In this document: positions 1 to 64,000 of the stretch, piece by piece
Layout of the letters: each line of letters opens with the position of its first letter
How positions within the stretch are numbered: position 1 is the stretch's first letter
From: a virus
Strand: one strand, 5' to 3'
Virus record (IMG/VR): IMGVR_UViG_3300047472_000155
Span: 64,001-128,000 of that record
Length of the DNA: 64,000 nucleotides
Position numbers and translations under genes: made by a program
The notes under the pieces: model-generated
What the model was told of the DNA's origin: nothing
Seen by the model: only the letters and a program-made list of their open reading frames with translations
Databases searched by the model: none

Positions 1-359
1 TTGAATTCAATGGAAATTTTCCTGTGGTCGTAGAAATTGGTGAAAATAAAAATTTTATTCAAAAGAAAGAAATGACAGAATTTGAGTTGCGTGGTGTATA
101 TTCATTTCTTGATGAATATCTAACAGAATTCTATGATGACGGAGAGAAATATGATTCAGCAACGGATCTTGCTTTGGGATATGTTGGAGGTGTTATCGCT
201 TGCACAACGCAAACAGGACTTCCGGGAGCGCCACAAGAAGTTAAAGATTATCAGCTTCAATATTTTGCACTCACAGAGAACAATGTCTTGCTTGCTGTTG
301 TTGAAGACGAGAACAACAAAAGTTATTATATTCGTATTAACTAAAGGAGAGAATAAAAA

Positions 360-740
360 ATGGAGACAACTAGTAAAAAATTTATATATCAAATTCAGAA
401 TCATATTTATGATCGTTTGTCGGAAGACTTGACAACGGAATTAAGTGAACAGTTGAAAAATGCAATGGATGAATTCAATGATTGGTATTCTATACATGAA
501 CGTCAGGTGATTCCAGATAAATATGATGCATTCAAAAAATGGCTATGGGGTATTCCATCTTGTTTGTCAGTAGAATATGTCTATTACAATATAATTGGCA
601 CTCTTAAAGATTGGTTTTATGAGTGTGGAGAAAAGTATATTGAAACAGATGATCAAACGATAGATGCTGATCTTTACATGAACCTAATAACACGAGAATT
701 TTTTAACATGTATAATAATCATTGCACTCAAGCAAAATAA
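360..740 (+). CDS. hypothetical phage early protein
   Basis: 126-aa ORF preceded by AAGGAG RBS; no recognisable motif. Confidence 0.7.
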   Translation: METTSKKFIYQIQNHIYDRLSEDLTTELSEQLKNAMDEFNDWYSIHERQVIPDKYDAFKKWLWGIPSCLSVEYVYYNIIGTLKDWFYECGEKYIETDDQTIDADLYMNLITREFFNMYNNHCTQAK

Positions 741-798
741 TCAGAACTTTATCATGTCCTTTACGTATAACACATAGAGGACATGAATACTTTTCTGA
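741..798. repeat. post-stop hairpin element 1 (TCAGAA...TTCTGA)
   Basis: TCAGAA 741-746 pairs with TTCTGA 793-798; inner stem TCATGTCCT/AGGACATGA; starts immediately after the TAA at 740. Confidence 0.7.
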
Positions 799-1620
799 CC
801 GAAAAGTAAATTCATTCTAAAGGATTGATTTATAGTGAATAATACAATGAAAGAAATGAAAGAAATGTTCAGAAATAGAATTGCAAAACAAATGTCGGAC
901 TCAGTTGAGAAAATAAGTCTTGGTCAATTGTCTCCTCAAGTTCAAGAAAGTTTATATACGCTGAGTAGTGCAATTAGGGCAGAATATGTGGTAAAATCAA
1001 TTGAATTTGAAATAATGATGTTAAATTCTGCTGGTTTTAATGAAAACAATTACAACATGTCTGATATTATGTGGGAAATGATTCAAAGAGAGAGTGATTT
1101 CCATGAACACAGAAAGAAGTTTGAAAGAGTCTCAGGTTTTAAGTATATGGAGTTTAATAATCAAGAGTTGTACAATTTAATGCATAATATTCAATAAAAG
1201 GAGAGGAAAAATGAAAAAAATAAATGTAATGTTACAAACAAGCTTTGGAAAAATTCAGATTGGAGAAATTAGCTTAAATCCAAGTATAATAGGAAGTGTT
1301 TCAGAAGAATATGTTGTAGAACAATGGCTTGAAAGTTTAAATGTAAATATCGAACAAATTGCCAGAGTGTGGACACAAGCAGAACATCGTGTTTATTTAT
1401 ATGGAATTCATGGCAAAGCAAAAGACAGTGAAATTTATGGTAATTATGAATTCTATTACGTTTCAAGCGGTATGTTATATGATAAGCAAGAGTACTTCTC
1501 AGAAATTGAAGTGGGAGAATATTTGGGAGATTTAACAACGCTTGATCAGATAACCGCATTAGATACTTTCTTTGTTAAGGTAAAAGAAGAATTACAATAA
1601 TATAAAGGGGGTAGATAACA

Positions 1621-1965
1621 ATGAATAATAACAATCTTAAAAAAGTAATTTCAGAACTTGACAAAAGAACAGAATTCTTCAAAGATGCATTTGAAGAATA
1701 CAATATACCTCCAAAGATTAAAAATGCCTCTGAGTCCATTTGCATCAAGTTTAATATATATGGTATTTGTGATCCAATGTACATTGTAAATAGCATAGCT
1801 TATGAATTGGGTATAGGTGACGGATGCGGCAACTTCAATGACAATGAACCAGATTTATCAAAGCTTGATTATATTGCTGATAGACTTAAATTTTCGTATG
1901 GATGTAATATTCATGAAAAAGATACATTGCTAAGAATACTTGTAAAAAATATTGTTATGGAATAG
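1621..1965 (+). CDS. hypothetical protein
   Basis: 114-aa ORF with GGGGG RBS. Confidence 0.7.
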   Translation: MNNNNLKKVISELDKRTEFFKDAFEEYNIPPKIKNASESICIKFNIYGICDPMYIVNSIAYELGIGDGCGNFNDNEPDLSKLDYIADRLKFSYGCNIHEKDTLLRILVKNIVME

Positions 1966-1966
1966 T

Positions 1967-2027
1967 TCAGAATAATATACCATACCTTTTATATAACACT
2001 ATATAGAAGGTATAAATGCTCTTCTGA
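1967..2027. repeat. post-stop hairpin element 2
   Basis: TCAGAA...TTCTGA outer stem; inner stem ATACCTTTTATATA/TATATAGAAGGTAT. Confidence 0.7.
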
Positions 2028-2422
2028 GCAAGAAAGGAGTGTATTACAATGACATCTAAGAAGTCAAAACAAAGAACACGTAATCAATTTACTATCTTAG
2101 CCAAATCAAAGGAGACTGACGAGGTTTATAAGAAAGTATTTTACAAATATATGGAAGTTGAAAAATGGGCAGAAAAACATAACATGGAAGTATTTAAGGT
2201 TGATATCAAGAAAGTAAAGGTGGAGGACTGACAAATGAATTATAAACAATACATTTACCATAACACATTGACTGATGAGGTTGTTGGCTTTAATGCAAAC
2301 AGCTTAAGACAATCTAGGATCAGAATGACAAGATTGAGCAGAGTTCATTTTGTTGGCACTAAGGCAATTGATTGGAAGTTTGTTAAAACAGATAGAAAAA
2401 TAAAGAAATGGGAGATGTCAAA

Positions 2423-2923
2423 ATGAGCAATCTTGAAGAAGCATTTTTAAAATTGATAAATTTGATCTTAAAAAAGGGAACGCATAACAAGAGTTCAGAA
2501 GTAGCATTAAAATGTATATATCTATTCTACAACAATACATCAGATTTAACATTGAAAAACGCTTTTGACTTTTATATTAAAAAAAGTAAAACAAATGAAA
2601 TGGACACACAAAAACTTGATGCTGCCATATCTTATGTAGAAGAAATGATAGACAATACTAAAAACATTAAAATGCTTAATGACAGAAATTTGCCAATAAT
2701 ATTGTTTGTGGCGAATCTTGCAATAGAAAAAGGAATGCCAAAACAAATATTTACATTGTATACGGAAGGATTTTTTGACTTGCTGAAATCAAATCAAATA
2801 TTTGATCAATTAGCGATATCATACATTCAGCTTTTAAATTTTGGTTCTATGAGGTGCGAAAATGTACAAAAAAGAATTCAAATATTAGCTGAAAATCATG
2901 GAATCGAATATATTTACAAATAA
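2423..2923 (+). CDS. protein resembling the C-terminal helical domain of the DUF262 protein at 12955
   Basis: LPIILFVANLAIEKG...F...FF and YIQLLNFGSMRCENVQKRIQIL align by eye with VPIIFATAYEAIYKDG...F...FL and YKDATAGGSAKKDQVNTRLREM. Confidence 0.55.
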   Translation: MSNLEEAFLKLINLILKKGTHNKSSEVALKCIYLFYNNTSDLTLKNAFDFYIKKSKTNEMDTQKLDAAISYVEEMIDNTKNIKMLNDRNLPIILFVANLAIEKGMPKQIFTLYTEGFFDLLKSNQIFDQLAISYIQLLNFGSMRCENVQKRIQILAENHGIEYIYK

Positions 2924-2991
2924 TTCGGATTCACATACTATAACACTGACACGTACATATAACAAGTCGGTGTTATACATGTGACACTGAA
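2924..2991. repeat. post-stop hairpin element 3
   Basis: TTCGG/CTGAA, TCACAT/ATGTGA and TATAACACTGAC/GTCGGTGTTATA stems directly after the stop at 2923. Confidence 0.65.
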
Positions 2992-3074
2992 ATTATGCTT
3001 GCATAGTCGGTAAAATGTGGTATAATAGTAGATGGCACAAATAAAAGATAAAATATCAGAATGGAGGAATTAAC

Positions 3075-3407
3075 ATGGTCAACGTTGACAAAAACGGTTT
3101 ACCAGAATATTGTTACAGTATTCTTCTCTCTACAGGAGAGGTGATTATGATCCATCGTTATCAAGACGGATATTCACCTACTAGAGAAGACAACTTGCCA
3201 TGGTACGGGCAGGAAAATGCCGATGTTGCCAATGAAAAAATTGGTGTTTCAAAGGATCAAGAGTTGGCTATGAGTCATGGTTCAATGTTTGGATGGAATA
3301 CTATTGGAGCAAAACCAGAAACTTGGAAATTGAAGCTAACTAAAGAAGAAGTTGAAAATATTTTGGACAAAATTGATAAAGAAGAAGCGAATACAGACAT
3401 CGAATAA
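3075..3407 (+). CDS. conserved phage/ICE-type hypothetical protein (GSMFGW motif)
   Basis: GGAGG RBS; LPEYCY...TGEVI.I...GY...AM..GSMFGW pattern. Confidence 0.6.
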   Translation: MVNVDKNGLPEYCYSILLSTGEVIMIHRYQDGYSPTREDNLPWYGQENADVANEKIGVSKDQELAMSHGSMFGWNTIGAKPETWKLKLTKEEVENILDKIDKEEANTDIE

Positions 3408-3469
3408 TCATAGCATGATTATATCTTTCACACTATATATTAGTGAAAGGTATAAATGATTTTATGATT
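3406..3469. repeat. post-stop hairpin element 4
   Basis: AATCATA/TATGATT outer stem; TTATATCTTTCAC/GTGAAAGGTATAA inner stem. Confidence 0.65.
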
Positions 3470-3834
3470 GGAAATCATGACATGAAAGGATGATACGATG
3501 GAAATTTTAGTTATGTCTAATGGTCAAACTGAAATTATATCTGATGAAAAAGATTTGATTGAATTTATTGGAAGATTAATGGGATATGAAGTTAAGACAA
3601 TGATTGAAGCAATTGTTAAAAAGCCTGAAAAAGTTAGAGCTTACACAGATAGTGATTATGAATCATATGAAAGACAAGTAGAGGAAAATGTCAATGCTTT
3701 TGAAGAATTGGCTAATTTACTTGACACAGCATCATCGGAATTGAAAAAAGAAAGATTCAATAGGAAAGAATTAAAAAGGTTAATCGAAAGAATGGATAGT
3801 GTAGTTAGTAATCAGATATAAAGGGGGAAGGAAA

Positions 3835-6150
3835 ATGACAATTACAGTATCAAAGGATTTCCATAAGCCACTGTGGGATAAGTTCAATGTACAACAACGT
3901 AAGGCGGTTAAGCAAGTAGATGGTGCAGTTCAAATATGTGCGATAGCAGGTAGTGGCAAGACAACGGTTATCGTTCATAGGGTAGAGCATATGATTAATG
4001 ACTTGGAAATTAACCCATCGTCAATTGCTCTAATGACATTTACATCTAAAGCATCAACAGAAATGGGTGAACGTCTGCAAAAGCTCATTGATAAGAAAGA
4101 TTATACATCCATGTTCTGCGGAACATCACACAGTTTTGGATTTAGAATTCTTGCGAAAGAGTACAAAGAAATGAATCACCCACTTGCTACATGTACACGT
4201 AGAGACTTTAAAGACCCAGGAGTCTTGCAGGGAAGTACATTGAAATATTTTAGTACAGCGGTGAAAGACAAATTACTAACCTTACCATTGGATTCTAAAA
4301 TAATCAGAGAAATTGAAGAAATTGCAGAAAATCAATTTTTGAAAGTTGTTAGCTTATGCAAGAATGCAGACATTGATCCTATGCAATACGAAGACTTATC
4401 TATCATGGAAGACCCAACGCCTAACAGATGGGCATACATCCATTACTATAAGATGTATGAGAAGATGAAGAACGAACGCAAATGCATTGATTTTGACGAC
4501 ATGCTATTTAAGGCAGTTCGCTTGTTGAGAGAACATCCTGAAATCTTGCGCAAATATCAAAAGCAATACAAATACATTACAGTTGACGAAACACAAGACA
4601 ACAACAAAACACAATATGCTCTTGCAGAAATGATTGCGTATCCAGAAAATAATATTTATGTTGTTGGTGATGATGATCAAAGCTTATACACATTCCGTGG
4701 GGCAGAACCGGATTTGTTTATCAACTTTACCAACAAGTACGACAATGCAATTCAAATTCCGCTTCAAGACAATTATCGTAGTAGAGCTGACATTATTAGG
4801 GTTGCTGGATTGTTGATCGCCCATAACACCAAACGCATTAAGAAACAACTTATAGCCAACAATAAATCGGATATAACATCGGTGTTTTATTCTAACTATG
4901 TTGATGAAATTCAGGAAGCAGAAAGTGTTGCAAAAGAAATTGATAATATTTGCAATGATCCAAATGCTGATTTCATGGATAGTGTCCCTTACAATAAGGT
5001 ATTCATCATCTATCGAACAAATGCTCAGAACAAAGAAATGGAAGATGCCTTAATTACGAAGGGAATTCCATATGTAATTCATGGAGGCATGAGCTTCTAT
5101 GAACGCAGAGAAGTTAAAGATGTATTGGCATATCTTAGACTTGCCAATGACACAAGCGACAATGAAGCCTTTAAACGTGTATACAATGTTCCTAGCCGTT
5201 TCTTAGGCAAAGCTTTTCTCAATAAGATTGATGATAACGGAAGAAGCTCTTTATGGGACAGATGTTCTAAGGTAGAGATGACAAAGAGAGAAGAACCAGG
5301 AATTGAAGGATTTAAATCTCTTGTTAATGCAATGTCAGAGTTAAATGAAAAGGGTGCAAAAATTGAGGAATTAATTGATTTCTTGATGAAGAACGGTTAT
5401 GAAGATCATCTCAAAAAAGACAACAAAGAAGACACAGAAGATGAAGAAAATGAAATTGTTGAAAAGTTAAAATTCTTTGTAAGAAGATTTGACAGTATCG
5501 ACAATCTTATTAAATACGTTGAAATGATGTCCGGTAAGCGCAAAGAGGATGTCAATGGTGTACAACTTATGACCGTACATGGAAGTAAGGGACTTGAGGC
5601 ACATGCTGTGTTCGGTATAGGTATCAACGAAGGACTTATGCCTCATGCACGAAGCCTTGAAGCATATGACACTGGCGAGAATTTGTTTGCCATTGAAGAA
5701 GAAAGAAGATTGGCTTATGTACTTGTGACAAGAGCGCAGGAATTAGCTTATTTATCTTCTACAAGTTCATTTAATGGCAAAAATTCTGGAAATTCAAGAT
5801 TCATTGAGGAAATGGGTTTATTAAAACCCCTTGGAACCGAAAAGAACAATAAGGAAATTGAGGTTTTGAATGAGATCAAAGAAGAAGTAAAGAAACCGTC
5901 CACGAAAGAAGCAGAATCTGAGTTTATTGAAGGAATTGGTAAACTTCAAGAGGTTATGGACATCAAAGATTACAATGCACTTCAGAAACTTCAAGATTTA
6001 GAAAAGAATGTGGTTACAGAAATCGAAGAATCAGAAGTAGAAGATGATGACATTCCTCCAGATGGATACGAATTTGTATATGATGAATTTCTTGGGAGAA
6101 TCGTAAAACCGTTGAAACTAGATTCTGTTACAAAAAAATACTTTAAGTAA
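3835..6150 (+). CDS. pcrA: PcrA/UvrD-family SF1A DNA helicase
   Basis: Walker A AIAGSGKT, TFTSKA, VDETQD, VGDDDQSLYTFRGA, NYRS, YRTNAQ, TVHGSKGLE, EERRLAYVLVTRA; acidic C-terminal extension. Confidence 0.95.
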   Translation: MTITVSKDFHKPLWDKFNVQQRKAVKQVDGAVQICAIAGSGKTTVIVHRVEHMINDLEINPSSIALMTFTSKASTEMGERLQKLIDKKDYTSMFCGTSHSFGFRILAKEYKEMNHPLATCTRRDFKDPGVLQGSTLKYFSTAVKDKLLTLPLDSKIIREIEEIAENQFLKVVSLCKNADIDPMQYEDLSIMEDPTPNRWAYIHYYKMYEKMKNERKCIDFDDMLFKAVRLLREHPEILRKYQKQYKYITVDETQDNNKTQYALAEMIAYPENNIYVVGDDDQSLYTFRGAEPDLFINFTNKYDNAIQIPLQDNYRSRADIIRVAGLLIAHNTKRIKKQLIANNKSDITSVFYSNYVDEIQEAESVAKEIDNICNDPNADFMDSVPYNKVFIIYRTNAQNKEMEDALITKGIPYVIHGGMSFYERREVKDVLAYLRLANDTSDNEAFKRVYNVPSRFLGKAFLNKIDDNGRSSLWDRCSKVEMTKREEPGIEGFKSLVNAMSELNEKGAKIEELIDFLMKNGYEDHLKKDNKEDTEDEENEIVEKLKFFVRRFDSIDNLIKYVEMMSGKRKEDVNGVQLMTVHGSKGLEAHAVFGIGINEGLMPHARSLEAYDTGENLFAIEEERRLAYVLVTRAQELAYLSSTSSFNGKNSGNSRFIEEMGLLKPLGTEKNNKEIEVLNEIKEEVKKPSTKEAESEFIEGIGKLQEVMDIKDYNALQKLQDLEKNVVTEIEESEVEDDDIPPDGYEFVYDEFLGRIVKPLKLDSVTKKYFK

Positions 6151-6223
6151 TTTAATCTTTTTAAAAGGCTTGAAATGTCAAGCCTTTTATAAAGGAATTA
6201 AATCCTTATAACTTGAGAGGAGA

Positions 6224-6631
6224 ATGAAAATGTCAGATAAATATATGAGCTATAACCGCAAAGAATTTGAGTCAGGTTTATTAAAAATAGCTAAAAATCT
6301 TAACTTACAAGTTGGCGATTACACAGAAAAACAGGGGAAGCAGAATATTGAGGAACGCGTTTATGAAATGACAACACCCAATCCTGTCATACGTATTTTA
6401 ATATATTCTTCTATTGACCCAAGAACAAATATCTCCAGAGAAGTTGGAGGTGATGCAATAAGAATTAATTTCTATTGCAAATTCAATGGAAAAACTTATT
6501 ATAAAAAGTTCAAGACACATCAGCGTATTAAGACTATGTTCGACAATATAGAAAAATCAATTCAAGAAATAAACAAAGAAAAAATGAAAAAAGAATTATC
6601 CAACTGGATTTACAAGGTGTCACAAAACTAG
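6224..6631 (+). CDS. hypothetical protein
   Basis: 135-aa ORF with GAGAGGAG RBS. Confidence 0.7.
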   Translation: MKMSDKYMSYNRKEFESGLLKIAKNLNLQVGDYTEKQGKQNIEERVYEMTTPNPVIRILIYSSIDPRTNISREVGGDAIRINFYCKFNGKTYYKKFKTHQRIKTMFDNIEKSIQEINKEKMKKELSNWIYKVSQN

Positions 6632-6635
6632 TGAG

Positions 6636-7064
6636 GTGAAAGTAATGATTAGAAAGTCTATTCACACTATTGAAGAAGTTTTGAGCCAAGCATTAATTCC
6701 AACATCACGAAAAAGAACTCCAGAAGGTAGAAAAATTATTGATGGTGATTGTATGCGCATGGATTCGCATAGATACTGGGTGTTCAAGCTTAAAGGCACA
6801 GAATGTGTAGAATGTCATATACAAGGAAAGTATTTTGCAAAAGAAAAGAGCAGCGAAAAAGACAATAGTTATCACTTCAATTTGTATGCAATTAACAACG
6901 AAGGCAAGGAAGTACTGATGACAAAAGATCATATTATGCCAAAGTCAAAAGGTGGCAAGGATCATATTGACAACTATCAGCCAATGTGCATTGTGTGCAA
7001 TATGGCAAAGGCAGACAAATTACCAGATGAATATAACGGAGGTCAGAAAGTAAATTGCAGCTAA
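6636..7064 (+). CDS. HNH endonuclease
   Basis: CxxC, then TKDHIMPKSKGG.D..DNYQPMCIVCN..K. Confidence 0.9.
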   Translation: MKVMIRKSIHTIEEVLSQALIPTSRKRTPEGRKIIDGDCMRMDSHRYWVFKLKGTECVECHIQGKYFAKEKSSEKDNSYHFNLYAINNEGKEVLMTKDHIMPKSKGGKDHIDNYQPMCIVCNMAKADKLPDEYNGGQKVNCS

Positions 7065-7278
7065 GTGTAACATATCAATGGAAAGATACATTCAAAGTAG
7101 TAGAAAGAGAATTTACATCTGATTATTGGCTTAAGTTTTATATAAAACATTGGCATGAGATTAACATCTTGAAGGTAAATAACATATAACATAAGGAGAC
7201 AGGTTTCAAATATCATTGACAAGAAATAACAGAAATGATAGAATTGGGTTGCAAACAAATAATGAACGGAGGACTATT

Positions 7279-7518
7279 ATGGAAAGTGAAGAAGAAAGAC
7301 TTGAAAGAATTAAAAAGGCTCCAATTGGAGATTTAACGGTCATAGAAATAGTTGATTCTAATCGTGAAGAAGAGGCTAAAGCATTTGTTTCAAAAGCAAA
7401 AAAGACGATTGTATTAGGTCAATTTGATGACAAAGAATTGCATAGCATATTTCACAAACTTAACAATGGAGTCAAGTTAACAAAATCTCAAAAGAAACAT
7501 ATTAAAAAACTCTTCTGA
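7279..7518 (+). CDS. small protein carrying a DUF262 C-terminal-like motif
   Basis: ELHSIFHKLNNGVKLTK versus EIEEIFLRLNNGTPLTK in the 12955 ORF; own TTGACA-17-TAGAAT promoter at 7217 and GGAGG RBS. Confidence 0.55.
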   Translation: MESEEERLERIKKAPIGDLTVIEIVDSNREEEAKAFVSKAKKTIVLGQFDDKELHSIFHKLNNGVKLTKSQKKHIKKLF

Positions 7519-7778
7519 TCATAGGAGGTAATTTATATGATGCTAGAATTCGCATTCGCATTAGTTGAACTTGGATATACAACAGGGTCATTAGGTGATG
7601 TGAAATACAATAGCGAAACTCAGACCGCAACAGCAACCATCGTGTATGAAGATGCAAGTACTATTGATGTAGAACTCAAAAGGAGTCCAGAAGGGTCATG
7701 GAAAAAGGTAAAGTCTACATCTGGCAATATATTGTGAACAATTTTAAAATATAAAACATATTATTAGGAGGAATTATT

Positions 7779-8273
7779 ATGACAACAATTAAATCTTTTC
7801 AGCACAATTTGGGGCTTGTGGCAGTTGATCCAATCAGTGAGTTTGAAGGAGTCATTGTAAGTCGTGTTCATTATTTGTTTGGATGTTCACAATATGGTTT
7901 GGCATCCAAGAAAAATAATGATGGTTCAATACCTAACACAGAATACTTCGATGAAGCAAGAATTTCCATTGTTGAAGAAAAAATCAAAACTGATAGAACT
8001 AATGAGTTTTCTGAAATATTTGCTATTTCATTGGGCAAGAAAGCACGTGATAAAGTAACTGGATTCACAGGAATTATATCTTACGCAATAGAATATCTTT
8101 ATGGCTCCACTCAATACGGATTGTTGCCGCAGATTGATAAAGATGGAAAGGTAGGAGAAGGACAGCAATTTGACGAAGGTCGTATTGAAATTATTGACGA
8201 TGGGATCAAACCGGAAGATGTTCAGACTCCAATACGTGGCGGTGTAAACCGTGATGCTCCAAGAGGTAAATAA
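7779..8273 (+). CDS. hypothetical protein with an internal tandem domain duplication
   Basis: two copies of LG..A.D....F.G.I.S...YL.G..QYGL......DG.......FDE.RI.I. Confidence 0.8.
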   Translation: MTTIKSFQHNLGLVAVDPISEFEGVIVSRVHYLFGCSQYGLASKKNNDGSIPNTEYFDEARISIVEEKIKTDRTNEFSEIFAISLGKKARDKVTGFTGIISYAIEYLYGSTQYGLLPQIDKDGKVGEGQQFDEGRIEIIDDGIKPEDVQTPIRGGVNRDAPRGK

Positions 8274-8482
8274 TATGAAAAACGATGAATACAGAGTAAT
8301 TTACGACAAAAAGAATGGATTGACTGGCATAGATACTCCTTGGATGCCAAAAAGCCTTGTTGTAAAGGAAGTTGAAAGAATAAATAGCAATAAAAATCTA
8401 TCTATTAAAAAAATTCAACGCAAGATAATTACTGATGTCACCAGTGAATTTAGTGATATCAGTAATAAGGAGGAGTGACAAA

Positions 8483-8884
8483 ATGTTAAAAGATACATGG
8501 AAAGTAATGTCGAAAGTAACGACAGATGAAACGCTAGATTGGATATTTGAATCTTCTGAAAATGATGATGTTGTAATTTTGGTTACTGCACCAAATGAAT
8601 TCGATGCATGGAAAAAGTTGGATAAACTACTAGGTGCAAATGCGCCGAAACTTGAAGAAGATGAAGTTCAAAATATTGCTGACCTTCTCTTTAGAGAGAT
8701 TTCATTATCAATGAATGATCTTAAAAAATACACACAAATTGTAACTGAATACTTGTTAACTCCAAATTACATCAATGAAAGTACGTCATATGAACAAGCA
8801 TTGAATTGTGTAAAAATGTTCAATATTAGAACGGATGATTATAATCGTTTATTTGAAAAAATGAAGTCATTGGGTGCCAAATAA
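8483..8884 (+). CDS. paralog family A member (MLK..W...AW.KL..LL)
   Basis: MLKDTWKV...ILVTAPNEFDAWKKLDKLLG. Confidence 0.75.
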   Translation: MLKDTWKVMSKVTTDETLDWIFESSENDDVVILVTAPNEFDAWKKLDKLLGANAPKLEEDEVQNIADLLFREISLSMNDLKKYTQIVTEYLLTPNYINESTSYEQALNCVKMFNIRTDDYNRLFEKMKSLGAK

Positions 8885-8908
8885 AGATATATAGGGGTTG
8901 ATAATCAT

Positions 8909-9076
8909 ATGAGTGCGTTCATGTATTACATTTTTTTTGGCGGTATGCTTACTATCGGTTCTTATTTTCTTGGAAGGTACGATGCTAATCGCATTAACGC
9001 CAAGAGATTAAAGAGAAAGAAAATTAAAGATGCCGAGTGGTTAAAAAAATGTCAAGATATAAAAATAGAGTCATAG
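8909..9076 (+). CDS. small membrane-anchored ORF (55 aa, not in the ORF track)
   Basis: AGGGG RBS, MSAFMYYIFFGGMLTIGSYFLG...; its TAG stop is the first three bases of the palindrome at 9074. Confidence 0.6.
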   Translation: MSAFMYYIFFGGMLTIGSYFLGRYDANRINAKRLKRKKIKDAEWLKKCQDIKIES

Positions 9077-9097
9077 ATAAAACACATCTTTTATCTA
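9074..9097. repeat. palindromic site 1, TAGATAAAA-N6-TTTTATCTA
   Basis: tagataaaa cacatc ttttatcta. Confidence 0.9.
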
Positions 9098-9114
9098 CAG
9101 GGAGGATTAATAAA

Positions 9115-9435
9115 ATGTTAAAAACTGATTGGCTTATTAAGCCAGTAATATCTCTTGGATCAATGACTCATTGCATTTTTGCACCAAAAGACGATGAAGA
9201 CTTGACAATTTTAGTTAAAACAGATACAGAATCGGAAGCATGGGAAAAGCTAGGTGCATTATTGGGTAAGGAAGATAAGGGGAATGTTGAGACAGAAATT
9301 TTTGAAGGTGTCATAAATGTATATAGTTGCTACGGAGTTGAAAAAGCAGACGTTAGTTTCGGAGTAGCCAGTAGACTCACTGAATCCCTTGTAAAATATA
9401 AGGGAAAGCGTGTTAAGGTTACAGTAGAAATTTAA
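9115..9435 (+). CDS. paralog family A member bracketed by palindromic sites 1 and 2
   Basis: GGAGG RBS just after site 1; MLKTDWLIK...ESEAWEKLGALLG...VETEIFEGVI. Confidence 0.8.
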   Translation: MLKTDWLIKPVISLGSMTHCIFAPKDDEDLTILVKTDTESEAWEKLGALLGKEDKGNVETEIFEGVINVYSCYGVEKADVSFGVASRLTESLVKYKGKRVKVTVEI

Positions 9436-9438
9436 GGA

Positions 9439-9462
9439 TAGATAAAATCCGAGTTTTATCTA
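9439..9462. repeat. palindromic site 2
   Basis: tagataaaa tccgag ttttatcta. Confidence 0.9.
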
Positions 9463-9478
9463 TTGAGGGGAGGTAAAA

Positions 9479-9913
9479 ATGATGGTAAAAGCAAGAGTTA
9501 TAAAATTAACTGATCCAAATGGTTACAACTATAGAAATGATTGTGTAGACAAATTATTCGATTTAATTAGTATTGATTATGATGATACTTTGGGAAGATT
9601 ATTTACATTAGATACAACAGAATTATTGGGTTGTATTACGGTTTGGACAGAAGATTTTTTAAGCAACGACAGGAAAGAATTAGTTTTACCTGACACTATT
9701 ATAGAACGTCTTTCCAAGTCAGTGAGAGAATTTGAATATTTTGCTGATAAAGCAGAAAAAAAAGGTAATTACATTGAAGCACAAAAACTTAGGAGTTCAT
9801 CAGAAAGAGCGCGTTTAAGAATAGAAAAGAAAAGGAATGAGAGGGAAAATCCTATTGACCATTCCGAATTAACACCGTTAGAGATTGTAAGGATTAATTT
9901 AAAAAGGGAGTGA
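9479..9913 (+). CDS. paralog family C member (KLTD...TLDTTELLGC.T.W)
   Basis: N-terminal ~60 aa shared with 10119..10487. Confidence 0.75.
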   Translation: MMVKARVIKLTDPNGYNYRNDCVDKLFDLISIDYDDTLGRLFTLDTTELLGCITVWTEDFLSNDRKELVLPDTIIERLSKSVREFEYFADKAEKKGNYIEAQKLRSSSERARLRIEKKRNERENPIDHSELTPLEIVRINLKRE

Positions 9914-10118
9914 AAAACACATGTACATTACGCGCGAACAACGAGAAGAAGCTAGGCAGTACGTGCAACAGAAGTATGGTCACTATTGCAATAAAGCACG
10001 ACAAATGAATGTTAATCCCAGTATCTTATACTACGTTCAAGCAAGAATTTAATAAGGATATGAACGCTTCTATACGTTCTATTGTAGAGAAACTAAATAA
10101 ATAGGAGTGGATAATACT

Positions 10119-10487
10119 ATGAAAGCAATAGTCAAAAAGCTTACAGATGAAACAAAATACAACTTTAGGAATGAATGCGTTGGATTACCATTCAAAGTAC
10201 TGAAATTTGAAGACAAACTTTTTGGTGGCTTGTATACGTTGGACACAACTGAACTATTGGGTTGTGTCACAGCTTGGAAAAGTGAATTCTTGAATCTATT
10301 CCAAGATATCAAATTGGAAGGGGAATTCAAAGATGCTGATTCTTTCCAAGGCATCGTTAAGTTGGATCATGATGCAAACTTTGCATCATGCTACATTGAA
10401 GGGTTTGACGGACAAGACTCATCTATATATTTGAATAAATTTCAAGGGAAAAACGTAGTTATGATCATTAAGGAAATTACTATATAA
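10119..10487 (+). CDS. paralog family C member with a family-A-type C-terminal module
   Basis: KLTDETKYNFRNECV...TLDTTELLGCVTAW, followed by FQGIV...KFQGKNVVMII. Confidence 0.75.
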   Translation: MKAIVKKLTDETKYNFRNECVGLPFKVLKFEDKLFGGLYTLDTTELLGCVTAWKSEFLNLFQDIKLEGEFKDADSFQGIVKLDHDANFASCYIEGFDGQDSSIYLNKFQGKNVVMIIKEITI

Positions 10488-12954
10488 ATAATAAGGGTGG
10501 TGTAAAAGATGCCAATTAAAACAGGAAAAAGAATGAGCGCAGCAGAAGCTGTTGCCAATCATTTAGGTTGGGATATTGCTGATGTTAAAGATGCACGTTA
10601 TAAATATGGTCATACATCTACACCAGTGTTTACCTCAGAAGATTACTACTATTGTGCATCTAAAAGTGATGGCAAGCCAGCTACCCGCTATCTTGCAAAT
10701 GATAGTTGGGATTGGGTTCAATGTGTACCCAATAACCCATTGAATGACAAGGTTAAGTGGATTGTCTGGAAGGCACATATGAACAAGTAGGAGATGATAC
10801 CATGATTGACAGCGGACTAACTACAATTGAAAATGCAAGAAATTTATTTGAATCATTTTACAAAGAAGAGTCAAATATTCTTATAAAGATCAAATTAAAA
10901 TGTTGGATCAATCATTCGGAAAGCAGACATAAAAACAACAACTATCCTTTTTCATATGGAAATTATTCTATGTTCTTAAAGGAAATTGATATGTTGCTAC
11001 AAGTTAATTATGACATGATTGATTGTAGCGATATTGGCGGTAAAGAGTATGTCATTGAGTTTTTGAAAAATAAAATAAAATAAGGAGGTTAATTTTATGA
11101 AAATTAAGTTTCGTGAAATAAGTGTTAGAAGTGGTGATTATCACGTTTTGTTAGAAGCCTATAATGAAAATGGTGATCATGAATACGAGATATTCAACAG
11201 AACTTTGCCATTCCAAAACTTTCGAAGAGGTAGACTTATCAAGAAGTTAAAAAGAAAAATGGAACAGCTTTATTCATAAGGAGTGTAAGAATATGAATAT
11301 GTTGGCGATTATTATAATTTCAATGATAGCGTTGCTTATTGAACGCATCTCAATGAAAAATGACAATTTGCACTAATAAAATATAAAATAAAAATTATTT
11401 TACCAGTTTTTTGACATCCCCGACAACTTGATATATACTTAAATAAGTTAGATTAATCAAGGGGGATTTCACATGCCAAAAAAATTCTTTAAAATCGGAG
11501 TAAGTGAACTAATTGATGGTAAAAAGTATTATGGTCTGTTTATATCAAATAATGAAGAATTTGCATGTGATTACGAATCGTTTGTAAGAGGCTGGGAGCT
11601 TAGTAAATTTGAAAACTTGAGTAATGAAGCGAAAGAGGAATGGATAAACGAATTGAAGAAAGATAGTCAGGAAGCCACAGAAGTAAAGTGATTTGTGAAT
11701 ATATAGGGATAGATTTCTCTGTGGGAGAAGTTATTCCTATTATCTTCATAAGTATTTGATATAAAGGGACGTATGATAATGTACGTCCCTTTATATTTGA
11801 GGAGGACTGTTAAATGAATGCATATGAAGAATTAGAGCATTCCAGAGTAGTCAATGAATTAATGGAAGTTAAGGAAAAGATTAAACAAATGTTTCATATT
11901 GATCATGAAATAATCAAATGGAACTACACTAAGGCAAAGCAATGTGATGATCAAGCATCTGTTACAGTGTGGAGAAGCCTTATGATTGCATCGTGCAATG
12001 ACCACAGTTTTGAAGACATGTTTGAAGAAGATGGAACATATCTAGGTTTCATTTGCAAACATTGTACCGCGAACAGTGATGATGACGATGCCGAAAATGT
12101 AAAGCTTATAGTTCAAAGAAATTGTGAAACATGTACATTCAGGGGAGGAGGATCAGATTCGATATCTTGTAAACATCCGACCATAGATACATTAGAAGAT
12201 GTTCAGATTGATGAATGGATGAATAAGTATTTCAATGACAGTAAAAATTGTGTTCATTGGAAAGGAAAAATTGATTAAAATAAGTGTTGCAACATCGTAA
12301 ATTGTATGATAAGATAAGGTCAATGAAAGATAAAACTAAATCAAGGAGTGATTTAAAATGCCATTGAATATTCCTGTGGTGAAAAGTTTGGTTACTTATA
12401 GGTTGGAAGATGAAAGATTCGCTGGTACGTATGGAGAAGGGAAGAGGGTTATCTTAGACCTTTTGGATTTATCCGATTATCAAGGTAGTCTTGAACGTAT
12501 CGAAATGTACAATCCATTCGGTAGCATTGTAAATGAAAATTATGAAAATGGACATAAAGAAGCGTTCGAAACCAGAACTTCTGGTGTAATTACTTACTAT
12601 AGGGAATTGAAATCAAATATAGGTTTGTTGCCTATCCCTATTAAAGTAATTTTTGAAATTGAGTATGTCTTAACCATTGAAACAGGTGATGACGAAATTG
12701 CATTTATGATTGGCGAAAAGGTTGAAGGATTCACAACAGAGTAAAACTTTCAAATATATTTTTTGCAAAATGTTTAAAGGCTTTGAATTCGGTTTATAAT
12801 GATATCATCAATGAAAAACGCCATAAAGTAACGGATTAAAAAAGTTTATTTTTTCCAAGAAAAACGTTGACTTCACTATTCATAAGTGATATGATGAAAT
12901 CAACCAATAAACAAGTAAAATAAAAACAAAAAACGAAGGGTAAAGGTGATTATC

Positions 12955-14529
12955 ATGGCAAAGGGCGGCGCGGCAACAGTAAATGGATCAAGAAGAGGAC
13001 AGGGTGGCAAGACAACAACTCCACCAAGCGATTCTCAATTGACACTGGTTGACCAAGAAAAGGAATTGGAGCTTGATATTTTCCACAAAACAATGGGCAT
13101 TCGTTCTATTGTAGAACAAAGACGACTTATCAAGTTTGACATGGCGATTCAACGTAATGAAGTTTGGAAGGAAACAAAGGATGTGCATCAACAGTCACTC
13201 CTTATTGACTCCATTCTTCGGAAGTATCCAATTGGTCAAGTGTTCGTTATTCAAATGGGTGACGAATTCATGTGGATGGCTGATGGTAAACAACGTTGGA
13301 CAACAGTGTTCAAATTCATTGACAACAAATTCGCACTTGCCAAGGGTATTCGTCCCGTAAAGGCAAAGGATAACGAAACAGGCGAAGTCAAGGTGTACGA
13401 TATTGAAGGGAAATTCTTCAAAGACTTGGATAAAGTACTCCAATCAAAAATTATGGGGTACGAAATGGATGTCAAATTCCTCCAAAATGCTACACCAGCA
13501 GAGATTGAGGAAATCTTCCTTCGACTCAACAATGGTACACCATTGACCAAGATCGAATTAACACGTGTCGAACTTGGAGAGGTAAACATGATCAAAATTT
13601 CGGATATTGCCGAAAAACGTTTCTTCAAAACCATGTCATTCATTTCCGAAACGTCACGCAATCGCTTTATTGACCATGAAATGATCCTTCAAACGCTTAT
13701 GATCATTATGGACAGAGAATCCGGAATTTCAGGAAATGAAATCCGTGAATTTGCCAAGGCGATTAAGGTAAATGGCATTTCCGATGAAGTTATCAATGTT
13801 ATGAAAGGAACATCAGACTACCTTGCAGACGCATTCGAACAATTTGTTACGATTAAGGATGGCAAGGAAGAAATGCCATTCCTGAATAAAATGCTCAAAA
13901 AGGTTCATGTACCTATCATCTTTGCAACGGCTTATGAAGCCATCTATAAAGATGGAAGAGAGCTTGAGCCAGAAGTATTTGGATTGTGGGTGAAGTCATT
14001 CCTTGTCGACCGTAAAACTCCTATTGATTACAAGGACGCTACGGCAGGCGGTTCTGCTAAAAAGGATCAAGTCAATACTCGACTTCGTGAAATGAAAAAA
14101 GATTTCAAAAAGCACATTGAAAATGTGCAAAAAACATGGGAAGAAAATGAACCTATTCGTTTGAAGCTCAAACAAGATGCCGAAGAAGAGGCGGCACGAT
14201 TGGCGAAACTTGCAAACCCTGATGGTGATGGTGGAACTCATGAAAATGGTGGCAATGGTGAAGGTGATGGTGAAACGCCTCCTTCTGACTTGAATACACC
14301 TCCAAATGATACACCTCCAAGTGACGAAGAGGATAATACACCTCCTTCGGAAACTCCTCCAGTTGACGATGGAGAGAATGTTTCTTCCAATGATTCCAAT
14401 GATTCGAATGAAAATGGTGAAAATGGTAAAAACGGTGAAAGTGGAGAGCCTAATTCGGATAACGATGAAGGCACTGACAAGGACAAAGAACCGGAAAGCA
14501 ATGGTTCCGAAGATGGTTCCGAAGAATAA
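12955..14529 (+). CDS. DUF262 (ParB/Srx-like, GmrS-type) domain protein with an acidic Pro/Asp/Glu-rich tail
   Basis: IQRNEVW, LLIDSIL..YPIG, DGKQRWTT, IF.RLNNG.PLT; tail of TPPS repeats and D/E/N/G; no HNH domain. Confidence 0.88.
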   Translation: MAKGGAATVNGSRRGQGGKTTTPPSDSQLTLVDQEKELELDIFHKTMGIRSIVEQRRLIKFDMAIQRNEVWKETKDVHQQSLLIDSILRKYPIGQVFVIQMGDEFMWMADGKQRWTTVFKFIDNKFALAKGIRPVKAKDNETGEVKVYDIEGKFFKDLDKVLQSKIMGYEMDVKFLQNATPAEIEEIFLRLNNGTPLTKIELTRVELGEVNMIKISDIAEKRFFKTMSFISETSRNRFIDHEMILQTLMIIMDRESGISGNEIREFAKAIKVNGISDEVINVMKGTSDYLADAFEQFVTIKDGKEEMPFLNKMLKKVHVPIIFATAYEAIYKDGRELEPEVFGLWVKSFLVDRKTPIDYKDATAGGSAKKDQVNTRLREMKKDFKKHIENVQKTWEENEPIRLKLKQDAEEEAARLAKLANPDGDGGTHENGGNGEGDGETPPSDLNTPPNDTPPSDEEDNTPPSETPPVDDGENVSSNDSNDSNENGENGKNGESGEPNSDNDEGTDKDKEPESNGSEDGSEE

Positions 14530-14540
14530 TTAATCAAATT

Positions 14541-14575
14541 AGCGCCACATGATATATGTGGCGCTTTCTATTATT
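14541..14575 (+). terminator. intrinsic terminator
   Basis: AGCGCCACAT-gatat-ATGTGGCGCT followed by a T-rich tract. Confidence 0.7.
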
Positions 14576-14645
14576 TAGTATAGATTCTCTTGACAAATAA
14601 TTTCAGGGATTTTATACTAAGTAATAGATAAAATGAATTGAAGGG

Positions 14646-15365
14646 ATGATAAAAATGAGTAAAAAAAGTTCTGAGAAGTTGAAAGAAACTATTCAAAAAT
14701 TGCTTGTAAAAGCAGGAGATAGTGGTGCTACTTTAGCAGAAAAAGACGAAGCTTACTTGTTAGCGCAACGACTAATGCTTAAACATAATATAGAAGAAGA
14801 TGAATTATATGAAAAGACACATGAACAAAAACGATTAGAGGAGATATATCATAAGCCAGCGACAGATTATATAAAGCCTAATTTTTGGCATAGAGGGTTG
14901 GCTAGAATTATTTCAACAAACTTTAAATGTATCCATTATTTAGATGGATGGCATGGAGACTACATGTCTAAAGATGCTAATAAATCAAGGCTTATGATGT
15001 TCGGAGTAAGAGAAGATGTTGAAATCGCTGTGCAAGTATATGAAGATGCATTCAAAGCAATTGAAGTATTTTCCAAAGAGTATATAGAAGGGAGAAAAGA
15101 TATTCCTAAAAATAGAAAAACACCAATTAAGAATGACTTTATTTCAGGTTATCTTGAAGGATTAAAATCCAAATTTGAAGATCAAGTTGCGAAATATCAG
15201 CTTGTTCTTGCAGTAAGTGCTCTTGTAACAAAGGAATATGATGATATGGGATTCTCCACAGCAAGAGCAGCAACTAGACTTACCGCACATGATCAACATG
15301 CCAAGGCTCAAGGATACGTCAAAGGTAGAAACTTTACTGGGGCGAATAAAGAACTTTTGAAATAA
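14646..15365 (+). CDS. DUF2786-domain protein
   Basis: IQKLL.KA...GAT..E...A...AQ.LM.KHNI N-terminus; W...LA..I..NF.C. Confidence 0.8.
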   Translation: MIKMSKKSSEKLKETIQKLLVKAGDSGATLAEKDEAYLLAQRLMLKHNIEEDELYEKTHEQKRLEEIYHKPATDYIKPNFWHRGLARIISTNFKCIHYLDGWHGDYMSKDANKSRLMMFGVREDVEIAVQVYEDAFKAIEVFSKEYIEGRKDIPKNRKTPIKNDFISGYLEGLKSKFEDQVAKYQLVLAVSALVTKEYDDMGFSTARAATRLTAHDQHAKAQGYVKGRNFTGANKELLK

Positions 15366-15401
15366 AATTACACCAATGTCAAATGAACTAGGAGGAGTAA
15401 A

Positions 15402-15467
15402 ATGAAATTTGTATGGACTTTAATCATTTTGTTTGCAATGGTTGTAATGTCAATATTAACTAAATAA
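15402..15467 (+). CDS. 21-aa hydrophobic peptide
   Basis: AGGAGGAG RBS, MKFVWTLIILFAMVVMSILTK*. Confidence 0.55.
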   Translation: MKFVWTLIILFAMVVMSILTK

Positions 15468-16080
15468 AGGAGAGAGAATATCATGACAAAAGAAGCTACA
15501 AAAAGAGAAGGTCTTGAAATTACACTCAGAAAGTTTGATAAATCATGTAAGGGTCCAAATGATTACATTGAGTTGCTTGTTGTATTCCTTCGTGCAATAA
15601 AACCTGACAATGGATTGGCATGGTCAGAAGTAGAAGAGATTATTGAAACTATCACAACAGAGCGCGAAGCATTAAATATGAAAGATTCTCCACTTGACAT
15701 GTATTCGGTATTACAGGGAAAGAAACAGTTGATTGGAGAAATTGATCAATGGATGAACGTTGGTCATAGTATGCAAGAAAGTGTCTATCAACTAAAAAAG
15801 ATGTATTTTAATACTGTGGAGGAATTCAAATGAATAAAGTCGAACAAGCTACAGAGTTAATGAAAACGTACAATGAAATTTCAGTTCAATATGAGGAAAT
15901 TTGCAAAAAAATGGGAGAAGAAGAAAGACGCATAACTCCCAATCTGAGAAATATTGTTCAACAGATGAATAAATCTGAATTGCTTGAGTTTTATAGTGGA
16001 ATAAATATTGCAACCGCTTTGAAGTTTGAGCTGTTTAAGTATATGAGGGAATTAAATCTACTATAAAAAAGGGGAGTGAA

Positions 16081-16467
16081 ATGGGAATGCTAAAAACAAA
16101 GTGGACTATTGAACGTTGTGGAACATATGCTGACAAAAATACATTGTGGCATTTCACATCAAGTGAAGATGATTCAACTTCACTTTATTTGAGAGCTGTT
16201 GACGAAGACAAAGCTTGGAACAAGTTAGGTAATCTATTGCACAAAGATGGGAAAGAAGCGTGGGAAGAGTTGGGCAAGTTATTGGACAAGGAAGAAGATA
16301 CATCAACTAAAACCTTTGAAGGTAAAATAATTTTAAGAGATATGTACGATTTAATTTTCTTTGACAATTATAGACCATCAATACCCACTCTTCACGAAAT
16401 GCTTATCCATGGTGGAATTGGAGAGGTAGAGGTAGAAGTCAGAGTTAAATCATTGAAAGGAGAGTGA
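16081..16467 (+). CDS. paralog family A member
   Basis: MLKTKWTI...W.F...DEDKAWNKLGNLL...EAWEELGKLL...TFEGKI (the EAW helix is duplicated). Confidence 0.75.
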   Translation: MGMLKTKWTIERCGTYADKNTLWHFTSSEDDSTSLYLRAVDEDKAWNKLGNLLHKDGKEAWEELGKLLDKEEDTSTKTFEGKIILRDMYDLIFFDNYRPSIPTLHEMLIHGGIGEVEVEVRVKSLKGE

Positions 16468-16472
16468 ATGAA

Positions 16473-16790
16473 ATGCTAAAAGATAGTTGGTATATTAAGC
16501 AAAAAAGTTGCGGGAATGATGGAACAGATTGGCACTTTCAATGTTCTAAGGACGAAGATTACATGATTCTAGTTCTTGCACCTACAGAATCGGAAGCATG
16601 GAAAAAGCTAGGTGTGTTATTAAATGAAAATGTTGAGACAGAAGTTTTTGAAGGTGTTATAAGTTCATGTAGTTTTTCCAGTCTTGAAAGTGCATTTGTG
16701 ACATTTAAAGTAAGTCAAGATTGTGCAACATCCCTTCTTAAACTTATGAATAAGAAAGTCGATGTTCAGTTAAAATTAAGGGATAGATAA
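16473..16790 (+). CDS. paralog family A member ending inside palindromic site 3
   Basis: MLKDSWYIK...TESEAWKKLGVLL..NVETEVFEGVI; DNA tract ACAGAATCGGAAGCATGG shared with the 9115 ORF. Confidence 0.8.
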   Translation: MLKDSWYIKQKSCGNDGTDWHFQCSKDEDYMILVLAPTESEAWKKLGVLLNENVETEVFEGVISSCSFSSLESAFVTFKVSQDCATSLLKLMNKKVDVQLKLRDR

Positions 16791-16807
16791 AAACTTACTT
16801 TTATCTA
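16784..16807. repeat. palindromic site 3
   Basis: tagataaaa acttac ttttatcta. Confidence 0.9.
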
Positions 16808-16824
16808 CAGGAAGGGGATGGAAA

Positions 16825-17283
16825 ATGGGCAGAGTTTGGAGAGCAAGAGGAGGCAGAAAGGTAAGAAAATACTCAAAACCAGAAGAAAGGATAATTAGAG
16901 AAATCAAAAATAATAGACATCATGTATGTTATTTTTGCCTTAAACACATCGAAGAAGATGATGATTTGACCGTAGATCATCTTTATCCTTATGATGGCAA
17001 TAATACGAATGAGGAAAATTGTGTAATTTCTTGTAAATCATGCAATAATGAAAAAGGTGCAATGAATGAAGGTGAATATAGTTTATTTAAGTCTTACAAG
17101 TTAAATATGTCAGAAAAGACAACTGAGCTTATTCTATTAGAACAAGAAAGAGTGGTAGAAGAGTTAAAGAAACACAATAGAAAAGACAATTTTGCCTTTG
17201 ACGACGATAATATGTTATTAATGTACAAGGCGAAAGCAGTTCACATACTCTTAAAGGAGCGTGATTCAATTGGAAAAGTTTAA
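16825..17283 (+). CDS. HNH endonuclease
   Basis: CYFC...LTVDHLYP...N...NCVISCKSCNNEKG. Confidence 0.85.
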   Translation: MGRVWRARGGRKVRKYSKPEERIIREIKNNRHHVCYFCLKHIEEDDDLTVDHLYPYDGNNTNEENCVISCKSCNNEKGAMNEGEYSLFKSYKLNMSEKTTELILLEQERVVEELKKHNRKDNFAFDDDNMLLMYKAKAVHILLKERDSIGKV

Positions 17284-18155
17284 CTCAGTTCATGAAGCTT
17301 ATACACATTTGCTAATTGCAAGTAAAGAGATTGAGAAAAAAATTAAAGATATGGACCGTCACATGTCTTTCTTTCTGATGAACATTGAAAAAGATAATTT
17401 CAATATTAAAGGCAATCCACACCAGCGTAAACATGCAATTCAAGAGTTTGAATATCTTGTTAATTCATCTGACAACTTTGCAAAAGATGTTGAATACATT
17501 AAAAATCTTGGTGTTACATTATTTTATCAATTGAAGGAGAATGAATTATAATGCATTCATTCCATGGTAAAACCGCTAACTTTCATTTCAACGGAGATAT
17601 GAGCGGTGGCGATCTGATTATTATGCCAAAGGACAAGGATGGCGAAGCATTGTTGGACAAGGATGGCGAATATGTGGAAGTTAGAATTGATGCAGATGAC
17701 ATTCTTAAGCTTGTTGCTTATCACTATGTATTATCCGAATCCATTGGTAAGCTTGAAGATATGGATTATCTGGAGCTACTGAGTATACTTAAATCAAAAG
17801 GTTGACAAGTGATGTTTCCCCGATGTAATATAAAATAAAAGCACAAGGCGGTGTATTGTATGGATAGAACGGTAATCGTATTAACTCCTACGGAGTGGGA
17901 AGATAGAAAGCCACTAGCTAAATGCCTTTCAGATGCATATCAGGAATTGCACTATACGAAATCAAGTGACTCATTGTTAGATGCCTTAATGCTATCGTTG
18001 TCTTTTAATCAAAAACAAGAGAATATGACCAAAGAAGAATTAATAGATGCAATAAATGAATTGCAAAGAATTAGAAAAGATATAATCTCTCATGTAAATA
18101 AAGCACAAACAATTATTGGAGCCATATCTACCGTAATTGACTATAAGGAAAGAAC

Positions 18156-18190
18156 GGAAACAGTCTCCTAGACTGTTTCTTTTTTTTGTT
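18156..18190 (+). terminator. intrinsic terminator
   Basis: GAAACAGTCT-cct-AGACTGTTTC followed by a long T run. Confidence 0.75.
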
Positions 18191-18513
18191 TATAGTCAAT
18201 GACACTTACAAGATAAAATCAAAAGATGTTACCAAATTGTGAAGTAAATAAATTCATGACTGATAACGGTTATCGGTCCAATGTAAGTATCTCTACATTA
18301 ATAAAAGCAGATTTTTAAAAGATATTCCACAATTTAGGTAAAAAAATGTTGACTTGTCCATAAGTGCAATATATAATGAAAACATGAACACGAAAGAATT
18401 GTGCACAATATAAATGGTAAATCGGGTAATAATAATGTGATTAAAAAAGGAATGTTTTGGGTATAATTATCATAAGATAAGTACAAGATAAACGAAAGGA
18501 GATTGGACAAGTT

Positions 18514-19317
18514 ATGAAAAGTCAAATTGAATTGAAGAAAGTACTTAATGAAACGTTGGAAACTTACAAACATAATAAGAATGTTTTGGAAAATGTCAAA
18601 ACACTGATGCAGAATTTTGGAATATTTAGAGGTGAAACACAAAAGATATTTACAGGAAAGACACTTTTTGAGGACATGAACAAGAGAATACTCATATTGA
18701 TTACTGATTCATTGCATCGAAGTACAAATGTTCACAACCTCAATCCTTACGGATACTTTTCTGATAAGGAGATCAAGGAAGCAAAAGCTCAAGAAATTGT
18801 AATTGAAACTGAAACAAGTGAATTTCCCATCACAATACATAATGCTATCAAAAAAGCCGAAGACACTTTTATCGCATTTGTCAAGGCGAAAGACATTGTT
18901 GCTCTTTACAATTCCAATCTCTTAGGCTATAATTATAGAATAAGTAATCAATACAAGATGGTACAAAAAAACGGCAAGTTGATTCAGACAATTGATATCA
19001 ATACCAAAGATGTAAAAGACATTGCACAAAAGATACTAAATAACGTTTACAACATGAATACAATCATTTTAAATGTTTTAGTAAATTCAAGCTTCTCTAC
19101 CGGAAAAAATGAAATTGAATATTCAAATGACACATTGACAATCAATGAAAGTACTGTAGAAATTATTAGTGGACTTCATGATTTGAGCGCTCTTGCTTAC
19201 ATTCTTGAAGACAACAAGAATATTGAATTGAAGGTTGAACTAATGGTCAAACACTATAACTCAGAACAAATGATAAACTTTTACAATGAACTAAATATAA
19301 AGGGTGGTGTAAACTAA
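18514..19317 (+). CDS. SPbeta YopQ(SroE)-like, DndB/ParB-like protein, shortened and degenerate
   Basis: lies directly upstream of the YopR-like gene; YFSDKEIKEA, L.YNY..., I.LN motifs; IISGLHD at the position of the usual IIDGxHR. Confidence 0.6.
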   Translation: MKSQIELKKVLNETLETYKHNKNVLENVKTLMQNFGIFRGETQKIFTGKTLFEDMNKRILILITDSLHRSTNVHNLNPYGYFSDKEIKEAKAQEIVIETETSEFPITIHNAIKKAEDTFIAFVKAKDIVALYNSNLLGYNYRISNQYKMVQKNGKLIQTIDINTKDVKDIAQKILNNVYNMNTIILNVLVNSSFSTGKNEIEYSNDTLTINESTVEIISGLHDLSALAYILEDNKNIELKVELMVKHYNSEQMINFYNELNIKGGVN

Positions 19318-20294
19318 TGGAAAAGCATGAACTCTACAATGAAGAAGTAAAAGAGGATTTCTTGTCACAGAAGCATTTTTCAGAAGGGACAAGAGTTGTC
19401 TATCGTAGAATCTTTGAAAAAAGCAGAGCCAATGAAGAAGTCCTGAACAAGGATTTGTATGACTTCACAAGACAAGAGATTGAAGAGGTTCTGCATGATC
19501 TTAATCCATTGACACCTCCAATATCTCAGTCCAATGGAAGAGTTATCAGCTCATACATTATTTGGTGGATAGACAAGAATAAGCTTAATAAAATCAATCC
19601 ATTGGAGGCAGTTGGTGCCGAATGGTTTGATAGATTCGTAGATAAAACCAAGAAACTTTATTTTTCATATAAGGAAATCAAAAGAATTGTCGATCTATGC
19701 GAGAATGCTCAAGATGCTGTAATACTTCTATCATACTTTGAGGACATTGGTGGCAAAGATGGAAGTGAAATCAGAAATTTAAAAATCACTGATTTAGATG
19801 AAGACCTTAACACAGTAATTTTACGTGAAAAAGGTAAGACTCCAAGAGTACATGTTATCAGTGATGAATTGAAAAAGCTTATCATCTCAGCATCCAAACA
19901 AAAGACTTACATCAAAAAGGATGGTAAGATGATTGAAATTGATAACATTCGTCCAGACATTGACTTGGTTGAAAACGAATATGTTGTCAGAAATTCTTTG
20001 ACACGCACAGATTCATTGAATTCACCAGTTCATTCGTCAGTAATTTATCGTAGAATGAAGACGTTGAGTGAGTCGTTTGGCTTTCCTTACTTGACAGGTA
20101 AAAATGTGTTGAGATCAGGAATAATCTACTTTGCCTGGAAACTTCTGCAACAAGAAGGAGCACTTGGTAAAGAACAATATGAAAAAATTGCAGAAAAATT
20201 TAGATTGAAAAACTGGTATACACTAAAGGATTTTTGCAACTATGAAACCATTGAGAAGTTATACGGTGAAGTTGCTGCTACAATAAGTGCATAA
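19317..20294 (+). CDS. mrpR: SPbeta YopR/MrpR(SroF)-like master repressor with a tyrosine-recombinase fold
   Basis: 325 aa; YN.EVKE.FL, IF.K....E..LNKDLYDFT..EI, N.QD.VIL...FE, SEI.NL, LVENEYVV, LT.K.V.RSG match the YopR family as I recall it; the canonical R-HxxR-Y catalytic set is incomplete. Confidence 0.8.
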   Translation: MEKHELYNEEVKEDFLSQKHFSEGTRVVYRRIFEKSRANEEVLNKDLYDFTRQEIEEVLHDLNPLTPPISQSNGRVISSYIIWWIDKNKLNKINPLEAVGAEWFDRFVDKTKKLYFSYKEIKRIVDLCENAQDAVILLSYFEDIGGKDGSEIRNLKITDLDEDLNTVILREKGKTPRVHVISDELKKLIISASKQKTYIKKDGKMIEIDNIRPDIDLVENEYVVRNSLTRTDSLNSPVHSSVIYRRMKTLSESFGFPYLTGKNVLRSGIIYFAWKLLQQEGALGKEQYEKIAEKFRLKNWYTLKDFCNYETIEKLYGEVAATISA

Positions 20295-20298
20295 AAAA

Positions 20299-20342
20299 CA
20301 CGTAAATTAAAAAGGGGTTGTTGCCTCTTTTTAATTTACGTT
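20299..20342. terminator. terminator-like hairpin after the mrpR-like gene
   Basis: ACGTAAATTAAAAAGGGG-ttgttgc-CTCTTTTTAATTTACGT. Confidence 0.7.
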
Positions 20343-20670
20343 CATTAATTTAAGGGGGTGGTATTATAGATAAGTGAAATATAAAATAAAAAACTATGCT
20401 AACTATGTATCTTTTGCGCAAATAACAAAAAGAACTGATTAAATGGTCCTATTTTTTATGGCAAAAATATACATAATCATGCACAAAATATTTCCTTTTT
20501 AGGTTATTATGTCGGGATTAGGCATTGACAAAGACAACCATTACCTCTATACTAATGGAAGAAAGTAATTATCCTTTATTACCCACATAGAGAGAAACCA
20601 AAACACAATTCAAACAAATTTTTATTAAAATTTTCATCATCATCATGTATTATAAAATGGGAGGAATAGT

Positions 20671-21084
20671 ATGCAAAACAGAAAAAAAATTAAATCTATT
20701 TTTGACGGAATGGATTTGTGCTTGGAATTGGGGATTAATAAATCCAATATTCCTCTGTTACATTCCCTTATATCCTCTTTAGAGGAGTTCGATGACTTTA
20801 TCACGAATTTTTGGGGGCAAAGCGAATGTCAAGGATTTGACATTGCTAATTTTCGTGCATACAAGTTAAATAAAATGAAAGTTAGCTTTACCCGACTAGA
20901 ACAAGTGTTCGGTCAAAATCCACAGCTTGCACTCGAAGAATTGACACAAAGACCTGTACACAAAAACACCACAAATGAAATAGTAAATGGTATTGCTAAT
21001 GGTAAATTTACCCTTATGACAATATTCGACAAATTTATGAGCAATAAAGATTTAAGCTTGTCAAGAATACTACTTGACATCTAA
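20671..21084 (+). CDS. hypothetical protein with its own promoter
   Basis: TTGACA-17-TATACT at 20525, GGGAGG RBS, hairpin at 21108-21136. Confidence 0.7.
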   Translation: MQNRKKIKSIFDGMDLCLELGINKSNIPLLHSLISSLEEFDDFITNFWGQSECQGFDIANFRAYKLNKMKVSFTRLEQVFGQNPQLALEELTQRPVHKNTTNEIVNGIANGKFTLMTIFDKFMSNKDLSLSRILLDI

Positions 21085-21478
21085 AGTCTTTATCTAATGG
21101 GGGGTTCGGGTTTACTTATATAGTAGAGTAAGCCCGTTATGAATTTTTTCTAAAATACTTGTTGACAACACAATATCGGATGTGATATTGTTTTAGTTGT
21201 AAACAAATGGAATATAAAATGAACATAAAAGGAATGATCATATGTCAAGCTTCGAAGAGGTACATGTTGAATGTAAAAAAGATTTGAAAGGCAGAAATGA
21301 TGTCATTCTGTTTCAAACGGGAAAAAAGTACTTGGCTAGAGTATGGGCTACTTCCGCAGTTGTAAAAGATGAAAGTGGATGTTTCCGGTCCTTATATGAA
21401 ACTAAAAGCGATAAGTTTTACAAGGAATATTTTAAAGAAATACAAATAGAAGATAAAATCACAGAGGAGGAATAAAAA

Positions 21479-22327
21479 ATGAATGAAGATTTTGTTAAAG
21501 ATTTTATTGCTTGCAATCAAGAAGTGACTTTACAAAAAGACGATACGGTTGATGATAAATTTGTTGACAAAATGTTAAATGTAAAAGCATATGTAGTGAA
21601 TGAAATGGCTACAGGAGATTTTGAAAAATTGGTGGACATCTTATTTAAAGAAGATATAAGTCCATTGTCATTAAATGATTCATATTTTGCTTCTTATAAG
21701 ATGTCAAAATTGGGGTACGGAAATTTCGGAAATGTTTATGAATTTGTTGGAAGTGATGGATACAGTTATGCAGTAAAAATTGCACGATTTGAAAAAGATA
21801 ATTACAGTGAACATGATGCAACTATTTTGTCAAAATTGCAGTCCATTAAAGGATACAATAAATTATTCTGTTACTTTGAAGGAACCTGCACATATGACTC
21901 ATGGGGAAATGTAAGAAAAAGAGATTTCCTTATAATGGTATCGAAAAAAGTGTATGGGTTTAGAATATCTGATGCCTTGAGAAATGAATTTTGCAAAAGA
22001 AACTTCTTTGACAACATTGGACCAGAAGTGATACAAGAGTTTCAAAAAACAATAAAAGAAACTTATTTAAATGGATATTTTCCAGATGATATTCATAGCG
22101 AAAATGTAATGGTGGATATGGATGAAAAGCAGGTTGTGATTGTTGATGTGGGATGCTATACACAGACAGAAGTAAAAGACGATATTTCAGAAGAAATGGT
22201 AAAAGATAAGGTATATGCATCAAGATTAATTGATCTGTGCGGACAATCAAATATTTTTTGTCGAGATGGTCAAAAATATCATGTGGAGGTGAAAACTAAA
22301 AATGACAGAGAAACTTATAAGTTTTAA
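21479..22327 (+). CDS. atypical protein kinase-like protein 1
   Basis: LGYGNFGNVY, YAVKI, DDIHSENVM, IVDVG. Confidence 0.85.
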   Translation: MNEDFVKDFIACNQEVTLQKDDTVDDKFVDKMLNVKAYVVNEMATGDFEKLVDILFKEDISPLSLNDSYFASYKMSKLGYGNFGNVYEFVGSDGYSYAVKIARFEKDNYSEHDATILSKLQSIKGYNKLFCYFEGTCTYDSWGNVRKRDFLIMVSKKVYGFRISDALRNEFCKRNFFDNIGPEVIQEFQKTIKETYLNGYFPDDIHSENVMVDMDEKQVVIVDVGCYTQTEVKDDISEEMVKDKVYASRLIDLCGQSNIFCRDGQKYHVEVKTKNDRETYKF

Positions 22328-23003
22328 AGTTACTACTCTCAATGGAATGGCGGATGGCGATTTTCAAAGATTACTTGCAATATTAATTGATGAAAAAGAA
22401 GGCATAACTTTCCACTCTCAGCATTGGGACATGGAACAAAGAGGATTAAAGCGTCTTGGTTTTGGTTGCTATGGTGATGTATATGAATTTATCGGAAGTA
22501 ATGGATATGAATATGCTGTTAAAATTTGTTCTTTTAAAAATAGTGCTCTTCAACACGATGGTGAAATTCTATCAAAACTTCAAGGAATTGTTGGATTTCC
22601 AAAACTATTCCTATATATTGATGGTGAATCCGAGACATCAGATTTCATGATAATGGTGTCACAGAAAATAAATGGTTTCACTATAGCAAAAATAGTTAAT
22701 CCTTGGAACGCTGATAAAATTTTGGTTCAACAATTCAAGGATACATTTGAGCCAGAAATTTTGAAGATATTTAATCAAACAATTCGTTCCTCATTCGCAA
22801 GAGGTTTACGTCCTGACGATGTTCATATTGAGAATGTAATGTATGATATCAACGAAAAAATCTTCTATGTTGTTGATGTAGGGAAATTTACAAATACAAA
22901 ATTCACAGAAGTTAGAGACAATGATATTTCAAGTTATAGAAATAACGCTAGAATCAGTGATCTTTTGCATATGGTAAATTATAAAAAAGAGGTGCTTGCA
23001 TAA
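22302..23003 (+). CDS. atypical protein kinase-like protein 2 (tandem paralog)
   Basis: LGFGCYGDVY, YAVKI, DDVHIENVM, VVDVG. Confidence 0.85.
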   Translation: MTEKLISFKVTTLNGMADGDFQRLLAILIDEKEGITFHSQHWDMEQRGLKRLGFGCYGDVYEFIGSNGYEYAVKICSFKNSALQHDGEILSKLQGIVGFPKLFLYIDGESETSDFMIMVSQKINGFTIAKIVNPWNADKILVQQFKDTFEPEILKIFNQTIRSSFARGLRPDDVHIENVMYDINEKIFYVVDVGKFTNTKFTEVRDNDISSYRNNARISDLLHMVNYKKEVLA

Positions 23004-23264
23004 TGGAAAATATAGTTAAAGTATCTATTAGTATTGAGGCTTCGGTTCACGTAACAGATCAAATGAAAGATAAAATAAAATCCTTAAATCCTTTTGCCTA
23101 CGAACAATATAAAAATGATGAAGAGGCATTGGCTATGATAGCTTTTTATGATGCTATGGACTTACTTATTTCAAAAAAATCTAATCTAAACGAACATGTG
23201 AAAGGGTTGAAAGTTGTAACCATATAACAATCGACATCAGATATTCCAACTTGACTGAACTACT

Positions 23265-23293
23265 ATCATAACATAAATTCAGAAAAAAGTCAA
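23265..23293 (-). promoter_or_regulatory. minus-strand sigmaA-type promoter facing the kinase operon
   Basis: reverse complement reads TTGACT-17 bp-TATGAT with an extended TG. Confidence 0.55.
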
Positions 23294-23409
23294 TCACTAA
23301 AATTCGATGGAACTCTGAGTTACAAAAAATACATCATATATATGTTGCATAAATCGTTGACTTTTTTACAAATGTAATATAAAATGAATATATAACAAAC
23401 GAGAGGAAA

Positions 23410-23868
23410 GTGAACCGATCAATGAATATCAAACAACAAGTCAAGGAAAATATTGTAAAGGCAATGAAGGAGAAGAATACTAAGCAACGCGACTTTCAAC
23501 GTATGTTGATGGATCGAATTCAGAAAAAAGAAAAGGAATTTCAGCGTGACATTACGGATGATGAAATTGTTGTATTGTTCCGCACATTCAAAAAGCAAAT
23601 TGAAGAAGAAGCATTTGCATATTTCCAATCTGGAAATGTAGTTAGACATGATGAATTGGTTCAAGATATCTCAGTGTTGTTTGCATATCTTCCACGTGAA
23701 ATGAGTGGAGAAGAGATTAAACATCTTGCGTCCACGGTTGTTAGCCAACTTGAAGGTCAAGGCGTATCTCCAAACAAGGGAAATGTCATGAAGTTGATCA
23801 TGCCTATGGTCAAGGGTAAGGCTGACAATAAACTCGTCATGGATATTGTGAATAGCATTTTTGCCTAA
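23410..23868 (+). CDS. YqeY/GatB-domain protein
   Basis: AMKEK...R...M....KEKE...TDDE.....KK..EE...YLP.EMS.EEI...KG.VMK..M..VKGKADNKLV. Confidence 0.9.
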   Translation: MNRSMNIKQQVKENIVKAMKEKNTKQRDFQRMLMDRIQKKEKEFQRDITDDEIVVLFRTFKKQIEEEAFAYFQSGNVVRHDELVQDISVLFAYLPREMSGEEIKHLASTVVSQLEGQGVSPNKGNVMKLIMPMVKGKADNKLVMDIVNSIFA

Positions 23869-23879
23869 ATAATTTCAAC

Positions 23880-23997
23880 ACGACAGGTTACAAAAGTTTT
23901 GCTGAACTAATATATAATTATAACTCTGTTAAATTATTAAGTAAATTAACAGAATCAGTTAATATATTAGTTCAGCGAAAAAAGCGTAACCTGTCGT
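23880..23997. repeat. 118-nt inverted repeat / long hairpin upstream of pnuC
   Basis: ACGACAGGTTAC/GTAACCTGTCGT, GCTGAACTAATATAT/ATATATTAGTTCAGC and TCTGTTAA/TTAACAGA stems. Confidence 0.85.
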
Positions 23998-24030
23998 AAA
24001 AACAAAACAATAATATTGGAGGAATTAACC

Positions 24031-24825
24031 ATGAAACTTAACAAAATACATGTGATTATTGCAAGTATTTTATTCTTCATCATTGGATATTTTACATCAT
24101 CTTCGGTGATTGAAATTGTTTCTGCCGTTTCCGGTTTGCTTTGTGTGTGGCTTGCCGCCAAAGAACACATATGGAATTATCCAATTGGATTCGTCAACAT
24201 AGCGGCGTTCATGTATGTGTTTTGGGGAGCTGGACTATATGCCGACTTTACACTACAAATTATCTTTGCGGCATTGAGCGCTTACGGATGGATATATTGG
24301 CTTAAAGGCAAAGGTGAAAAATCGGTTAAGCCAACAAAACGTGTAACGACTTCAGAAATTATTTTATACATTGTGATTGCAATTGTAGGAACATTCTTGT
24401 GGGCAAATGTCAATCTCAGAATTTTTAATGGTGTTGCATTGCCATACTTTGATGCATTCGTTGCTGTGTTAAGTGTAATTGCTCAAGTAATGTTGTCAAG
24501 AAAGCGGCTTGAGAATTGGTATGTATGGATTCTAGTAGATGTGTTATCCGTAGGAATGTATTGGTACAAAGACTTACACCTTGTATCTATCTTATATATC
24601 TTCTTCCTTGTCAATGCGGTATATGGATTGATTGCATGGAAAAAAGAATACAAAAAGTTTCAAGTTGAACAAACGGTAAATAAAATAATCAAAGAGACTC
24701 AAGCAAGTTCAGAAAATATCGGAAATGCTATGAAAACTCCGTGGCTTAAGTTTGTAGAAGAACATCAAAGAGCTTACTATACTACAGATGATCCAGAAAA
24801 TCCATTCAATAAAGGGGATAAGTGA
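24031..24825 (+). CDS. pnuC: nicotinamide riboside transporter PnuC
   Basis: multi-TM; E.....G..CVWL.AKE.IWNYP.G, LYAD..LQ, YGW..W, LP..DAF, AQ...SRK.LENW..WI.VD. Confidence 0.93.
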   Translation: MKLNKIHVIIASILFFIIGYFTSSSVIEIVSAVSGLLCVWLAAKEHIWNYPIGFVNIAAFMYVFWGAGLYADFTLQIIFAALSAYGWIYWLKGKGEKSVKPTKRVTTSEIILYIVIAIVGTFLWANVNLRIFNGVALPYFDAFVAVLSVIAQVMLSRKRLENWYVWILVDVLSVGMYWYKDLHLVSILYIFFLVNAVYGLIAWKKEYKKFQVEQTVNKIIKETQASSENIGNAMKTPWLKFVEEHQRAYYTTDDPENPFNKGDK

Positions 24826-25063
24826 TAATGGGAGAAATTATATTCAAAACTTATTCCCTTGGAGAAATCGTTGACAACTTAGGTGAAAATGAAATTGCTA
24901 TAAAAATTGACGGAACTAGTGTGGGGGATAGAATTTATAAGAACAATGAGACATGTCAGCTTAGACGAGTGAATATAGATTCTTGTATGGATATTCCATT
25001 GATGATTAATACTATTGAAGTTTTGGAAAAAAGTGTTTGGATCATTTTGAAGGAGGAATCCTA

Positions 25064-26104
25064 ATGAAGACAGGTTTAATTCTAGGCAAATTCATGCCTT
25101 TACATCTAGGGCATGAATACCTTATCAATACAGGACTAACAGCATGTGATGTGCTTCATGTTGTTGTATGTAGCCTATCAAGTGAACCGATTGATGGAAA
25201 TTTGCGTTACGAGTGGGTTAAACATAGATTTTGTCAAGAAATTTTGAAGGGACGCATTGTTGTTCATCACCTCAAAGAAGATTGGATGCCACAAGAACCA
25301 AGTGATTGCATCTCTGAGGAAGCTTTCTTTGGATGTTGGGCGGGTGTAATGGAGTCTTTGTGTAATACTAAGTTTGACGTTATGTTCGCATCAGAAATGT
25401 ATATACATCGTATGTCAAATCAACTTAATTGCACTCCTATTCTTGTTGACCTTGAGCGTAAGAATGTTCCTATTAGTGGAACAATGGTTCGTGACAATCC
25501 AATTGGAAATTGGAAGTTTATTAACAGGAATGTAAAAAAGTATTTTGCAAAGCGTGTACTCATTATTGGCGGTGAAAGCACCGGAAAGTCAATTATGACT
25601 CAAATGCTTGACGAATATTACGAAGACAAAGGTTATCTTACTTATGGTTCTCAAGAATATGCTAGAGATTATATTGACCAAGTTTATAATGGTAATATGG
25701 AAAAGTTAACATTTGACGACATCACACATTTTGGTCAATCACAAATGAGAGATGTTGATAGCGCTATACAAAGTGGATTCCAAATTGTATTTTCTGACAC
25801 GGACGCTATTGTGTCTAAGGTATTTCAACAAACATACTACGGAAAGACATCTCCTGAACTTGATGAAGTCATTGACAAAGAACAATGGGATTTGGTTCTA
25901 TTCCTTGAAAACGATGTACCATGGGTTGATGATGGTCAACGTAATCTTGGAGAGAAGAAGCAAAGAGAATTATTCCAACATAAACTCTACGTTGAAGTAT
26001 ATAACAAAAAGAAAATGCGTAATATCGTGTTTATTAACGGAGATTGGGAACAACGATTTGAAAAGGCAAAAAAATCTGTTGACAAGTTGCTTCAACTAAT
26101 GTAA
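25064..26104 (+). CDS. nadR: NadR-type NMN adenylyltransferase / ribosylnicotinamide kinase (no HTH)
   Basis: GKFMPLHLGH (HxGH), ISGT.VR, P-loop GGESTGKS, EYAR, DTD, PWVDDGQR. Confidence 0.93.
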   Translation: MKTGLILGKFMPLHLGHEYLINTGLTACDVLHVVVCSLSSEPIDGNLRYEWVKHRFCQEILKGRIVVHHLKEDWMPQEPSDCISEEAFFGCWAGVMESLCNTKFDVMFASEMYIHRMSNQLNCTPILVDLERKNVPISGTMVRDNPIGNWKFINRNVKKYFAKRVLIIGGESTGKSIMTQMLDEYYEDKGYLTYGSQEYARDYIDQVYNGNMEKLTFDDITHFGQSQMRDVDSAIQSGFQIVFSDTDAIVSKVFQQTYYGKTSPELDEVIDKEQWDLVLFLENDVPWVDDGQRNLGEKKQRELFQHKLYVEVYNKKKMRNIVFINGDWEQRFEKAKKSVDKLLQLM

Positions 26105-26485
26105 GATAAAATGAAAGAGCGAAAGGAATTGATGACTATATGAGTAAGAATGGCGATATTAAAATTGCTGGAGATGAAAGACACAAAGTTCCAAACTCAG
26201 AAGTAAGAGGATATATTAATCAATTAAAAAAAGATGAAAAGAAAAATTATTCTAGAAGCTTAGAATTGTTGAATGCGCAAATTTCTACATCTTCTGACGT
26301 ATTTGTCAGCATGTTGTTTTCATCTGTAGTCGGACTTATTGCAACACACTTCTACCCTCAATTTAACAGTGGAGGCTATTGGATTGCATTGTTTCTAAGC
26401 ACAGGTTTTTTAAATTCATTGAAACTTAACTATAAAAAAGTAATTAGAGATGACTATACCCCTAGTTGGAAAAAGGAGAAATAAT

Positions 26486-26731
26486 ATGACAACATTGACA
26501 GTACAACAAAAGGTAAAAAGCGTAATTGGAAAAATTAAAGGGATTCCATCAAAAGAGATTAGTATCAAAGATTCATTTGAAGACCTTGAATTTGATGGAT
26601 TTGATATGGATGAAATGATTGAAGTTCTTTCGGATTATTATGACATTGATCTTGAAGTTGAATTTAATTATGTAAAACATACACATGTAGGGCATGTCGT
26701 TAAGTTGGTAGAGAAGCTTTTTAATTGGTAG
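26486..26731 (+). CDS. acyl-carrier-protein-like protein lacking the phosphopantetheine serine
   Basis: V...I....GI...EI......F.DL..DGFD..E.I..L...YDI...VG.VV..VE; DGF replaces DSL. Confidence 0.65.
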   Translation: MTTLTVQQKVKSVIGKIKGIPSKEISIKDSFEDLEFDGFDMDEMIEVLSDYYDIDLEVEFNYVKHTHVGHVVKLVEKLFNW

Positions 26732-27071
26732 AAACAAATATAAAATAAAACGAAAGTGGTGGTAATATGCTTTGGTTAATAACAATCTGGGTTGTTTCAA
26801 TAATTTTATGTTTTTTCATTGGAAAAAAATCTTTATCTATTAATGACGATATGTTTGACGAAGAATTAGAAAATTTAATAATTTTTATTGTAGTTGGATT
26901 GATTCCATGCCTAAATTTGATCATATATTTAATAGTTCTTACATGTGTTTATTGCGAAGAAAGAGATTCAGGGATAAGTGATCTTGCAAAAGTGATCTTT
27001 CATGCAAAGAATGATAAGTGATGGCATTGGTAATATGTGGTTTGGAAATGAGAAATGGTCAATAAGGAGGA

Positions 27072-28205
27072 ATGAAAGTGTTAAATTTTACAAAAGAAGA
27101 TTACATGGAATATGTTGATCAAGGATATATCTCGCGTAAAGAACATCCAGAAGACTCAAATGTAGTTATTTTAAATTATACAGAAAAAACCGTATTTGAA
27201 CGCAAATGGAATGACATAACACTTCAATGCAGAGGTTTGATCTTGAATGAAGCGACATGTGAAGTGTTGGCAAGACCTTTCCCTAAGTTTTTTAATTATG
27301 GTGAAGCGAATGGTCTTAACATTTCTATTCCACAAACACAGCCAGAGATTACCATTAAGCATGACGGATCATTGGGAATCATGTATCGTCTACATGGTAA
27401 AATTCGATGGGCGACAAGGGGTAGTTTTGTGTCAGAACAGGCTAATATTGCACAAAGAATTTGGGATAAAGAATACGCCCAATATGAGCATTTAATTCCG
27501 AATTCCTTAACATTGTTGGCAGAAATAATTCACCCATTGACAAGAGTGGTTGTTAATTACAATGGACTTGAAGATTTGATTTTGATTGGCATTATTAATA
27601 GATTTGATGGATCAGATTACAATCATCTTACTATTACCAATTTTAGAAATCAATATGTTCCAATGCCAGTAACAGAAAAGATAGTGGGTAACGTTGATAA
27701 TATTATAGAAATCGCAAAAACCCTTGATCACAATGAAGAGGGGTTTGTATTGTGTTGGGACAATCCCAATTTTACATTTGACGAACAACAACCGTATCGC
27801 CTTAAGGTCAAGGGACAACAATACCTTGAAGTTCACCGTATCATTCATGGTATGAGCTTGAAGCAAAAAGTTGAGTCGTGGGCTAATGGCAACTTGAATG
27901 AATATATTGCATCATTACCAGAAGAGTTTCGTCCAGAGATCGAAGAAACTGCTTCCGAATGTGAGAATATTTATAGTTATATTATGATAAATGTAGCAAA
28001 AAAGTATCAAATAGCAGAAAAACGTGGACGCAAGAATTATGCTCTATGGATGCAAAAGAATGCTCCTAGCTATCTTCATGGTTTTTTATGGCTCAAATAT
28101 GATAATGAAATTGAACAAATGCAAGATAAAATTAAACAATATATTGTCAAAAATTATAGAGAATTGATTGGAGGAAATAACAGTGCAAGTGAGCAAATTG
28201 AATAA
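27072..28205 (+). CDS. RNA ligase 1 (T4 Rnl1-like)
   Basis: LNYT, W...T..CRGLI, RPFPKFFN, motif I KHDGSLG, ATRGSF.S.QA, EII, EGFV, KVK. Confidence 0.92.
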   Translation: MKVLNFTKEDYMEYVDQGYISRKEHPEDSNVVILNYTEKTVFERKWNDITLQCRGLILNEATCEVLARPFPKFFNYGEANGLNISIPQTQPEITIKHDGSLGIMYRLHGKIRWATRGSFVSEQANIAQRIWDKEYAQYEHLIPNSLTLLAEIIHPLTRVVVNYNGLEDLILIGIINRFDGSDYNHLTITNFRNQYVPMPVTEKIVGNVDNIIEIAKTLDHNEEGFVLCWDNPNFTFDEQQPYRLKVKGQQYLEVHRIIHGMSLKQKVESWANGNLNEYIASLPEEFRPEIEETASECENIYSYIMINVAKKYQIAEKRGRKNYALWMQKNAPSYLHGFLWLKYDNEIEQMQDKIKQYIVKNYRELIGGNNSASEQIE

Positions 28206-29229
28206 ACTTATAATCTTGGTTGGTATTCCTGGAAGTGGCAAAAGTACTAAGGCAAAAGAGATTTTGGATGAAAATCAAAATACAGTTTTAATTTCCTCAG
28301 ATGCAATTAGAGAAGAGTTGGGTGATGTAAATGATCAATCCAAGAACGATAAAGTTTTTGAGTTGTATTATAAACGTGCCGAAGAATCTCTTAAAGAAGG
28401 TAAAGATGTCATTCTTGATGCAACTAACACAACCGTAAAGTCAAGACGTATTGCAGTTGAACGATTGAAGAAACATGTAACAACCATTGAAGCTCATTAC
28501 TTCAATGTAGATTATTGGACTTCTTGGGGAAGAAATTGTAAAAGAGATAGATTCGTCCCAGAACATGTTATCGAAAGAATGTATAAATCTCTTCAAATTC
28601 CCACTTATGCAGAGGGATTTGATCAAATTGTATTTCACAATGAAAAAGAAAAAATGGATGAAAACAAGATAGTAACCTATAGTCGTAGTGGAATGATTTT
28701 CATATCTAGTTTGAAGGAACTTGAGGATTTCATTTCTTTGAATCAAAAATATGAGCGCATTATGGGAGAGCAGAAATATTTTGCACATGACTTACATGAT
28801 ATTTGGGAACTTCCACAAGATAATTCATTTCATTCTTTCAGCGTAAGTAGACATACTTATCATGTATGGAAATATATTCTTGAAAATTACAATGGGGAAG
28901 ATAAGATTGCCATGCTGTGGTCAGGATTGTTTCATGATGTTGGTAAAGCATTTTGCAAAAACTTCAAAAAATATGAAGATGGAACCGTATCACGATACGC
29001 TAACTTCATTGGACATGAGAATGTTTCTGCGCAACTTGCAGCAACACGTTTAAGTCAATACTATGATACAGAATTTGTGTTGAAGGTAGTTGAGATTATT
29101 CAATATCATATGCGTTTGATGCAAGTAGGGGATAGTGAAAAATCCATTAACAAATTGCAAAAATTTGTTGGCGTTGAGTTGATGAATAAACTTGAATTTT
29201 TCTATGAAGCAGATACGAGTGCAAAATAA
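28183..29229 (+). CDS. polynucleotide 5'-kinase fused to an HD phosphoesterase (Pnk-HD)
   Basis: GIPGSGKST, SSDAIR, DATN, R.R.VP..VI; C-terminal H...HDVGK...GHE..SA...HM...EAD. Confidence 0.9.
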   Translation: MQVSKLNKLIILVGIPGSGKSTKAKEILDENQNTVLISSDAIREELGDVNDQSKNDKVFELYYKRAEESLKEGKDVILDATNTTVKSRRIAVERLKKHVTTIEAHYFNVDYWTSWGRNCKRDRFVPEHVIERMYKSLQIPTYAEGFDQIVFHNEKEKMDENKIVTYSRSGMIFISSLKELEDFISLNQKYERIMGEQKYFAHDLHDIWELPQDNSFHSFSVSRHTYHVWKYILENYNGEDKIAMLWSGLFHDVGKAFCKNFKKYEDGTVSRYANFIGHENVSAQLAATRLSQYYDTEFVLKVVEIIQYHMRLMQVGDSEKSINKLQKFVGVELMNKLEFFYEADTSAK

Positions 29230-29247
29230 AAGGGAGATGAATATATA

Positions 29248-30135
29248 ATGTTCAAAAATATTAAGAGATATGATAGTTCAGAAGGCGTAGTTTGGAAGTA
29301 TGTCTTTGAAAAAGAAGATGCCGTAACAGAAGCAGTTCTTTATAAGTACAATACTTTTGAAGATAGAACAGTGGTATGTTGTTCTGTCCAGTCAGGATGT
29401 CCTATCGGATGTACATTTTGTGGTACTGGAAATAAGTTTATTAGAAATTTAACTCCAGATGAAATTGTAGCTCAAGTAACACATGTATTTAGTGATATGG
29501 ATATCAAGGACATAAATAGTAGATGTAAAAAATTGCAAATTATGTTCATGAGCATGGGTGAACCTATGACAAATTGGAAGAATGTCGAAGAAGCAATTTC
29601 ACAATTAAATAACCTTTATCCTAACGCTCAATTACTTATCTCTACTATCGGAGTAGATAATGATGCAATTTTCTCTAAAATAATTCAAACGTCAAAAAGA
29701 ATATCAAAAGTTGGACTTCAATTCTCTATTCATCAAGCTTTTGATACTGATAGAGATAATCTCATTCCATTTAAAAATAAAATGTCACTTAGAAAAATAA
29801 GAGACGCAGGAACAATTTGGAGCCAAGAAACAGGACGAAAAGTGTATTTAAATTATTGTGTTGATGGAAAGAATGTTTCCAAAGAACACTTAGACAGATT
29901 AAAAGACTTGTTCAGTCCTACAACTTTTAATTTTACATTTAGCGTTGTGTGTAGCGCAGATGAAACAATGAAAGATTCTGGATATAGAAATCATGAAAAG
30001 ATTAAAGAAGTAATGAGTTCATTTTTAGAGGATGGATACAATGTAAGAATGTTTGATCCTGCGGGACAAGATGATATTGGTGGTGGATGTGGTCAGTTGT
30101 GGTATGTTCAACAATGGATGAATGAATATAAATAA
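29248..30135 (+). CDS. RlmN/Cfr-family radical SAM RNA methyltransferase
   Basis: CCSVQSGCPIGCTFCGTG, RNL...EIV.Q, MSMGEP, ISTIG, LQFSIH, R..LIP, DIGGGCGQL. Confidence 0.9.
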   Translation: MFKNIKRYDSSEGVVWKYVFEKEDAVTEAVLYKYNTFEDRTVVCCSVQSGCPIGCTFCGTGNKFIRNLTPDEIVAQVTHVFSDMDIKDINSRCKKLQIMFMSMGEPMTNWKNVEEAISQLNNLYPNAQLLISTIGVDNDAIFSKIIQTSKRISKVGLQFSIHQAFDTDRDNLIPFKNKMSLRKIRDAGTIWSQETGRKVYLNYCVDGKNVSKEHLDRLKDLFSPTTFNFTFSVVCSADETMKDSGYRNHEKIKEVMSSFLEDGYNVRMFDPAGQDDIGGGCGQLWYVQQWMNEYK

Positions 30136-30154
30136 AAAAGGAGATGAAATAAAT

Positions 30155-31063
30155 ATGACACAGAAAAAGTTTACAGATGTGGTACGCATGGGTCATAAGA
30201 CAACACAAGGAGTATTTCATATTGATGATCCAATTACGATAACAGAGAAGATTGATGGTGCAAACGCAAGCTTTAAACGTGAAGGCGACAAGGTTCTTGC
30301 ATTCTCTCGTAACAATCATCTTGATGAATCAAGTGATCTTGGCGGATTCTATCAATGGGTTCAAGCTAATATTGACCCTACAAAGCTTTTGGAAGGAGTC
30401 ATTATGTTTGGAGAGTGGCTTAATCCTCACAAGGTTAAATATGCACCTGAACACACTAAAACATTCATCTTGTTTGCTATCTTCAATGAGTTTACACAAG
30501 AATATGTTAGTTTTTCTATGGTTAAAGATGAGGCAAGACGATTGAATCTCAAGCTTGTCCCTGTGTTTTATGAAGGTGTATATCAATCTTATGAACATCT
30601 TCAATCATTTGTAGGAAAAACTGAACTTGGTGGGACTCTTGGCGGCGAAACCACAGGTGAAGGAATTGTAGTAGTTAACTATGACTATAAAGATAGATAT
30701 GGTGATCAAGTTTTCACAAAGATGGTTGTTGATAAATTTGCTGAGGTTCAACATCAAAAATCTCCACGCGATCCCAATACCCCTGAAACTATTGAGGCTC
30801 TTTGGGTAAAAGATAATATGACAAAAGCCCGTATAGAAAAACTCTTGCTTAAATTAGTAGATGAAGGTATAATTGAAGAAGAGTTTGGCATTGAAGACAT
30901 GGGAACTATTCTTAAGAATATCAATCGGCGCTTGATTGATGATATGATTAAGGAAGAGGTTGACTATTTACCAGAAGGATATGAACTCAAAGAAATTGGT
31001 CGCGCTGTTGCTGGCAAATCTCCTAATATTATTAAGGAGATTATTAAAGAAAGACAAATGTAA
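30155..31063 (+). CDS. RNA ligase 2 family protein
   Basis: TEKIDGANAS, FSRN, FGEW, F..F.I, VPVFY.G, GEGIVV, K.V...F.E. Confidence 0.88.
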   Translation: MTQKKFTDVVRMGHKTTQGVFHIDDPITITEKIDGANASFKREGDKVLAFSRNNHLDESSDLGGFYQWVQANIDPTKLLEGVIMFGEWLNPHKVKYAPEHTKTFILFAIFNEFTQEYVSFSMVKDEARRLNLKLVPVFYEGVYQSYEHLQSFVGKTELGGTLGGETTGEGIVVVNYDYKDRYGDQVFTKMVVDKFAEVQHQKSPRDPNTPETIEALWVKDNMTKARIEKLLLKLVDEGIIEEEFGIEDMGTILKNINRRLIDDMIKEEVDYLPEGYELKEIGRAVAGKSPNIIKEIIKERQM

Positions 31064-31326
31064 TATAAAATGATTGGAGGAATTTATAATGGCAAAAGAA
31101 GTCGGAATTGGATTGACAACAAAGACAGTTTTGCATTTCTTAAACATACAAGACGATAGAGATGTGACTTTGATTACAAATGAGGTTAGTGTCAAAGATG
31201 TTTTGAAGATCATGATAGAAAATGACTTGCCTGTAAATTGTCTTATTAATAAGAAAATTAGACAGGTTAGAGATGGAATTTTTACAATAACAGCAATAAC
31301 CTTTGAATAAAATAGGAGGAATGAAT

Positions 31327-32559
31327 ATGATTCATATTAATATCCCCAAAAAAGTCAATCACATTATGGATGTAATTGGCGACTATAGTCATTCAGTGTA
31401 TGTCGTAGGAGGATGCATAAGAGATTCAATCTTAGGCATCACTCCTAAAGATTGGGACATTGCCACAAGTATGCGTCCAGAAATCGTAATAGCGGCTTTC
31501 AATAACCTTGGATATACCGTTGTCCCTACCGGATTGAAGCATGGAACAGTGACAATCGTAATTGATGGAGAACATTTTGAGGTTACAACATATCGCAAAG
31601 ATGGAGTATACTCAGATGGTCGAAGACCAGATGATGTTGTGTTTACACATGACATTAACGAGGACTTGTCACGAAGAGACTTTACTATTAATGCTATGGC
31701 ATACAATGAAGATGGATTAATTGATCCATTCAATGGCTACCATGATCTTCAAGCTAAATTCATTAGAGCGGTTGGTAATCCATCAGAAAGATTCAAGGAA
31801 GATGGGTTACGTATGTTACGTGCAATTCGTTTTTCGTCAACACTTGGATTTCATATTGCTCCTAGCACATATCGTGCTATTTGCGAAAAATATCGTTTAC
31901 TAAAGGATATTTCTGTTGAGCGTAAACGCGAAGAATTATATAAAATCTTGCTTTCCGACAATGCTCATTATGGAATTAGACATCTCATTAACACAGGATT
32001 AATGGATTATATCATTCATGAAATTAGTGATATGACTTTTCCTAAATTGGATGAGATTCCACAATATTATGGCTTGCGTTTAGCTTATTTGTTACTTGAT
32101 TTCCATGAAGATAAGGTAAGAGAGATTTTGAATAAATTGAAAGTTGACAATGAAACAAAACGTTTAGTGATAAATGGAATCAATGCTTATGATCAAATTG
32201 ACGATAAGCTAAAATTAACAAGATCAGATATGAAGATGATTATTCGCGTTTATGGATCACACGAATTGTGGGGTGCGTTATTGATTGCCAAAACAATACA
32301 TGAAAGTAAACATGGTAGATATAATGAAATGATGCGTCAATTTCTTAATATCATGGAAAACAATAAGAATGGGAAAGAACCTATTTGGATTAAGGATTTA
32401 GATGTCAAAGGCAATGACTTGATTGATCTTGGCTTTGAAGGTAAGCAAATAGGAGAAATGCTAAATCGTATTCTTGATTTTGTGACAATTCATCCTATAG
32501 AAAACGATAAAAGTAAATTAGTTCAACAAATTGAAGGAGGATATTTTAATTATGTATAA
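31327..32559 (+). CDS. cca: CCA-adding tRNA nucleotidyltransferase
   Basis: VGGCIRD, DWDIAT, G.KHGTV, EVTTYR.DG.Y.D.RRP, EDL.RRDFTINAMA, RF.ED.LRMLRAIRF. Confidence 0.93.
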   Translation: MIHINIPKKVNHIMDVIGDYSHSVYVVGGCIRDSILGITPKDWDIATSMRPEIVIAAFNNLGYTVVPTGLKHGTVTIVIDGEHFEVTTYRKDGVYSDGRRPDDVVFTHDINEDLSRRDFTINAMAYNEDGLIDPFNGYHDLQAKFIRAVGNPSERFKEDGLRMLRAIRFSSTLGFHIAPSTYRAICEKYRLLKDISVERKREELYKILLSDNAHYGIRHLINTGLMDYIIHEISDMTFPKLDEIPQYYGLRLAYLLLDFHEDKVREILNKLKVDNETKRLVINGINAYDQIDDKLKLTRSDMKMIIRVYGSHELWGALLIAKTIHESKHGRYNEMMRQFLNIMENNKNGKEPIWIKDLDVKGNDLIDLGFEGKQIGEMLNRILDFVTIHPIENDKSKLVQQIEGGYFNYV

Positions 32560-33215
32560 GTTTCTTGGTGTACTATTGATTATTGTTGGGGTTTTGGCAT
32601 TCTTATATCTTGGAATTGGACTTGGAATCATCGGTTTTGTTCACATCTTTACAGGAGTAGGATCATTGTTTTGGAACATTTGTCTTATCGCTTTCCGTGG
32701 AGTAATTGCATTGATTGTTGGAGGATTAGCGGTGTTTGGTGGATGTTACTTGTGGGCAATAGGTGAAAAATGATATTTATAATTATGATTTCGATTATGG
32801 CGGCTGTGTGTAATGCAATTAGAGATACAAGTCATTTGCCTGAGGGGAAAGTATTTTTACCAATAATGTTACATGAATTCATTTCTATTGTTGTAATAAT
32901 TCTTGCTCTTATTGTGGGCAATTGGATCAAGTGTTTATAAGTGTAAGATAAAATAAATTCTCTTGACTTTATCCGGTCAAGAGAATATAATACATATATA
33001 AGATCAAACAAGGGAGATAAAGGAGATAAGACTATGGCATTTTACGGCAAGGTTATTGATGGCAAGCCAAGCATTGTTGTAGCAAACGGAATCAGCAAAG
33101 GCAATCACATGTCTCTGGAATGGTTTATTAAAATCAAGCAAGGGTTGAAAGAGAGAATGACGAATGAAAGATAAAATAAAATCTGATTACAAATAAAAAA
33201 TGGAGTTGATTAAAA

Positions 33216-33680
33216 ATGAGTACCCATGAAAGAGTAATGGAGTTCATCAATCTTATCAAAGGTCACAAAAATGCAAAAGAGTGTTATGATGCTCATCGAA
33301 TACTGAATAAAATATATCGAAATGGAAATTGCTACATGTTTGCTAAAGCGTTACAATTCGTATTTCCTCAAGCTGTGCTTTATAATCAATACGAATTTGG
33401 ATATCATATAGTTGCATGTTGCAATGGAGTCTTTTATGATATCACAGGAATGCTCAAAGACCAAGATTTGATCAACTATTCAATTTTGACGGAAACTCAA
33501 GAAGAGTGGGCAAGAACATGGTGTTATTCAGAATATCATGATCGTGCTTATGGTCTTCATGACCATGAACACAATAGAATTGATTCTTTAAAAGGTTTAA
33601 AGCTTAAACCTTCAAATGATGGATGGGATGTTGATTCAAAAGAGGTAAGAGAAGAAGTAAAGGAAATTGAATACACATGA
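33216..33680 (+). CDS. hypothetical protein with a possible Cys-His-Asp (transglutaminase/papain-like) triad
   Basis: GNCYMFA...HIV......YDITG. Confidence 0.5.
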   Translation: MSTHERVMEFINLIKGHKNAKECYDAHRILNKIYRNGNCYMFAKALQFVFPQAVLYNQYEFGYHIVACCNGVFYDITGMLKDQDLINYSILTETQEEWARTWCYSEYHDRAYGLHDHEHNRIDSLKGLKLKPSNDGWDVDSKEVREEVKEIEYT

Positions 33681-34913
33681 CGGAGTTAATGCGTCATAGT
33701 GGAAATTTTATTGAGAAACGTTGCGAGAAGTGTGGTAGTCATATTATTCAAAATCTTTGGGGTCAAAGATGGTGTATGAGCATTCGTAAATGTGGATGGT
33801 TTGATTCTACTATAACGAATGATTTACCTCTTCCACAAGTCGAAGATAAAACGAAAAAAGTTGTTAAACCTCCAAAAAAAGGAAGACCAAAAGGAACTGT
33901 TAAGAAAGGATAGTGATTATGTGGGCATCACTAAATCAGGCTTGGAGTTCATGTATTTGAAAAGAAAAGAAAATAGTTTATTTGTTCCACGCGAAGCGTT
34001 GGTGAGAGCAGTTGAATTGATTGAAGAAGAATATGAAGATAGTAGTAAATATAACAAATATGTTTACCAAACATTGAAAAGAATCGAAACATGGAAAAAA
34101 TATGATGAAAGAAAATTGATGATTGTGAAAAATTCATCTATTGTAGCCTTCCATTTAACAGGAAGTTACACATTAGTTGAAGGAGAACCAATAAGCATTC
34201 AACAAGAATCAAAAAACTTTTATTTTGGAATGGGATACTACTCTAGCTTTATGGATGTATTACATCTTAAAGAGTCATTGCGTGAACCAACAGAAGAAGA
34301 AATTAAAAAATATAGTTAATAGAAAGAGGCGATACAAATGTCGGTGGCATATCTTGACATGACAATGCATCAATTATCCAATATTCTTGCTAACGTATCT
34401 CAAAAACCAAGCGAACGTGGATGCAATGACGCATTGGATAGTATTAGACGTATGCTTGAAGAGTATCAACGTGCAGGTGGCAAAGTGAATCTTACAGATT
34501 ATCGTGAAACTAGAAGGGTGTGGTAATATGAACGATAGAGAGATTTTTAGTAAGATTCGTGCATGGGAACTACGTGCGGGAGAGTCGTTTGTTGATTATT
34601 GGGGTTCAAACTTAAATACACCTAATTTCATGTTTTGGTGTGTTGGCAAGGGTATATTGACACAAGCCCAATTTAATGTATGGGAACGTGACTATACATC
34701 AGAAGGAATATATGCTGGACTAACTGCTAATGACCCCAATTATTTTATTGACGGTGACACTACCGAAGGATTGCCATATGCTATCGGAGACATGGACAAT
34801 GAACAATTCTATGGATTAATCGTATTATCTCAATTTATTGCAGATAGCATGATCTATCAAAAGAGGTTGATCGACTTCTTGAATGACGAAGAGGATGATG
34901 AATAATTTATAAA

Positions 34914-35279
34914 TTGATTATTGCTGGAGGTAGAGATTTCGAAGACTTTGATCTCCTTGAGAAAGAAGTAAAACTTTTTCTTAAAGGTAAAAGACCAAGT
35001 GAAATAGAGATTGTTAGTGGGGCGGCAGATGGTGCGGATACGTTGGGAGAAGATTTTGCCAAGAAGTATAAGTGTAAACTTCACAGGAAGAGAGCGAATT
35101 GGACTAAATACGGAAATGCAGCAGGACCAATACGCAACAAAGAAATGGCTATTTACGCGAGTCAAGGCGAAACTAAAGGTGGATGCATTTGCTTTTGGGA
35201 CGGGAAAAGTAAAGGTACTAAAAACATGATTGGTCTTGCTAAAAAATACGGATTAGAATTAAAAGTGATTATGTATTGA
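34914..35279 (+). CDS. SLOG-superfamily DUF2493 (YspA/cpYpsA-related) protein
   Basis: IIAGGRDF, IVSG.A.GAD.LGE, ANW.KYG.AAGPIRN.EM, FWDG.SKGTK.MI. Confidence 0.9.
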   Translation: MIIAGGRDFEDFDLLEKEVKLFLKGKRPSEIEIVSGAADGADTLGEDFAKKYKCKLHRKRANWTKYGNAAGPIRNKEMAIYASQGETKGGCICFWDGKSKGTKNMIGLAKKYGLELKVIMY

Positions 35280-35293
35280 AAGGATGATTATTA

Positions 35294-36022
35294 ATGGCTA
35301 TCATTTTTATTGATGATGAAATTCGTGGACAATTAGCTAATTCCATTAGACTTACAAGAGACTTGTATAGTAAACCAAGTAATATCCTGTTGGCTCACCC
35401 TAATGGAATTGATTATATCGTATTGAAGAATAGGCATTATTATAATCACCAAAAACAAGTTCGTCCATCGGATATTAATGAATATACTAAGTTAAATGTA
35501 GATGTTGTTAGATATACTTTTATTCGTCTAGGATTTATTTTAGGGGCAAAAGAGTTAAATTTAAACGGCATGAATTTGCTGATTGATGAGGATTTTTTGA
35601 ATCCTAATGGAAAGAAAATTTTAAAGGAGATGATTAGCGTGAGTGAGAATAATTTTGAAATTGGAGATAAAGTAGTGCCAATTGGAGATAGTATATATAT
35701 TTCATTGGAAGAAGCTGTTGCTTGGGAAGAAGCAAATGAAATCAATCAACCGTTCCTTTATGTTGTTGGATTTAGTAAAGAAAAAGGAAAAAAATCGGTT
35801 AATGTAACTGCATATTTAAATGGTGATGGACATCGGAGTTACTTTGAAAAAGAAAATTTAAAGCATTATGAAGAACCAAAAACAGGAGTCAAGGAATTGG
35901 AGGAAGTAGAAAAAGAAACTCATGATGATCCTCTTGAATGCACAATTGAGGAATTAAGTATTCTTATTAAAACAGGAATTCTTCAACCCCAAGATATTGT
36001 ATTGGTCAAACGTATAAAATAG
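35294..36022 (+). CDS. protein with a C-terminal paralog family B domain
   Basis: FEIGDKVVP....W......Q.FLYV....F..E.L..Y.E...I.EL..LI..GI....D. Confidence 0.7.
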   Translation: MAIIFIDDEIRGQLANSIRLTRDLYSKPSNILLAHPNGIDYIVLKNRHYYNHQKQVRPSDINEYTKLNVDVVRYTFIRLGFILGAKELNLNGMNLLIDEDFLNPNGKKILKEMISVSENNFEIGDKVVPIGDSIYISLEEAVAWEEANEINQPFLYVVGFSKEKGKKSVNVTAYLNGDGHRSYFEKENLKHYEEPKTGVKELEEVEKETHDDPLECTIEELSILIKTGILQPQDIVLVKRIK

Positions 36023-36282
36023 TGAATACAAGTAATAGATAAAACGAAAGGAATGGGAAGCATGAGCATAATGAATATAGCAGATATCGTTTTTGAGCAA
36101 ACACATGACTTTAAATTCATTATTAGAAAAAGCAAAGTAAGTAATGTTGGTCATACGTGTAGTTCAGGTGTGGTAGAAGATGCATTTAATAGTTGGGTAT
36201 ATAGAGTTTTGATAATTGATTCAGAAAACAATATTTTATCAGATAACAAGGTGGAACGAAAAGGAATTGCAAAAATACTGGA

Positions 36283-36306
36283 TAGATAAAACCAAACTTT
36301 TATCTA
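36283..36306. repeat. palindromic site 4
   Basis: tagataaaa ccaaac ttttatcta; overlaps the stop of 36053..36289. Confidence 0.9.
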
Positions 36307-36327
36307 TCACTCAAAAAGGAGGATACT

Positions 36328-36651
36328 ATGAGCGAGATTTCATATATGAATATTGAAGAATTCTTCAATGATGGCTATTTGCAAGAAGTCAATAGAAGAT
36401 TCTTTCATCCTCTTGGATTGGCTCTAGAAGTTAATACTCATGAGGACGGAACCAAGACTTTAGGTGGTATTTGGGACTATCGTGAAGACCCAGAAGGAAT
36501 AAGGTTTTCTGATGGTATTACAAAACTTGAGAAGTTTAAAAGTCGTGCAGAGAGATTCGATGAATTATTTCAAAAAAGACTACTTGAGCGCTATAACCTT
36601 CTAGGATATGGAATTCAAGAGCCTACTAATGGAGATGATCAAAATGTATAA
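36328..36651 (+). CDS. conserved phage hypothetical protein
   Basis: GYLQEVNRRFFHPLGLALEV...GGIWDYREDPEG; AGGAGG RBS just after site 4. Confidence 0.75.
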   Translation: MSEISYMNIEEFFNDGYLQEVNRRFFHPLGLALEVNTHEDGTKTLGGIWDYREDPEGIRFSDGITKLEKFKSRAERFDELFQKRLLERYNLLGYGIQEPTNGDDQNV

Positions 36652-36955
36652 AAAAGGTGATAAAGTAAGACCAATAGCAAAGACTGTAGGAATGTCTTGG
36701 GAAAATTGTTGTGCTAAAGCCGAAATGGAAAGACTAAATCAAGATTTCCTTTATATTACCCGCGATTATCTAAACAATAGGTTTGGCTGCAATGTTATGG
36801 ATTGTGATGGTGTTTTGAGCGAATTTGCTTTTAGTGATCTTGAGCCATATGAAGAGTATCCAAATCTCATAAAAATAAACAGAGATGTGTTACTTGAATT
36901 GTTGCAAAAAGACATTTTCAAGGAAGATATTCGGTTTTACGTGTCTAAGCCATAG
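36644..36955 (+). CDS. paralog family B member ending in palindromic site 5
   Basis: MYKKGDKVRP..K..G.......QDFLYIT...F...DL.PY.E; TAG stop = start of the site. Confidence 0.75.
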   Translation: MYKKGDKVRPIAKTVGMSWENCCAKAEMERLNQDFLYITRDYLNNRFGCNVMDCDGVLSEFAFSDLEPYEEYPNLIKINRDVLLELLQKDIFKEDIRFYVSKP

Positions 36956-36976
36956 ATAAAATGTGAATTTTATCTA
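36953..36976. repeat. palindromic site 5
   Basis: tagataaaa tgtgaa ttttatcta. Confidence 0.9.
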
Positions 36977-39236
36977 TGAGTAAAAAATTGGAATGGAGAG
37001 TGACTTACATGTGGTGGTGGATACTTGGTCTTGCCATATTTATTACTATAATATATATCATAATCTCGTTTATTCTAAGCAAAATTTTCAAACAGGATTA
37101 TAATACATCACAAATTGCATCATTTCTGATATCTGTTACTATTATTCCGTTGTTATTTTGTATTGATATGTCAAATCAAAGGTATGAATATTACAACACC
37201 AGAACTCTCTCAGCCATGCAAGATAGTCAATCATATGTTGTTTCTAGATATGATGTTGAATCGGAGCTTAAGTATCTTTACATGTACAAAACCGGAGACG
37301 ATACGTATCGTGCAAGTCAAGCACCATCAAATAGATCAACTATTCACATATCTACAAAAGACTATAAAGTTGAGATTTATAAAGAAAAAAAGAAAATCAA
37401 ATTCTTTAACTTGATTCTTCCAAGTCAGTATGTTGATGCGTATAAATTTGAGTTTTATATTCCGAAAGATGGTCTTATTTCAGAGTTCAAGGTTGATTTA
37501 AAATAAGCAAGGAGATGAATAACAGTGGACATAAATAGCCTTTCGCTAGAAAAGAAGAAAGAGATTTACAATCAATTGCTTATTATATTGGCATCAAGAA
37601 TTATGAGATTAATAATCTTTCTGTGAAAAATGGTAAAGTTGTAAAGTATTCTCGCGGATATGGTCCATATGATGATGAATGGATTGAAGTTTCCGCAAAT
37701 AGACAAGGTAATGCAATTGAGAAGTTTAAGCTTATGGTGGATTTGGATAAAAAAATAGAAGAAGAAGTACATCAAAAATATTTGAATCTAAATGACACAA
37801 TTAATAAGTTGGCATTAAAATATTCAGAAGAAGACTTGAGAATGGACTAAAAGGAGGATTAAAATGGAAATTATACACAAGACAAAAAAAGTACTTAGAC
37901 TTATTGATGAACAAACGCCAGTTTATGTTGTTGACGGAAGGGAGTTTATAGACGAAAAAACAGCATTAACATTTGAAAGAAGAAGTAAAGTTAGATTTGT
38001 TGAGCTTAAAGGAATTTCGCAAATAGGGATAAGTGATCTTACTAACTGCAAAGAAGATATTCACGACTTAGACATAAGAGTTGAAGGAGATGAAGTTTAC
38101 CCTTGCATAATTGGAGTTGAAAAAGATAGAGACTCAGCATATAAAATTGATTTAAGCGATATAGATGAACTTATCAATGATCTTCAAGTTTTTCGAAGTG
38201 AAGTTTATCAATTCATCTTTAAAAAGGGGAGAGATTAACAATGACAACAACTAAGCGTCAAGTAATGTATGACGAATACGGAAATATTACACATATGTCA
38301 CGTGAAGTTGAGGTTAAAACACCTATTCAAGTATTAACTGAATTTTGTATTGGTCTTGCAATTGTAGGTCTTATTGTTGTGTTAGTATAAGACAAGGAGA
38401 GATACTATGTCAACGATTCCAGATAGAGCGCTATGGTTCCTTGAAAGCGAAGTAAAAAGCTTGTTTGTAGGATATTCATGCAAAAGAGTGTCTAGTCATC
38501 TTGAATATGTAGAATGTACATCTAAAATGTTAATGTCATTCAAGTCTTTTTGTGGAGTCAAGTATAAAAAGCAATATGCTACTATGTCTAAAAAAATTTT
38601 ATTTTCAAATACTTTCATTAAGAACTATAAATGGAGAGAATTTATGATCAAGTGTGCAGTTGACGAAAACAAGAAAAAGATTTACTGGCAAGCTGAAAGA
38701 ACTTACTCAGAAATGGAGTGGTCATAATAATGACTGCAGTTGAATTACCACTATTTGATGAAGAGATGCACAAGAAAAGTTTGCTTAAATATTACCTTAA
38801 AGAAATTGAAAAGCTAGGATTTGTTACAAGTATAACGGAAAAAGATAACACTACATTTGCTCTAATTGTTGACCCACTTGATATTGATCTCGATTCGACA
38901 AAAGAGATTCCAGATTATGGAGATTTATTTGAATTAGATGAGTTTATTGACATGTGTGAATCTGGAAGTCTTATTGATTATGATGGTTATGGAGATATTG
39001 TTTATAATAACAAGATTATTCATGAACTTATATCTCCATCTGATGTAGATATTTATAAAAATCAACTTGAAGACTTACAGGAAAAGCTTGGCAAAATACA
39101 GATTATGTGGTATAATAAGTAGTATAAGGAGAGTGAAAGATAAAATCATATTATAGAATTAGGGCGATAAGCCCTATATTTTTTTGACAACCGGGTCTGA
39201 GCCAGTGACATTTGAAAAATAAATGATCATCAGCTA

Positions 39237-39265
39237 TTGACAAGTGGCAGATAAAATGATATAAT
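39237..39265 (+). promoter_or_regulatory. sigmaA promoter with the AGATAAAATGA operator in its spacer
   Basis: TTGACA agtggcagataaaatga TATAAT, upstream of the ssb-like gene. Confidence 0.85.
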
Positions 39266-39338
39266 AAAGACCTAGCGACAAAGAATTAAGTAAGTGCTTT
39301 ACAAATATAAGATAAAATTACATGGAGGTAATAACAAA

Positions 39339-40439
39339 ATGGCAAAAAAAGAAAAAGAAGTTAAACAATTGGTGCAAACAAAGTCAGCTTTCACGTTTAA
39401 AGGTATTGTTGACGGTATGGGCAATGAAAATGCTTGGAGAGAAGATTCGATTGGCAAGGGGAAAAACAAGGGCAGATCTTATCGTGCAATTCGTTTCTTG
39501 CTTCAAACAAGCAAGTTCAATAAATTGTCAGTAGAATTGTTTGGTATGGAACAAGAATTCGTTTATCCTTATAGCAAAGCAGAAAAGAAATCAATGAAGG
39601 TTCCATTTGCTAAACGCGACAATTTGCCTAAAGGTTATCACCTTATTGGTATCAATGTAGGTCTTGAACAAAATGATGGAGGCAAAAACATTCGTAAGAG
39701 CCTTGCAGATTATGATGCAGCAGAATATATTTGGGAAAATCTTAATGATGGTGATAGCGTAACGGTAAGTGGAGAAGTAACATTCTCAACATATGAAAAT
39801 TCCGAAGGAGAACTTATTAATCAAACAAAATATGCTATTAAGAACATTTATCGTGAAAAACAACCAATTGATTTTGATGTGGTGAATGAAGAAGGTGAAA
39901 GCACATTTGAAGAAGTGAATGCTTTTGAACAGGAAGTCGTATTTGTTGGATCGGAATTTGACAAAGATGAAGGTGCAGTATACGTCACAGGTTATACTAT
40001 TCAATATGGTAATAAGTTTACACCAGCTAAGTTCGTTATTCGTCCAGAAGGAAATAAGAACATCGAAAAGACCGCTAACGCATTTGTTAAGAAGATGAAA
40101 GGTGGAGACTTTGTAAAAGTATACGGTATTGCATTGAATAAAGCAGAAACAATTGAAATCGACTCTTCGGAAGTAGAAGATAATGATGATGATATCTTTG
40201 GTGGCGAAAAGCCAAAGGGTCTTGGAAAGAGTGCAATTACAAGCTACGTTAATGAATTGCGTATCACAGGTGCTGATGGTTCCACATACGAAAAAGGCTT
40301 GTATGATCTTGACACAGACTTTGTAATTGAAGAACTTGTAGAAGAAGAAAATATTAACTTCGGTAGTGATGAAGATGATGACGAGATTGACTTCGGAGGA
40401 AAGCCAGTTGATATTTCAGATGATGATCTTCCGTTCTGA
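39339..40439 (+). CDS. single-stranded DNA-binding protein (SPbeta YorF-like position)
   Basis: OB-fold-like beta-rich body, acidic tail ending DDDLPF, first gene of the replication module. Confidence 0.75.
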   Translation: MAKKEKEVKQLVQTKSAFTFKGIVDGMGNENAWREDSIGKGKNKGRSYRAIRFLLQTSKFNKLSVELFGMEQEFVYPYSKAEKKSMKVPFAKRDNLPKGYHLIGINVGLEQNDGGKNIRKSLADYDAAEYIWENLNDGDSVTVSGEVTFSTYENSEGELINQTKYAIKNIYREKQPIDFDVVNEEGESTFEEVNAFEQEVVFVGSEFDKDEGAVYVTGYTIQYGNKFTPAKFVIRPEGNKNIEKTANAFVKKMKGGDFVKVYGIALNKAETIEIDSSEVEDNDDDIFGGEKPKGLGKSAITSYVNELRITGADGSTYEKGLYDLDTDFVIEELVEEENINFGSDEDDDEIDFGGKPVDISDDDLPF

Positions 40440-40539
40440 TCTTAACAAGTACAATATAAAATGAAATGGTTGTGTGGAGAAACATATATGTTTCTCCACA
40501 CTCATTAAAATGAAATAAATCGAGAGGATGTTTTAATAA

Positions 40540-41613
40540 ATGGCAATCAATCTTAAAGGATTAAAAGTAAATGTACCACAAATTGCACTGGAAGACTATT
40601 TTTGGGTAATCGCAGGTGTTCCAAAAGCAGGAAAAACATCGCTTTTTGCGAATATTACAAAAGAATATTTCGGAGATATGTCAAAATCAATTCTTCTTGC
40701 ATTTGAAAAAGGATATCAAGCATTGCAAGTTCAAGCGCAGGATGTTAATGATTGGTCTGACTTTGATGAAATCGTAGATCAGTTAATTGATGACAAAAAA
40801 GAATTGGGAATAGAGTTGATTGGCATTGACACAGCAGATATTCTTTTTGAAATGGCTACAGCAGAAGTTATTCGAGAATGGAACACAAAAAATCCTAGCA
40901 AAAGAACTAAGGACATCGGTGGCGTTGGGGCAAAAGGAAAATCTGATCAAGGTTTTGGTGTAGGATATCAATTAGTAAGACAAAAAATTAGAGGTAATAT
41001 TGACAAGCTTCAAAAAGCAGGATATGGAGTTATGGTGCTTACTCACTCTAAAGATAAAAAAATAGAACAAAAAGATGGATTAGAGTATGATCAATTAAAT
41101 GTATCGCTTCCATCGTCAGCTAGAGAAATTTTTATCAATATGGCTGATTTCATTGTATTCATCACAATTGAAAAAGAAAAAGTTGACGATGAAATTCTGA
41201 CTAAACGCTACATGTATTTCCGTTCAGATGGATTCGTTGAAGCAGGAAGTAGATTTAAAAATGTTCCTTTGAGAATTGAATATGATACAAAAGAGTTTTT
41301 GAATGTATTCAAACATGCAGTTCAATCAGAGTTTGATGCAGGAGTAAGTCTTGAACAAATCAAGGAAGAACAGGCAGCACGAAAAGAAAAGGCAGCAGAA
41401 GCTTTCATTCAAGAACAAAAATCACTTGACACTCCAGAAGATTTAATTGCTGTTCTTGACAATAAGATTAAAGGATTGACTGATGAACAAAAAACCGAAG
41501 GTAAAATTAGTGAGAAATTTAAGAAGGTGCTTGGTGGCACAAACAATTACAAAAAAGTCGATGATATTGAACTTTTGAAAAAATGTATTGACATCGTAGA
41601 CAAGTTGGTGTAA
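40540..41613 (+). CDS. Sak4/AAA_24-type ATPase, ssDNA annealing (YorG-like)
   Basis: GVPKAGKTS, FEKGY.AL, IGIDT.D, G.GY, G...LTHSK.K, MADFI. Confidence 0.85.
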   Translation: MAINLKGLKVNVPQIALEDYFWVIAGVPKAGKTSLFANITKEYFGDMSKSILLAFEKGYQALQVQAQDVNDWSDFDEIVDQLIDDKKELGIELIGIDTADILFEMATAEVIREWNTKNPSKRTKDIGGVGAKGKSDQGFGVGYQLVRQKIRGNIDKLQKAGYGVMVLTHSKDKKIEQKDGLEYDQLNVSLPSSAREIFINMADFIVFITIEKEKVDDEILTKRYMYFRSDGFVEAGSRFKNVPLRIEYDTKEFLNVFKHAVQSEFDAGVSLEQIKEEQAARKEKAAEAFIQEQKSLDTPEDLIAVLDNKIKGLTDEQKTEGKISEKFKKVLGGTNNYKKVDDIELLKKCIDIVDKLV

Positions 41614-41706
41614 TATGGTAAGAGTGGTTGTACGAATGAAAGATAAAATGAAATTTATCCGGTAATTTGTATGACCACAAATCCTATAGATGTGAGAGGT
41701 AGCTAG

Positions 41707-42516
41707 ATGAATACTAAGAACGTAGTTATTGCAGGAATCGTTGCTCTATCGGTAGTGTTGGGAGGTTGTTCTACACTAGCGGAAGCAAGGAAAGGCAGTA
41801 ATGAAGTTGCTAAAGTTCCTACTTTAAGTGCTGACGTACCATTTAAAGTAGAACTACCTTTTTTGTACAGTCAAAAACCTTTTTCGTTAGATGAAGTATA
41901 TGTAACGAAATCAACTTTGACAAAAGATGTGCAAAAAAAAGGAGTGCAAGAATCTCCTAAAGTGACTTCTGCCAAGGAAATATTTGAACAACTACCCAAA
42001 CAAAAAGTTGTCGTTCAAGAGGTATCCGTGGTTGAGGATGATGGTTTCAAGTATTATGATAACATTCCTTTGGACAAGGAATTACAAAGAAAGATTTCAA
42101 AATTTGCTGAGAAGAAGGGGATTGAAGTAACCCTTGAGTATGCGTTAATGGCACAAGAGAGCCACTTTGATCCAAAATTAATAAGCCCTACTCATGATCA
42201 TGGAATTTCTCAGATCAATCGTGGTAATTTCAAATGGATCACAAAAGATTTAGAAGATGAATATGGTATTGATTTTACGTGGTCAAATCCATATGAAAAT
42301 GCTGTGGCAAGTATTCACTATTTGGCATTAATCAAGGAATCGTGGGAAGGTAAGGTAAGTAATAAAAATTTAATTCCAACAATCTTGCTTTCGTATAACA
42401 TGGGAACTGGTAATGCGAACAAGTATTTGAAGAGTCATAGTGCAAATGATTGGAAGTATGTTCAAAAAGTTTTGAACTATAAATCTATGATTGAAAGAGG
42501 GGAAAAGGTTGAGTAG
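41707..42516 (+). CDS. lipoprotein lytic transglycosylase (SLT domain)
   Basis: lipobox LGGC; MAQESHFDP, HGISQIN, PYEN, SYNMG, YV.KV. Confidence 0.85.
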   Translation: MNTKNVVIAGIVALSVVLGGCSTLAEARKGSNEVAKVPTLSADVPFKVELPFLYSQKPFSLDEVYVTKSTLTKDVQKKGVQESPKVTSAKEIFEQLPKQKVVVQEVSVVEDDGFKYYDNIPLDKELQRKISKFAEKKGIEVTLEYALMAQESHFDPKLISPTHDHGISQINRGNFKWITKDLEDEYGIDFTWSNPYENAVASIHYLALIKESWEGKVSNKNLIPTILLSYNMGTGNANKYLKSHSANDWKYVQKVLNYKSMIERGEKVE

Positions 42517-43066
42517 AGTAGGAGAATTAATAACAATTAAAGAAGATTCATTTGATGATATAAAAAAATGTTATAGATTTGAAAAATGGAGCGATAAATT
42601 GCAATTTTTAACAAAAAAATCAAAGTTTGAAATTAAAAAGCACTACGGAGAAGATGATGTTATTGTATATAATTTCGAAGTTTCTTCTGTGGATTATCCC
42701 GAAGTTGTAATTGCTCTTAAAGGCATGGAAATAAATGATCTTTTAAATCAAGATGAAGTTAGCACTTATGAGCAAAAAGGCAAGGAACTTGGTGCGCTTG
42801 TTGATCGTAAACAAGCCGCATACGGTAACGCGATAACTCAAACTTACGAAGTTGTCAAAGCTTTTATGACTCCATACTACAATGAAGATGATAAGACTTA
42901 CACAATTCCTCAAAGCCTATTACAACACCTTTTGTTGCAAGTACGGATAATCGACAAACAAAATCGAATTTTCAATAATCCCGATTTTGACCTTATGGAC
43001 GAAAGTCCGTATTCTGATCTTGGTGGTTACGGCTTACTTGGTAGCAATATGGTTATTGACAAATAG
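42491..43066 (+). CDS. protein with a C-terminal DUF1599/Nmad1-like all-alpha domain
   Basis: RKQAAYGNA...RIIDKQNRI...ESPYSDLGGYGLL. Confidence 0.6.
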   Translation: MKEGKRLSRVGELITIKEDSFDDIKKCYRFEKWSDKLQFLTKKSKFEIKKHYGEDDVIVYNFEVSSVDYPEVVIALKGMEINDLLNQDEVSTYEQKGKELGALVDRKQAAYGNAITQTYEVVKAFMTPYYNEDDKTYTIPQSLLQHLLLQVRIIDKQNRIFNNPDFDLMDESPYSDLGGYGLLGSNMVIDK

Positions 43067-43139
43067 AATATAAAATGAAATTGCACACATTTGATGCCTA
43101 CTATTCGTAAATACTGATAGTAGGCATTGCTTTTTATCC

Positions 43140-43168
43140 TTGACAAATGAAAGATAAAGTGATATACT
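43140..43168 (+). promoter_or_regulatory. sigmaA promoter with the operator in its spacer
   Basis: TTGACA aatgaaagataaagtga TATACT, just after a terminator hairpin at 43094-43136. Confidence 0.8.
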
Positions 43169-44600
43169 ATATACATTAAGAGCCGGATAGAAATTACAGG
43201 GAGGTAATAAATGGATAAACCATCTTTTATTGTAGGAGAACCATATTTAGATTATTTTGATGTTATGAAATATTTACAAGAAAAATACGAGTTCACGCAT
43301 AGCGAAAAAAGACATTTTTGGAAATGGATTTTAGATGATTCAATGAATGATGTTCATAATGGATGTTTTATTTATCTTCCCATATATAATTTTCATGAAA
43401 GATATTACATTCAAGACATTGAAAAATTTAACGATGATCATCCAATTGTTGTTGAAATTATCAACATGTTATGGAACGAATATGGCAAAGAAGATTTGAA
43501 GTTTTATGTGTCTTGGTAAATTAAAGTATGCGAAGGAGACATTAAAATGGAAGAATACATTGAATTATGGACTTGTCATAATGGAATTCAATTATTGAGT
43601 AATAAAAAATTCTTTTGGGCAACTGATAAAAAAGGTAATGAATGTAAGTTTCCTGTTGAGGTTCAAAAAGAATTTGTAGAAAAGTTTACTGACAATTATC
43701 ACATTAATCCTAAAGGTGTAAAAGAGATTTGTGACTATACGAATGTAAGATAAAATAAAAAAGGAGATGTAATTGTGCGAAACACCAAACTGTTTATTGG
43801 TTCAAAGATTGAACAACCAAGAAATATTTATCTTCTTGACATTAAATTGATGCATGGTGATGCAGACGTTTATACGCATTTAGAACTTAAGTTTAAAGAT
43901 GTAGAGAAAAATGAGTTGATTGCCACTATTGATGTCTTGAGCCAGTTGATTCCATGGGATTACGAACGATATCATAAAATACAGGGTTTCTCAGAACTTC
44001 TTTCCGATGATTGGAATTCAGATGTAACTTGTGATGAATTTCTTGCATCGTATGATAGACACGAATTATATTATTTCAACCAAGATGGTGAAAAGTTTAA
44101 TGTTAAGGTAGTAAATTAGAAGGGGAATAAAAAAACATGTATGAAAAATTTCATCATGGCGGTGGTCATCATGGCAGAACACATGATGCAACCAAATTAG
44201 CACCCATAATGCTTAAACGTCCTAAGTCAAAAACACGTAAATATCCTATTGCTCAACATGGTAACATTAATATGTTTTGCGGTGATACCGCTAAAAAGTT
44301 AGCCAAACAAAGACACAAAAAGAAGTCAAGGAGCTACAATAAGAAAATGTGCGAACAAACAAACTAGGAGGAACTAAAATTGGACAATGTAGAAATTGAT
44401 GATGAAATCATTATTACAAATGCTGGATTGACTTTGGGAGACTATAACAATGGTCAGGTCATGATTGTAAAATCAGTAGATAAATATGGTGTAATTGTTT
44501 ATCCCTATAGTGATGATGAAGGTGATGTTACATTTATTAGTCATGATGAATATGAAATTACAAAAAAAGAAAATAAAATTAAATAGGAGAGTGGAAGGAA

Positions 44601-46100
44601 ATGGCAACTGCAACAATTGATATGGTTGGAGTTTCCTTCCTTCGAGATGGGGCAAATGGTTGGTATACTGATGCAATAATTTGTCTTTGCTCATGTGGAA
44701 GAAGATTCAATTCAACCAAAGATAAAAAAGAGTCATTAACATGTGAATGTGGAAATAAATATTTTAAATTAATAAGTCGTCCATCGAAAAATGTCAAAAC
44801 AAATATAGGCGGTATTTTTGAATGCACTGAAAGTACAAACAACTCTTTCAAGATCAAGAAAACGGAATTGATCGCAAATATTGTTGTTGATGAAGAAAAA
44901 AGCAGTTATTATCGTAAAGCGGATGACTTTGCAGTAACATTTTCTACCGCGAAAGAGTACACATTAGACTACTCTCTTAGAGATAAGAGATATGATGTAT
45001 ATTGTGGAGATAAATTGCTTGAAAAAGATGGCAAAGATAAAGATTTGTTTTTTAGAGGAAAGATTGATAAAAATGAATTGTTGGATTGTATTGACAATGA
45101 AGCATTGAAATATATTCTTAAATTTGCATTTGATTATCTTGGCAAAGTAAGAGATCAAAAAATAAAAAAATGGTCAATAGCACTTGAAAGACTATTCAAA
45201 AATCCTTATATTGAATTGCTCAATAATTGTGGACTAGGAAGACATTTGGGCTATATTTACCAAAGATACAATTATTACGGAAATTTAAAAATGATTGAAG
45301 GTTTTACCAAGCCTCATGAATTCTTTCAAGTTCCCAAATATATGATGAAATATATAAAAGAAATACAAAGTGTAAGTGATCAAATGCTAAATGCTTTTAG
45401 AAATTTTGATAAAACATTTGATAGCAATAAATTCCAAGTTATTATGCAAATTTTCAAAGAGGAAAGCACTCTTGATATTTTGTATAATAATAGTTCAATT
45501 ATAACTGAATTGTATTCAAAATATGGATACAAAGACATCAAAAAGCTTGCCATATATGTAACTAGAGATGCAAAGCTTCAACAAGGTATTATGCGTCCAA
45601 CAGAAGCACTTACACTTCTTAGAGACTATGCTAAAATGTCTACCAATATGGAAATTCCTTATGATAAATTTCCAAAGTCTCTTAAGAAGGAACATGATGT
45701 CACTGCAATGAACTATAAAGTAGTAGAAAATGAAATGAAGAATAAGGAGTTTAGCCAGGCAATAGGGCTTTATGAGTCATTAGCATATACAACTAAGAAA
45801 GATTTATACGAAATAATTCTTCCAACTTCCGCATCAGATTTAGTTAAAGAAGGAAGTGCTTTAAATCATTGTATAGCCTCATATGTTGACAACGTAATCG
45901 CAGGATCATGTCAAATCGTATTTTTAAGATGGAAAGAAGATATTGATAAACCATTCATATCTATTGAGATAAGAGATGGGAATATCCGTCAAGCACGTGG
46001 TCAATCGAATAAAAGCATAACTAATGAATATTATGAAGAACCACATGAATTTTTTGTCAAGTGGGCTGAAAAGAATGAGTTGCAAATAAATCTTTGGTGA
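44601..46100 (+). CDS. PcfJ-like domain protein with an N-terminal Cys cluster
   Basis: RDY..M......PKSLK.EHD...P.S..DL..EG..L.HCIASY...I.FLR.......P...IEI...I.Q..G..N. Confidence 0.85.
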   Translation: MATATIDMVGVSFLRDGANGWYTDAIICLCSCGRRFNSTKDKKESLTCECGNKYFKLISRPSKNVKTNIGGIFECTESTNNSFKIKKTELIANIVVDEEKSSYYRKADDFAVTFSTAKEYTLDYSLRDKRYDVYCGDKLLEKDGKDKDLFFRGKIDKNELLDCIDNEALKYILKFAFDYLGKVRDQKIKKWSIALERLFKNPYIELLNNCGLGRHLGYIYQRYNYYGNLKMIEGFTKPHEFFQVPKYMMKYIKEIQSVSDQMLNAFRNFDKTFDSNKFQVIMQIFKEESTLDILYNNSSIITELYSKYGYKDIKKLAIYVTRDAKLQQGIMRPTEALTLLRDYAKMSTNMEIPYDKFPKSLKKEHDVTAMNYKVVENEMKNKEFSQAIGLYESLAYTTKKDLYEIILPTSASDLVKEGSALNHCIASYVDNVIAGSCQIVFLRWKEDIDKPFISIEIRDGNIRQARGQSNKSITNEYYEEPHEFFVKWAEKNELQINLW

Positions 46101-46132
46101 CAAATGCAAGATAAAATGAAAGGCGGTTTAGT

Positions 46133-47275
46133 ATGACATCATGGAATTTCACAAACAATACAAATACAAGAGCTATAAGTGGCTATGAGGATGTGTTGGA
46201 TGAATTAAAGACATTTACAAAAGACGAATACACCAATGAAAATACTACAAATGAAAGAAAAAATGAAATGATTGAAGATGTTTTTGCTATTTATCGTGGC
46301 AAAAACATCTTCCCTATCACGTATTATAATGAGGATGGTATTAATGATGAAATTAAAAAGTGCATTGAGAAAGACGTTTCGTTTGATGGTAAAGTTCTTG
46401 ATCTTAAGTTCAATCAAGGTCAAAGTCTTTGTCGTTATCTATTCTCCAATCTTGCTGTAGTTGATGCTAAGATCGCAAACAATAGTATGTGGGATAGGTT
46501 TTATGATGACCACAAACTTAAACGTGCTATTGATTTCTCATTGAGATTTAAGAAATCAGTTACTCCAACAGAGATTCGCACAAGCCTTGAGATGATTGGT
46601 GGTAACGTAGCTACTAACTTCAAGACAATGAATGCTAAGGCATTGTATGAGAAGTATGTGCCTAAAGGTGGTACAATCTATGACTTCTCAGCGGGATTTG
46701 GTGGACGTATGCTTGCGGCATTAACATCTAAGAATAACTACAAGTATCTTGGTGTTGAACCTTGTGTAGAGACTTATAATAATTTACTTCAATTAGGAGA
46801 ACATATTGACAATGTTGTTGGAATAGAAGTAGATCATAATATGATAGGCAAATCACGTTGGAAGGTCTTCTGTCAAGGTAGTGAAGATTATCGACATAAG
46901 GCTGGTAACTTTGTAGACTTTGCCTTTAGTAGTCCGCCATATTTCAATCTTGAGAAGTATTCGGATGAAGACACACAATGTTACAATAAGTTCCCTACAC
47001 TTGACGAATGGTTCCAAGGTTATGTCCGTCAAACTATTAAGAATATTTACTTTATGCTCAAACCAAATGCCCATTATGCTGTTAATATTGCAGACTTCAA
47101 TATTGGCAAAGATAAAGTTGAATTCGTTGACAAGTGGATTCAACTCTCCGTTGAAGAGGGTTTTGAACCATGTGAGAAGATTGACATGAAATTGCAAAAA
47201 AGAGTTGGCACAGGGCATGATAATATCAAACAAGAGGGAATCTTTGTTTTTAAGAAAATCGCAAAGGAGTCCTGA
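46133..47275 (+). CDS. amino-type DNA methyltransferase (N4-C or N6-A)
   Basis: motif I YDFSAGFGGR, GVEP, motif IV FSSPPYF.LE.Y, LKP.....NIAD. Confidence 0.85.
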   Translation: MTSWNFTNNTNTRAISGYEDVLDELKTFTKDEYTNENTTNERKNEMIEDVFAIYRGKNIFPITYYNEDGINDEIKKCIEKDVSFDGKVLDLKFNQGQSLCRYLFSNLAVVDAKIANNSMWDRFYDDHKLKRAIDFSLRFKKSVTPTEIRTSLEMIGGNVATNFKTMNAKALYEKYVPKGGTIYDFSAGFGGRMLAALTSKNNYKYLGVEPCVETYNNLLQLGEHIDNVVGIEVDHNMIGKSRWKVFCQGSEDYRHKAGNFVDFAFSSPPYFNLEKYSDEDTQCYNKFPTLDEWFQGYVRQTIKNIYFMLKPNAHYAVNIADFNIGKDKVEFVDKWIQLSVEEGFEPCEKIDMKLQKRVGTGHDNIKQEGIFVFKKIAKES

Positions 47276-49663
47276 TATGCTTGAGTATAGAGTATATGTA
47301 AAGGTTTCTGAGAATTGTGATATACGATTCAAAAATGACTTAGAGAAACTATTTGAAGAAAAGGGTGGAAGACCTTATATTGTTGGTGTTGGCAATGTTA
47401 CTCCTTCAACTTTAGACAAAGCAACGATGAAATATAAGGTTAGATATCCTAATCTCGAATATGGATATCTAAATTTCAATAATTTTAATAAATTTTTTGA
47501 ATTTACAAAAGATGAAATGGAGGGTTCGAATGGATACTTTTGAAGAATTTATTGGAAAAACAGTTAAAGATATTGTCAAAGAAAATGATTCATTTATTAC
47601 AATTAAATTTACTGACGAAAGTAGTATTAGCATTGGTGTTGATAGTGTAAATATAAGTTGTTGGTGTCATCCTGAATACGAATACTATCTTGACATTGAA
47701 ACTCATTTGTGATAAAATTCCATTAGGAGGCGATTGCATATGAGTGACATCAAAACCTTGAAAGAAATAGCCGAATATAATAGAGAATTGTACCGCGCAG
47801 GACATATTTCACGTGAAGAAGCAAAAAATAAGATTGAGCCTTACCTTGAAGAGTGTAACAATAAGGCAAGAGAATTAGCCAAAAAATTCAATCAAAAGCC
47901 TAAAAAAATGGAATTCATATCATATGTGAGATAACAATTGGAGGGCATTATATTGGCTAGAGTTTACTTAAAAAACAGTTGGGAACTAAAGCAAAATCTT
48001 ACAAAAAAGAAAAACGTGAAATTTGACTTGTCAGATGGACATGGAATTATAGTCTTTATACGAGGCAAGGTTAAGGTCACAATCATACCGAATGGGGAAA
48101 GTCCAACAATATTTGGTGGAACTTTTTCCGATTTAGATAAACTTCTAAATAAATTCGAAAATCCAGAACTTTATATTGATGATGATGAATAGTCATCATC
48201 AATATAGGTATAAAATAAAATGAAAGGTGGAGATTGATATTAGTAATTCAGATGAAAAAGATGTTGATTTAATAGCACTTCCGAAAGACGATATCAACAA
48301 GCGTGTCGATATTCTGGAATTCGCTCTTAATAAAGAGCGTAAAATTCAAGTTTTAGGGAAAATTAAAAAGGATTTAAAAGACTTCTTTGATAAACACGCT
48401 GATAAATTCGAAGAACTTGAATTACCATTGCCTACATCTATTGAGATAGAATACTGTAGAGATAGTGAATTTGTCAATGTAGAAGACTTTATTCTTTATG
48501 ATTCGGAAGATAGAAGCATTGATTATGACGAATATGCATACATCCGTATAGATATTGATGATGAATATTCAGAAGATATTTGTGACGCAATTAGAGAGTG
48601 TATTTATGATTCTGTTGATACTGAATATTTAGTTAATTATACTTCATGGGAAGGTTACAGAATTGTTTTTGGCGATACTTACAATCAATCAATTTAAAGG
48701 GAGATGATTTTGTTGAAAGTGAATGATACAAGAACAACAAAGTTAAATCAGATTATGGTAGGAGATTTTCTTGTTTCCGATGACAATGAGTTGTTTGTGA
48801 TAGCTGACATATCTCAGCGTTCAGGATATCAATATGGCTATATTAATATTAGAAACCTTATTCTTGAAGATGCTGAAGATACTATGGAAGAACTTTTAGA
48901 ATCGTTTGAAAACAGATACTTTTTAAAAGAGATTATTTCTCAAGATAGAATGTCAATAAATATCTCTTGACAAAATCTGATTTTTATGATAACATTATAG
49001 ATACAAATAAAAGATAAAATAAATGGGAGGTAATTTAACTTGATTAAAACGCAAATTGTTTCTAAAGAGGTAGTGAGTTACGAAAAAGTAGAACAAATTG
49101 TAAGTGTAGACATTTCAGACTCAGGAGGAAGTAGCATTGTAGTAACATCCAATTCAGCGGAAGATAGCGATACAAGTCTGCTCAATGCAAAATACAGTCT
49201 TTATGATTTAGAAAAAATTTACATTAAAATTGAAGAAGATGAAACAGCGGTTATTGGATTAACGGCAAAACAAACATTGGAATTAGGTGAATCACTAGTT
49301 TCTATGGCAAATTTTTTACTTGATCAATCAAAATATACGGAGGCTAAATAATGGCAAAAGTGTTCGGTAGTGGTGCAAGCTCAAAGGTAAATAGTGCAAG
49401 AAAACAAGCTGTTAGTGCATTGGGTTTGTTTGCAAAGGCAAACGCGAAACTTCAAAAAGCTAATGAGAAATTGTTGAAGACGGAAGATGAGGCTAGACAA
49501 GAAGCGGAAGCATTGATCCAAGAGGCAACCCGCGCAAGAGCAGAACGAGAGTCAAATCAACTTGTTCAAGAAAAGTTGAAAGACTTTATTCCTCAAGTAT
49601 AAATGAAAGATAAAATGAGTGGACTATAAATAAGTCCACTCTATTTATTTAAGGAGGTAAAAC

Positions 49664-50269
49664 ATGGCAAAAGAGGTCATGTGTCAACAATGTAAAAGTA
49701 AGTCACCAAAGGAAGAAATGGTTATACATGTTCATGTAACAAGCACAGGAAACAAAAAGAACATGAATTTTCACGAAGATTGTCTTAAGGTATATTTAAC
49801 AGAAAAAGAATCAAAAGACAAAGAACAAGCAGAAAAGGATGAGTTTCATGAAGTAGTAAAGCGAATTCATAATTTAGATGTTGTACCTCCAAATTTCTAT
49901 AGAGACTATGCAGAGCCTCTACGTGGCGGATTCTTTAAAAGCGGCAATAAGGTTAAGAGATATAAAGAAGGAATCCCTTATAGTGTCATGAAAGATTCTT
50001 ATCTTTATATTGAAAAAACAGTTGAATATTACCGCAAAAATAAAGAGTTTAAAGGATCATTAGAATTTCTAAGATACACATTTACAATTATGGTTGACAA
50101 AATGCCAATGGCAAAGAAAAAGAAAAAGCAAGAAGATTTTGCAAAGATTATTGAAAATGAAAATACAACTATACAGCAATCGCATGACGACATTGCATTT
50201 GCAGAACGTGAATATAAATTTAAGAAAAAAACAAACGGTGGAGTTGACATGTCGGAATTCTTAGATTAA
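49664..50269 (+). CDS. YorH-like replication protein (possible helicase loader)
   Basis: N-terminal CxxC...HxxC, C-terminal DMSEFLD, directly upstream of the DnaB-like helicase. Confidence 0.6.
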   Translation: MAKEVMCQQCKSKSPKEEMVIHVHVTSTGNKKNMNFHEDCLKVYLTEKESKDKEQAEKDEFHEVVKRIHNLDVVPPNFYRDYAEPLRGGFFKSGNKVKRYKEGIPYSVMKDSYLYIEKTVEYYRKNKEFKGSLEFLRYTFTIMVDKMPMAKKKKKQEDFAKIIENENTTIQQSHDDIAFAEREYKFKKKTNGGVDMSEFLD

Positions 50270-50281
50270 GGTGGTAATTAA

Positions 50282-51892
50282 ATGGCAGTAAAGACAACAG
50301 CACCTCAGATGAAAAAGGAAGACTGCTTAGAGAAAGCAAAAGAGGAGGTTGTAATATCAGAAGCATATCTCACCGCTTTGTTTTGGTCCAATCCAGATCA
50401 ATATGCATTCTTTCCAGAAGAAAAGATAAATCGTAAAACATTCTTGAATCCAGTATGGGGGTTCTATTTTGGACTTGGAATGCACATGTACAAAGAGGGT
50501 ATTCGTTCATTTGACGATATATCAATAATGAAGCATGTTAAAGATATAAATGCTGAAAAGACCTTCGACAAATATGGGGGATTTGATACGGTAAGCGAGG
50601 TAATGGAGGAGGTTGAGGGAAGACTTGAAAATCTTGATGCCTACTATGCCAATATAAAGAAATATAGACTACTTTCCGATTTGTCAGATTTATTTGGAAC
50701 TCAAGTATTTAAGACTTCGGAAAAATATGATTATCATAAATTTGACAAAGAAAGTTTATTCACATTTTGGATGGACAAAGTAAATAAACTTGGACTTGAT
50801 GGTGATGCAAGATATGATGAACATTTTCTATTAGATGGACTTGAAGATGACATTATTGAATGGAGTGAAAGTCCAGATGTTGGATTACCTTTTTATAGTA
50901 GTCCACTTATGACTAAGATATGCACAGGTTGGGATTATGGTAATATGTATATCTATGGTGGGTTTGGTGGTTCAGGTAAAACATCATTGACATTTAATAA
51001 AATAATTATGTCATGTATTGAAAATCAAGAGAAGTTATTGATTATTGCAAATGAGCAAGGAATCAAAGAGTTTAAGAAATTGCTTATTGCAACTGCATTG
51101 GGTATTAAGAAAGAATACTTGAAACGTCAACGATTAAACGAAGGAGAATTTACTGCCGAAGAGAATAAAAAGCTTGAAAGTGCAGTAAAATGGGTTAGAG
51201 AGTTCTCGAAAGACAATAATAAACTTATTGCTTTCACCTTTATGGAAGACTACGTAATAAAAGATGTAAAGAAACTTATTCGTCATTATGCCAATCGTGG
51301 ATATAAATCGGTTCTTATTGATACAGGTAAGCCAAGCGAATCAGCAGGTGATAAGCAACGTTGGGAAATATTCACAGATGACTTTAAAGAGCTTTACAAA
51401 ATGTGTAGACCTAATGGTGGTGGCTTAAATCTTAGAATGTGGGTTAACGTTCAATTAGCAGATAACGCATTGGGACGAAGATTCTTAGATGAAGCAGCAT
51501 TTGGTGACTCTAAGAAGATCAAGAATGAGGCATCTGTTGTGTTTATGGGTAGAAACGTTTGGGAAGATGAGTTTGAGGGAGGAGACAAAGAATTAAAGGT
51601 ATTCAAGTGGGTTCCAAAAGGATCAGAAGAAGATGACAACCCTTTCTCAGACGAAGAAAAGAATGACAACGGATTTGATCTTATGAAGAAGGTGTTTACT
51701 CTTAAAAGATTCCATCAAGACAAACATGGAAACCAACATCCTTGTCAATACCTTTTATTGTTCACTCCTAAGAATCGTAGAGGAACAGATCAAAAAGGTG
51801 GTCAACATGTACTTGTATTACAATCAAACTTTAATAGTAACACATGGTATGAAATCGGTTGGACTACTATTCACAATGATAGAAATTACTAA
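50282..51892 (+). CDS. DnaB-like replicative helicase (YorI-like)
   Basis: GGFGGSGKTS Walker A, IANEQ, VLIDT.K, VQL, SK.IK..A, KNR.G. Confidence 0.85.
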   Translation: MAVKTTAPQMKKEDCLEKAKEEVVISEAYLTALFWSNPDQYAFFPEEKINRKTFLNPVWGFYFGLGMHMYKEGIRSFDDISIMKHVKDINAEKTFDKYGGFDTVSEVMEEVEGRLENLDAYYANIKKYRLLSDLSDLFGTQVFKTSEKYDYHKFDKESLFTFWMDKVNKLGLDGDARYDEHFLLDGLEDDIIEWSESPDVGLPFYSSPLMTKICTGWDYGNMYIYGGFGGSGKTSLTFNKIIMSCIENQEKLLIIANEQGIKEFKKLLIATALGIKKEYLKRQRLNEGEFTAEENKKLESAVKWVREFSKDNNKLIAFTFMEDYVIKDVKKLIRHYANRGYKSVLIDTGKPSESAGDKQRWEIFTDDFKELYKMCRPNGGGLNLRMWVNVQLADNALGRRFLDEAAFGDSKKIKNEASVVFMGRNVWEDEFEGGDKELKVFKWVPKGSEEDDNPFSDEEKNDNGFDLMKKVFTLKRFHQDKHGNQHPCQYLLLFTPKNRRGTDQKGGQHVLVLQSNFNSNTWYEIGWTTIHNDRNY

Positions 51893-51911
51893 TTACAAAG
51901 GAGAGATAAAA

Positions 51912-53354
51912 ATGAATAACAACTTAGAAACGGCAAGAGATTTGTTGGATCAAGCAAGTGAATATATTTCAGACGCGAAATGGGTGGAGCAATTTAAACA
52001 ATTGCTCCAAACTCCATCAAATGAATACCAATCACCAAGATCAAGAGAGCTTATTAAAAAACTATATTTGCTACAAGGTAAAACAATATTGACAGGTCAA
52101 CATGATTATATTGAGTCGCCATATTCATATTCAAGTAAAATTTTAGGATTAACAGGATACAATACAATGATTAAGGGAGTTGAATTCGGAGGGATTACTG
52201 GTCAAGATGCTGCCACTCTATTCAAACAAAGACAGGGTATTGTTGATGCTTGCAAAGCATGGGATGCTAAAGATGGAATTGTTTCAGCAACATATCATGC
52301 ATCATACCCAGGATTGCTAAATACTTGGAGCAACGTTCAACGTGCTACAACACAAGCCGAATTTGATCAAATTATAACACCAGGAAATAATTTTTATAAG
52401 GCTTTGATTGACGACCTTGACATTTTAGCTAATCATCTTTCAGTATTGAGAGACAATGATATTCCAGTTTTGTGGCGACCATATCATGAAATGAATGGTG
52501 GATGGTTTTGGTGGGGAAAGAAAAACAACTTTAAAGCGCTTTGGAATATCATGTACGACAGGTTTGTAAATGTTCATGGTCTTGATAATCTAATTTGGGT
52601 GTGGTGTCCAAATGCTAAAAACGCATGGTGTGATGACATTGAAAACTATTATGTAGGAACATCTAAGGCTGATGTATTAGCGTTGGACATCTACAATAAT
52701 GACTTTAAACAAGAGCATCACGATTCATTATTGAAACTTGGAAAAGGAAAGCTTATAGCGATTGGTGAAAATGGAGAACTGCCAAGCATATCAAAACTTA
52801 TAACGACACAGAATAAGTATTCATGGTTCATGACATGGGGTAGTATGCTTAATGAAAACAATAAAGATGATGTGATCAAAGAAGTATATGGCAATAGTTA
52901 TACTCTTAAGAGAGGTCAAGAATACTCTCCATTTGGAGATGGTCTTAAAGGAGAATACTTTGATGGCGTTAACTTTAATACATTAAAGCTTACTAGAATT
53001 GATAATAATATTAATTTTAATTGGGGTGGCAATAAACCAGTTGATTCATTAAAAGCTGACAACTTCTCTATTAGATGGAGTGGTTACATTTTGCCTAAGT
53101 ATAGTGAGCAATACAAATTTATTATTCATTCTGACGATGGAGCAAGATTGATCATTAATAATGTAATTGTTGCGGAAAGATGGAAAAACGGAGATAGTTG
53201 GATTTCTGGAATAGTTGATCTTGTTGCTGGTGTTAAATATCCTATTACTGTAGAGTATTATGATTCAACAGGTGCAGCGGTGATTGATTTAATTTGGTCA
53301 AGTGCTTCTCAAGTATCTCAATTGATTCCTAAAGAACAATTATATTCAAAATAA
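51912..53354 (+). CDS. GH26 beta-mannanase-like glycosidase with a C-terminal PA14 domain
   Basis: GQH, PVLWRPYHEMNG.WFWWG, NLIWVW, D.LALDIY, IGENG; GLKGEYF...RID..INFNW...DNFSIRWSG...SDDG.RL...YPI.VEYY. Confidence 0.92.
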   Translation: MNNNLETARDLLDQASEYISDAKWVEQFKQLLQTPSNEYQSPRSRELIKKLYLLQGKTILTGQHDYIESPYSYSSKILGLTGYNTMIKGVEFGGITGQDAATLFKQRQGIVDACKAWDAKDGIVSATYHASYPGLLNTWSNVQRATTQAEFDQIITPGNNFYKALIDDLDILANHLSVLRDNDIPVLWRPYHEMNGGWFWWGKKNNFKALWNIMYDRFVNVHGLDNLIWVWCPNAKNAWCDDIENYYVGTSKADVLALDIYNNDFKQEHHDSLLKLGKGKLIAIGENGELPSISKLITTQNKYSWFMTWGSMLNENNKDDVIKEVYGNSYTLKRGQEYSPFGDGLKGEYFDGVNFNTLKLTRIDNNINFNWGGNKPVDSLKADNFSIRWSGYILPKYSEQYKFIIHSDDGARLIINNVIVAERWKNGDSWISGIVDLVAGVKYPITVEYYDSTGAAVIDLIWSSASQVSQLIPKEQLYSK

Positions 53355-53634
53355 GGAGTGCTCTTAATGTTATATAAGATAAAGTCAAACAAAGACTTAT
53401 TTGATAAATGGACAAAGATTGCTAAGAAAACATCTAAACATCTTAATTCCATATCGTTTATTCAAAACGATATGGAAGTTTCTAAAAACGATATGAACAA
53501 GTGGTATCATGAGTCGTTAGAAGATATTCAAAAAATGGATCAAGATTTTAAAGATACGATTCAAGAGATGTTGAAAATTAGACAAGAAATAATTAAAGAT
53601 ATTAAAAATCAAATCAAATAAGGAGCGATAACAT

Positions 53635-53991
53635 ATGACACATTTATGGGAAGAAGATCATTCGTATTATTGTGATAAAGATGGAAGCGGAGAAAAATAT
53701 AGTAATCTAGAAGATTTTCTTGATGAGTGGGGAGAATGTGACATGGATTACAATCTCTTATTTAGATGGGATTGGGAAGAGTACAATCCAAGTGATTACG
53801 AATATGAAGAAGATGAGACAGAAGAAGAACATTCTACGAAAGATACATTATATGTTTTTTGGATGCATCAACGTAAAGGAAGGTATCATTATTGTGAAGT
53901 CAAAGTGACTAAAGACGAAGAAGATCAAGTAAAAGAGTTCCTTAAACCACGATGGGAATATATGAAAGCTATATGGGAACCGTTAGCGTAA
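53635..53991 (+). CDS. conserved acidic phage hypothetical protein
   Basis: HLWE.DH.YYC...DMDYNLLFRWDW...QRKG. Confidence 0.7.
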   Translation: MTHLWEEDHSYYCDKDGSGEKYSNLEDFLDEWGECDMDYNLLFRWDWEEYNPSDYEYEEDETEEEHSTKDTLYVFWMHQRKGRYHYCEVKVTKDEEDQVKEFLKPRWEYMKAIWEPLA

Positions 53992-53997
53992 AAATAC

Positions 53998-54026
53998 TTG
54001 ACAAATAGAAGATAAAATGATATAAT
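53998..54026 (+). promoter_or_regulatory. sigmaA promoter with the operator in its spacer
   Basis: TTGACA aatagaagataaaatga TATAAT. Confidence 0.88.
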
Positions 54027-54050
54027 TTTAATTATGGAGGTGACTAATAT

Positions 54051-54218
54051 ATGGCAAAGAAAAATAGAAAAGTCAAAAATGAAACCACGGTCAACCTTGA
54101 ATTATATCGCAAAACTCGTAATAGAGTATGGGGCATTAAACCAGTGACACAAATCGTCCCAAATAAGAAAGCTCGACAACGAAAACAAGCTTGTAGAAGT
54201 AAGGTAGGCGAAGAATAA
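54051..54218 (+). CDS. 55-aa basic protein, candidate BrfA/ArfA-like ribosome rescue factor (not in the ORF track)
   Basis: GGAGGTGA RBS; MAKKNRK...RNRVWGIKPVTQIVPNKKARQRKQ; TAATG overlap with the primase start. Confidence 0.6.
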   Translation: MAKKNRKVKNETTVNLELYRKTRNRVWGIKPVTQIVPNKKARQRKQACRSKVGEE

Positions 54219-55261
54219 TGTCGGACCTTCAAGATATCAAAAGAGCAATATATGAAGATGGACGTATAGAAGAGGTTCTTGATCTTTTGGGATGTAAAAA
54301 TATACATCCCGAAAGAAATAGAATTGTAGCATCACTTCCGAATGGCAATAATATGCGATCTGTTCAAGTGAGAATAGATAAAGACCTTTATTCAAATATT
54401 AGGTCTAAAAGCATCAACGGAGATATATTTGCTATCGTATCTTACATCAAATTCAATTGTAGTACCAAAGCAGAGATATATGATAACCTATTTGATGCTA
54501 AGATGTGGATTGTGGAGGAATTGGATTACTTCCACCTTGTAAGCAAAGACAATAAGAAAGAAAAGAAACAAACATACAATAGCTGGCTTAAAGACATGAG
54601 AAAGAAGAGAGGAAAAAAGATAAGTCTAGAAGACTTGCATCCCAACATACCAATTCCAGAATCAACCAAGGACAAGTATTTGATGGAGCCTTATTATCTT
54701 TGGATAAAAGAAGGAATAAGTTGGGAGACTCAAAAAGAATGGGAAATAGGTTTTTGTTGGGAAAGCCATCGTATTATTACTTTGATACGAAACATCACAG
54801 GAGAACTTATTGGTGTTAAAGGCAGAGCAATGGATGACAATAACCCATGGAAATATCTTTATGTTGAAGAAATGAATAAGAGTATAGAATTATTTGGATT
54901 GCATAAAACATTGCCTTATATCCTAGAACAAAAAGAGGTTATTCTTTTTGAGGGATACAAGAGTGTTTTTAAGGCTTGGCAAATGGGATACAAGAATGTT
55001 GCAAGTATTGAGGGTGATGACATATCACCAGCACAAGTTGCATTAATTAAAAGTTTCGGTCTTGACATTAAGATTGTCATGTGTTATGATAAAGACAAGA
55101 CGGAAGATAAAATCATTGAACAAGTTTCAAGGTTCGGTAATCGTAAAGTTTATTATACCCTTGACAAGAAGAAATTCCTTGGTGAAAAGCAGTCACCAGT
55201 GGATAAAGGGTTGATAACATGGCAAAGGCTTTATGAAAACAAAATTGAATTTACCCCTTGA
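54218..55261 (+). CDS. DNA primase, TOPRIM (YorJ-like)
   Basis: RI...I....GELIGVKGR, KY.Y, ILFEGYKSV, .YDKD, K.SPVDKG..TW..LY. Confidence 0.88.
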   Translation: MSDLQDIKRAIYEDGRIEEVLDLLGCKNIHPERNRIVASLPNGNNMRSVQVRIDKDLYSNIRSKSINGDIFAIVSYIKFNCSTKAEIYDNLFDAKMWIVEELDYFHLVSKDNKKEKKQTYNSWLKDMRKKRGKKISLEDLHPNIPIPESTKDKYLMEPYYLWIKEGISWETQKEWEIGFCWESHRIITLIRNITGELIGVKGRAMDDNNPWKYLYVEEMNKSIELFGLHKTLPYILEQKEVILFEGYKSVFKAWQMGYKNVASIEGDDISPAQVALIKSFGLDIKIVMCYDKDKTEDKIIEQVSRFGNRKVYYTLDKKKFLGEKQSPVDKGLITWQRLYENKIEFTP

Positions 55262-55329
55262 CATTCATCGGTAAATTTGATATAATAACAAATGTAAGAT
55301 AAAACGAAACATAAAGGAAGTGAAGTTTT

Positions 55330-55464
55330 ATGGTCATGTCTTATGTGATATGCACTACATGTGGTTCATATGCATATAGACACTCATATTCAGAATGTCC
55401 TAATGAATGGTGTTCATCTCATTCTGATGATGAAGAAGAAGATAAGGAGGATGAGAAATGCTAG
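55330..55464 (+). CDS. 44-aa Zn-ribbon microprotein with an acidic tail
   Basis: CTTCG...ECPNEWC followed by DDEEEDKEDE; TTGACA-17-TATAAT at 55258. Confidence 0.5.
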   Translation: MVMSYVICTTCGSYAYRHSYSECPNEWCSSHSDDEEEDKEDEKC

Positions 55465-56080
55465 GAGGATTTTTGTTTAATGCAATTATCGGATCGTTGT
55501 TGTGTGGATTTTTTCTCAGTACGTTCGATATAGATGCTAAATTTACTGCATCACTTAATGAAATGTTTCCTAAAAAGCATTTCAAAGGAAACTCGATTTA
55601 TTACATGCTATTTTTTATAGCAGGAGTAGTTATTGGTTTGGTCAACTTCTTTATCTAATAACAAATGTAAGATAAAATAAAAAATAACTTATTGGAGGAA
55701 TTATAAAATGGCTAAATATTACGCAACCGGAACAAAGAAAGTAGAAGTAAAGAACGAACAAGGAAAGAAAAGTGTTGTAGAGACTCCAGTTGTTATTGAA
55801 TTTGATAGCTTGATTGTGAATACTCGCGTACAAGCGGTTAATGAAGCAAAACGATGGGCAAAGAAGGATAGCATTGTTCTTGATGGCATTGATGGAGTAC
55901 ATGTTTTGCAAGGCACACAGAAAGGTGGAGATACGTTGACAAAACGTATTCAAGTCTTGAAAGCTACAGGTAAATTGCCTAAGTTCTAATTGCAAAGGGC
56001 TTTTATAGGAAAGTATAAAAGCCCTTGAAATAAATTAACACAAATGCAATATAAAATAAAAAATGAGAGAAGGAATTTAA

Positions 56081-56668
56081 ATGATGAATCCAGAGAAACT
56101 TTTTTACGAACAGTTGGAAGTAACAAAACAAATGGTTGAAGAACTTAAGAATATCAATAGCAAGCTTTCTGAAATTAAATCTAAAATTGACCAGAGCAAG
56201 GATAGTTCTCCATTTAGTGTTGAAGATTTTCTTAGTGGTATTTTTGGAATTGATACTACAAATGGTTCACTACTTGCTACGGAACTTGAAGATGATCTTG
56301 AAGATGAGCTTGATAGTCTTTTTATTGATGGTTATGATGATGATGACGATAATGTTAATAATCTTGACCTTCTTGAATTGTTGGCAATCGAGGATGTAAT
56401 TGATCTTCTTGATTCTAAACAGTTGCCATTTACATTTTATGGAGCTAAAAAATACGGATATGAGCCATACAGTGATAGTGATGTTACTTTTGTAACTGAT
56501 TACTTTAATAACAAAGTAGTGGCAAAACTTTGGTTCAATGGAGAGCTTGCAAAAGAAGGTGTTGCAAAATGCGATCCATCAGATGTATTCATTGAAGAAA
56601 CTGGAAAAGCAATTGCATTGCGGCGGTTGTTTGATCTCAACATTCCAGAATCATTGCTTCAACATTAA
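56081..56668 (+). CDS. acidic phage protein with a C-terminal GxAKCxPxDxF motif
   Basis: GVAKCDPSDVFIEETGKAIALRR. Confidence 0.7.
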   Translation: MMNPEKLFYEQLEVTKQMVEELKNINSKLSEIKSKIDQSKDSSPFSVEDFLSGIFGIDTTNGSLLATELEDDLEDELDSLFIDGYDDDDDNVNNLDLLELLAIEDVIDLLDSKQLPFTFYGAKKYGYEPYSDSDVTFVTDYFNNKVVAKLWFNGELAKEGVAKCDPSDVFIEETGKAIALRRLFDLNIPESLLQH

Positions 56669-57278
56669 TTAATAGGAGATGTGACTTATGACGCAAAAGC
56701 AATTAGACATCATTGAGTTTACTAAAAACGTTCTAAACAAGCACATCTTCGATTATGAAGAGAAAATTTTAAAAAACTATGATGAATTCCGTTCGTGGTC
56801 AACCTATGATGAATGGGTTAGACCACAGAAACGGGAAAACCAGTACATCTACAATATTTGGATGTGCTATAATGAGTACCTAAATGGAACGCTTGATTTG
56901 AACGCAATGAAAATTTCAAACTTGGTGGTGAAGTAAGTTGGAAGTAAGGGTTGATAAAATTGTCGAACCAGAAAGTCTTGACCTTGGAGATATTGTAGTA
57001 CTCAATTGTGACGATGAAATTTATGTAACTTTAGTGACACTGATTCCTGGCAAAGAACTTTCTTTTTGCTTAGTTGGATTAAATAAAGGAAATGTTTGGT
57101 CTTCCGCAAAAACTCTTGAGAAGCTATACGAAGATACTAGAGATAGGTATCCATTTGAAAAATATAGTTTCACAATTTACAAGTCCTCAAAATATTTATT
57201 ACAATTAACTAAAAAGTAACACCAAAAGCCCATAGAGACGTAAAAGTTTTTGTGGGCTTAACTTTTAAGGAGGATAAC

Positions 57279-57677
57279 ATGAAAAAGAAATCATTTTTTA
57301 AAACTTTATTTTTAGCAAGCTTCGTAGTCATTCTTGGTGCTTGTTCCGATGCTGATATTGCATCCGAAAACTTATCAAAAGCCGCTGACAACTTTGAAAT
57401 CAATAGACGAGTTGTGTTTTACAACGGAATTACAGACACTTACTTGTTGACCATTGAAGGACTTTGTTCGTTAGGCAATGACGATGACCGCTCTAAGCAA
57501 TTGACGGTGACATGCAAAACATCTCCAACTACTTACAAGAAGCATTTCTTAGGATTGTCGGACAATGTTACTTATATTGCCGAACAACTAGAACCAGCAA
57601 GTGTTGGTGTATATCATTATCGTGTTACATTTAAACCACAAGTCATCTTGCCAGATATTGACCTGAGAATTGAATAG
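57279..57677 (+). CDS. conserved phage lipoprotein
   Basis: lipobox LGAC; ADIAS.NLS.AADNFE..RR.VFYNGITD.Y. Confidence 0.85.
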   Translation: MKKKSFFKTLFLASFVVILGACSDADIASENLSKAADNFEINRRVVFYNGITDTYLLTIEGLCSLGNDDDRSKQLTVTCKTSPTTYKKHFLGLSDNVTYIAEQLEPASVGVYHYRVTFKPQVILPDIDLRIE

Positions 57678-57680
57678 CCA

Positions 57681-57704
57681 TAGATAAAACGTTTCTTTTA
57701 TCTA
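57681..57704. repeat. palindromic site 6
   Basis: tagataaaa cgtttc ttttatcta. Confidence 0.9.
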
Positions 57705-57727
57705 CTGAAAAATAAGGAGGAAGCAAA

Positions 57728-58078
57728 ATGTATAAATTAGGTGACAAAGTAGTGCCACACGACAAAAGTAGAGGTTGTAACTTGAAACATTCCAGAGAAT
57801 GGGAAAAGGCAAAGAGTAATTATCAAGAATTCCTTTATGTTACTTGCATTGATGACGATAACGATATATGGTGTGCTTATAAGAATCATGATGTTCAATC
57901 TGAAGTTTTTATCGAAGAAGATTTAACACCATATATTGAAGAAAAAATCGAAGGAAAGGTACTTTTTCAAGAAAATATGGGTGTAAAATACACAGAATTA
58001 AAGGTAAAAGACCTAATTGACCTAGTAGATAAGGGGATTGTCAAGGAAACAGATGTGATTATCGTGGGTCGAAAATGA
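57728..58078 (+). CDS. paralog family B member bracketed by sites 6 and 7
   Basis: MYKLGDKVVP..KS.G......W......QEFLYVT...F.E.DL.PY.E...DLI.LV..GI. Confidence 0.8.
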   Translation: MYKLGDKVVPHDKSRGCNLKHSREWEKAKSNYQEFLYVTCIDDDNDIWCAYKNHDVQSEVFIEEDLTPYIEEKIEGKVLFQENMGVKYTELKVKDLIDLVDKGIVKETDVIIVGRK

Positions 58079-58086
58079 AAAAGTGA

Positions 58087-58110
58087 TAGATAAAACTTCG
58101 ATTTTATCTA
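58087..58110. repeat. palindromic site 7
   Basis: tagataaaa cttcga ttttatcta. Confidence 0.9.
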
Positions 58111-58140
58111 TGGCTAAATTTATTAAAGGAGAGATGAAAT

Positions 58141-58497
58141 GTGATTAAAGAAACGTGGGAAATTGATGATGTAACTATAACGGCTAAGGGATATTTTACT
58201 ATTTTTAAAAACTTGGAAGACGAAGATATTATGATTTCAATTTTCTCAAAAACAGAACATGAAGCATGGACGAAACTTGAAGCATCTTTAAAGTCACAAT
58301 TAACTACAAAACAAATTCTTGAAAAGTTGCATGATCATGAAAGAAAAACATCGACAATGAAAGAATTATCTGAAAAGATATGGGATGCATTTGAAATTAT
58401 TACAAAAGAAGCAATAGGAGAAAACTTATCTGGAAGCGACTATCTAGTCATTAACGCAGTATTATACAGTTTTCTAGAAGGAATAATGAACGAATGA
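58141..58497 (+). CDS. paralog family A member directly after site 7
   Basis: MIKETWEI...F...EDED..I....KTEHEAWTKL. Confidence 0.7.
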   Translation: MIKETWEIDDVTITAKGYFTIFKNLEDEDIMISIFSKTEHEAWTKLEASLKSQLTTKQILEKLHDHERKTSTMKELSEKIWDAFEIITKEAIGENLSGSDYLVINAVLYSFLEGIMNE

Positions 58498-58943
58498 TAG
58501 TTGGATTTGTTTTATTTTATATCTCTATTCTATGTTTTATATTATCATTTTTTAAAGGAGCCAATAACAATGAAACTAAAAAATAATTTTGAATTTTACA
58601 GCAAGAACGACAAAGATTTTATTTATAGAGTAACTGTACAAGGTGACAGTTGTCTGCTTGAATGGGGAGCGGGAAAATGCACTGATAATACCTCATTTTC
58701 TTACAACAGTGTAGTAAAATATATTGAAAATGGAGATTGGATAGTGGTCAAGCAAACACAAGAGTTGGTAGAAGTTATTGAAATTGGAGAATTAACACAT
58801 TATTTTGCCGAATTAGCAAATGGAGAAATTATTGTATTTAGAGGCAATAAATATGATGATAAGCCACTATATACAACAATTACACAACAAGACTTTAATA
58901 GCATTAAAAAGATTATTGATCTAACATGAAAGGTATTGATTAA

Positions 58944-60578
58944 ATGAGTAAATTTAAACTTAGAAATAAATATGACTTTAATAAAAAAGAAGATATTGTT
59001 ACTTCTTTATTGAAAGCCAGAGGAATTTCTGATATTCAGGAATTCCTCTCTCCTTCAATAAATGTTCTGAACTCAGCATATTTGCTTGGAGAAATGGGTC
59101 TTGTAGTAGCAAGAATATTGAGTGCAATTAAAAACAATGAAAGAATATGTATTAGCGCAGATCCAGATAGTGATGGTGTTTGTTCTACGGCAATTATGGT
59201 AAGGTATATATCAAAGTTCACAAACAACTATTATATATCTTATGCACAGCGTTCCGAAGGTCATGGTATAGAATATCAACTTGAGTTTATTGACACAAAA
59301 AACACAGACCTCTTAATTATACTTGATTCCTCGACCAATTCCACAGAAGCTTGTGAAATATTGTCTAAATCCATGAATATTATTATTCTTGACCATCATG
59401 ACGTTGAAGAGGTTAACCCTTATGCATACATTGTCAATCCTAAGAATGATAAGACATATCCTAATAAAAACATTAGTGGAGCAGGTGTTGTGTACAAAGT
59501 AATTCAAGCACTTGACGAAAGACTTGGAAGTGGAGAGGTTGGTGATTTAATTGACCTTGTAGCTGTTGGAATGTACGCAGATATGATGCCAATGGATGTA
59601 TTGGAAAATCGCCACTTAGTTATTCAAGGAATGAAGAATATCAAAAATCCAGGATTGCTTAAAGTCCTTGAGATTGCCAATGTGTCACTTGATAAGGTGA
59701 ACTCTCAAACCATTGGATTCACTATTAGTCCATTGCTCAACGGTTGTGCGCGTAAAGATAAGCTTGAACTTGGTATTGAGTTGCTTATATGTGATGATGA
59801 TCAGAGATGCACAGAACTTGTTATGGAAATGAGAGCATTAAATGATGAGCGAAGACAAGAAGAAAAAATTCTGTATGAAAATTATCTTACTAAAATTGAT
59901 CCAAATGATAAAGTTTTGATTGCTATTGATGAAAATGCATCAAAGAATTTTAATGGTCTTATTGCAAATAAATTTTCTCAAGAATTTCATCGTCCTGCAA
60001 TTGTTATGCGTGAACATGAAGGAAGTCTTGCAGGTTCTTACAGAGGATTTGCGTCTTTTGATATGAAAGGATTTTTGAACCGCAAGGAAATAAGAAAGTA
60101 TCTTAAATATGCATTAGGACATCCATCTGCTGGAGGCGTGGGACTAAAGTCTTCTAACTTCAAGGCATTTAAAGAAGCTATAAACAAGGCTCTTAAGCAT
60201 TATGACTTCAATTCAGACATCTATTATGATTATGAAATTGATGCAAGCTTAATTACGCCCAAGCTAGTCAATCAAATACAAGAATTTGATTATTGTAGTG
60301 GTCAAGGATTCCCTCCTGCAATGTTCTACGTTAGAGAAATATACGTTGAAGACAATGAAGATAGGGTTGTTATGGGGAAAAATAGAGACACGGTAAAAAT
60401 AAAGTCTTGTGATGTTGATGTCATTAAATTTAAGACAAATGAAAATTGGGCTTCTGATGTTGGTACGATGGATACCATTGATGTTGTAGGTCAATTATCT
60501 CTTAATGAATGGATAAAGTGGAATGGCGAAGTTGTAATTACCACTCAAGTTGTTGCTGACTCATATTTAATTGTATAA
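58944..60578 (+). CDS. recJ: RecJ-type ssDNA exonuclease (DHH family, YorK-like)
   Basis: DPDSDG, R.EGHG, ILDHH, NP, SGAGV, VG..ADMM, GF.I.P.LN, GS.R, GH..A.G. Confidence 0.93.
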   Translation: MSKFKLRNKYDFNKKEDIVTSLLKARGISDIQEFLSPSINVLNSAYLLGEMGLVVARILSAIKNNERICISADPDSDGVCSTAIMVRYISKFTNNYYISYAQRSEGHGIEYQLEFIDTKNTDLLIILDSSTNSTEACEILSKSMNIIILDHHDVEEVNPYAYIVNPKNDKTYPNKNISGAGVVYKVIQALDERLGSGEVGDLIDLVAVGMYADMMPMDVLENRHLVIQGMKNIKNPGLLKVLEIANVSLDKVNSQTIGFTISPLLNGCARKDKLELGIELLICDDDQRCTELVMEMRALNDERRQEEKILYENYLTKIDPNDKVLIAIDENASKNFNGLIANKFSQEFHRPAIVMREHEGSLAGSYRGFASFDMKGFLNRKEIRKYLKYALGHPSAGGVGLKSSNFKAFKEAINKALKHYDFNSDIYYDYEIDASLITPKLVNQIQEFDYCSGQGFPPAMFYVREIYVEDNEDRVVMGKNRDTVKIKSCDVDVIKFKTNENWASDVGTMDTIDVVGQLSLNEWIKWNGEVVITTQVVADSYLIV

Positions 60579-60583
60579 AATGC

Positions 60584-60612
60584 TTGACAAATAGAAGATA
60601 AAATGATATGAT
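60584..60612 (+). promoter_or_regulatory. sigmaA promoter with the operator in its spacer
   Basis: TTGACA aatagaagataaaatga TATGAT (spacer identical to the promoter at 53998). Confidence 0.85.
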
Positions 60613-60861
60613 TGACCTATCAAATATAAGGTGGTTATTATAAATGATAGGTCAAAAAAAACAAAATGTAGTCATCCCAATGGGAACTGATACAAAAATT
60701 TCATTTGAGATCAACAATAAATATGAACACATTAACACAAGTAATACAACATTTCTCATTACCGATAGTCGCTCACAAGCTTTAGTCACATTTAGTGAAA
60801 TGAAGAGAATAATACAAGAATTGCAAGAATTGATTAATACCGGAGAGAACTAAAATTGTAA

Positions 60862-60890
60862 TTGACAAATGTAAGATAAAATGATACAAT
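60862..60890 (+). promoter_or_regulatory. sigmaA promoter with the operator in its spacer
   Basis: TTGACA aatgtaagataaaatga TACAAT. Confidence 0.85.
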
Positions 60891-61668
60891 TACTATTGTA
60901 AGATATCAAGAAGGAGAGATAAATAATGAGCAAAAGTAAATTGGAGATTTTAAACGAATTGAAACAATATGTTGATGAACGTAAGATTATTCACTACGAT
61001 TACATTCAGGTTAAAGAAAGCGGATATGTAAGTTATGATTCTCTTGGTTTTATTGCTAATCAAATTGGAATTGAAGATGACGTTCTATTAGAATTACATG
61101 GAGATTCTATTGATTCGGCACATGTAGGAACAAAAGAGTTTGCAGAAAATTTGATTGAGGCAGGATTTTCTCTTGACGAACTTGCAGAGTTGCAAATTCT
61201 GAATGATTCTTCCCCTGTAGAAGAATTGTTGGAATATATCAATGTTTTGATTGAAGAGTTATAATAATAATGTTAGCATCATAGAATAACAATATAGAAT
61301 TAAAATGAGGAGTGGAAATATGATCCAAGAATTAAAAAATGAAAAATTTGTTAAGAAAGTGTCGGTTGAATATGTAGATGGAACAAGTGAAGTATTTGAT
61401 GGTGAATTCCTTGTACTTATCACCGATAATGGAAATGATGGCAAGTGGAATGTAAAATTGTCAGAGGACGCAGAAATGGAAAAGGTTTTGAGCTTTGCCT
61501 ATGATGCTGTAGATGAAATTGAAAATGCAAGTTTGGATGAAGCTATTCCTCAAAAAGCATCTCATTTGAGGTTAATAAAAGGATAATGATTGGATTTACT
61601 TGTTTATTGTATGCATTGACAAATGCAAGATAAAGTGAAACAATATTATCATTAAACGAAAGGAATGG

Positions 61669-61953
61669 TTGAAACTAATGAGCAAAATTTTGGTCAAACA
61701 CATGATTGTCAAGGCTCCAGCACAAGAGGTTATTATAAATCTCGATAATAAAATGAGGATTTCTATTAGTCCCAACAGACTAGAAAACAATGTTCCTAGT
61801 TTAGAGAAAACAAGGGAAGCATACCGACAAGATTACGATTATCAAGCAATATTCATTAAAGAAGATGGTGGATATTATGATTCGTTTACGGTAAGAGAGT
61901 TTGAAGAATTGATTGGCAATTTGCAAAGCATGGTTGATTACATCAAGAGTTAA
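61669..61953 (+). CDS. hypothetical protein, paralog of 61988
   Basis: LE....AY.QD...FT......LI..LQSMVDY. Confidence 0.7.
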   Translation: MKLMSKILVKHMIVKAPAQEVIINLDNKMRISISPNRLENNVPSLEKTREAYRQDYDYQAIFIKEDGGYYDSFTVREFEELIGNLQSMVDYIKS

Positions 61954-61987
61954 ATAAAAATCACAATATAAGAAAGTAGGATGTTAA

Positions 61988-62332
61988 ATGAGTAAGACAA
62001 AATTGATTCACTATGTACCATCAGACGTTATTCTTCCGGTTGAAAATTATTTGATTGAAGACGATGGGAAAAGCGTTACTATTGCTTCGAATTATAAGTC
62101 AACGCTTGAAGGTGCAAAAACAGCTTATGAGCAAGACCCATTGGCGAATATATTTGCACTTCGACCAAATGGAACAGGGTTGATTGGGTTTACATTTGAG
62201 CAAGCAAAAGAGTTAATTCAATCGTTGCAAAGTATGGTTGATTATGTAGTTCCACCAGTAGTTATTCCTCCAGTGACAGAACCAGAGGAAGATGATTCAG
62301 AAGAAGAACCAGTTGACACAGAAACACCGTAA
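61988..62332 (+). CDS. hypothetical protein, paralog of 61669, with a Pro/acidic tail
   Basis: LEGAKTAYEQD...FTFEQAKELIQSLQSMVDYV. Confidence 0.7.
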   Translation: MSKTKLIHYVPSDVILPVENYLIEDDGKSVTIASNYKSTLEGAKTAYEQDPLANIFALRPNGTGLIGFTFEQAKELIQSLQSMVDYVVPPVVIPPVTEPEEDDSEEEPVDTETP

Positions 62333-62394
62333 ATAAATCGTTGACCCCCGAAAAGGGGTCAATAAAACAAAAAACTTCCCTCTAAAGGAGATTA

Positions 62395-63528
62395 ATGAGA
62401 ATGAAAATCGTAAAAACAGGTGAGATTACAAGAATTTTTTCAGATGATCTTCAAACTTTCGATAAGATTCCAGTTGGAAATTATAAAGTTTGCTTTCACC
62501 CAATGATGGGTTTTTACTTGGAAGATGCCGACTCCTTTAAAAACAATGAAAAGCCATATGGAAAGCATCCTTTAAAAATCTCTAAAGTTGTTGCACTATA
62601 CCAAAACATCGAAAGAAGCGCTGGCATTATTTTAAGCGGAAAAAAGGGTATGGGGAAATCTATGTTTGCTAGACTTCTTTCGGAAGAGTTTGCTAGTAAG
62701 CATGATATGCCAACGATTATGGTTACAGAAGCGTTCAAAGGAATCGTTGACTTTATTGAATCAATAAAACAAGAGTGCGTCATTTTGTTTGATGAATTTG
62801 AGAAGGTATTTGACAGTGAACGTGAGAACCAAATGAGAGAGAAGCCTAGTAACAAGGAGTCTCAAGATAGATTGCTAGGTTTGTTCGATGGTCTTTCACA
62901 AACGAAACGCATGTATGTAATAACAGTCAATGAGATCAGAAGAGTTAGCCAATATATGATCAATCGACCTGGACGATTCCATTATCATATTCAATTTAAT
63001 TATCCCTCTGCCGCAGAGATTGAATTGTATCTCAAAGACAAATTGTTGCCTCAGTATCAAAACCAAATAACTCTTGTTCAAAGGTTTGCAAATCGTTTTG
63101 ATCTAAATTATGATTCATTACGTGCAATTGCCTTTGAATTGAATAATGGTTATGGATTCTTGGAAACAATGGAAGACTTGAATATCTCATCTTCCGAGAA
63201 CCAAAGAGTCAAATATAATGTTGAGGTTCACTATAGTAATGGACTCGTTGCGAAAAGCATCGAAGAAGTTGATTTGATGAGTTCTGACTATGCGTTCGGA
63301 GTTTCAGTTTCTGGAGAGTATGCACGTATCACCTTCTCTCCACTTGAAGTTGAAATTCATAACAAAGATTCTTTCGTAGTAAATACGGATGATGTAAAAG
63401 TAGATGTGCGTTATGATAGTGACAATGAAATTCTCAATGATGAAAGTGAAATCATCGTCACCAAACTTGTATTTAACAAACAAACCGTAGGCGCTCAATT
63501 TGGCAAAGAAATGGCGAACTTGTTTTAA
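62395..63528 (+). CDS. AAA+ ATPase
   Basis: GKKGMGKS, ILFDEFEK, LL.LFDG, T.N, NRPGRFHY. Confidence 0.9.
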   Translation: MRMKIVKTGEITRIFSDDLQTFDKIPVGNYKVCFHPMMGFYLEDADSFKNNEKPYGKHPLKISKVVALYQNIERSAGIILSGKKGMGKSMFARLLSEEFASKHDMPTIMVTEAFKGIVDFIESIKQECVILFDEFEKVFDSERENQMREKPSNKESQDRLLGLFDGLSQTKRMYVITVNEIRRVSQYMINRPGRFHYHIQFNYPSAAEIELYLKDKLLPQYQNQITLVQRFANRFDLNYDSLRAIAFELNNGYGFLETMEDLNISSSENQRVKYNVEVHYSNGLVAKSIEEVDLMSSDYAFGVSVSGEYARITFSPLEVEIHNKDSFVVNTDDVKVDVRYDSDNEILNDESEIIVTKLVFNKQTVGAQFGKEMANLF

Positions 63529-63567
63529 GATTCACGGTAGTTAAGTATGATGTGACAAATGTCACTC

Positions 63568-63596
63568 TTGACAAGCGAGAGATAAAATGATATAAT
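63568..63596 (+). promoter_or_regulatory. sigmaA promoter of the nrd operon with the operator in its spacer
   Basis: TTGACA agcgagagataaaatga TATAAT. Confidence 0.85.
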
Positions 63597-63607
63597 TACA
63601 GGACTAT

Positions 63608-63646
63608 AGAAGGTTGACCCCTTAAAAGGTTAACCTTCTCTTTTTA
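63608..63646 (+). terminator. leader terminator-like hairpin between the promoter and nrdI
   Basis: AGAAGGTTGACC-ccttaaaa-GGTTAACCTTCT followed by CTTTTT. Confidence 0.65.
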
Positions 63647-63675
63647 TCTCTACTTACACAGAAAGGGAGAAAGAC

Positions 63676-64000
63676 ATGTTGATAGCTTATAATTCTCTTA
63701 CAGGAAATGTAAGAAGATTTGTTAATAAGTTGGAAATGGATATGATAGAAGTTAATCCAACACTAGAGATCAAAGAGAAGTTTGTATTGGTCACTTTTAC
63801 TGTAGGATTTGGCAAGGTGTCCAATAAGGTTATAGACTTCTTGAATTACAAAGATAATTACAAGAACATGATTGGTGTGTCATCAAGTGGGAACCGAAAT
63901 TGGGGAGACAATTTTGCAAAAGCATCCGATATAATTTCTCAATTATATGATGTGCCAATTGTATCAAAGTTTGAATTAGCAGGAATACAAAAAGATGTAG
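63676..64000 (+). CDS. nrdI: NrdI flavodoxin of class Ib ribonucleotide reductase (runs off the window end)
   Basis: manual translation MLIAYNSLTGNVRRFV.KL...VLVTFT.GFG.V...GVSSSGNRNWGDNFAKA.D.IS..Y.VP...KFELAG. Confidence 0.92.
   Translation, partial: MLIAYNSLTGNVRRFVNKLEMDMIEVNPTLEIKEKFVLVTFTVGFGKVSNKVIDFLNYKDNYKNMIGVSSSGNRNWGDNFAKASDIISQLYDVPIVSKFELAGIQKDV

Follow-up and report, generated by a model that had tools for sequence, protein, structure and literature searches.

Palindromes with a fixed 6-bp gap and locus-specific centres appear to behave as joints of gene cassette exchange in a large phage

The window, i.e. the whole 64-kb stretch of DNA analysed here (positions 64001-128000 of G000, the 166,838-bp genome of a large SPbeta-like phage), contains a palindromic motif which is real, conserved and coincident with homology breakpoints between related phages. 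Homology ends at the sites while arms and spacer persist, and therefore the sites seem to act as fixed joints of cassette exchange; judged from genome comparison they behave as real boundaries of gene cassettes. The explanation favoured here, with about even confidence, is a protein-bound DNA site which doubles as a short recombination linker. Large temperate phages of Bacillus and Clostridium, including the model phage SPbeta, are highly mosaic, and a short dyad whose arms are always 6 bp apart, whose centre is particular to its locus and which outlasts the replacement of both neighbour genes provides a testable landmark for their modular evolution.

Seven perfect TAGATAAAA-N6-TTTTATCTA sites of 24 bp are present in the window, and all seven 6-bp centres differ. 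Coordinates and spacers, which agree with an earlier note on this DNA, are given below together with the associated units (palindromes without strand).
9074..9097, junction palindrome, spacer CACATC; its TAG is the stop of ORF 8909-9076 and a ribosome-binding site (RBS) comes next
9439..9462, junction palindrome, spacer TCCGAG; pairs with 9074 around ORF 9115-9435
16784..16807, junction palindrome, spacer ACTTAC; a family-A paralog on one side, an HNH endonuclease gene on the other
36283..36306, junction palindrome, spacer CCAAAC; spacer identical in three phages
36953..36976, junction palindrome, spacer TGTGAA; pairs with 36283 around ORFs 36328-36955
57681..57704, junction palindrome, spacer CGTTTC; its left neighbour in the relative G001 is an additional gene of ~356 bp
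58087..58110, junction palindrome, spacer CTTCGA; pairs with 57681 around ORF 57728-58078
36035..36045, plus strand, lone left arm and first spacer base; 11-nt direct repeat of the start of site 36283
9115..9435, plus strand, bracketed cassette, paralog family A; other members 8435-8884, 16464-16790 and 58141-58497
36328..36955, plus strand, bracketed cassette with a pair of overlapping ORFs; one for a phrog_3954 protein, the other a family-B paralog
57728..58078, plus strand, bracketed cassette, paralog family B; other members 35294-36022 and 36608-36955

The perfect site was absent from 100 dinucleotide-preserving shuffles of the window, i.e. none is expected by chance, and a window scan allowing up to three mismatches gave just one further, weak match. 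The whole-genome scan that had been proposed earlier yielded ten sites in 166,838 bp (nine perfect, one with a single mismatch), spread across 135 kb, and the reversed-pattern control had no match in all of G000. Among spacer lengths from 0 to 14 bp, 6 bp is the sole length found. The geometry is that of a tyrosine-recombinase-type core with 9-bp inverted arms (10 bp with the flanking A/T) around exactly 6 bp.

Every site is placed after a stop codon and before the next RBS, in line with the claimed position at gene junctions, and the upstream stop codon is overlapped by four of them (ORF ends 9076, 16790, 36289 and 36955). A Shine-Dalgarno sequence and a start codon are located 1-15 nt downstream on the coding strand at 10 of 10 sites in G000, where an RBS had been claimed for most; two of the ten belong to minus-strand gene regions and are also co-oriented with the RBS. 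No sigma-A promoter was detected at nine of the ten sites. The sites sit within long operons.

The constant position upstream of an RBS would suit an intercistronic RNA hairpin 5' of the Shine-Dalgarno sequence, acting as a processing site, 5' stabiliser or translational coupling signal. Moreover, folding energies of the window sites range from −5.8 to −13.6 kcal/mol (z below −2.6 for four sites), and variable loops are typical of hairpins. However, this is a very improbable reading. The conserved core provides only six A-U pairs, the arm sequence is conserved and not covarying, and the relatives L326, L203 and L328 carry imperfect copies with asymmetric arms, in which the pairing is broken by uncompensated coding-strand mismatches (A-C or G-G). 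Because these copies are uncompensated and the shared core consists of six A-T pairs, the constraint is, as read from the alignments, one on DNA sequence and not on hairpin structure. In addition, the majority of core palindromes in SPbeta and G002 are not beside an RBS. A function as intrinsic terminator was rejected: no U-tract follows the sites, so they are not terminators, and they have an AU-rich hairpin with one G-C pair per stem and an RBS instead of a U-run downstream.

The three site pairs bracket promoterless units, as the earlier note had it; no sigma-A-like promoter lies within any of them. Its assignment of site-adjacent genes to paralog families is borne out as well, since such genes take part in 9 of the genome's 14 paralog pairs.

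The main comparison genome, G001, is ~75% identical to G000 (about 70-80%). All ten sites recur in it, the arms unchanged and 57 of the 60 spacer bases the same (P about 2e-4 for a flank identity of 77%). Homology between the two genomes is confined to one flank of each site (0.68-0.95), the opposite flank matching no better than random sequence (0.20-0.47). The edge of homology is at most 3 nt away at 6/10 sites and at most 30 nt away at 9/10, compared with 4/52 and 16/52, respectively, for E1, the other repeated junction element (P about 6e-4 for 3 nt and about 7e-4 for 30 nt); a gene-junction test gave P about 0.005. These counts answer positively the question whether presence/absence breakpoints fall at the sites, with the precision that they fall at the outer edge of the arms.

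At site 9074 the right flank is homologous to G001 and the left flank is not, with the edge 2 nt away, a distance also found at site 36283. The three genes to the right of site 9439 have no ortholog in G001, and those to the right of site 36953 (again three) are found in L326 and missing from G001. At site 58087 homology to G001 is confined to the left flank (95% identity), the right one being at random level. For site 16784, L199 (a relative) has the same spacer and G001 one with a 1-nt difference. The 11-nt arm repeats at 36035 and 36283 flank a gene for 78 amino acids (36053-36289), which exists neither in G001 nor in L326. Many breakpoints among these phages have no site, homology to the closest relative (L199/L326) runs uninterrupted across two of three sites, and most indels have a full site at just one end, or a half-site.

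The window sites are a long, lineage-specific form of a core palindrome, ATAAAA-N6-TTTTAT. With spacer 6 this core is found 13 times in SPbeta, 17 times in G002, 12 times in Tsamsa (in 41 kb), 17 times in Geobacillus E3 and 13 times in Clostridium c-st, where chance would give about 0.2-1, so that it is strongly enriched in them. It occurs in these phages with spacer 6 only, and no preference for spacer 6 exists in 1.6 Mb of AT-rich bacterial DNA used as background. The motif is missing from Lactococcus phage 949, Sundance and phiCD211. A host transcription-factor regulon was also considered and rejected, the genome scan having given only single copies per genome, none of them with any of the ten spacers, and the bacterial background showing no such spacer preference.

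The breakpoint pattern recurs in Tsamsa-like and SPbeta-like phages. Tsamsa, Izhevsk and PBC2 have sites in common, collinear and with identical spacers, and the ORFs on one or both sides of these shared sites are unrelated even by blastp at E<=1. Tsamsa gp57 is flanked by two near-identical sites with one spacer base different, and Izhevsk has a single hybrid site at this position. Between SPbetaL4 and SPBc2, homology begins inside the palindrome that precedes mtbP, within the left arm.

According to the favoured explanation, the sites would be double-stranded-DNA recognition sites for a putative phage-encoded protein, in an extended 9+6+9 version of the core common to SPbeta-, Tsamsa-, E3- and c-st-type phages, and their primary role would be regulatory or architectural. 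Recombination between co-infecting or resident relatives would be resolved within the site, because the site is the sole sequence kept between otherwise unrelated accessory genes. Each site would therefore persist while neighbouring genes change: arms and centre would remain as a fixed joint, and the genes on the left, the right or both sides could be exchanged, inserted, deleted or duplicated. The exchange would proceed on short homology (19-33 bp), probably aided by phage recombination genes of the Sak4/RecJ type, in the manner of the promoter early stem-loop (PeSL) elements of T4 and with no dedicated recombinase. Against this explanation, 19-33 bp of common sequence is little for homologous recombination, the sites do not overlap sigma-A promoters, and in SPbeta only 3/13 palindromes are near reported MrpR peaks; the breakpoints with no site and the uninterrupted homology across sites also count against it. 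A linker alone needs no common palindromic arms, so two functions must be assumed. Protein binding, the regulatory or architectural primary role and the short-homology exchange are what we infer.

For the MrpR family, the following features of the window (all on the plus strand) are relevant.
18514..19317, YopQ-like gene; blastp match to SPbeta yopQ, conserved partner upstream of the MrpR gene
19317..20294, MrpR/YopR/SroF-family protein with tyrosine-recombinase fold; PF22822 5.8e-25, PF22823 1e-12
43739..43756, E1 example, solo copy directly upstream of an RBS
54001..54018, E1 example with AGATAAAA core; occupies the −35/−10 spacer of a consensus sigma-A promoter

The protein encoded at 19317-20294 has structural matches to PDB 8a0a (8.7e-28) and 9rd5. 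In the alignment Arg-I is substituted and the Tyr is kept; with the catalytic arginines missing, the suspected catalytic degeneracy is confirmed. Boxes of the AGATAAAA type are its candidate target. E1 is an oriented element with 52 copies which aligns with SPBRE, and it is likely an SPBRE-type operator separate from the palindrome family. In SPbeta, ten MrpR ChAP-seq peaks are located at SPBRE sites (PMC10516654).

The palindrome is easily mistaken for an MrpR operator. The sites might be purely operators of an MrpR-family master repressor (palindromic SPBRE) with no role in recombination, and the breakpoints would reflect operator retention by selection. The window encodes an MrpR-family gene, the palindrome arms are the same as the AGATAAAA core of E1, which is embedded in promoters and aligns with SPBRE, and phi3T SroF recognises 24 bp centred on A-tracts (10.1101/2025.11.27.690993). 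Furthermore, all motif-rich genomes examined belong to genera among the MrpR matches listed, and 3/13 SPbeta palindromes are near SPBRE sites (P about 0.01). However, these three are the only ones within about 260 bp of the ten ChAP-seq peaks (PMC10516654), and 10/13 are more than 1 kb from every reported peak. In Tsamsa the promoter element is altered but the palindrome core is not, so the two elements evolve independently. Sundance and phiCD211 lack the motif though their genera are among the MrpR matches listed, the sites are inside operons and remote from promoters, and operator selection for a single gene does not account for a site kept when both neighbours are replaced. An oriented SPBRE-like box inside the −35/−10 spacer is what E1 provides and the palindromes do not, and E1, not the palindrome, is the likely MrpR operator. 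The repressor operators which the earlier note named as its alternative thus fit E1 in promoters and not the palindromes, and an operator-only role of the latter is quite unlikely.

Alternatively, the sites could belong to an active site-specific system, in which a tyrosine recombinase binds the arms and exchange takes place in register between co-infecting relatives with matching 6-bp overlaps. As overlap regions must match and the centres all differ, sites of one genome would not recombine together; they would be mutually inert, whereas cognate sites in relatives would recombine, like heterospecific lox/FRT sites and with an outcome comparable to Acinetobacter dif modules or recombinase-mediated cassette exchange. 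The arm-6-arm layout is canonical, spacers differ within the genome and are conserved at orthologous positions even with both neighbours replaced, and breakpoints lie at the outer arm edges. Promoterless cassettes, the clustering of paralog families at the sites and Tsamsa gp57 between its near-duplicate sites are further points in favour.

Candidate enzymes exist in G000. The tyrosine recombinase sought elsewhere in the genome was indeed found: one catalytically complete enzyme, the Xer-like P0170 (12456-13433) with full R, HxxR, H and Y, whose operon is headed by one of the sites. However, it does not track the motif, homologs being present only in plasmid-prophage-type relatives and not in the motif-bearing Tsamsa and SPbeta. 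A YopP-like recombinase, P0171, has HxxK instead of HxxR; it occurs in Lactococcus phage 949 and Sundance, both without the motif, and is absent among the Clostridium matches listed, though c-st carries the motif. The MrpR protein lacks the catalytic arginines, and a search of G000 for serine recombinases found none. Hence no catalytically intact recombinase co-distributes with the motif. The predominance of one-ended or half-site indels and the asymmetric arms in relatives also argue against such a system, which is unlikely. Tentatively, SPbeta/Tsamsa-type phages might nonetheless hold natural mutually inert, self-compatible sites, at which a protein of tyrosine-recombinase fold (possibly of the MrpR or YopP lineage, possibly with a partner) exchanges strands. 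If so, co-infecting relatives could swap accessory cassettes in register with their own genomes unscrambled. Were a protein or recombinase found to work on it, the motif would be a natural source of orthogonal sites.

Among known systems, integrons share the promoterless single-gene units between palindromic sites in a co-oriented array. In contrast, no IntI is present here (TIGR02249 18.6 bits against a cut-off of 265), and the sites are dispersed over 135 kb with their units in ordinary phage operons. An attC site is a long, imperfect palindrome whose single strand is recognised through its structure, whereas here sequence is conserved: arms are identical in all perfect copies of G000, and imperfect copies are uncompensated. 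Of the earlier interpretation, the cassette boundaries hold; an active integron-like mechanism is unproven, as IntI is missing, the complete recombinase is not found in Tsamsa or SPbeta and indels are mostly one-ended. As in heterospecific lox/FRT sites, identical inverted arms are combined here with different asymmetric centres, which would leave the sites mutually inert and self-compatible; the lox/FRT variants used for cassette exchange are engineered and their enzyme is known.

Plasmid dif (pdif) sites of Acinetobacter likewise have conserved arms and a variable 6-bp centre, with flanking modules shuffled between replicons (PMC13141974, PMC12907356). They possess distinct 11-bp XerC and XerD arms and use the host XerCD (PMC13141974, PMC12907356); the sites in this phage have two identical arms and no recombinase that co-distributes with them, and their modules usually show a full site at just one end of an indel. 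SPBRE/Phi3TRE operators belong to the same phage group, and resemble the palindromes in copy number (about ten per genome) and as boxes of about 24-26 bp rich in A-tracts; the window has an MrpR-family gene, and a AGATAAAA core is common to arm and promoter element. However, SPBRE is oriented, located between −35 and −10 of sigma-A promoters and read by a monomer (PMC10516654; 10.1101/2025.11.27.690993). Its counterpart here is E1; the palindromes lie elsewhere, in SPbeta mostly without reported MrpR peaks, and the analysis separates the two.

The PeSL elements of T4-type phages consist of a sigma-70 promoter and a terminator hairpin and comprise about 50-70 bp (PMC2839356, PMC4122927). The sites here differ in having no terminator, in lacking a promoter at 9/10 positions and in being an 18-24-bp dyad with a strict 6-bp gap and an own centre per copy. 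Like PeSLs, they are short and conserved, lie between genes in accessory regions and mark where indels and replacements between related phages begin and end; in both, genes are lost or duplicated when neighbouring copies exchange. If no protein or recombinase acts on the motif, the idea of a regulatory motif serving as recombination linker would extend from T4-type phages to Gram-positive siphoviruses.

The junction palindromes, TAGATAAAA-N6-TTTTATCTA dyads situated at gene junctions, are well defined: the seven exact sites which the earlier note had read in the window were borne out in every detail, coordinates and spacers included, and 100 dinucleotide-preserving shuffles of the window gave 0 occurrences of the pattern. 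Just one further, weak match appeared when the window was scanned at 3 mismatches. The whole phage genome (G000, 166,838 bp) contains 9 perfect copies and 1 with a terminal mismatch, all with a spacer of 6 and no other spacer length, and a reversed-pattern control gave 0 matches. All ten sites are followed on the coding strand, 1–15 nt downstream, by a Shine-Dalgarno sequence and a start codon, a placement also obeyed by the two sites in the minus-strand gene region, and four provide the stop codon of the preceding ORF, as had been claimed. The three units bracketed by sites (window 9115–9435, 36328–36955 and 57728–58078) are indeed without sigma-A-like promoters, and 9 of the 14 paralog pairs of the genome involve site-adjoining genes, in keeping with the paralogy reported earlier.

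Searches of Pfam, PHROGs and the ESM Atlas for a function of the genes inside the brackets and next to them returned nothing beyond an HNH endonuclease, phrog_3954 and a VG64/RDF-like protein:

Window 57252–57677, directly upstream of site 57681: VG64/'RDF'-family protein (PF25682 at 9.6e-54; phrog_478)

The early regions of the phages Tsamsa, PBC2 and Izhevsk each contain one gene annotated as recombination directionality factor. Elsewhere, the window encodes an RNA-repair-type block (27072–32559) with an Rnl1-like ligase, a kinase/HD protein (Pnkp-like), a radical-SAM protein, an Rnl2-type ligase and a CCA-adding enzyme, as well as a GH26 glycoside hydrolase fused to a PA14 domain (51726–53354; Pfam 3e-47 and 3.8e-21), whose ORF call overlaps the end of a DnaB-like gene (50282–51892). 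A GmrSD-N-like nuclease-family protein (12946–14529) and a PcfJ-like protein (44601–46100) are found in the early region.

When IMG/VR, species genomes and metagenomes were scanned for the exact motif, a single multi-copy relative was found, the IMG/VR phage G001, all remaining matches being single and due to chance; a prophage signature in the sampled hosts and a host regulon are therefore ruled out. Literature searches retrieved no description of the palindrome family; at least two copies in the SPbeta record, near 2628 and 116414, bear a stem-loop annotation. G001, a 170-kb relative with 70–80% identity in coding DNA and 71% in MrpR, holds 10/10 orthologous sites with identical arms and 57/60 spacer bases kept (P about 2e-4). 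Comparison of the 40-nt flanks of each site in the two phages nearly always shows homology on one side (0.68–0.95 identity) and random-level similarity on the other. The check proposed in the earlier note thus came out positive, gene presence/absence edges coinciding with the sites: chained BLAST edges are no more than 3 nt from the site boundary at 6 of the 10 sites and no more than 30 nt at 9, compared with 4 and 16 of the 52 copies of E1, a second, oriented element of G000. Scored on crude ORF calls, gene-level breakpoints fall on 8 of 9 site junctions versus 103 of 250 others. The replaced side is upstream at 9074, 36283 and 57681 and downstream at 9439, 36953 and 58087, which indicates that a site is not carried along by either neighbour. 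A closer relative (contigs L199 and L326) has three sites with unchanged spacers, some neighbours matching G000 and others G001. Many breakpoints have no site, and in the closest pair some sites have no breakpoint.

The pattern is repeated in independent lineages, and the sites appear to be fixed joints. Tsamsa, Izhevsk and PBC2 possess common sites with identical spacers in identical order (at least 6 identical-spacer pairs, about 0.02 being expected by chance), and the 200-nt flanks and adjoining ORFs are unrelated on one or both sides. Between SPbetaL4 and SPbeta, homology upstream of a methyltransferase gene starts within the left arm of a palindrome.

Several phages are strongly enriched in a shorter core, ATAAAA-N6-TTTTAT, whose spacer is always 6. 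Against roughly 0.2–1 copies expected in each, SPbeta has 13, the IMG/VR phage G002 17, Geobacillus virus E3 17, Clostridium phage c-st 13 and a 41-kb early region of Tsamsa 12. No such enrichment is seen in Lactococcus phage 949, Sundance or phiCD211, and AT-rich bacterial DNA (1.6 Mb) has no preference for spacer 6. The 24-bp sites of the window are thus an old motif in a longer form specific to the lineage. Nearly all core copies of Tsamsa-like phages lie between a stop codon and the following RBS; those of SPbeta and G002 mostly have no adjoining RBS. Another repeated palindrome, CCCAATAATTGGG, occurs beside the junction palindromes of G002 (IMGVR_UViG_3300037249_000709) near 17210 and 155600. 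More distant relatives (contigs L203, L326 and L328) carry asymmetric or degenerate versions; at L203:7558–8100 a site and a small gene (67, 79 and 76 aa) form three tandem units whose asymmetric arms end in ATG(T/G)A and lead directly into the RBS. Since the arm changes are uncompensated and the common core consists of six A-T pairs, the comparison favours recognition of the sequence in duplex DNA and speaks against any need for a hairpin. An RNA element is accordingly rated as highly improbable: a terminator or RNA hairpin was tried and rejected, since the window sites fold with only −5.8 to −13.6 kcal/mol and are not followed by a U-tract. Kissing-loop complementarity between the spacers, judged by eye, was around chance level (three 4-nt matches in 45 pairs).

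The phage is distantly related to SPbeta of Bacillus: tail, terminase, RecJ, PolIII-type polymerase and nrd genes occur in both, and yopP, yopQ and yopR have homologs in it. Its recombinase-type genes are:

Window 19317–20294: MrpR/YopR/SroF-family protein, 325 aa (Pfam PF22822 and PF22823; PDB 8a0a and 9rd5)
G000 12456–13433, outside the window: Xer-like recombinase P0170 with the full R, HxxR, H, Y set
G000 47342–48436, outside the window: YopP-like protein with HxxK

In the first, whose closest annotated homologs are 'integrases' of Tsamsa-like and related large siphoviruses (34–40% identity), the alignment lacks the first catalytic arginine and retains the tyrosine; the catalytic degeneracy suspected in the earlier note is thus supported. 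It resembles in this respect MrpR of SPbeta, which has lost its recombinase function (PMC10516654).

E1 has an 18-nt length, a AGATAAAA core and about 52 copies in G000, all AGATAAAA occurrences being listed; 19 occupy the gap between −35 and −10 of consensus sigma-A promoters, the other 33 being solo. Copies in the window comprise:

39240, 54001, 60587, 60865, 63571: E1 in promoters
3037, 21442, 43739, 49003, 55661: solo E1

E1 is likely the MrpR operator, because it aligns with the SPBRE copies extracted from SPbeta, which are the ten ChAP-seq targets of MrpR (PMC10516654). Each palindrome has the E1 core as its arms, once per orientation, yet does not sit at a promoter: among about 40 consensus sigma-A promoters in G000, only site 14920 (G000 coordinate) is less than 100 nt from one. 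A sigma-A promoter reading of the palindrome was rejected on these grounds and because the hexamer spacing within the motif is also wrong. With E1 and the supergroup-wide core found, direct binding by MrpR was dropped as lead hypothesis. That the palindromes are MrpR operators and nothing more seems distinctly improbable. MrpR may still be a mere binder of the sites, every motif-rich genome examined being from a genus in the MrpR hit list; yet at 10 of the 13 palindromes of SPbeta no MrpR peak is reported, and in Tsamsa divergence has affected the promoter element and spared the palindrome core.

An active recombination system with heterospecific spacers is considered unlikely, as the distribution does not support a dedicated recombinase. 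MrpR-family proteins lack catalytic arginines, and no serine recombinase was found in G000. P0170 and the YopP-like protein were both rejected as cognate enzyme on distribution: homologs of the former occur only in phages of the plasmid-prophage type (KKP_3916, Sundance, c-st, phiCD211), none in Tsamsa or SPbeta, and the latter is present in phage 949 and Sundance, both without the motif. The occurrence of P0170 homologs in the plasmid-prophages c-st, phiCD211 and Sundance suggests that the G000 phage may be kept as a plasmid. P0170 is the last gene of a four-gene operon preceded by a consensus sigma-A promoter, a terminator-like hairpin and a junction palindrome, the whole arrangement occupying G000 12456–15050 on the minus strand. 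The probability remaining beside the readings weighed here goes to something else.

Two structures look like exchange within short repeats. A 78-aa gene restricted to G000 (window 36053–36289) has on both sides an 11-nt direct repeat, consisting of the left arm and one base of the spacer. In Tsamsa, gp57 is enclosed by two sites with 32 common nt including the RBS and one differing spacer base, and Izhevsk has a single hybrid site at this position. The reading preferred here, to which we give about an even chance, is that the sites are predicted protein-bound DNA which would serve passively as linkers for recombination, similar to the promoter-early stem-loop (PeSL) cassettes of T4-type phages.

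Follow-up and report, generated by a model that had tools for sequence, protein, structure and literature searches.

Five enzymes of RNA repair and modification are encoded side by side in the 64,000-nt window analysed here (positions 64,001 to 128,000 of IMG/VR record IMGVR_UViG_3300047472_000155), which raises the question of whether they act as steps of one pathway or include a gene that is not a fixed part of it. The window comes from a 167-kb, tRNA-rich phage that is related to the Bacillus Joanripponvirinae and probably has a Bacillus host.

Organization of the gene row

The five genes are all located on the + strand within 27072-32559, in the order Rnl1 (27072-28205), Pnk-HD (28168-29229), RlmN/Cfr-like (29248-30135), Rnl2-type (30122-31063) and CCA (31303-32559). 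Their spacing ranges from a 38-nt overlap to a gap of about 25 nt, and a GGAGG-type ribosome-binding site (Shine-Dalgarno) precedes every gene. The contiguous, co-oriented arrangement with overlaps or short gaps claimed in a preliminary description was thus confirmed, with one addition: because a conserved ORF of 73-78 aa (orf78) lies between Rnl2 and CCA, the row comprises six genes. An operon had also been claimed, and the common strand, tight spacing and individual ribosome-binding sites do give an operon-like layout, which suggests that the genes are probably co-transcribed. By promoter/terminator scanning, no internal terminator was seen within the row, and a strong promoter-like site was found only downstream of it. 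There, two small hydrophobic ORFs on the + strand (32531/32552-32773 and 32776-32940) close the row, and the best sigma-70-like promoter of the region (TTGACT-17-TATAAT, 32963-32991, 11/12 positions matching) overlaps a palindromic hairpin with an 11-bp stem (32957-32986). This unstranded element (32957-32991) likely marks a transcription-unit boundary, which is only suggestive because the scan counts were not above those in shuffled sequence.

Upstream on the same strand lie an NAD-salvage pair, PnuC (24016-24825; PF04973 at 1.1e-53) and a NadR-like protein (25037-26104; AAA_28 at 1.8e-25), which is syntenic in the nearest relative (G001, 170.6 kb), and three small ORFs (26140-27021). The latter are orf114, an ACP-like protein (26450-26731; PP-binding at 2.9e-4, phrog_5934) and, last before Rnl1, a two-helix membrane ORF (26767-27021); orf114 and the ACP-like protein are conserved in G001 at 69% and 83%, respectively. 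These genes separate the row from YqeY (GatB C-terminal-like; 23410-23868, + strand; PF09424 at 1e-22), which had been suggested as a possible member. YqeY is real, and homologues recur near Rnl1 or Rnl2 in L021, L169, L170, L176, L079 and L080; in L176 the homologue immediately precedes Rnl2, and in L021 it lies 1.2 kb ahead of Rnl1. Here, YqeY lies 3.2 kb upstream and is not contiguous with the cluster, to which it is possibly an accessory.

Identities of the repair and maturation enzymes

Catalytic motifs are intact in all five enzymes, and the identities originally assigned to them hold by domain matches, by these motifs and by the Rnl2 and RlmN folds. The Rnl1-type RNA ligase (T4 RnlA family) matches PF09511 at 2.8e-18 (67 bits, cut-off 28.3) and phrog_562 at 4.5e-64 over its full length (profile positions 10-372 of 377), and its motifs I (K96-HDGS), IV (E223-G) and V (K245-x-K247) align to T4 K99, E227, K240 and K242; its true start is probably GTG 27078. 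The Pnk-HD ORF, which overlaps the Rnl1 stop and likely starts at GTG 28183, encodes an N-terminal 5'-OH polynucleotide kinase (AAA_33 at 1.9e-21) and a C-terminal HD phosphohydrolase (HD at 3.8e-07), with a P-loop GIPGSGKS at 19-26, SSD45, H229 and H256-D257. Among solved kinases, the kinase domain of Clostridium thermocellum Pnkp comes closest (1.6e-11), and the C-terminal HD part aligns with the corresponding HD region in TIGR02692, a model for actinobacterial CCA enzymes (1.7e-10).

The Rnl2-type ligase (PF09414 at 2.3e-23; phrog_548 at 4.3e-61), with a probable true start at ATG 30155, carries motif I EK32IDGAN, GEGIVV and FTK189, and its AF2 model (pLDDT 82) has full-length T4 Rnl2 (2HVR and 2HVQ, E 1.5e-11) as the top PDB folds. 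DNA ends, too, can be substrates of Pnk and of such ligases. The following orf78 (31074-31310, + strand; likely start ATG 31089, 73 aa) has no match in Pfam, PHROG or NCBIfam. The last enzyme is a class II CCA-adding tRNA nucleotidyltransferase of the Bacillota type without an HD domain (PF01743 at 4.6e-37, PF12627 at 3.1e-17, PF13735 at 5.2e-09; PRK13299 at 285.8 bits, cut-off 290), with 6IBP (8.5e-56) and 1MIV, both CCA-adding enzymes, as best solved relatives and with motifs GGCIRD 36-41, DWD 50-52, RRDFTINA 124-131 and EDGLRMLRAIRF 166-177. Since CCA is not encoded in 20 of the 22 phage tRNA genes, maturation is probably no smaller a task for this enzyme than repair.

Conservation of the row in related phages

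The nearest relative has the order PnuC-NadR-orf114-ACP-Rnl1-PnkHD-[GIY-YIG]-Rnl2-orf78-CCA-orf80, with amino-acid identities of 62-86%; orf78 is syntenic and 62% identical, and the small hydrophobic orf80 is 85% identical. In the cultured Bacillus Joanripponvirinae the order is Rnl1-PnkHD...Rnl2...YqeY. The Joanripponvirinae vB_BanS_Nate and Izhevsk and the unclassified Bacillus phage Thrax5, at 38-54% identity, share the Rnl1-PnkHD pair, a downstream Rnl2, and YqeY and NAD-salvage genes in the block, but differ in having ClpP, DNA ligase and small ORFs between PnkHD and Rnl2, and an RlaP-like NTase upstream instead of a downstream CCA enzyme. The CCA enzyme clusters with ligases in only two phages, this one and one relative. 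Rnl1 and PnkHD are adjacent in L020, L021, L169, L170 and L177 as well as in Nate, Izhevsk and Thrax5, and Rnl2 follows after 3-4 kb; the overlapping arrangement of the pair is kept down to 38-46% identity. By this comparison, Rnl1 and Pnk-HD are a conserved overlapping pair and the most conserved part of the cluster.

The RlmN-like gene as an optional cassette

The gene between Pnk-HD and Rnl2 encodes a short, 295-aa phage RlmN/Cfr-like radical-SAM methyl synthase, matching TIGR00048 at 7.4e-35 and Cfr models at 3e-30, with all of these scores far under the equivalog cut-offs. The TIGR00048 alignment begins at profile position 74, and the enzyme is without the N-terminal domain of about 75 aa. 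C44, C51/C55/C58 and C281 are invariant, and the AF2 model (pLDDT 87.8) finds RlmN 6FZ6, 3RFA and 5HR6 as best folds at TM 0.77-0.81. From these features it is predicted to be a catalytically intact radical-SAM adenine methyl synthase; like RlmN (m2A2503 in 23S rRNA, m2A37 in tRNA) and Cfr (m8A2503) it has the radical-SAM core, the CxxxCxxC cluster, both mechanistic cysteines, MGEP and GCGQL, whereas its family falls outside RlmN plus Cfr as a large, long-branched clade restricted to phages.

DNA homology to the nearest relative ends at 29231 and restarts at 30130, bracketing this gene, which was found nowhere in the whole genome of that relative; the equivalent slot holds a GIY-YIG homing endonuclease. 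No Bacillus phage was among the listed RlmN-like matches, and Nate, Izhevsk and Thrax5 are without the gene. The synteny therefore marks it as an optional cassette inserted in the island rather than a fixed pathway step, and the five-enzyme unit of the preliminary description does not stand as such: co-conservation extends to Rnl1-PnkHD, Rnl2 and CCA, whose order is kept in the nearest relative, but not to the RlmN-like gene.

To place this gene in other phages, 80 loci kept from 266 IMG/VR matches were surveyed within 8 kb. tRNA genes were present in 29/80, and several clades, likewise Stenotrophomonas phage ANB28, have the gene embedded in tRNA arrays, while 46/80 had no panel match, that is, no repair gene. 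The strongest immediate neighbour elsewhere is NAMPT/PRS (NAD salvage), not a repair enzyme. Directly upstream were found Pnk-HD in L009 and L091, an RlaP-like NTase in L178, and Rnl1 in L160. In a distance test (10 kb) on 29 long records carrying the gene, Pnk lay nearby in 8/20 (expected 2.7, P about 0.002) and Rnl1 in 4/8 (expected 0.86, P about 0.006), both P values being uncorrected for phage relatedness, compared with 1/11 for the RNR control (expected 1.2). tRNA appears the likeliest substrate, possibly at A37, a suggestion drawn only from the recurrent placement in tRNA arrays and near Pnk/Rnl1 genes.

Interpretation of the island

We favour, with good confidence, reading the cluster as a compact island for tRNA repair and maintenance that is probably co-transcribed, with the RlmN-like gene as an optional cassette. 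Two other readings are each unlikely. The island might mainly serve biogenesis of the phage's 22 tRNAs (CCA addition, A37 methylation), the ligases and Pnk-HD being used for other RNA/DNA end joining and not for a ribotoxin response. This would fit the 20/22 tRNA genes with A37 and the same number without CCA, the tRNAs carried by 27/29 RlmN-like-bearing records (up to 54 each), the placement inside tRNA arrays, and the dependence of T4 tRNAs on the host CCA enzyme. Yet Rnl1 plus Pnk/phosphatase, the best-kept part of the cluster, is the classic combination for mending broken tRNA, neither introns in tRNAs nor split tRNAs needing a ligase were seen, and G001 has 18 tRNAs without an RlmN-like gene.

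Slightly less plausible is a fuller form of the original proposal, with all five enzymes in one heal, seal and immunise pathway, in which the RlmN-like enzyme would methylate repaired tRNA/rRNA against re-cutting, as Hen1 does. The gene fits precisely between Pnk-HD and Rnl2, separated from each by 18-19 nt, its adjacency to Pnk-HD recurs in the unrelated record L009, it adjoins Rnl1 in L160 and RlaP-like NTase plus Thg1 in L178, the distance test places it significantly near Pnk and Rnl1 genes, and Pnkp1-Rnl-Hen1 (PMC4411300) and Runella MTase-HIT are precedents for a methylase in a repair cluster. Nevertheless, the four-enzyme cluster of the nearest relative does without it, Rnl1 was not found in 21/29 and an AAA_33 kinase in 9/29 of the long records carrying it, and there is no indication that m2A or m8A blocks any nuclease; the five-step pathway is not proven. 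A generic accessory or early-gene island, in which auxiliary genes and mobile cassettes of large phages accumulate in a permissive region without functional coupling and in which DNA ends may be the substrates of Pnk-HD and the ligases, could account for the cassette turnover in the slot (GIY-YIG also precedes Rnl2 in Izhevsk), the DNA ligase and ClpP interleaved in Joanripponvirinae and the differing types of NAD-salvage genes flanking the region in different phages, but is very improbable given the persistence of the overlapping Rnl1-PnkHD pair, the action of all enzymes on RNA, specifically tRNA, ends, and the RNR control, which does not cluster in this way.

For the favoured repair and maintenance island, T4 Pnkp/Rnl1 and the HD/Pnk enzymes of RM378 and Runella serve as precedents for a proposed mechanism. 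A host ribonuclease would cut tRNA to leave a 2',3'-cyclic phosphate and a 5'-OH; the HD domain would open the cyclic phosphate and remove the 3' phosphate, and the kinase would phosphorylate the 5' end. By the same analogy, Rnl1 would reseal the single-stranded loop and Rnl2 would seal nicks in duplex regions, while the CCA enzyme would complete the 3' ends of the 20 CCA-less phage tRNAs and could rebuild trimmed ends.

Relation to known systems

Phage T4, which sets Pnkp and Rnl1 against PrrC and also has Rnl2, shares with this phage an Rnl1-family ligase with motifs I, IV and V, a 5' kinase fused to a 3' phosphoesterase, and a second ligase of the Rnl2 fold. The T4 phosphatase is, however, a DxDxT (HAD) domain, and its tRNA-repair genes are dispersed, whereas this phage has an HD domain, also encodes a CCA enzyme and an RlmN-like methylase, and has the genes in one tight row. 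A single protein combining kinase and HD phosphoesterase is known from phage RM378 PNKP and the Runella slithyformis HD-Pnk cluster (PMC1997131, PMC6097658). In Runella, too, the ORF of the ligase overlaps that of the healing enzyme, with a methyltransferase encoded nearby, but the domain order is HD then Pnk instead of Pnk then HD, and its methylase, MTase-HIT, is of the Rossmann type rather than radical-SAM. In bacterial Pnkp-Hen1 and Pnkp1-Rnl-Hen1 systems (PMC4411300), RNA is healed, sealed and then methylated to resist re-cleavage; here there is no Hen1, and the methylase belongs to another enzyme class, is not conserved together with the repair enzymes and shows no indication of a complex.

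Rnl1, Rnl2, RtcB, Pnk, phosphoesterases, CCA enzyme, Thg1, RlaP and NAD salvage have been described as jumbo-phage counter-defence (Iyer et al. 2021; PMC7824862), in a text that contains neither 'radical SAM' nor 'RlmN'; the present phage lies under the jumbo threshold. The four enzymes other than the RlmN-like one belong to this known, conserved phage RNA-repair kit, and the island is a compact version of the RNA-repair repertoire already described in phages.

A row of RNA repair genes with intact catalytic motifs

The source virus, a 166,838-bp record rated as complete by CheckV, has a GC content of ~32% and carries nearly all of its genes on the + strand, and the similarity of its proteins to those of Bacillus phages suggests a Bacillus host. 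Five enzymes encoded side by side in the window had been proposed in the preliminary description to form one system that rescues tRNA and rRNA from anticodon nucleases and acceptor-end toxins. Our ORF calls agreed exactly with the positions proposed there for Rnl1 (27072-28205), Pnk-HD (28168-29229), an RlmN-like protein (29248-30135), Rnl2 (30122-31063) and a CCA-adding enzyme (31303-32559), all on the same strand; several start codons probably lie slightly downstream of those listed. An additional conserved ORF of 73-78 aa (orf78, 31074-31310), for which no family match was found among the Pfam, PHROG and NCBIfam profiles, is located between Rnl2 and CCA. Neighboring genes overlap or are separated by gaps of at most about 25 nt, and a GGAGG-type ribosome-binding site precedes each of them. 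A sequence scan found no convincing internal terminator in the row, and the best promoter-like site (32957-32991) was located in the gap right after the row, where a palindromic hairpin overlaps it. Because the promoter/terminator scan performed no better than on shuffled sequence, co-transcription of the row as a single operon is plausible but no firmer than that. Small, strongly hydrophobic ORFs flank the row (26767-27021, 32552-32773 and 32776-32940), and an Rfam scan of window positions 22000-35000 detected no RNA element.

The identities of all five enzymes were upheld by three independent profile libraries, with all catalytic motifs intact. Rnl1 matched PF09511 (2.8e-18, 67 bits against a cut-off of 28.3) and, over its full length, phrog_562 (4.5e-64, profile positions 10-372 of 377). 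Its nucleotidyltransferase motifs I (K96-HDGS), IV (E223-G) and V (K245-V-K247) are present, and the motif residues align with K99, E227, K240 and K242 of the T4 enzyme. Scores under the cut-offs were obtained for the C-terminal tRNA-specificity domain PF20819 (16.7 bits against 27) and the equivalog TIGR02308 (69.7 against 242). Pnk-HD joins an AAA_33 polynucleotide-kinase domain to an HD domain. In an alignment with the Pnkp kinase of Clostridium thermocellum (CthPnk), the kinase half displays the P-loop GIPGSGKS (residues 19-26) and an SSD45 motif with the catalytic Asp45, while the HD half scores 30.8 bits against a cut-off of 22 and retains H229 and H256-D257. Whereas T4 Pnkp carries a DxDxT (HAD) 3′-phosphatase, the C-terminal half of Pnk-HD is an HD domain with no HAD match, and a T4-type HAD phosphatase was thus rejected. 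The combination of a P-loop 5′-OH kinase with an HD metal-dependent phosphohydrolase is likewise that of the RM378-type HD PNKP, and by this analogy the HD domain is a putative 3′-phosphatase/2′,3′-cyclic phosphodiesterase.

The second ligase matched PF09414 (2.3e-23, 83.7 bits against 27) and phrog_548 (4.3e-61), and its motif I lysine, K32 in EKIDGAN, is invariant among relatives. Searches of PDB sequences with phmmer and a five-sequence profile did not reach the T4 Rnl2 chain and returned weak matches only, to Rnl3 and Rnl5 ligases (E 0.07-0.3). An AlphaFold model built with ten homologues (pLDDT 82) was then compared by Foldseek, and full-length T4 Rnl2 (2HVR and 2HVQ; E 1.5e-11, 336-347 aligned columns) ranked top, ahead of Rnl5, Rnl1 and Rnl3 ligases. 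In the model, the enzyme shares the two-domain architecture of T4 Rnl2 (gp24.1), including the helical C-terminal domain, and the TM score of only 0.48 to T4 Rnl2 is consistent with an altered domain orientation. Since only the fold search reached T4 Rnl2, we call the ligase Rnl2-type by its predicted architecture and fold, while its sequence is distant.

The CCA enzyme is a class II tRNA nucleotidyltransferase that scored 285.8 bits with the Bacillota-type PRK13299 model (cut-off 290). A search for the class II motifs A (GGxxRD, DxD), B (RRD) and D (EDxxR) identified GGCIRD (36-41), DWD (50-52), RRDFTINA (124-131) and EDGLRMLRAIRF (166-177) in the head; neck, body and tail are present as well, and PF01743, PF12627 and PF13735 all match. 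The enzyme may add full C-C-A, or only CC or A. The tRNA gene calls placed 22 tRNA genes outside the window at ~28.4-39.2 kb of the whole record (G000:C1:28456-39171, -), and 20 of the 22 have no encoded CCA, tRNA-Gln and tRNA-Trp being the only ones that do. As the transcripts of these 20 genes need CCA addition, a role of the enzyme in tRNA maturation is obvious, and repair is not needed to explain its presence.

Four enzymes are co-conserved and the RlmN-like gene is a cassette

When the 5.5-kb cluster was compared by megablast with 50,697 phage records, no match emerged. IMG/VR pattern scans with Pnk-HD, Rnl2 and CCA as single proteins yielded essentially one close relative, and one metagenome scan yielded a single matching contig. 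The nearest relative, a complete uncultured virus of 170,562 bp (G001), matches the window arrangement nearly gene for gene, with the order YqeY-PnuC-NadR-orf114-ACP-like-Rnl1-PnkHD-X-Rnl2-orf78-CCA-orf80 at 62-86% identity; orf80 is 85% conserved. In slot X, a 247-aa GIY-YIG homing endonuclease (L017:9078-9821, on the locus from this relative) stands directly upstream of Rnl2 instead of the RlmN-like gene, and no RlmN-like gene was found anywhere in the whole G001 genome. DNA homology between the two viruses ends at window position 29231, two bases past the Pnk-HD stop codon, and restarts at 30130, just ahead of the Rnl2 ribosome-binding site.

A wider protein search with Rnl2 returned 336 phage records, all from phages of Bacillota, the best matches being large Bacillus phages at about 50% identity. 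Among the cultured Bacillus phages, Nate (vB_BanS_Nate) and Izhevsk belong to Joanripponvirinae and Thrax5 is unclassified. The three share the order Rnl1, Pnk-HD, small ORF, ClpP, DNA ligase, two to three small ORFs and Rnl2, except that Thrax5 has no small ORF between Pnk-HD and ClpP and Izhevsk has a GIY-YIG homing endonuclease directly upstream of Rnl2 (L080:6248-6985); these genomes label Pnk-HD 'AAA ATPase' or 'polynucleotide kinase'. DUF1273 is found farther 3′ of Rnl2, together with YqeY in Nate and Izhevsk, and PRPP synthetase and NAPRTase lie farther downstream in Izhevsk only. The adjacent Rnl1-PnkHD pair recurs on IMG/VR contigs at 38-46% identity, and only the source phage and G001 have CCA grouped with the ligases.

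The RlmN-like slot is therefore also used by homing endonucleases, and the synteny with G001 indicates that the four other enzymes are co-conserved while the RlmN-like gene is a cassette. Of the five enzymes in the preliminary description, Rnl1, Pnk-HD, Rnl2 and CCA thus keep together, and the RlmN-like gene does not.

Several other genes near the row were also inspected. Upstream of YqeY (23410-23868), PnuC (24016-24825) and the NadR-like gene (25037-26104), a protein-kinase-like ORF was found (Pkinase 1.3e-07); the span 21479-23003 also covers a second ORF, which overlaps it on the downstream side and matches nothing in Pfam. The ACP-like protein (26450-26731) matched PP-binding weakly (21.5 bits), and FDGFDMDE at the site of the phosphopantetheine serine motif suggests that it is probably not modifiable. 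A YAcAr/SLOG-family protein is encoded downstream of the cluster (34914-35279). Beyond the window, the record holds another NadR/NMNAT-like fragment as well as a distant NAMPT-like gene (G000:C1:142015-143735), and thus the phage may have two NAD-salvage routes.

The phage RlmN-like proteins form a separate family

The RlmN-like protein best matched TIGR00048 (7.4e-35) and Cfr (3e-30) profiles, with the alignment beginning at profile position 74, and its equivalog scores were 120.5 against 290 for TIGR00048 and 101-106 against 468-550 for the Cfr models. Equivalents of the mechanistic cysteines C118 and C355 of the E. coli enzyme were sought, and C44 and C281 as well as C51/C55/C58 of the CxxxCxxC motif were found to be invariant among 16 family members. 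All phage members are without the ~75-residue N-terminal domain of cellular RlmN/Cfr and begin just before the first core β-strand. The predicted structure (pLDDT 87.8) superposes over its full length on 6FZ6, 3RFA and 5HR6, the last being the RlmN tRNA complex, at TM 0.77-0.81, and fits Cfr 9P0P more poorly (TM 0.63) than RlmN. In a quick maximum-likelihood tree (IQ-TREE), the phage family forms a long-branched clade with 100% support outside the RlmN + Cfr group. Given this separate clade, the sub-cut-off scores and the missing N-terminal domain, an ordinary RlmN or Cfr orthologue was rejected, and neither the substrate nor the C2/C8 chemistry can be inferred by orthology.

The family is very large, with highly conserved members of ~295 aa found by the hundreds in large phages; the best 120 clusters of 5,682 matches are 61-85% identical, and their contigs frequently measure 100-370 kb. 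One member is a 642-aa ORF (L012:4801-6729, on a contig shared with locus L147) interrupted by an intein that contains a LAGLIDADG homing endonuclease and splits the protein at the last of the three CxxxCxxC cysteines (query residue 58). Our literature search found no paper describing this short phage family, and the terms 'radical SAM' and 'RlmN' are both absent from a survey of RNA repair in jumbo phages (PMC7824862).

RlmN-like genes do not strictly depend on repair enzymes

To place the gene in other phages, neighborhoods of the best 80 of 266 matching IMG/VR loci (63 clusters at 90% identity) were scored with home-made profiles. An RNA-repair or NAD-salvage gene was found ≤8 kb away in 34 of these best 80 loci, and NAMPT and/or PRPP synthetase was the immediate neighbor in about ten of them. 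NAMPT or PRPP synthetase adjoins the RlmN-like gene at L091, L122, L130, L132, L135, L147, L149, L152, L153 and L161, at L002, and likewise in Vibrio phage PS17B-2. The phages concerned are otherwise different, and the link to NAMPT/PRPP synthetase outweighs that to any repair gene. Pnk-HD is directly upstream of the RlmN-like gene at L009/L091, in an island that also has a metallophosphoesterase, NADAR, Thg1, a PHA02142-type ligase, a Pol-beta NTase and Pth2, and Rnl1 is directly upstream at L160. The closest homologue (85%) lies on a 476-kb compost megaphage contig (L178, RCUH01000011.1), with an RlaP-like NTase directly upstream and Thg1 1.2 kb downstream; a tubulin/FtsZ-like protein, a CTP-synthase-like GATase and a VWA protein are encoded nearby.

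Distances across entire records were tested in 29 long records with an RlmN-like gene, using a 10-kb radius and statistics that ignore shared ancestry. The AAA_33 kinase lay ≤10 kb from the RlmN-like gene in 8/20 records (2.7 expected, P about 0.002, kinship ignored) and Rnl1 in 4/8 (0.86 expected, P about 0.006, kinship ignored), while the control, ribonucleotide reductase, gave 1/11 (1.2 expected). Among the same 29 records, Rnl1 was missing from 21 and the AAA_33 kinase from 9. With so many carriers having no Rnl1 or Pnk, strict dependence of the RlmN-like gene on repair enzymes was rejected, and the five-enzyme pathway as one unit is unsupported.

tRNA genes were found ≤8 kb from the RlmN-like gene in 29 of the best 80 loci, and in several clades and Stenotrophomonas phage ANB28 the gene sits within a tRNA array. 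They occur in 27 of the 29 long records, with up to 54 each, and G001, which has no RlmN-like gene, carries tRNAs too; tRNA genes are common in large phages generally. A37 is present in 20 of the 22 tRNAs of the source phage.

Discussion

The conserved core of Rnl1, Pnk-HD, Rnl2 and CCA is an already-known kind of phage system, for which a repair reading is reasonable. Phage RNA repair is a recognized counter-defence against tRNA-cleaving defences (PMC7824862), and HD-type PNKPs have precedents in phage RM378 and Runella (PMC1997131, PMC6097658). By analogy with these and with the T4 Pnkp/Rnl1 paradigm, a host ribonuclease would cut a tRNA to leave a 2′,3′-cyclic phosphate and a 5′-OH; the HD domain would remove the 3′ phosphate and the kinase would phosphorylate the 5′ end; Rnl1 would seal loop breaks and Rnl2 duplex-held nicks; and the CCA enzyme would finish or rebuild 3′ ends. 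The RlmN-like enzyme would most plausibly methylate an adenine in tRNA. On this evidence, it is an optional extra in an island for tRNA maintenance and no fixed fifth step.

A stronger role for this enzyme may be imagined, in which the family consists of methyl synthases dedicated to the tRNA anticodon loop, modifying C2 or C8 of A37 or a neighboring adenine, and serves large phages as a counter-defence that marks phage or repaired tRNAs against host anticodon nucleases; in the source phage, the enzyme would be wired directly into the Rnl1/Pnk-HD/Rnl2/CCA operon. We regard this as improbable, and a 'heal, seal and immunise' pathway that includes the RlmN-like enzyme appears equally doubtful. 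In Pnkp-Hen1 systems, the methylase and the enzymes for healing and sealing are conserved together, whereas the RlmN-like gene is absent from G001 and the cultured relatives and elsewhere co-localizes only loosely with repair genes; no Hen1 was found in the cluster. If the stronger role held, the family would provide 'repair with immunity' of the Hen1 type by radical-SAM chemistry.

Few natural arrangements bring the full phage RNA-repair toolkit together as compactly as this cluster, which has cultured, tractable Bacillus phages as close relatives. As the RlmN-like gene is the sole difference between the source phage and G001 in an otherwise syntenic cluster, the two form a natural plus/minus pair, and the uncharacterized RlmN-like cassette is the part that merits experiment.

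Follow-up and report, generated by a model that had tools for sequence, protein, structure and literature searches.

A shortened RlmN/Cfr-type radical-SAM enzyme predicted from a variable slot between phage RNA-repair genes

Hen1 is a Rossmann-fold 2'-O-methyltransferase that is paired with Pnkp, and its removal of the 2'-OH nucleophile blocks re-cleavage. Transesterifying ribonucleases use this 2'-OH as the nucleophile, and C-methylation of a base does not remove it. Among the class-A radical-SAM methyl synthases, the two activities known to us are those of RlmN and Cfr, both of which act on RNA via an N-terminal docking lobe. RlmN acts on A2503 and on A37 of tRNA, while Cfr acts on A2503 (PMC5130265, PMC12887959). 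Replacement of the Cfr residues Y97, W101, S103, S151, Q329, and F330 with the residue of RlmN was reported to impair resistance (PMC12887959). In the literature on phage RlmN-like enzymes and on radical-SAM genes in RNA-repair or NARP papers, we found no description of the clade that is presented here.

The window and its radical-SAM gene

The window, which is the whole stretch of 64,000 nucleotides that was analyzed, has ~33% G+C and was taken from a complete viral record of 166.8 kb, where it spans bases 64001-128000. Nearly all credible genes in the examined region are on the plus strand, and the phage genome has 22 tRNA genes elsewhere. The genes surrounding the radical-SAM gene are as follows.

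24016-24825, plus strand: PnuC transporter (Pfam)
25037-26104, plus strand: NadR-like enzyme without HTH (Pfam)
24016..26104, plus strand: the PnuC and NadR-like genes together, a NAD+ rebuilding pair of the NARP3 type, 3 kb upstream of the radical-SAM gene
27072..28205, plus strand: Rnl1-type RNA ligase (PF09511, phrog_562), with 78% identity to the protein of contig L106
28168..29229, plus strand: Pnk-HD, a fusion of a polynucleotide kinase (AAA_33) and an HD phosphoesterase (Pfam/NCBIfam)
30155..31063, plus strand: Rnl2-type RNA ligase (PF09414); longest ORF from 30122
31074-31310, plus strand: small ORF between the Rnl2 and CCA genes
31303..32559, plus strand: CCA-adding tRNA nucleotidyltransferase (NF009814, 285.8 bits with a cut-off of 290; Pfam PolyA_pol)

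The PnuC-NadR pair matches the NARP3 pathway (PMC13464706). The true start of Pnk-HD is probably later than 28168, at GTG 28183 or TTG 28216. The ATG of Rnl2 at 30155 is conserved with a sibling phage and is located behind a GGAG site, suggesting that the apparent 14-nt overlap of the radical-SAM gene and Rnl2 is probably not real. A sequence-only reading of this DNA had placed the radical-SAM gene between Pnk-HD and Rnl2, and the Pfam matches of the neighbors agreed with this placement. A promoter and terminator scan performed no better than it did on shuffled sequences, and the putative co-transcription of the radical-SAM gene with the repair block is deduced from gene spacing.

The features of the gene and of its product, P0001, are as follows.

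29248..30135, plus strand: radical-SAM gene, a stop-free ORF of 295 aa; predicted RlmN/Cfr-superfamily enzyme (class-A radical-SAM methyl synthase) that lacks the N-terminal domain
29377..29379, plus strand: codon of C44, equivalent by alignment to C118 of E. coli RlmN and C105 of Cfr, which resolves the covalent intermediate
29398..29421, plus strand: CxxxCxxC (C51/C55/C58), 4Fe-4S cluster binding motif
29554..29565, plus strand: MGEP motif, residues 103-106 (alignment A1)
30088..30090, plus strand: codon of C281 within GGGCGQL, equivalent to C355 of E. coli RlmN, the methyl-carrying cysteine

The cluster cysteines of P0001 are spaced as C51-x3-C55-x2-C58. C51, C58, and C281 were invariant among 68 members of the clade described below, and C55 was replaced by Ser in one of them; in alignment A1, M103 and G104 were invariant, and E105 and P106 were nearly so. 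These alignments confirmed the earlier claim that CxxxCxxC, MGEP, and both mechanistic cysteines are intact. The first of these two had been described as the Cys before SxQxGC. A cysteine is indeed present there, but taken literally it is C45, which is variable in the clade, whereas the mechanistic cysteine is the preceding C44, seven residues N-terminal of the first cluster cysteine and without variation in the 68 members.

Pfam detected only a generic Radical_SAM domain in P0001, and PHROGs returned only families of unknown function. The NCBIfam RlmN model TIGR00048 matched at an E-value of 7e-35 over profile positions 74-342 of 355, and the nearest PDB entries by sequence were Cfr 9p0p (best, E 8.5e-19) and RlmN 3rf9 and 6fz6. 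An AlphaFold (AF2) model, built from 24 clade members with a pLDDT of 92.8, contained a partial TIM-barrel core of the RlmN type. The top Foldseek matches of this model were the RlmN-type structures 6fz6 and 5hr6/5hr7 (TM 0.78-0.81); the matches to RlmN structures as a whole spanned TM 0.76-0.81 and E 3e-19 to 1e-17, and Cfr was also retrieved. P0001 is thus a member of the RlmN/Cfr superfamily, having the 4Fe-4S motif, both mechanistic cysteines, and the core fold. The N-terminal helical lobe (PF21016) was not found in P0001 by Pfam, and the cellular homologue P0111 matches PF21016; residue 1 of P0001 pairs with residue ~79 of E. coli RlmN in the alignment, and the preceding coding sequence stops 18 nt ahead of the start codon. 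Together, these three observations argue that the lobe is absent, in agreement with the earlier description of a 295-aa protein that lacks the N-terminal helical domain. From its sequence, the gene is predicted to encode an intact, shortened RlmN/Cfr-type enzyme without the N-terminal domain.

Comparison with RlmN and Cfr

A search with P0001 of 1.84 billion cluster representatives (50% identity clusters) yielded 74 clusters at E < 1e-30, mostly of 280-320 aa, and the lobe-bearing cellular RlmN proteins appeared only at ~1e-22 to 1e-26. At least 274 viral relatives were present in IMG/VR, the best 80 of which showed 48-73% identity. In the trees, whose supports are SH-aLRT values only and not bootstraps, the viral clade was monophyletic on a long stem (SH-aLRT 97-99) and was placed among other short enzymes without the lobe; it included neither Cfr nor the RlmN proteins that have the lobe. 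Cfr and Cfr(D) formed their own clade with 100% support, and P0001 was not within it. The phylogeny against RlmN and Cfr that the sequence-only reading had proposed as a check therefore placed P0001 in a clade separate from both. The sequence comparisons delimit the P0001 clade as a distinct, large, and mostly viral group predicted to lack the N-terminal lobe. Isoelectric points did not separate this clade from RlmN.

P0001 resembles RlmN (TIGR00048; 3RFA, 5HR6/5HR7, 6FZ6), a dual-specificity enzyme that produces m2A2503 in 23S rRNA and m2A37 in tRNA, in its core fold (TM 0.78-0.81), CxxxCxxC and MGEP motifs, and both cysteines, and R40 of P0001 corresponds to R114 of RlmN. Unlike RlmN, to which it is 22-26% identical, P0001 has no PF21016, and K345/T346/R347 of RlmN, which belong to the predicted lining of the RNA site in RlmN and Cfr, give way in the viral clade to D/N-P-A, with little or no variation within the clade; moreover, the genes of the clade are carried, as a cassette, by phages and other mobile elements. 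A true RlmN orthologue was ruled out by the TIGR00048 score of 120.5 bits, which falls far short of the cut-off of 290, by the lack of PF21016, and by the separate clade. The replacement of K345/T346/R347 and the loss of the lobe may mean that the substrate is not RNA.

With Cfr, which produces m8A2503 in 23S rRNA and confers PhLOPSA resistance (9P0P), P0001 shares the superfamily and its chemistry, and Y34 of P0001 corresponds to Cfr Y97. In contrast to Cfr, P0001 is without the N-terminal lobe and falls outside the Cfr clade. At the substrate-site columns of the Cfr study, the alignment showed Y, Y, R, V, Q, D/N, P, and A as the fixed residues of the clade; the positions of Cfr Y97, W101, S103, S151, Q329, and F330 are occupied by Y, R, V, Q, P, and A, so that only Y97 is kept. 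Identity as Cfr was rejected on the basis of the scores against the NCBIfam Cfr models (101.5-105.8 bits against cut-offs of 468-550; for NF000424 and TIGR04432, 102-106 bits against 530-550), the clade placement, and these substrate-site residues. As judged by alignment, P0001 has none of the features that define Cfr, and a predicted resistance function is unsupported.

The PnkHD-Rnl2 slot and the neighbors of the homologues

Sibling operons were found via the Pnk-HD protein, and positions 27072-32559 of the window were compared by blastn with L106, a 170.6-kb contig. L106 and a second sibling, L107, have the order YqeY-PnuC-NadR-...-Rnl1-PnkHD-slot-Rnl2-x-x-CCA-...-YunG in common with the window, and their flanking genes showed 54-86% protein identity to those of the window. 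The DNA homology with L106 stops at 29231 and resumes at 30130, which defines the following feature.

29232..30129, plus strand: swapped cassette

The limits of this cassette coincide with the borders of the radical-SAM gene. The slot between Pnk-HD and Rnl2 is occupied in L106 and L107 by a 247-aa GIY-YIG endonuclease instead of the radical-SAM gene and in L111 by a 103-aa ORF, and in L110 small ORFs follow Pnk-HD, with the flanking genes of L110 and L111 likewise retained within the 54-86% range of protein identity; the radical-SAM gene is missing from this operon in 4 of the 4 closest relatives. The Bacillus phages Tsamsa and PBC2 also have the Rnl1-PnkHD pair without the radical-SAM gene. 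Pnk-HD had matches in 38 Bacillus phage records, no Bacillus phage was among the P0001 matches listed, and a megablast of the repair block against 50,697 phage records gave no match. The different occupants of the slot in the siblings, the clean borders, and the absence of the gene from Tsamsa and PBC2 argue that a hypervariable slot holds the radical-SAM gene as cargo. By these alignments, four conserved genes and a piece of variable cargo make up the five-gene "repair operon". The closest homologue (73% identity, among the best 80; locus L007 of record G001) adjoins a PAPS-reductase-like gene and a DNA ligase, and no match to Rnl1, Rnl2, or RtcB was found in G001, which is a complete phage record. 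Homologues also occur in bacterial mobile elements, and cultivable carrier phages include Stenotrophomonas phage ANB28 and Salmonella phage Arash.

To describe the surroundings of the homologues, ORFs were called within 10 kb on either side of the homologue at 93 loci, which were grouped at 85% identity of the radical-SAM protein into 72 groups; these dereplicated groups are phylogenetically not fully independent. All neighbors were clustered without prior labels, the top clusters were named by Pfam, and the distance counts were taken from iterated profiles. The commonest single neighbor was a NAMPT-family gene, which occurred in 13 of 72 groups, was immediately next to the homologue in 7 of them, and overlapped it in L018. 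It was followed by NMNAT-NUDIX (7 groups), NADAR (7), Macro (6), RtcB (5), metallophosphoesterase (5), PRPP-synthetase-like (4), Pnk (4), and Rnl1 (4) genes. By functional category, the counts among the 72 groups were as follows.

NAD+ genes: within 2 kb of the homologue in 13 groups, within 5 kb in 17 groups
RNA-repair genes: within 2 kb in 11 groups, within 5 kb in 14 groups
tRNA genes: within 2 kb in 7 groups, within 5 kb in 14 groups

The commonest neighbors of the clade are thus like the components of the NARP1, NARP2, and NARP3 pathways (NAMPT/Namat-like, PRPP-synthetase/Adps-like, and NMNAT-NUDIX), but the radical-SAM gene does not figure among the components described for these pathways, and about half of the carrier genomes are without NARP genes.

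Distances were also compared with expectation in 44 whole records. RtcB was present in 7 of these and lay within 2 kb of the homologue in 3 of the 7 (0.2 expected), while Rnl1 was present in 10 and lay within 10 kb in 6 (1.1 expected). PF09414 was present in 24 records, within 10 kb in 9 (2.7 expected), and as its matches include DNA-ligase-like proteins, this presence of the Rnl2 family is an upper bound. NAPRTase-family (NAMPT-family) genes were present in 23 records and lay within 5 kb in 9 (1.4 expected), leaving 21 of the 44 without a match to this family. No match to Rnl1, Rnl2, or RtcB was found in 17 of the 44 carrier records, 8 of which are >=97% complete. The sequence-only reading had considered that its proposal would fall if homologues were not linked to RNA-repair genes; in the 44 records they were found near such genes above chance.

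At least six repair-linked arrangements, involving Rnl1, Pnk, RtcB, an Rnl2-type ligase, and CCA enzymes, were scattered over the tree. Pnk-HD is directly upstream of the radical-SAM gene in L009 (PnkHD-rSAM-Prs-NAMPT), and L088 has the order Pnk-x-Rnl1-rSAM. RtcB is 1 kb away in L073/L083/L090 (Metallophos-x-rSAM-x-x-RtcB), in L051, and in the distant L014 clade (rSAM-x-x-RtcB); in L105, an Rnl2-type ligase is found at 1.2 kb from a histidine-phosphatase::rSAM fusion. In L001, L008, and L011, tRNA clusters surround the homologue. In PBC2, PRPP-synthetase and NAMPT-family genes occur 4-6 kb from Rnl1-PnkHD without a radical-SAM gene. Taken together, the link between the radical-SAM gene and RNA repair is real and recurrent, but it is facultative and does not exceed the link to NAD+ rebuilding in strength. 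Ligases from three unrelated families recur near the gene, and this could point to a real functional tie to repair that is underrated when the gene is read as an independent cassette.

Several homologues are fused to other domains. One is a rSAM::NUDIX fusion followed by NAPRTase and NMNAT genes, others are fused to His_Phos_1 and, in a more distant homologue, to an HD domain; in a sister clade, the gene forms a cassette with a TGS-domain protein. The NUDIX, His-phosphatase, and HD fusions and the NAMPT, NMNAT-NUDIX, and PRPP-synthetase-like neighbors fit nucleotide metabolism as well as RNA.

Substrate and role

The setting of the gene recalls Pnkp-Hen1, in which a methyltransferase gene is likewise found beside end-healing and sealing enzymes, and the sequence-only reading had proposed that the methylase is a Hen1-like third step: Pnk-HD and Rnl1/Rnl2 would rejoin a tRNA cut by an anticodon nuclease, and C-methylation of an adenine, e.g., A37, would stop its re-cutting. 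In favor of this proposal are the position of the gene inside the tight, co-oriented block Rnl1-PnkHD-rSAM-Rnl2-x-CCA, the recurrence of Pnk-HD upstream in L009 and of Pnk-x-Rnl1-rSAM in L088, RtcB at 1 kb in L073/L083/L090, L051, and the L014 clade, the His-phosphatase::rSAM gene near the ligase of L105, and the above-chance ligase proximity in the 44 records. It was not borne out, however, and we regard it as very improbable. The slot swap with its clean borders at 29231/30130, the lack of the gene in the operons of L106, L107, L110, L111, Tsamsa, and PBC2, and the 17 of 44 carriers without a ligase match (8 of them >=97% complete) indicate that the linkage is facultative, and NAD+ genes are equally frequent neighbors. 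The analogy with Hen1 fails on linkage, since the gene is no constant partner of the repair enzymes, and also on chemistry: P0001, with no match to the Hen1 family domain, would be a radical-SAM C-methylase of bases, and since base C-methylation leaves the 2'-OH nucleophile in place, the mechanism of Hen1 is not directly transferable. A looser version, in which methylation protects the target of a nuclease, is possible.

It is also conceivable, if somewhat unlikely, that the enzyme methylates adenines of phage or host tRNA or rRNA early and independently of repair, thereby tuning decoding or blunting host toxins. This would accord with the characterized superfamily members, all of which methylate RNA adenines, with the 22 phage tRNA genes, nearly all of which have A37, with the 14 of 72 groups that have tRNA genes at a distance of at most 5 kb and the tRNA clusters of L001, L008, and L011, and with the TGS-domain cassette of the sister clade. 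However, tRNA genes lay within 2 kb in 7 of 27 groups, which is near a uniform spread and suggests only regional co-location; the lobe that docks RNA has been lost together with two basic residues of the active site, and RlmN-type substrates do not stand out in the position 37/38 pattern of the 22 phage tRNAs. The same loss of the lobe and the changed basic residues would favor an alternative that we consider improbable yet take seriously, namely that the target of C-methylation by the clade is not rRNA or tRNA but the adenine in a free nucleotide, be it NAD+, ADP-ribose, ATP, or a signaling nucleotide, within an NAD+-centered phage counter-defense against NAD+-directed immunity. The frequency of NAMPT-family genes (13 of 72 groups, with adjacency in 7 and overlap in L018), the nearby NMNAT-NUDIX, PRPP-synthetase-like, NADAR, and Macro genes, the rSAM::NUDIX gene followed by NAPRTase/NMNAT, the His_Phos_1 and HD fusions, and the NARP3-type PnuC-NadR pair 3 kb upstream in the window are all in line with such a substrate. 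We know of no class-A radical-SAM methylase that acts on a free nucleotide, and found none in the literature searched. Further, 21 of 44 carriers have no NAPRTase-family match, the NARP papers (10.1101/2024.02.11.579819; PMC13464706) mention no such gene, and RNA-repair and NAD+ genes are co-neighbors in PBC2 without the radical-SAM gene, suggesting that the link may be one of island co-location.

The reading that we favor, and hold to be probable, is that P0001 is a stand-alone, mobile accessory methylase of a kind that settles in counter-defense islands and that has here landed in the variable PnkHD-Rnl2 slot. Following the chemistry of RlmN and Cfr, C281 would carry the methyl group destined for an sp2 carbon in the adenine ring, with C44 resolving the covalent intermediate. 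The clade would have lost its N-terminal RNA-docking lobe, and its members would move among large phages and other mobile elements, each as a cassette of one gene. In this phage, which is similar to Tsamsa and PBC2, the cassette would be co-transcribed with an older, conserved repair block without being a component of it. We infer that its role is most likely an independent modification of an adenine in host takeover or counter-defense. By analogy, the most likely substrate would be RNA, namely an adenine of a tRNA anticodon loop or of rRNA, and RNA is the first candidate because of the precedent of the superfamily and the tRNA and RNA-repair surroundings. The clade keeps the whole catalytic apparatus without the lobe, and its genes are found repeatedly beside those for NAD+ rebuilding, ADP-ribose processing, RNA repair, and tRNAs. 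Depending on its substrate, it would represent either a new kind of RNA protection in the contest of phage and host or an extension of this chemistry to nucleotides.

Further domains were found joined to, or inserted into, homologues. In close homologues with 62-63% identity (the P0152 group), a C-terminal class-I SAM methyltransferase-like domain of 250 aa is fused to the enzyme, and the fusion gene lies, together with two further genes, in a cassette of a bacterial mobile element. This domain was considered as a clue to the substrate and set aside, as it has a generic class-I SAM methyltransferase fold of no specific family. Inteins were present in three protein clusters of homologues, and the L012 homologue carries an in-frame insert of ~340 aa at residues 55-58, beside the cluster motif. 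The inteins and this insert argue for a conserved active site that is under selection.

The Pnk-HD|Rnl2 slot and its gene starts

The slot between the Pnk-HD and Rnl2 genes, which holds the radical-SAM gene in this phage, is a hot spot of cargo exchange. In the sibling-phage contigs L106 and L107, the slot was found to contain an endonuclease gene, while in a third sibling contig, L111, it was occupied by a 103-aa ORF.

L106:8063-8806, GIY-YIG endonuclease gene
L107:5410-6153, GIY-YIG endonuclease gene

The longest Rnl2 ORF starts at 30122, within the radical-SAM gene (window 30122-30157 region). The start common to the window and L106 is ATG 30155, located downstream of a GGAG site, from which Rnl2 is 302 aa long and does not overlap the radical-SAM gene. 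For Pnk-HD, GTG 28183 or TTG 28216 is a more probable start than 28168.

NAD+ and tRNA genes of the phage

The following genes were also found in the phage genome (G000).

Window 24016-26104, PnuC transporter and NadR-like enzyme without an HTH
Genome 142513-143088, NAPRTase-family gene, 48 kb from the radical-SAM gene
Genome 28456-39171, minus strand, 22 tRNA genes, outside the window

The PnuC-NadR pair, which is also kept in the sibling phages L106, L107, and L111, matches NARP3, a two-gene route for rebuilding NAD+ that was described in 2026 (PMC13464706).

Homologues of the radical-SAM protein in other contexts

A three-gene cassette was present on a mobile element in two bacterial assemblies (GCA_949507285.1 and GCA_948630815.1; loci L099 and L100), and the element is flanked by genes for serine recombinases, Mob_Pre, and TnpV.

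L099:5440-10006, and L100, three-gene cassette, encoding:
Generic radical-SAM protein, 353 aa
Fusion of an RlmN-like core and a class-I methyltransferase-like domain, 545 aa
Protein of 619 aa

The RlmN-like core of the fusion showed 63% identity to the phage protein (P0001), and no family match was obtained for the 619-aa protein. Short RlmN-like proteins that form a sister clade, represented by P0131, are encoded in a conserved operon adjoined by a serine recombinase.

Metagenome contigs L101-L103, operon of genes for a protein with a TGS domain, two unknown proteins (383 aa and 361 aa), the radical-SAM protein, and a protein of 224 aa

The 248-kb viral record that contains locus L040 (G011) has two copies of the radical-SAM gene, the second of which is divergent (E 5.5e-36).

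G011 62361-63200, minus strand, second copy, 74 kb from the first

The homologue at locus L012 (8801-10708, IMGVR_UViG_3300024999_000040) spans 646 aa in a single open frame; an insert of about 340 aa, which keeps the frame, lies at residues 55-58, beside the CxxxCxxC motif. This insert is probably an intein as well, because three clusters of long homologues (P0155, P0160, and P0161) carry Intein_splicing and LAGLIDADG domains.
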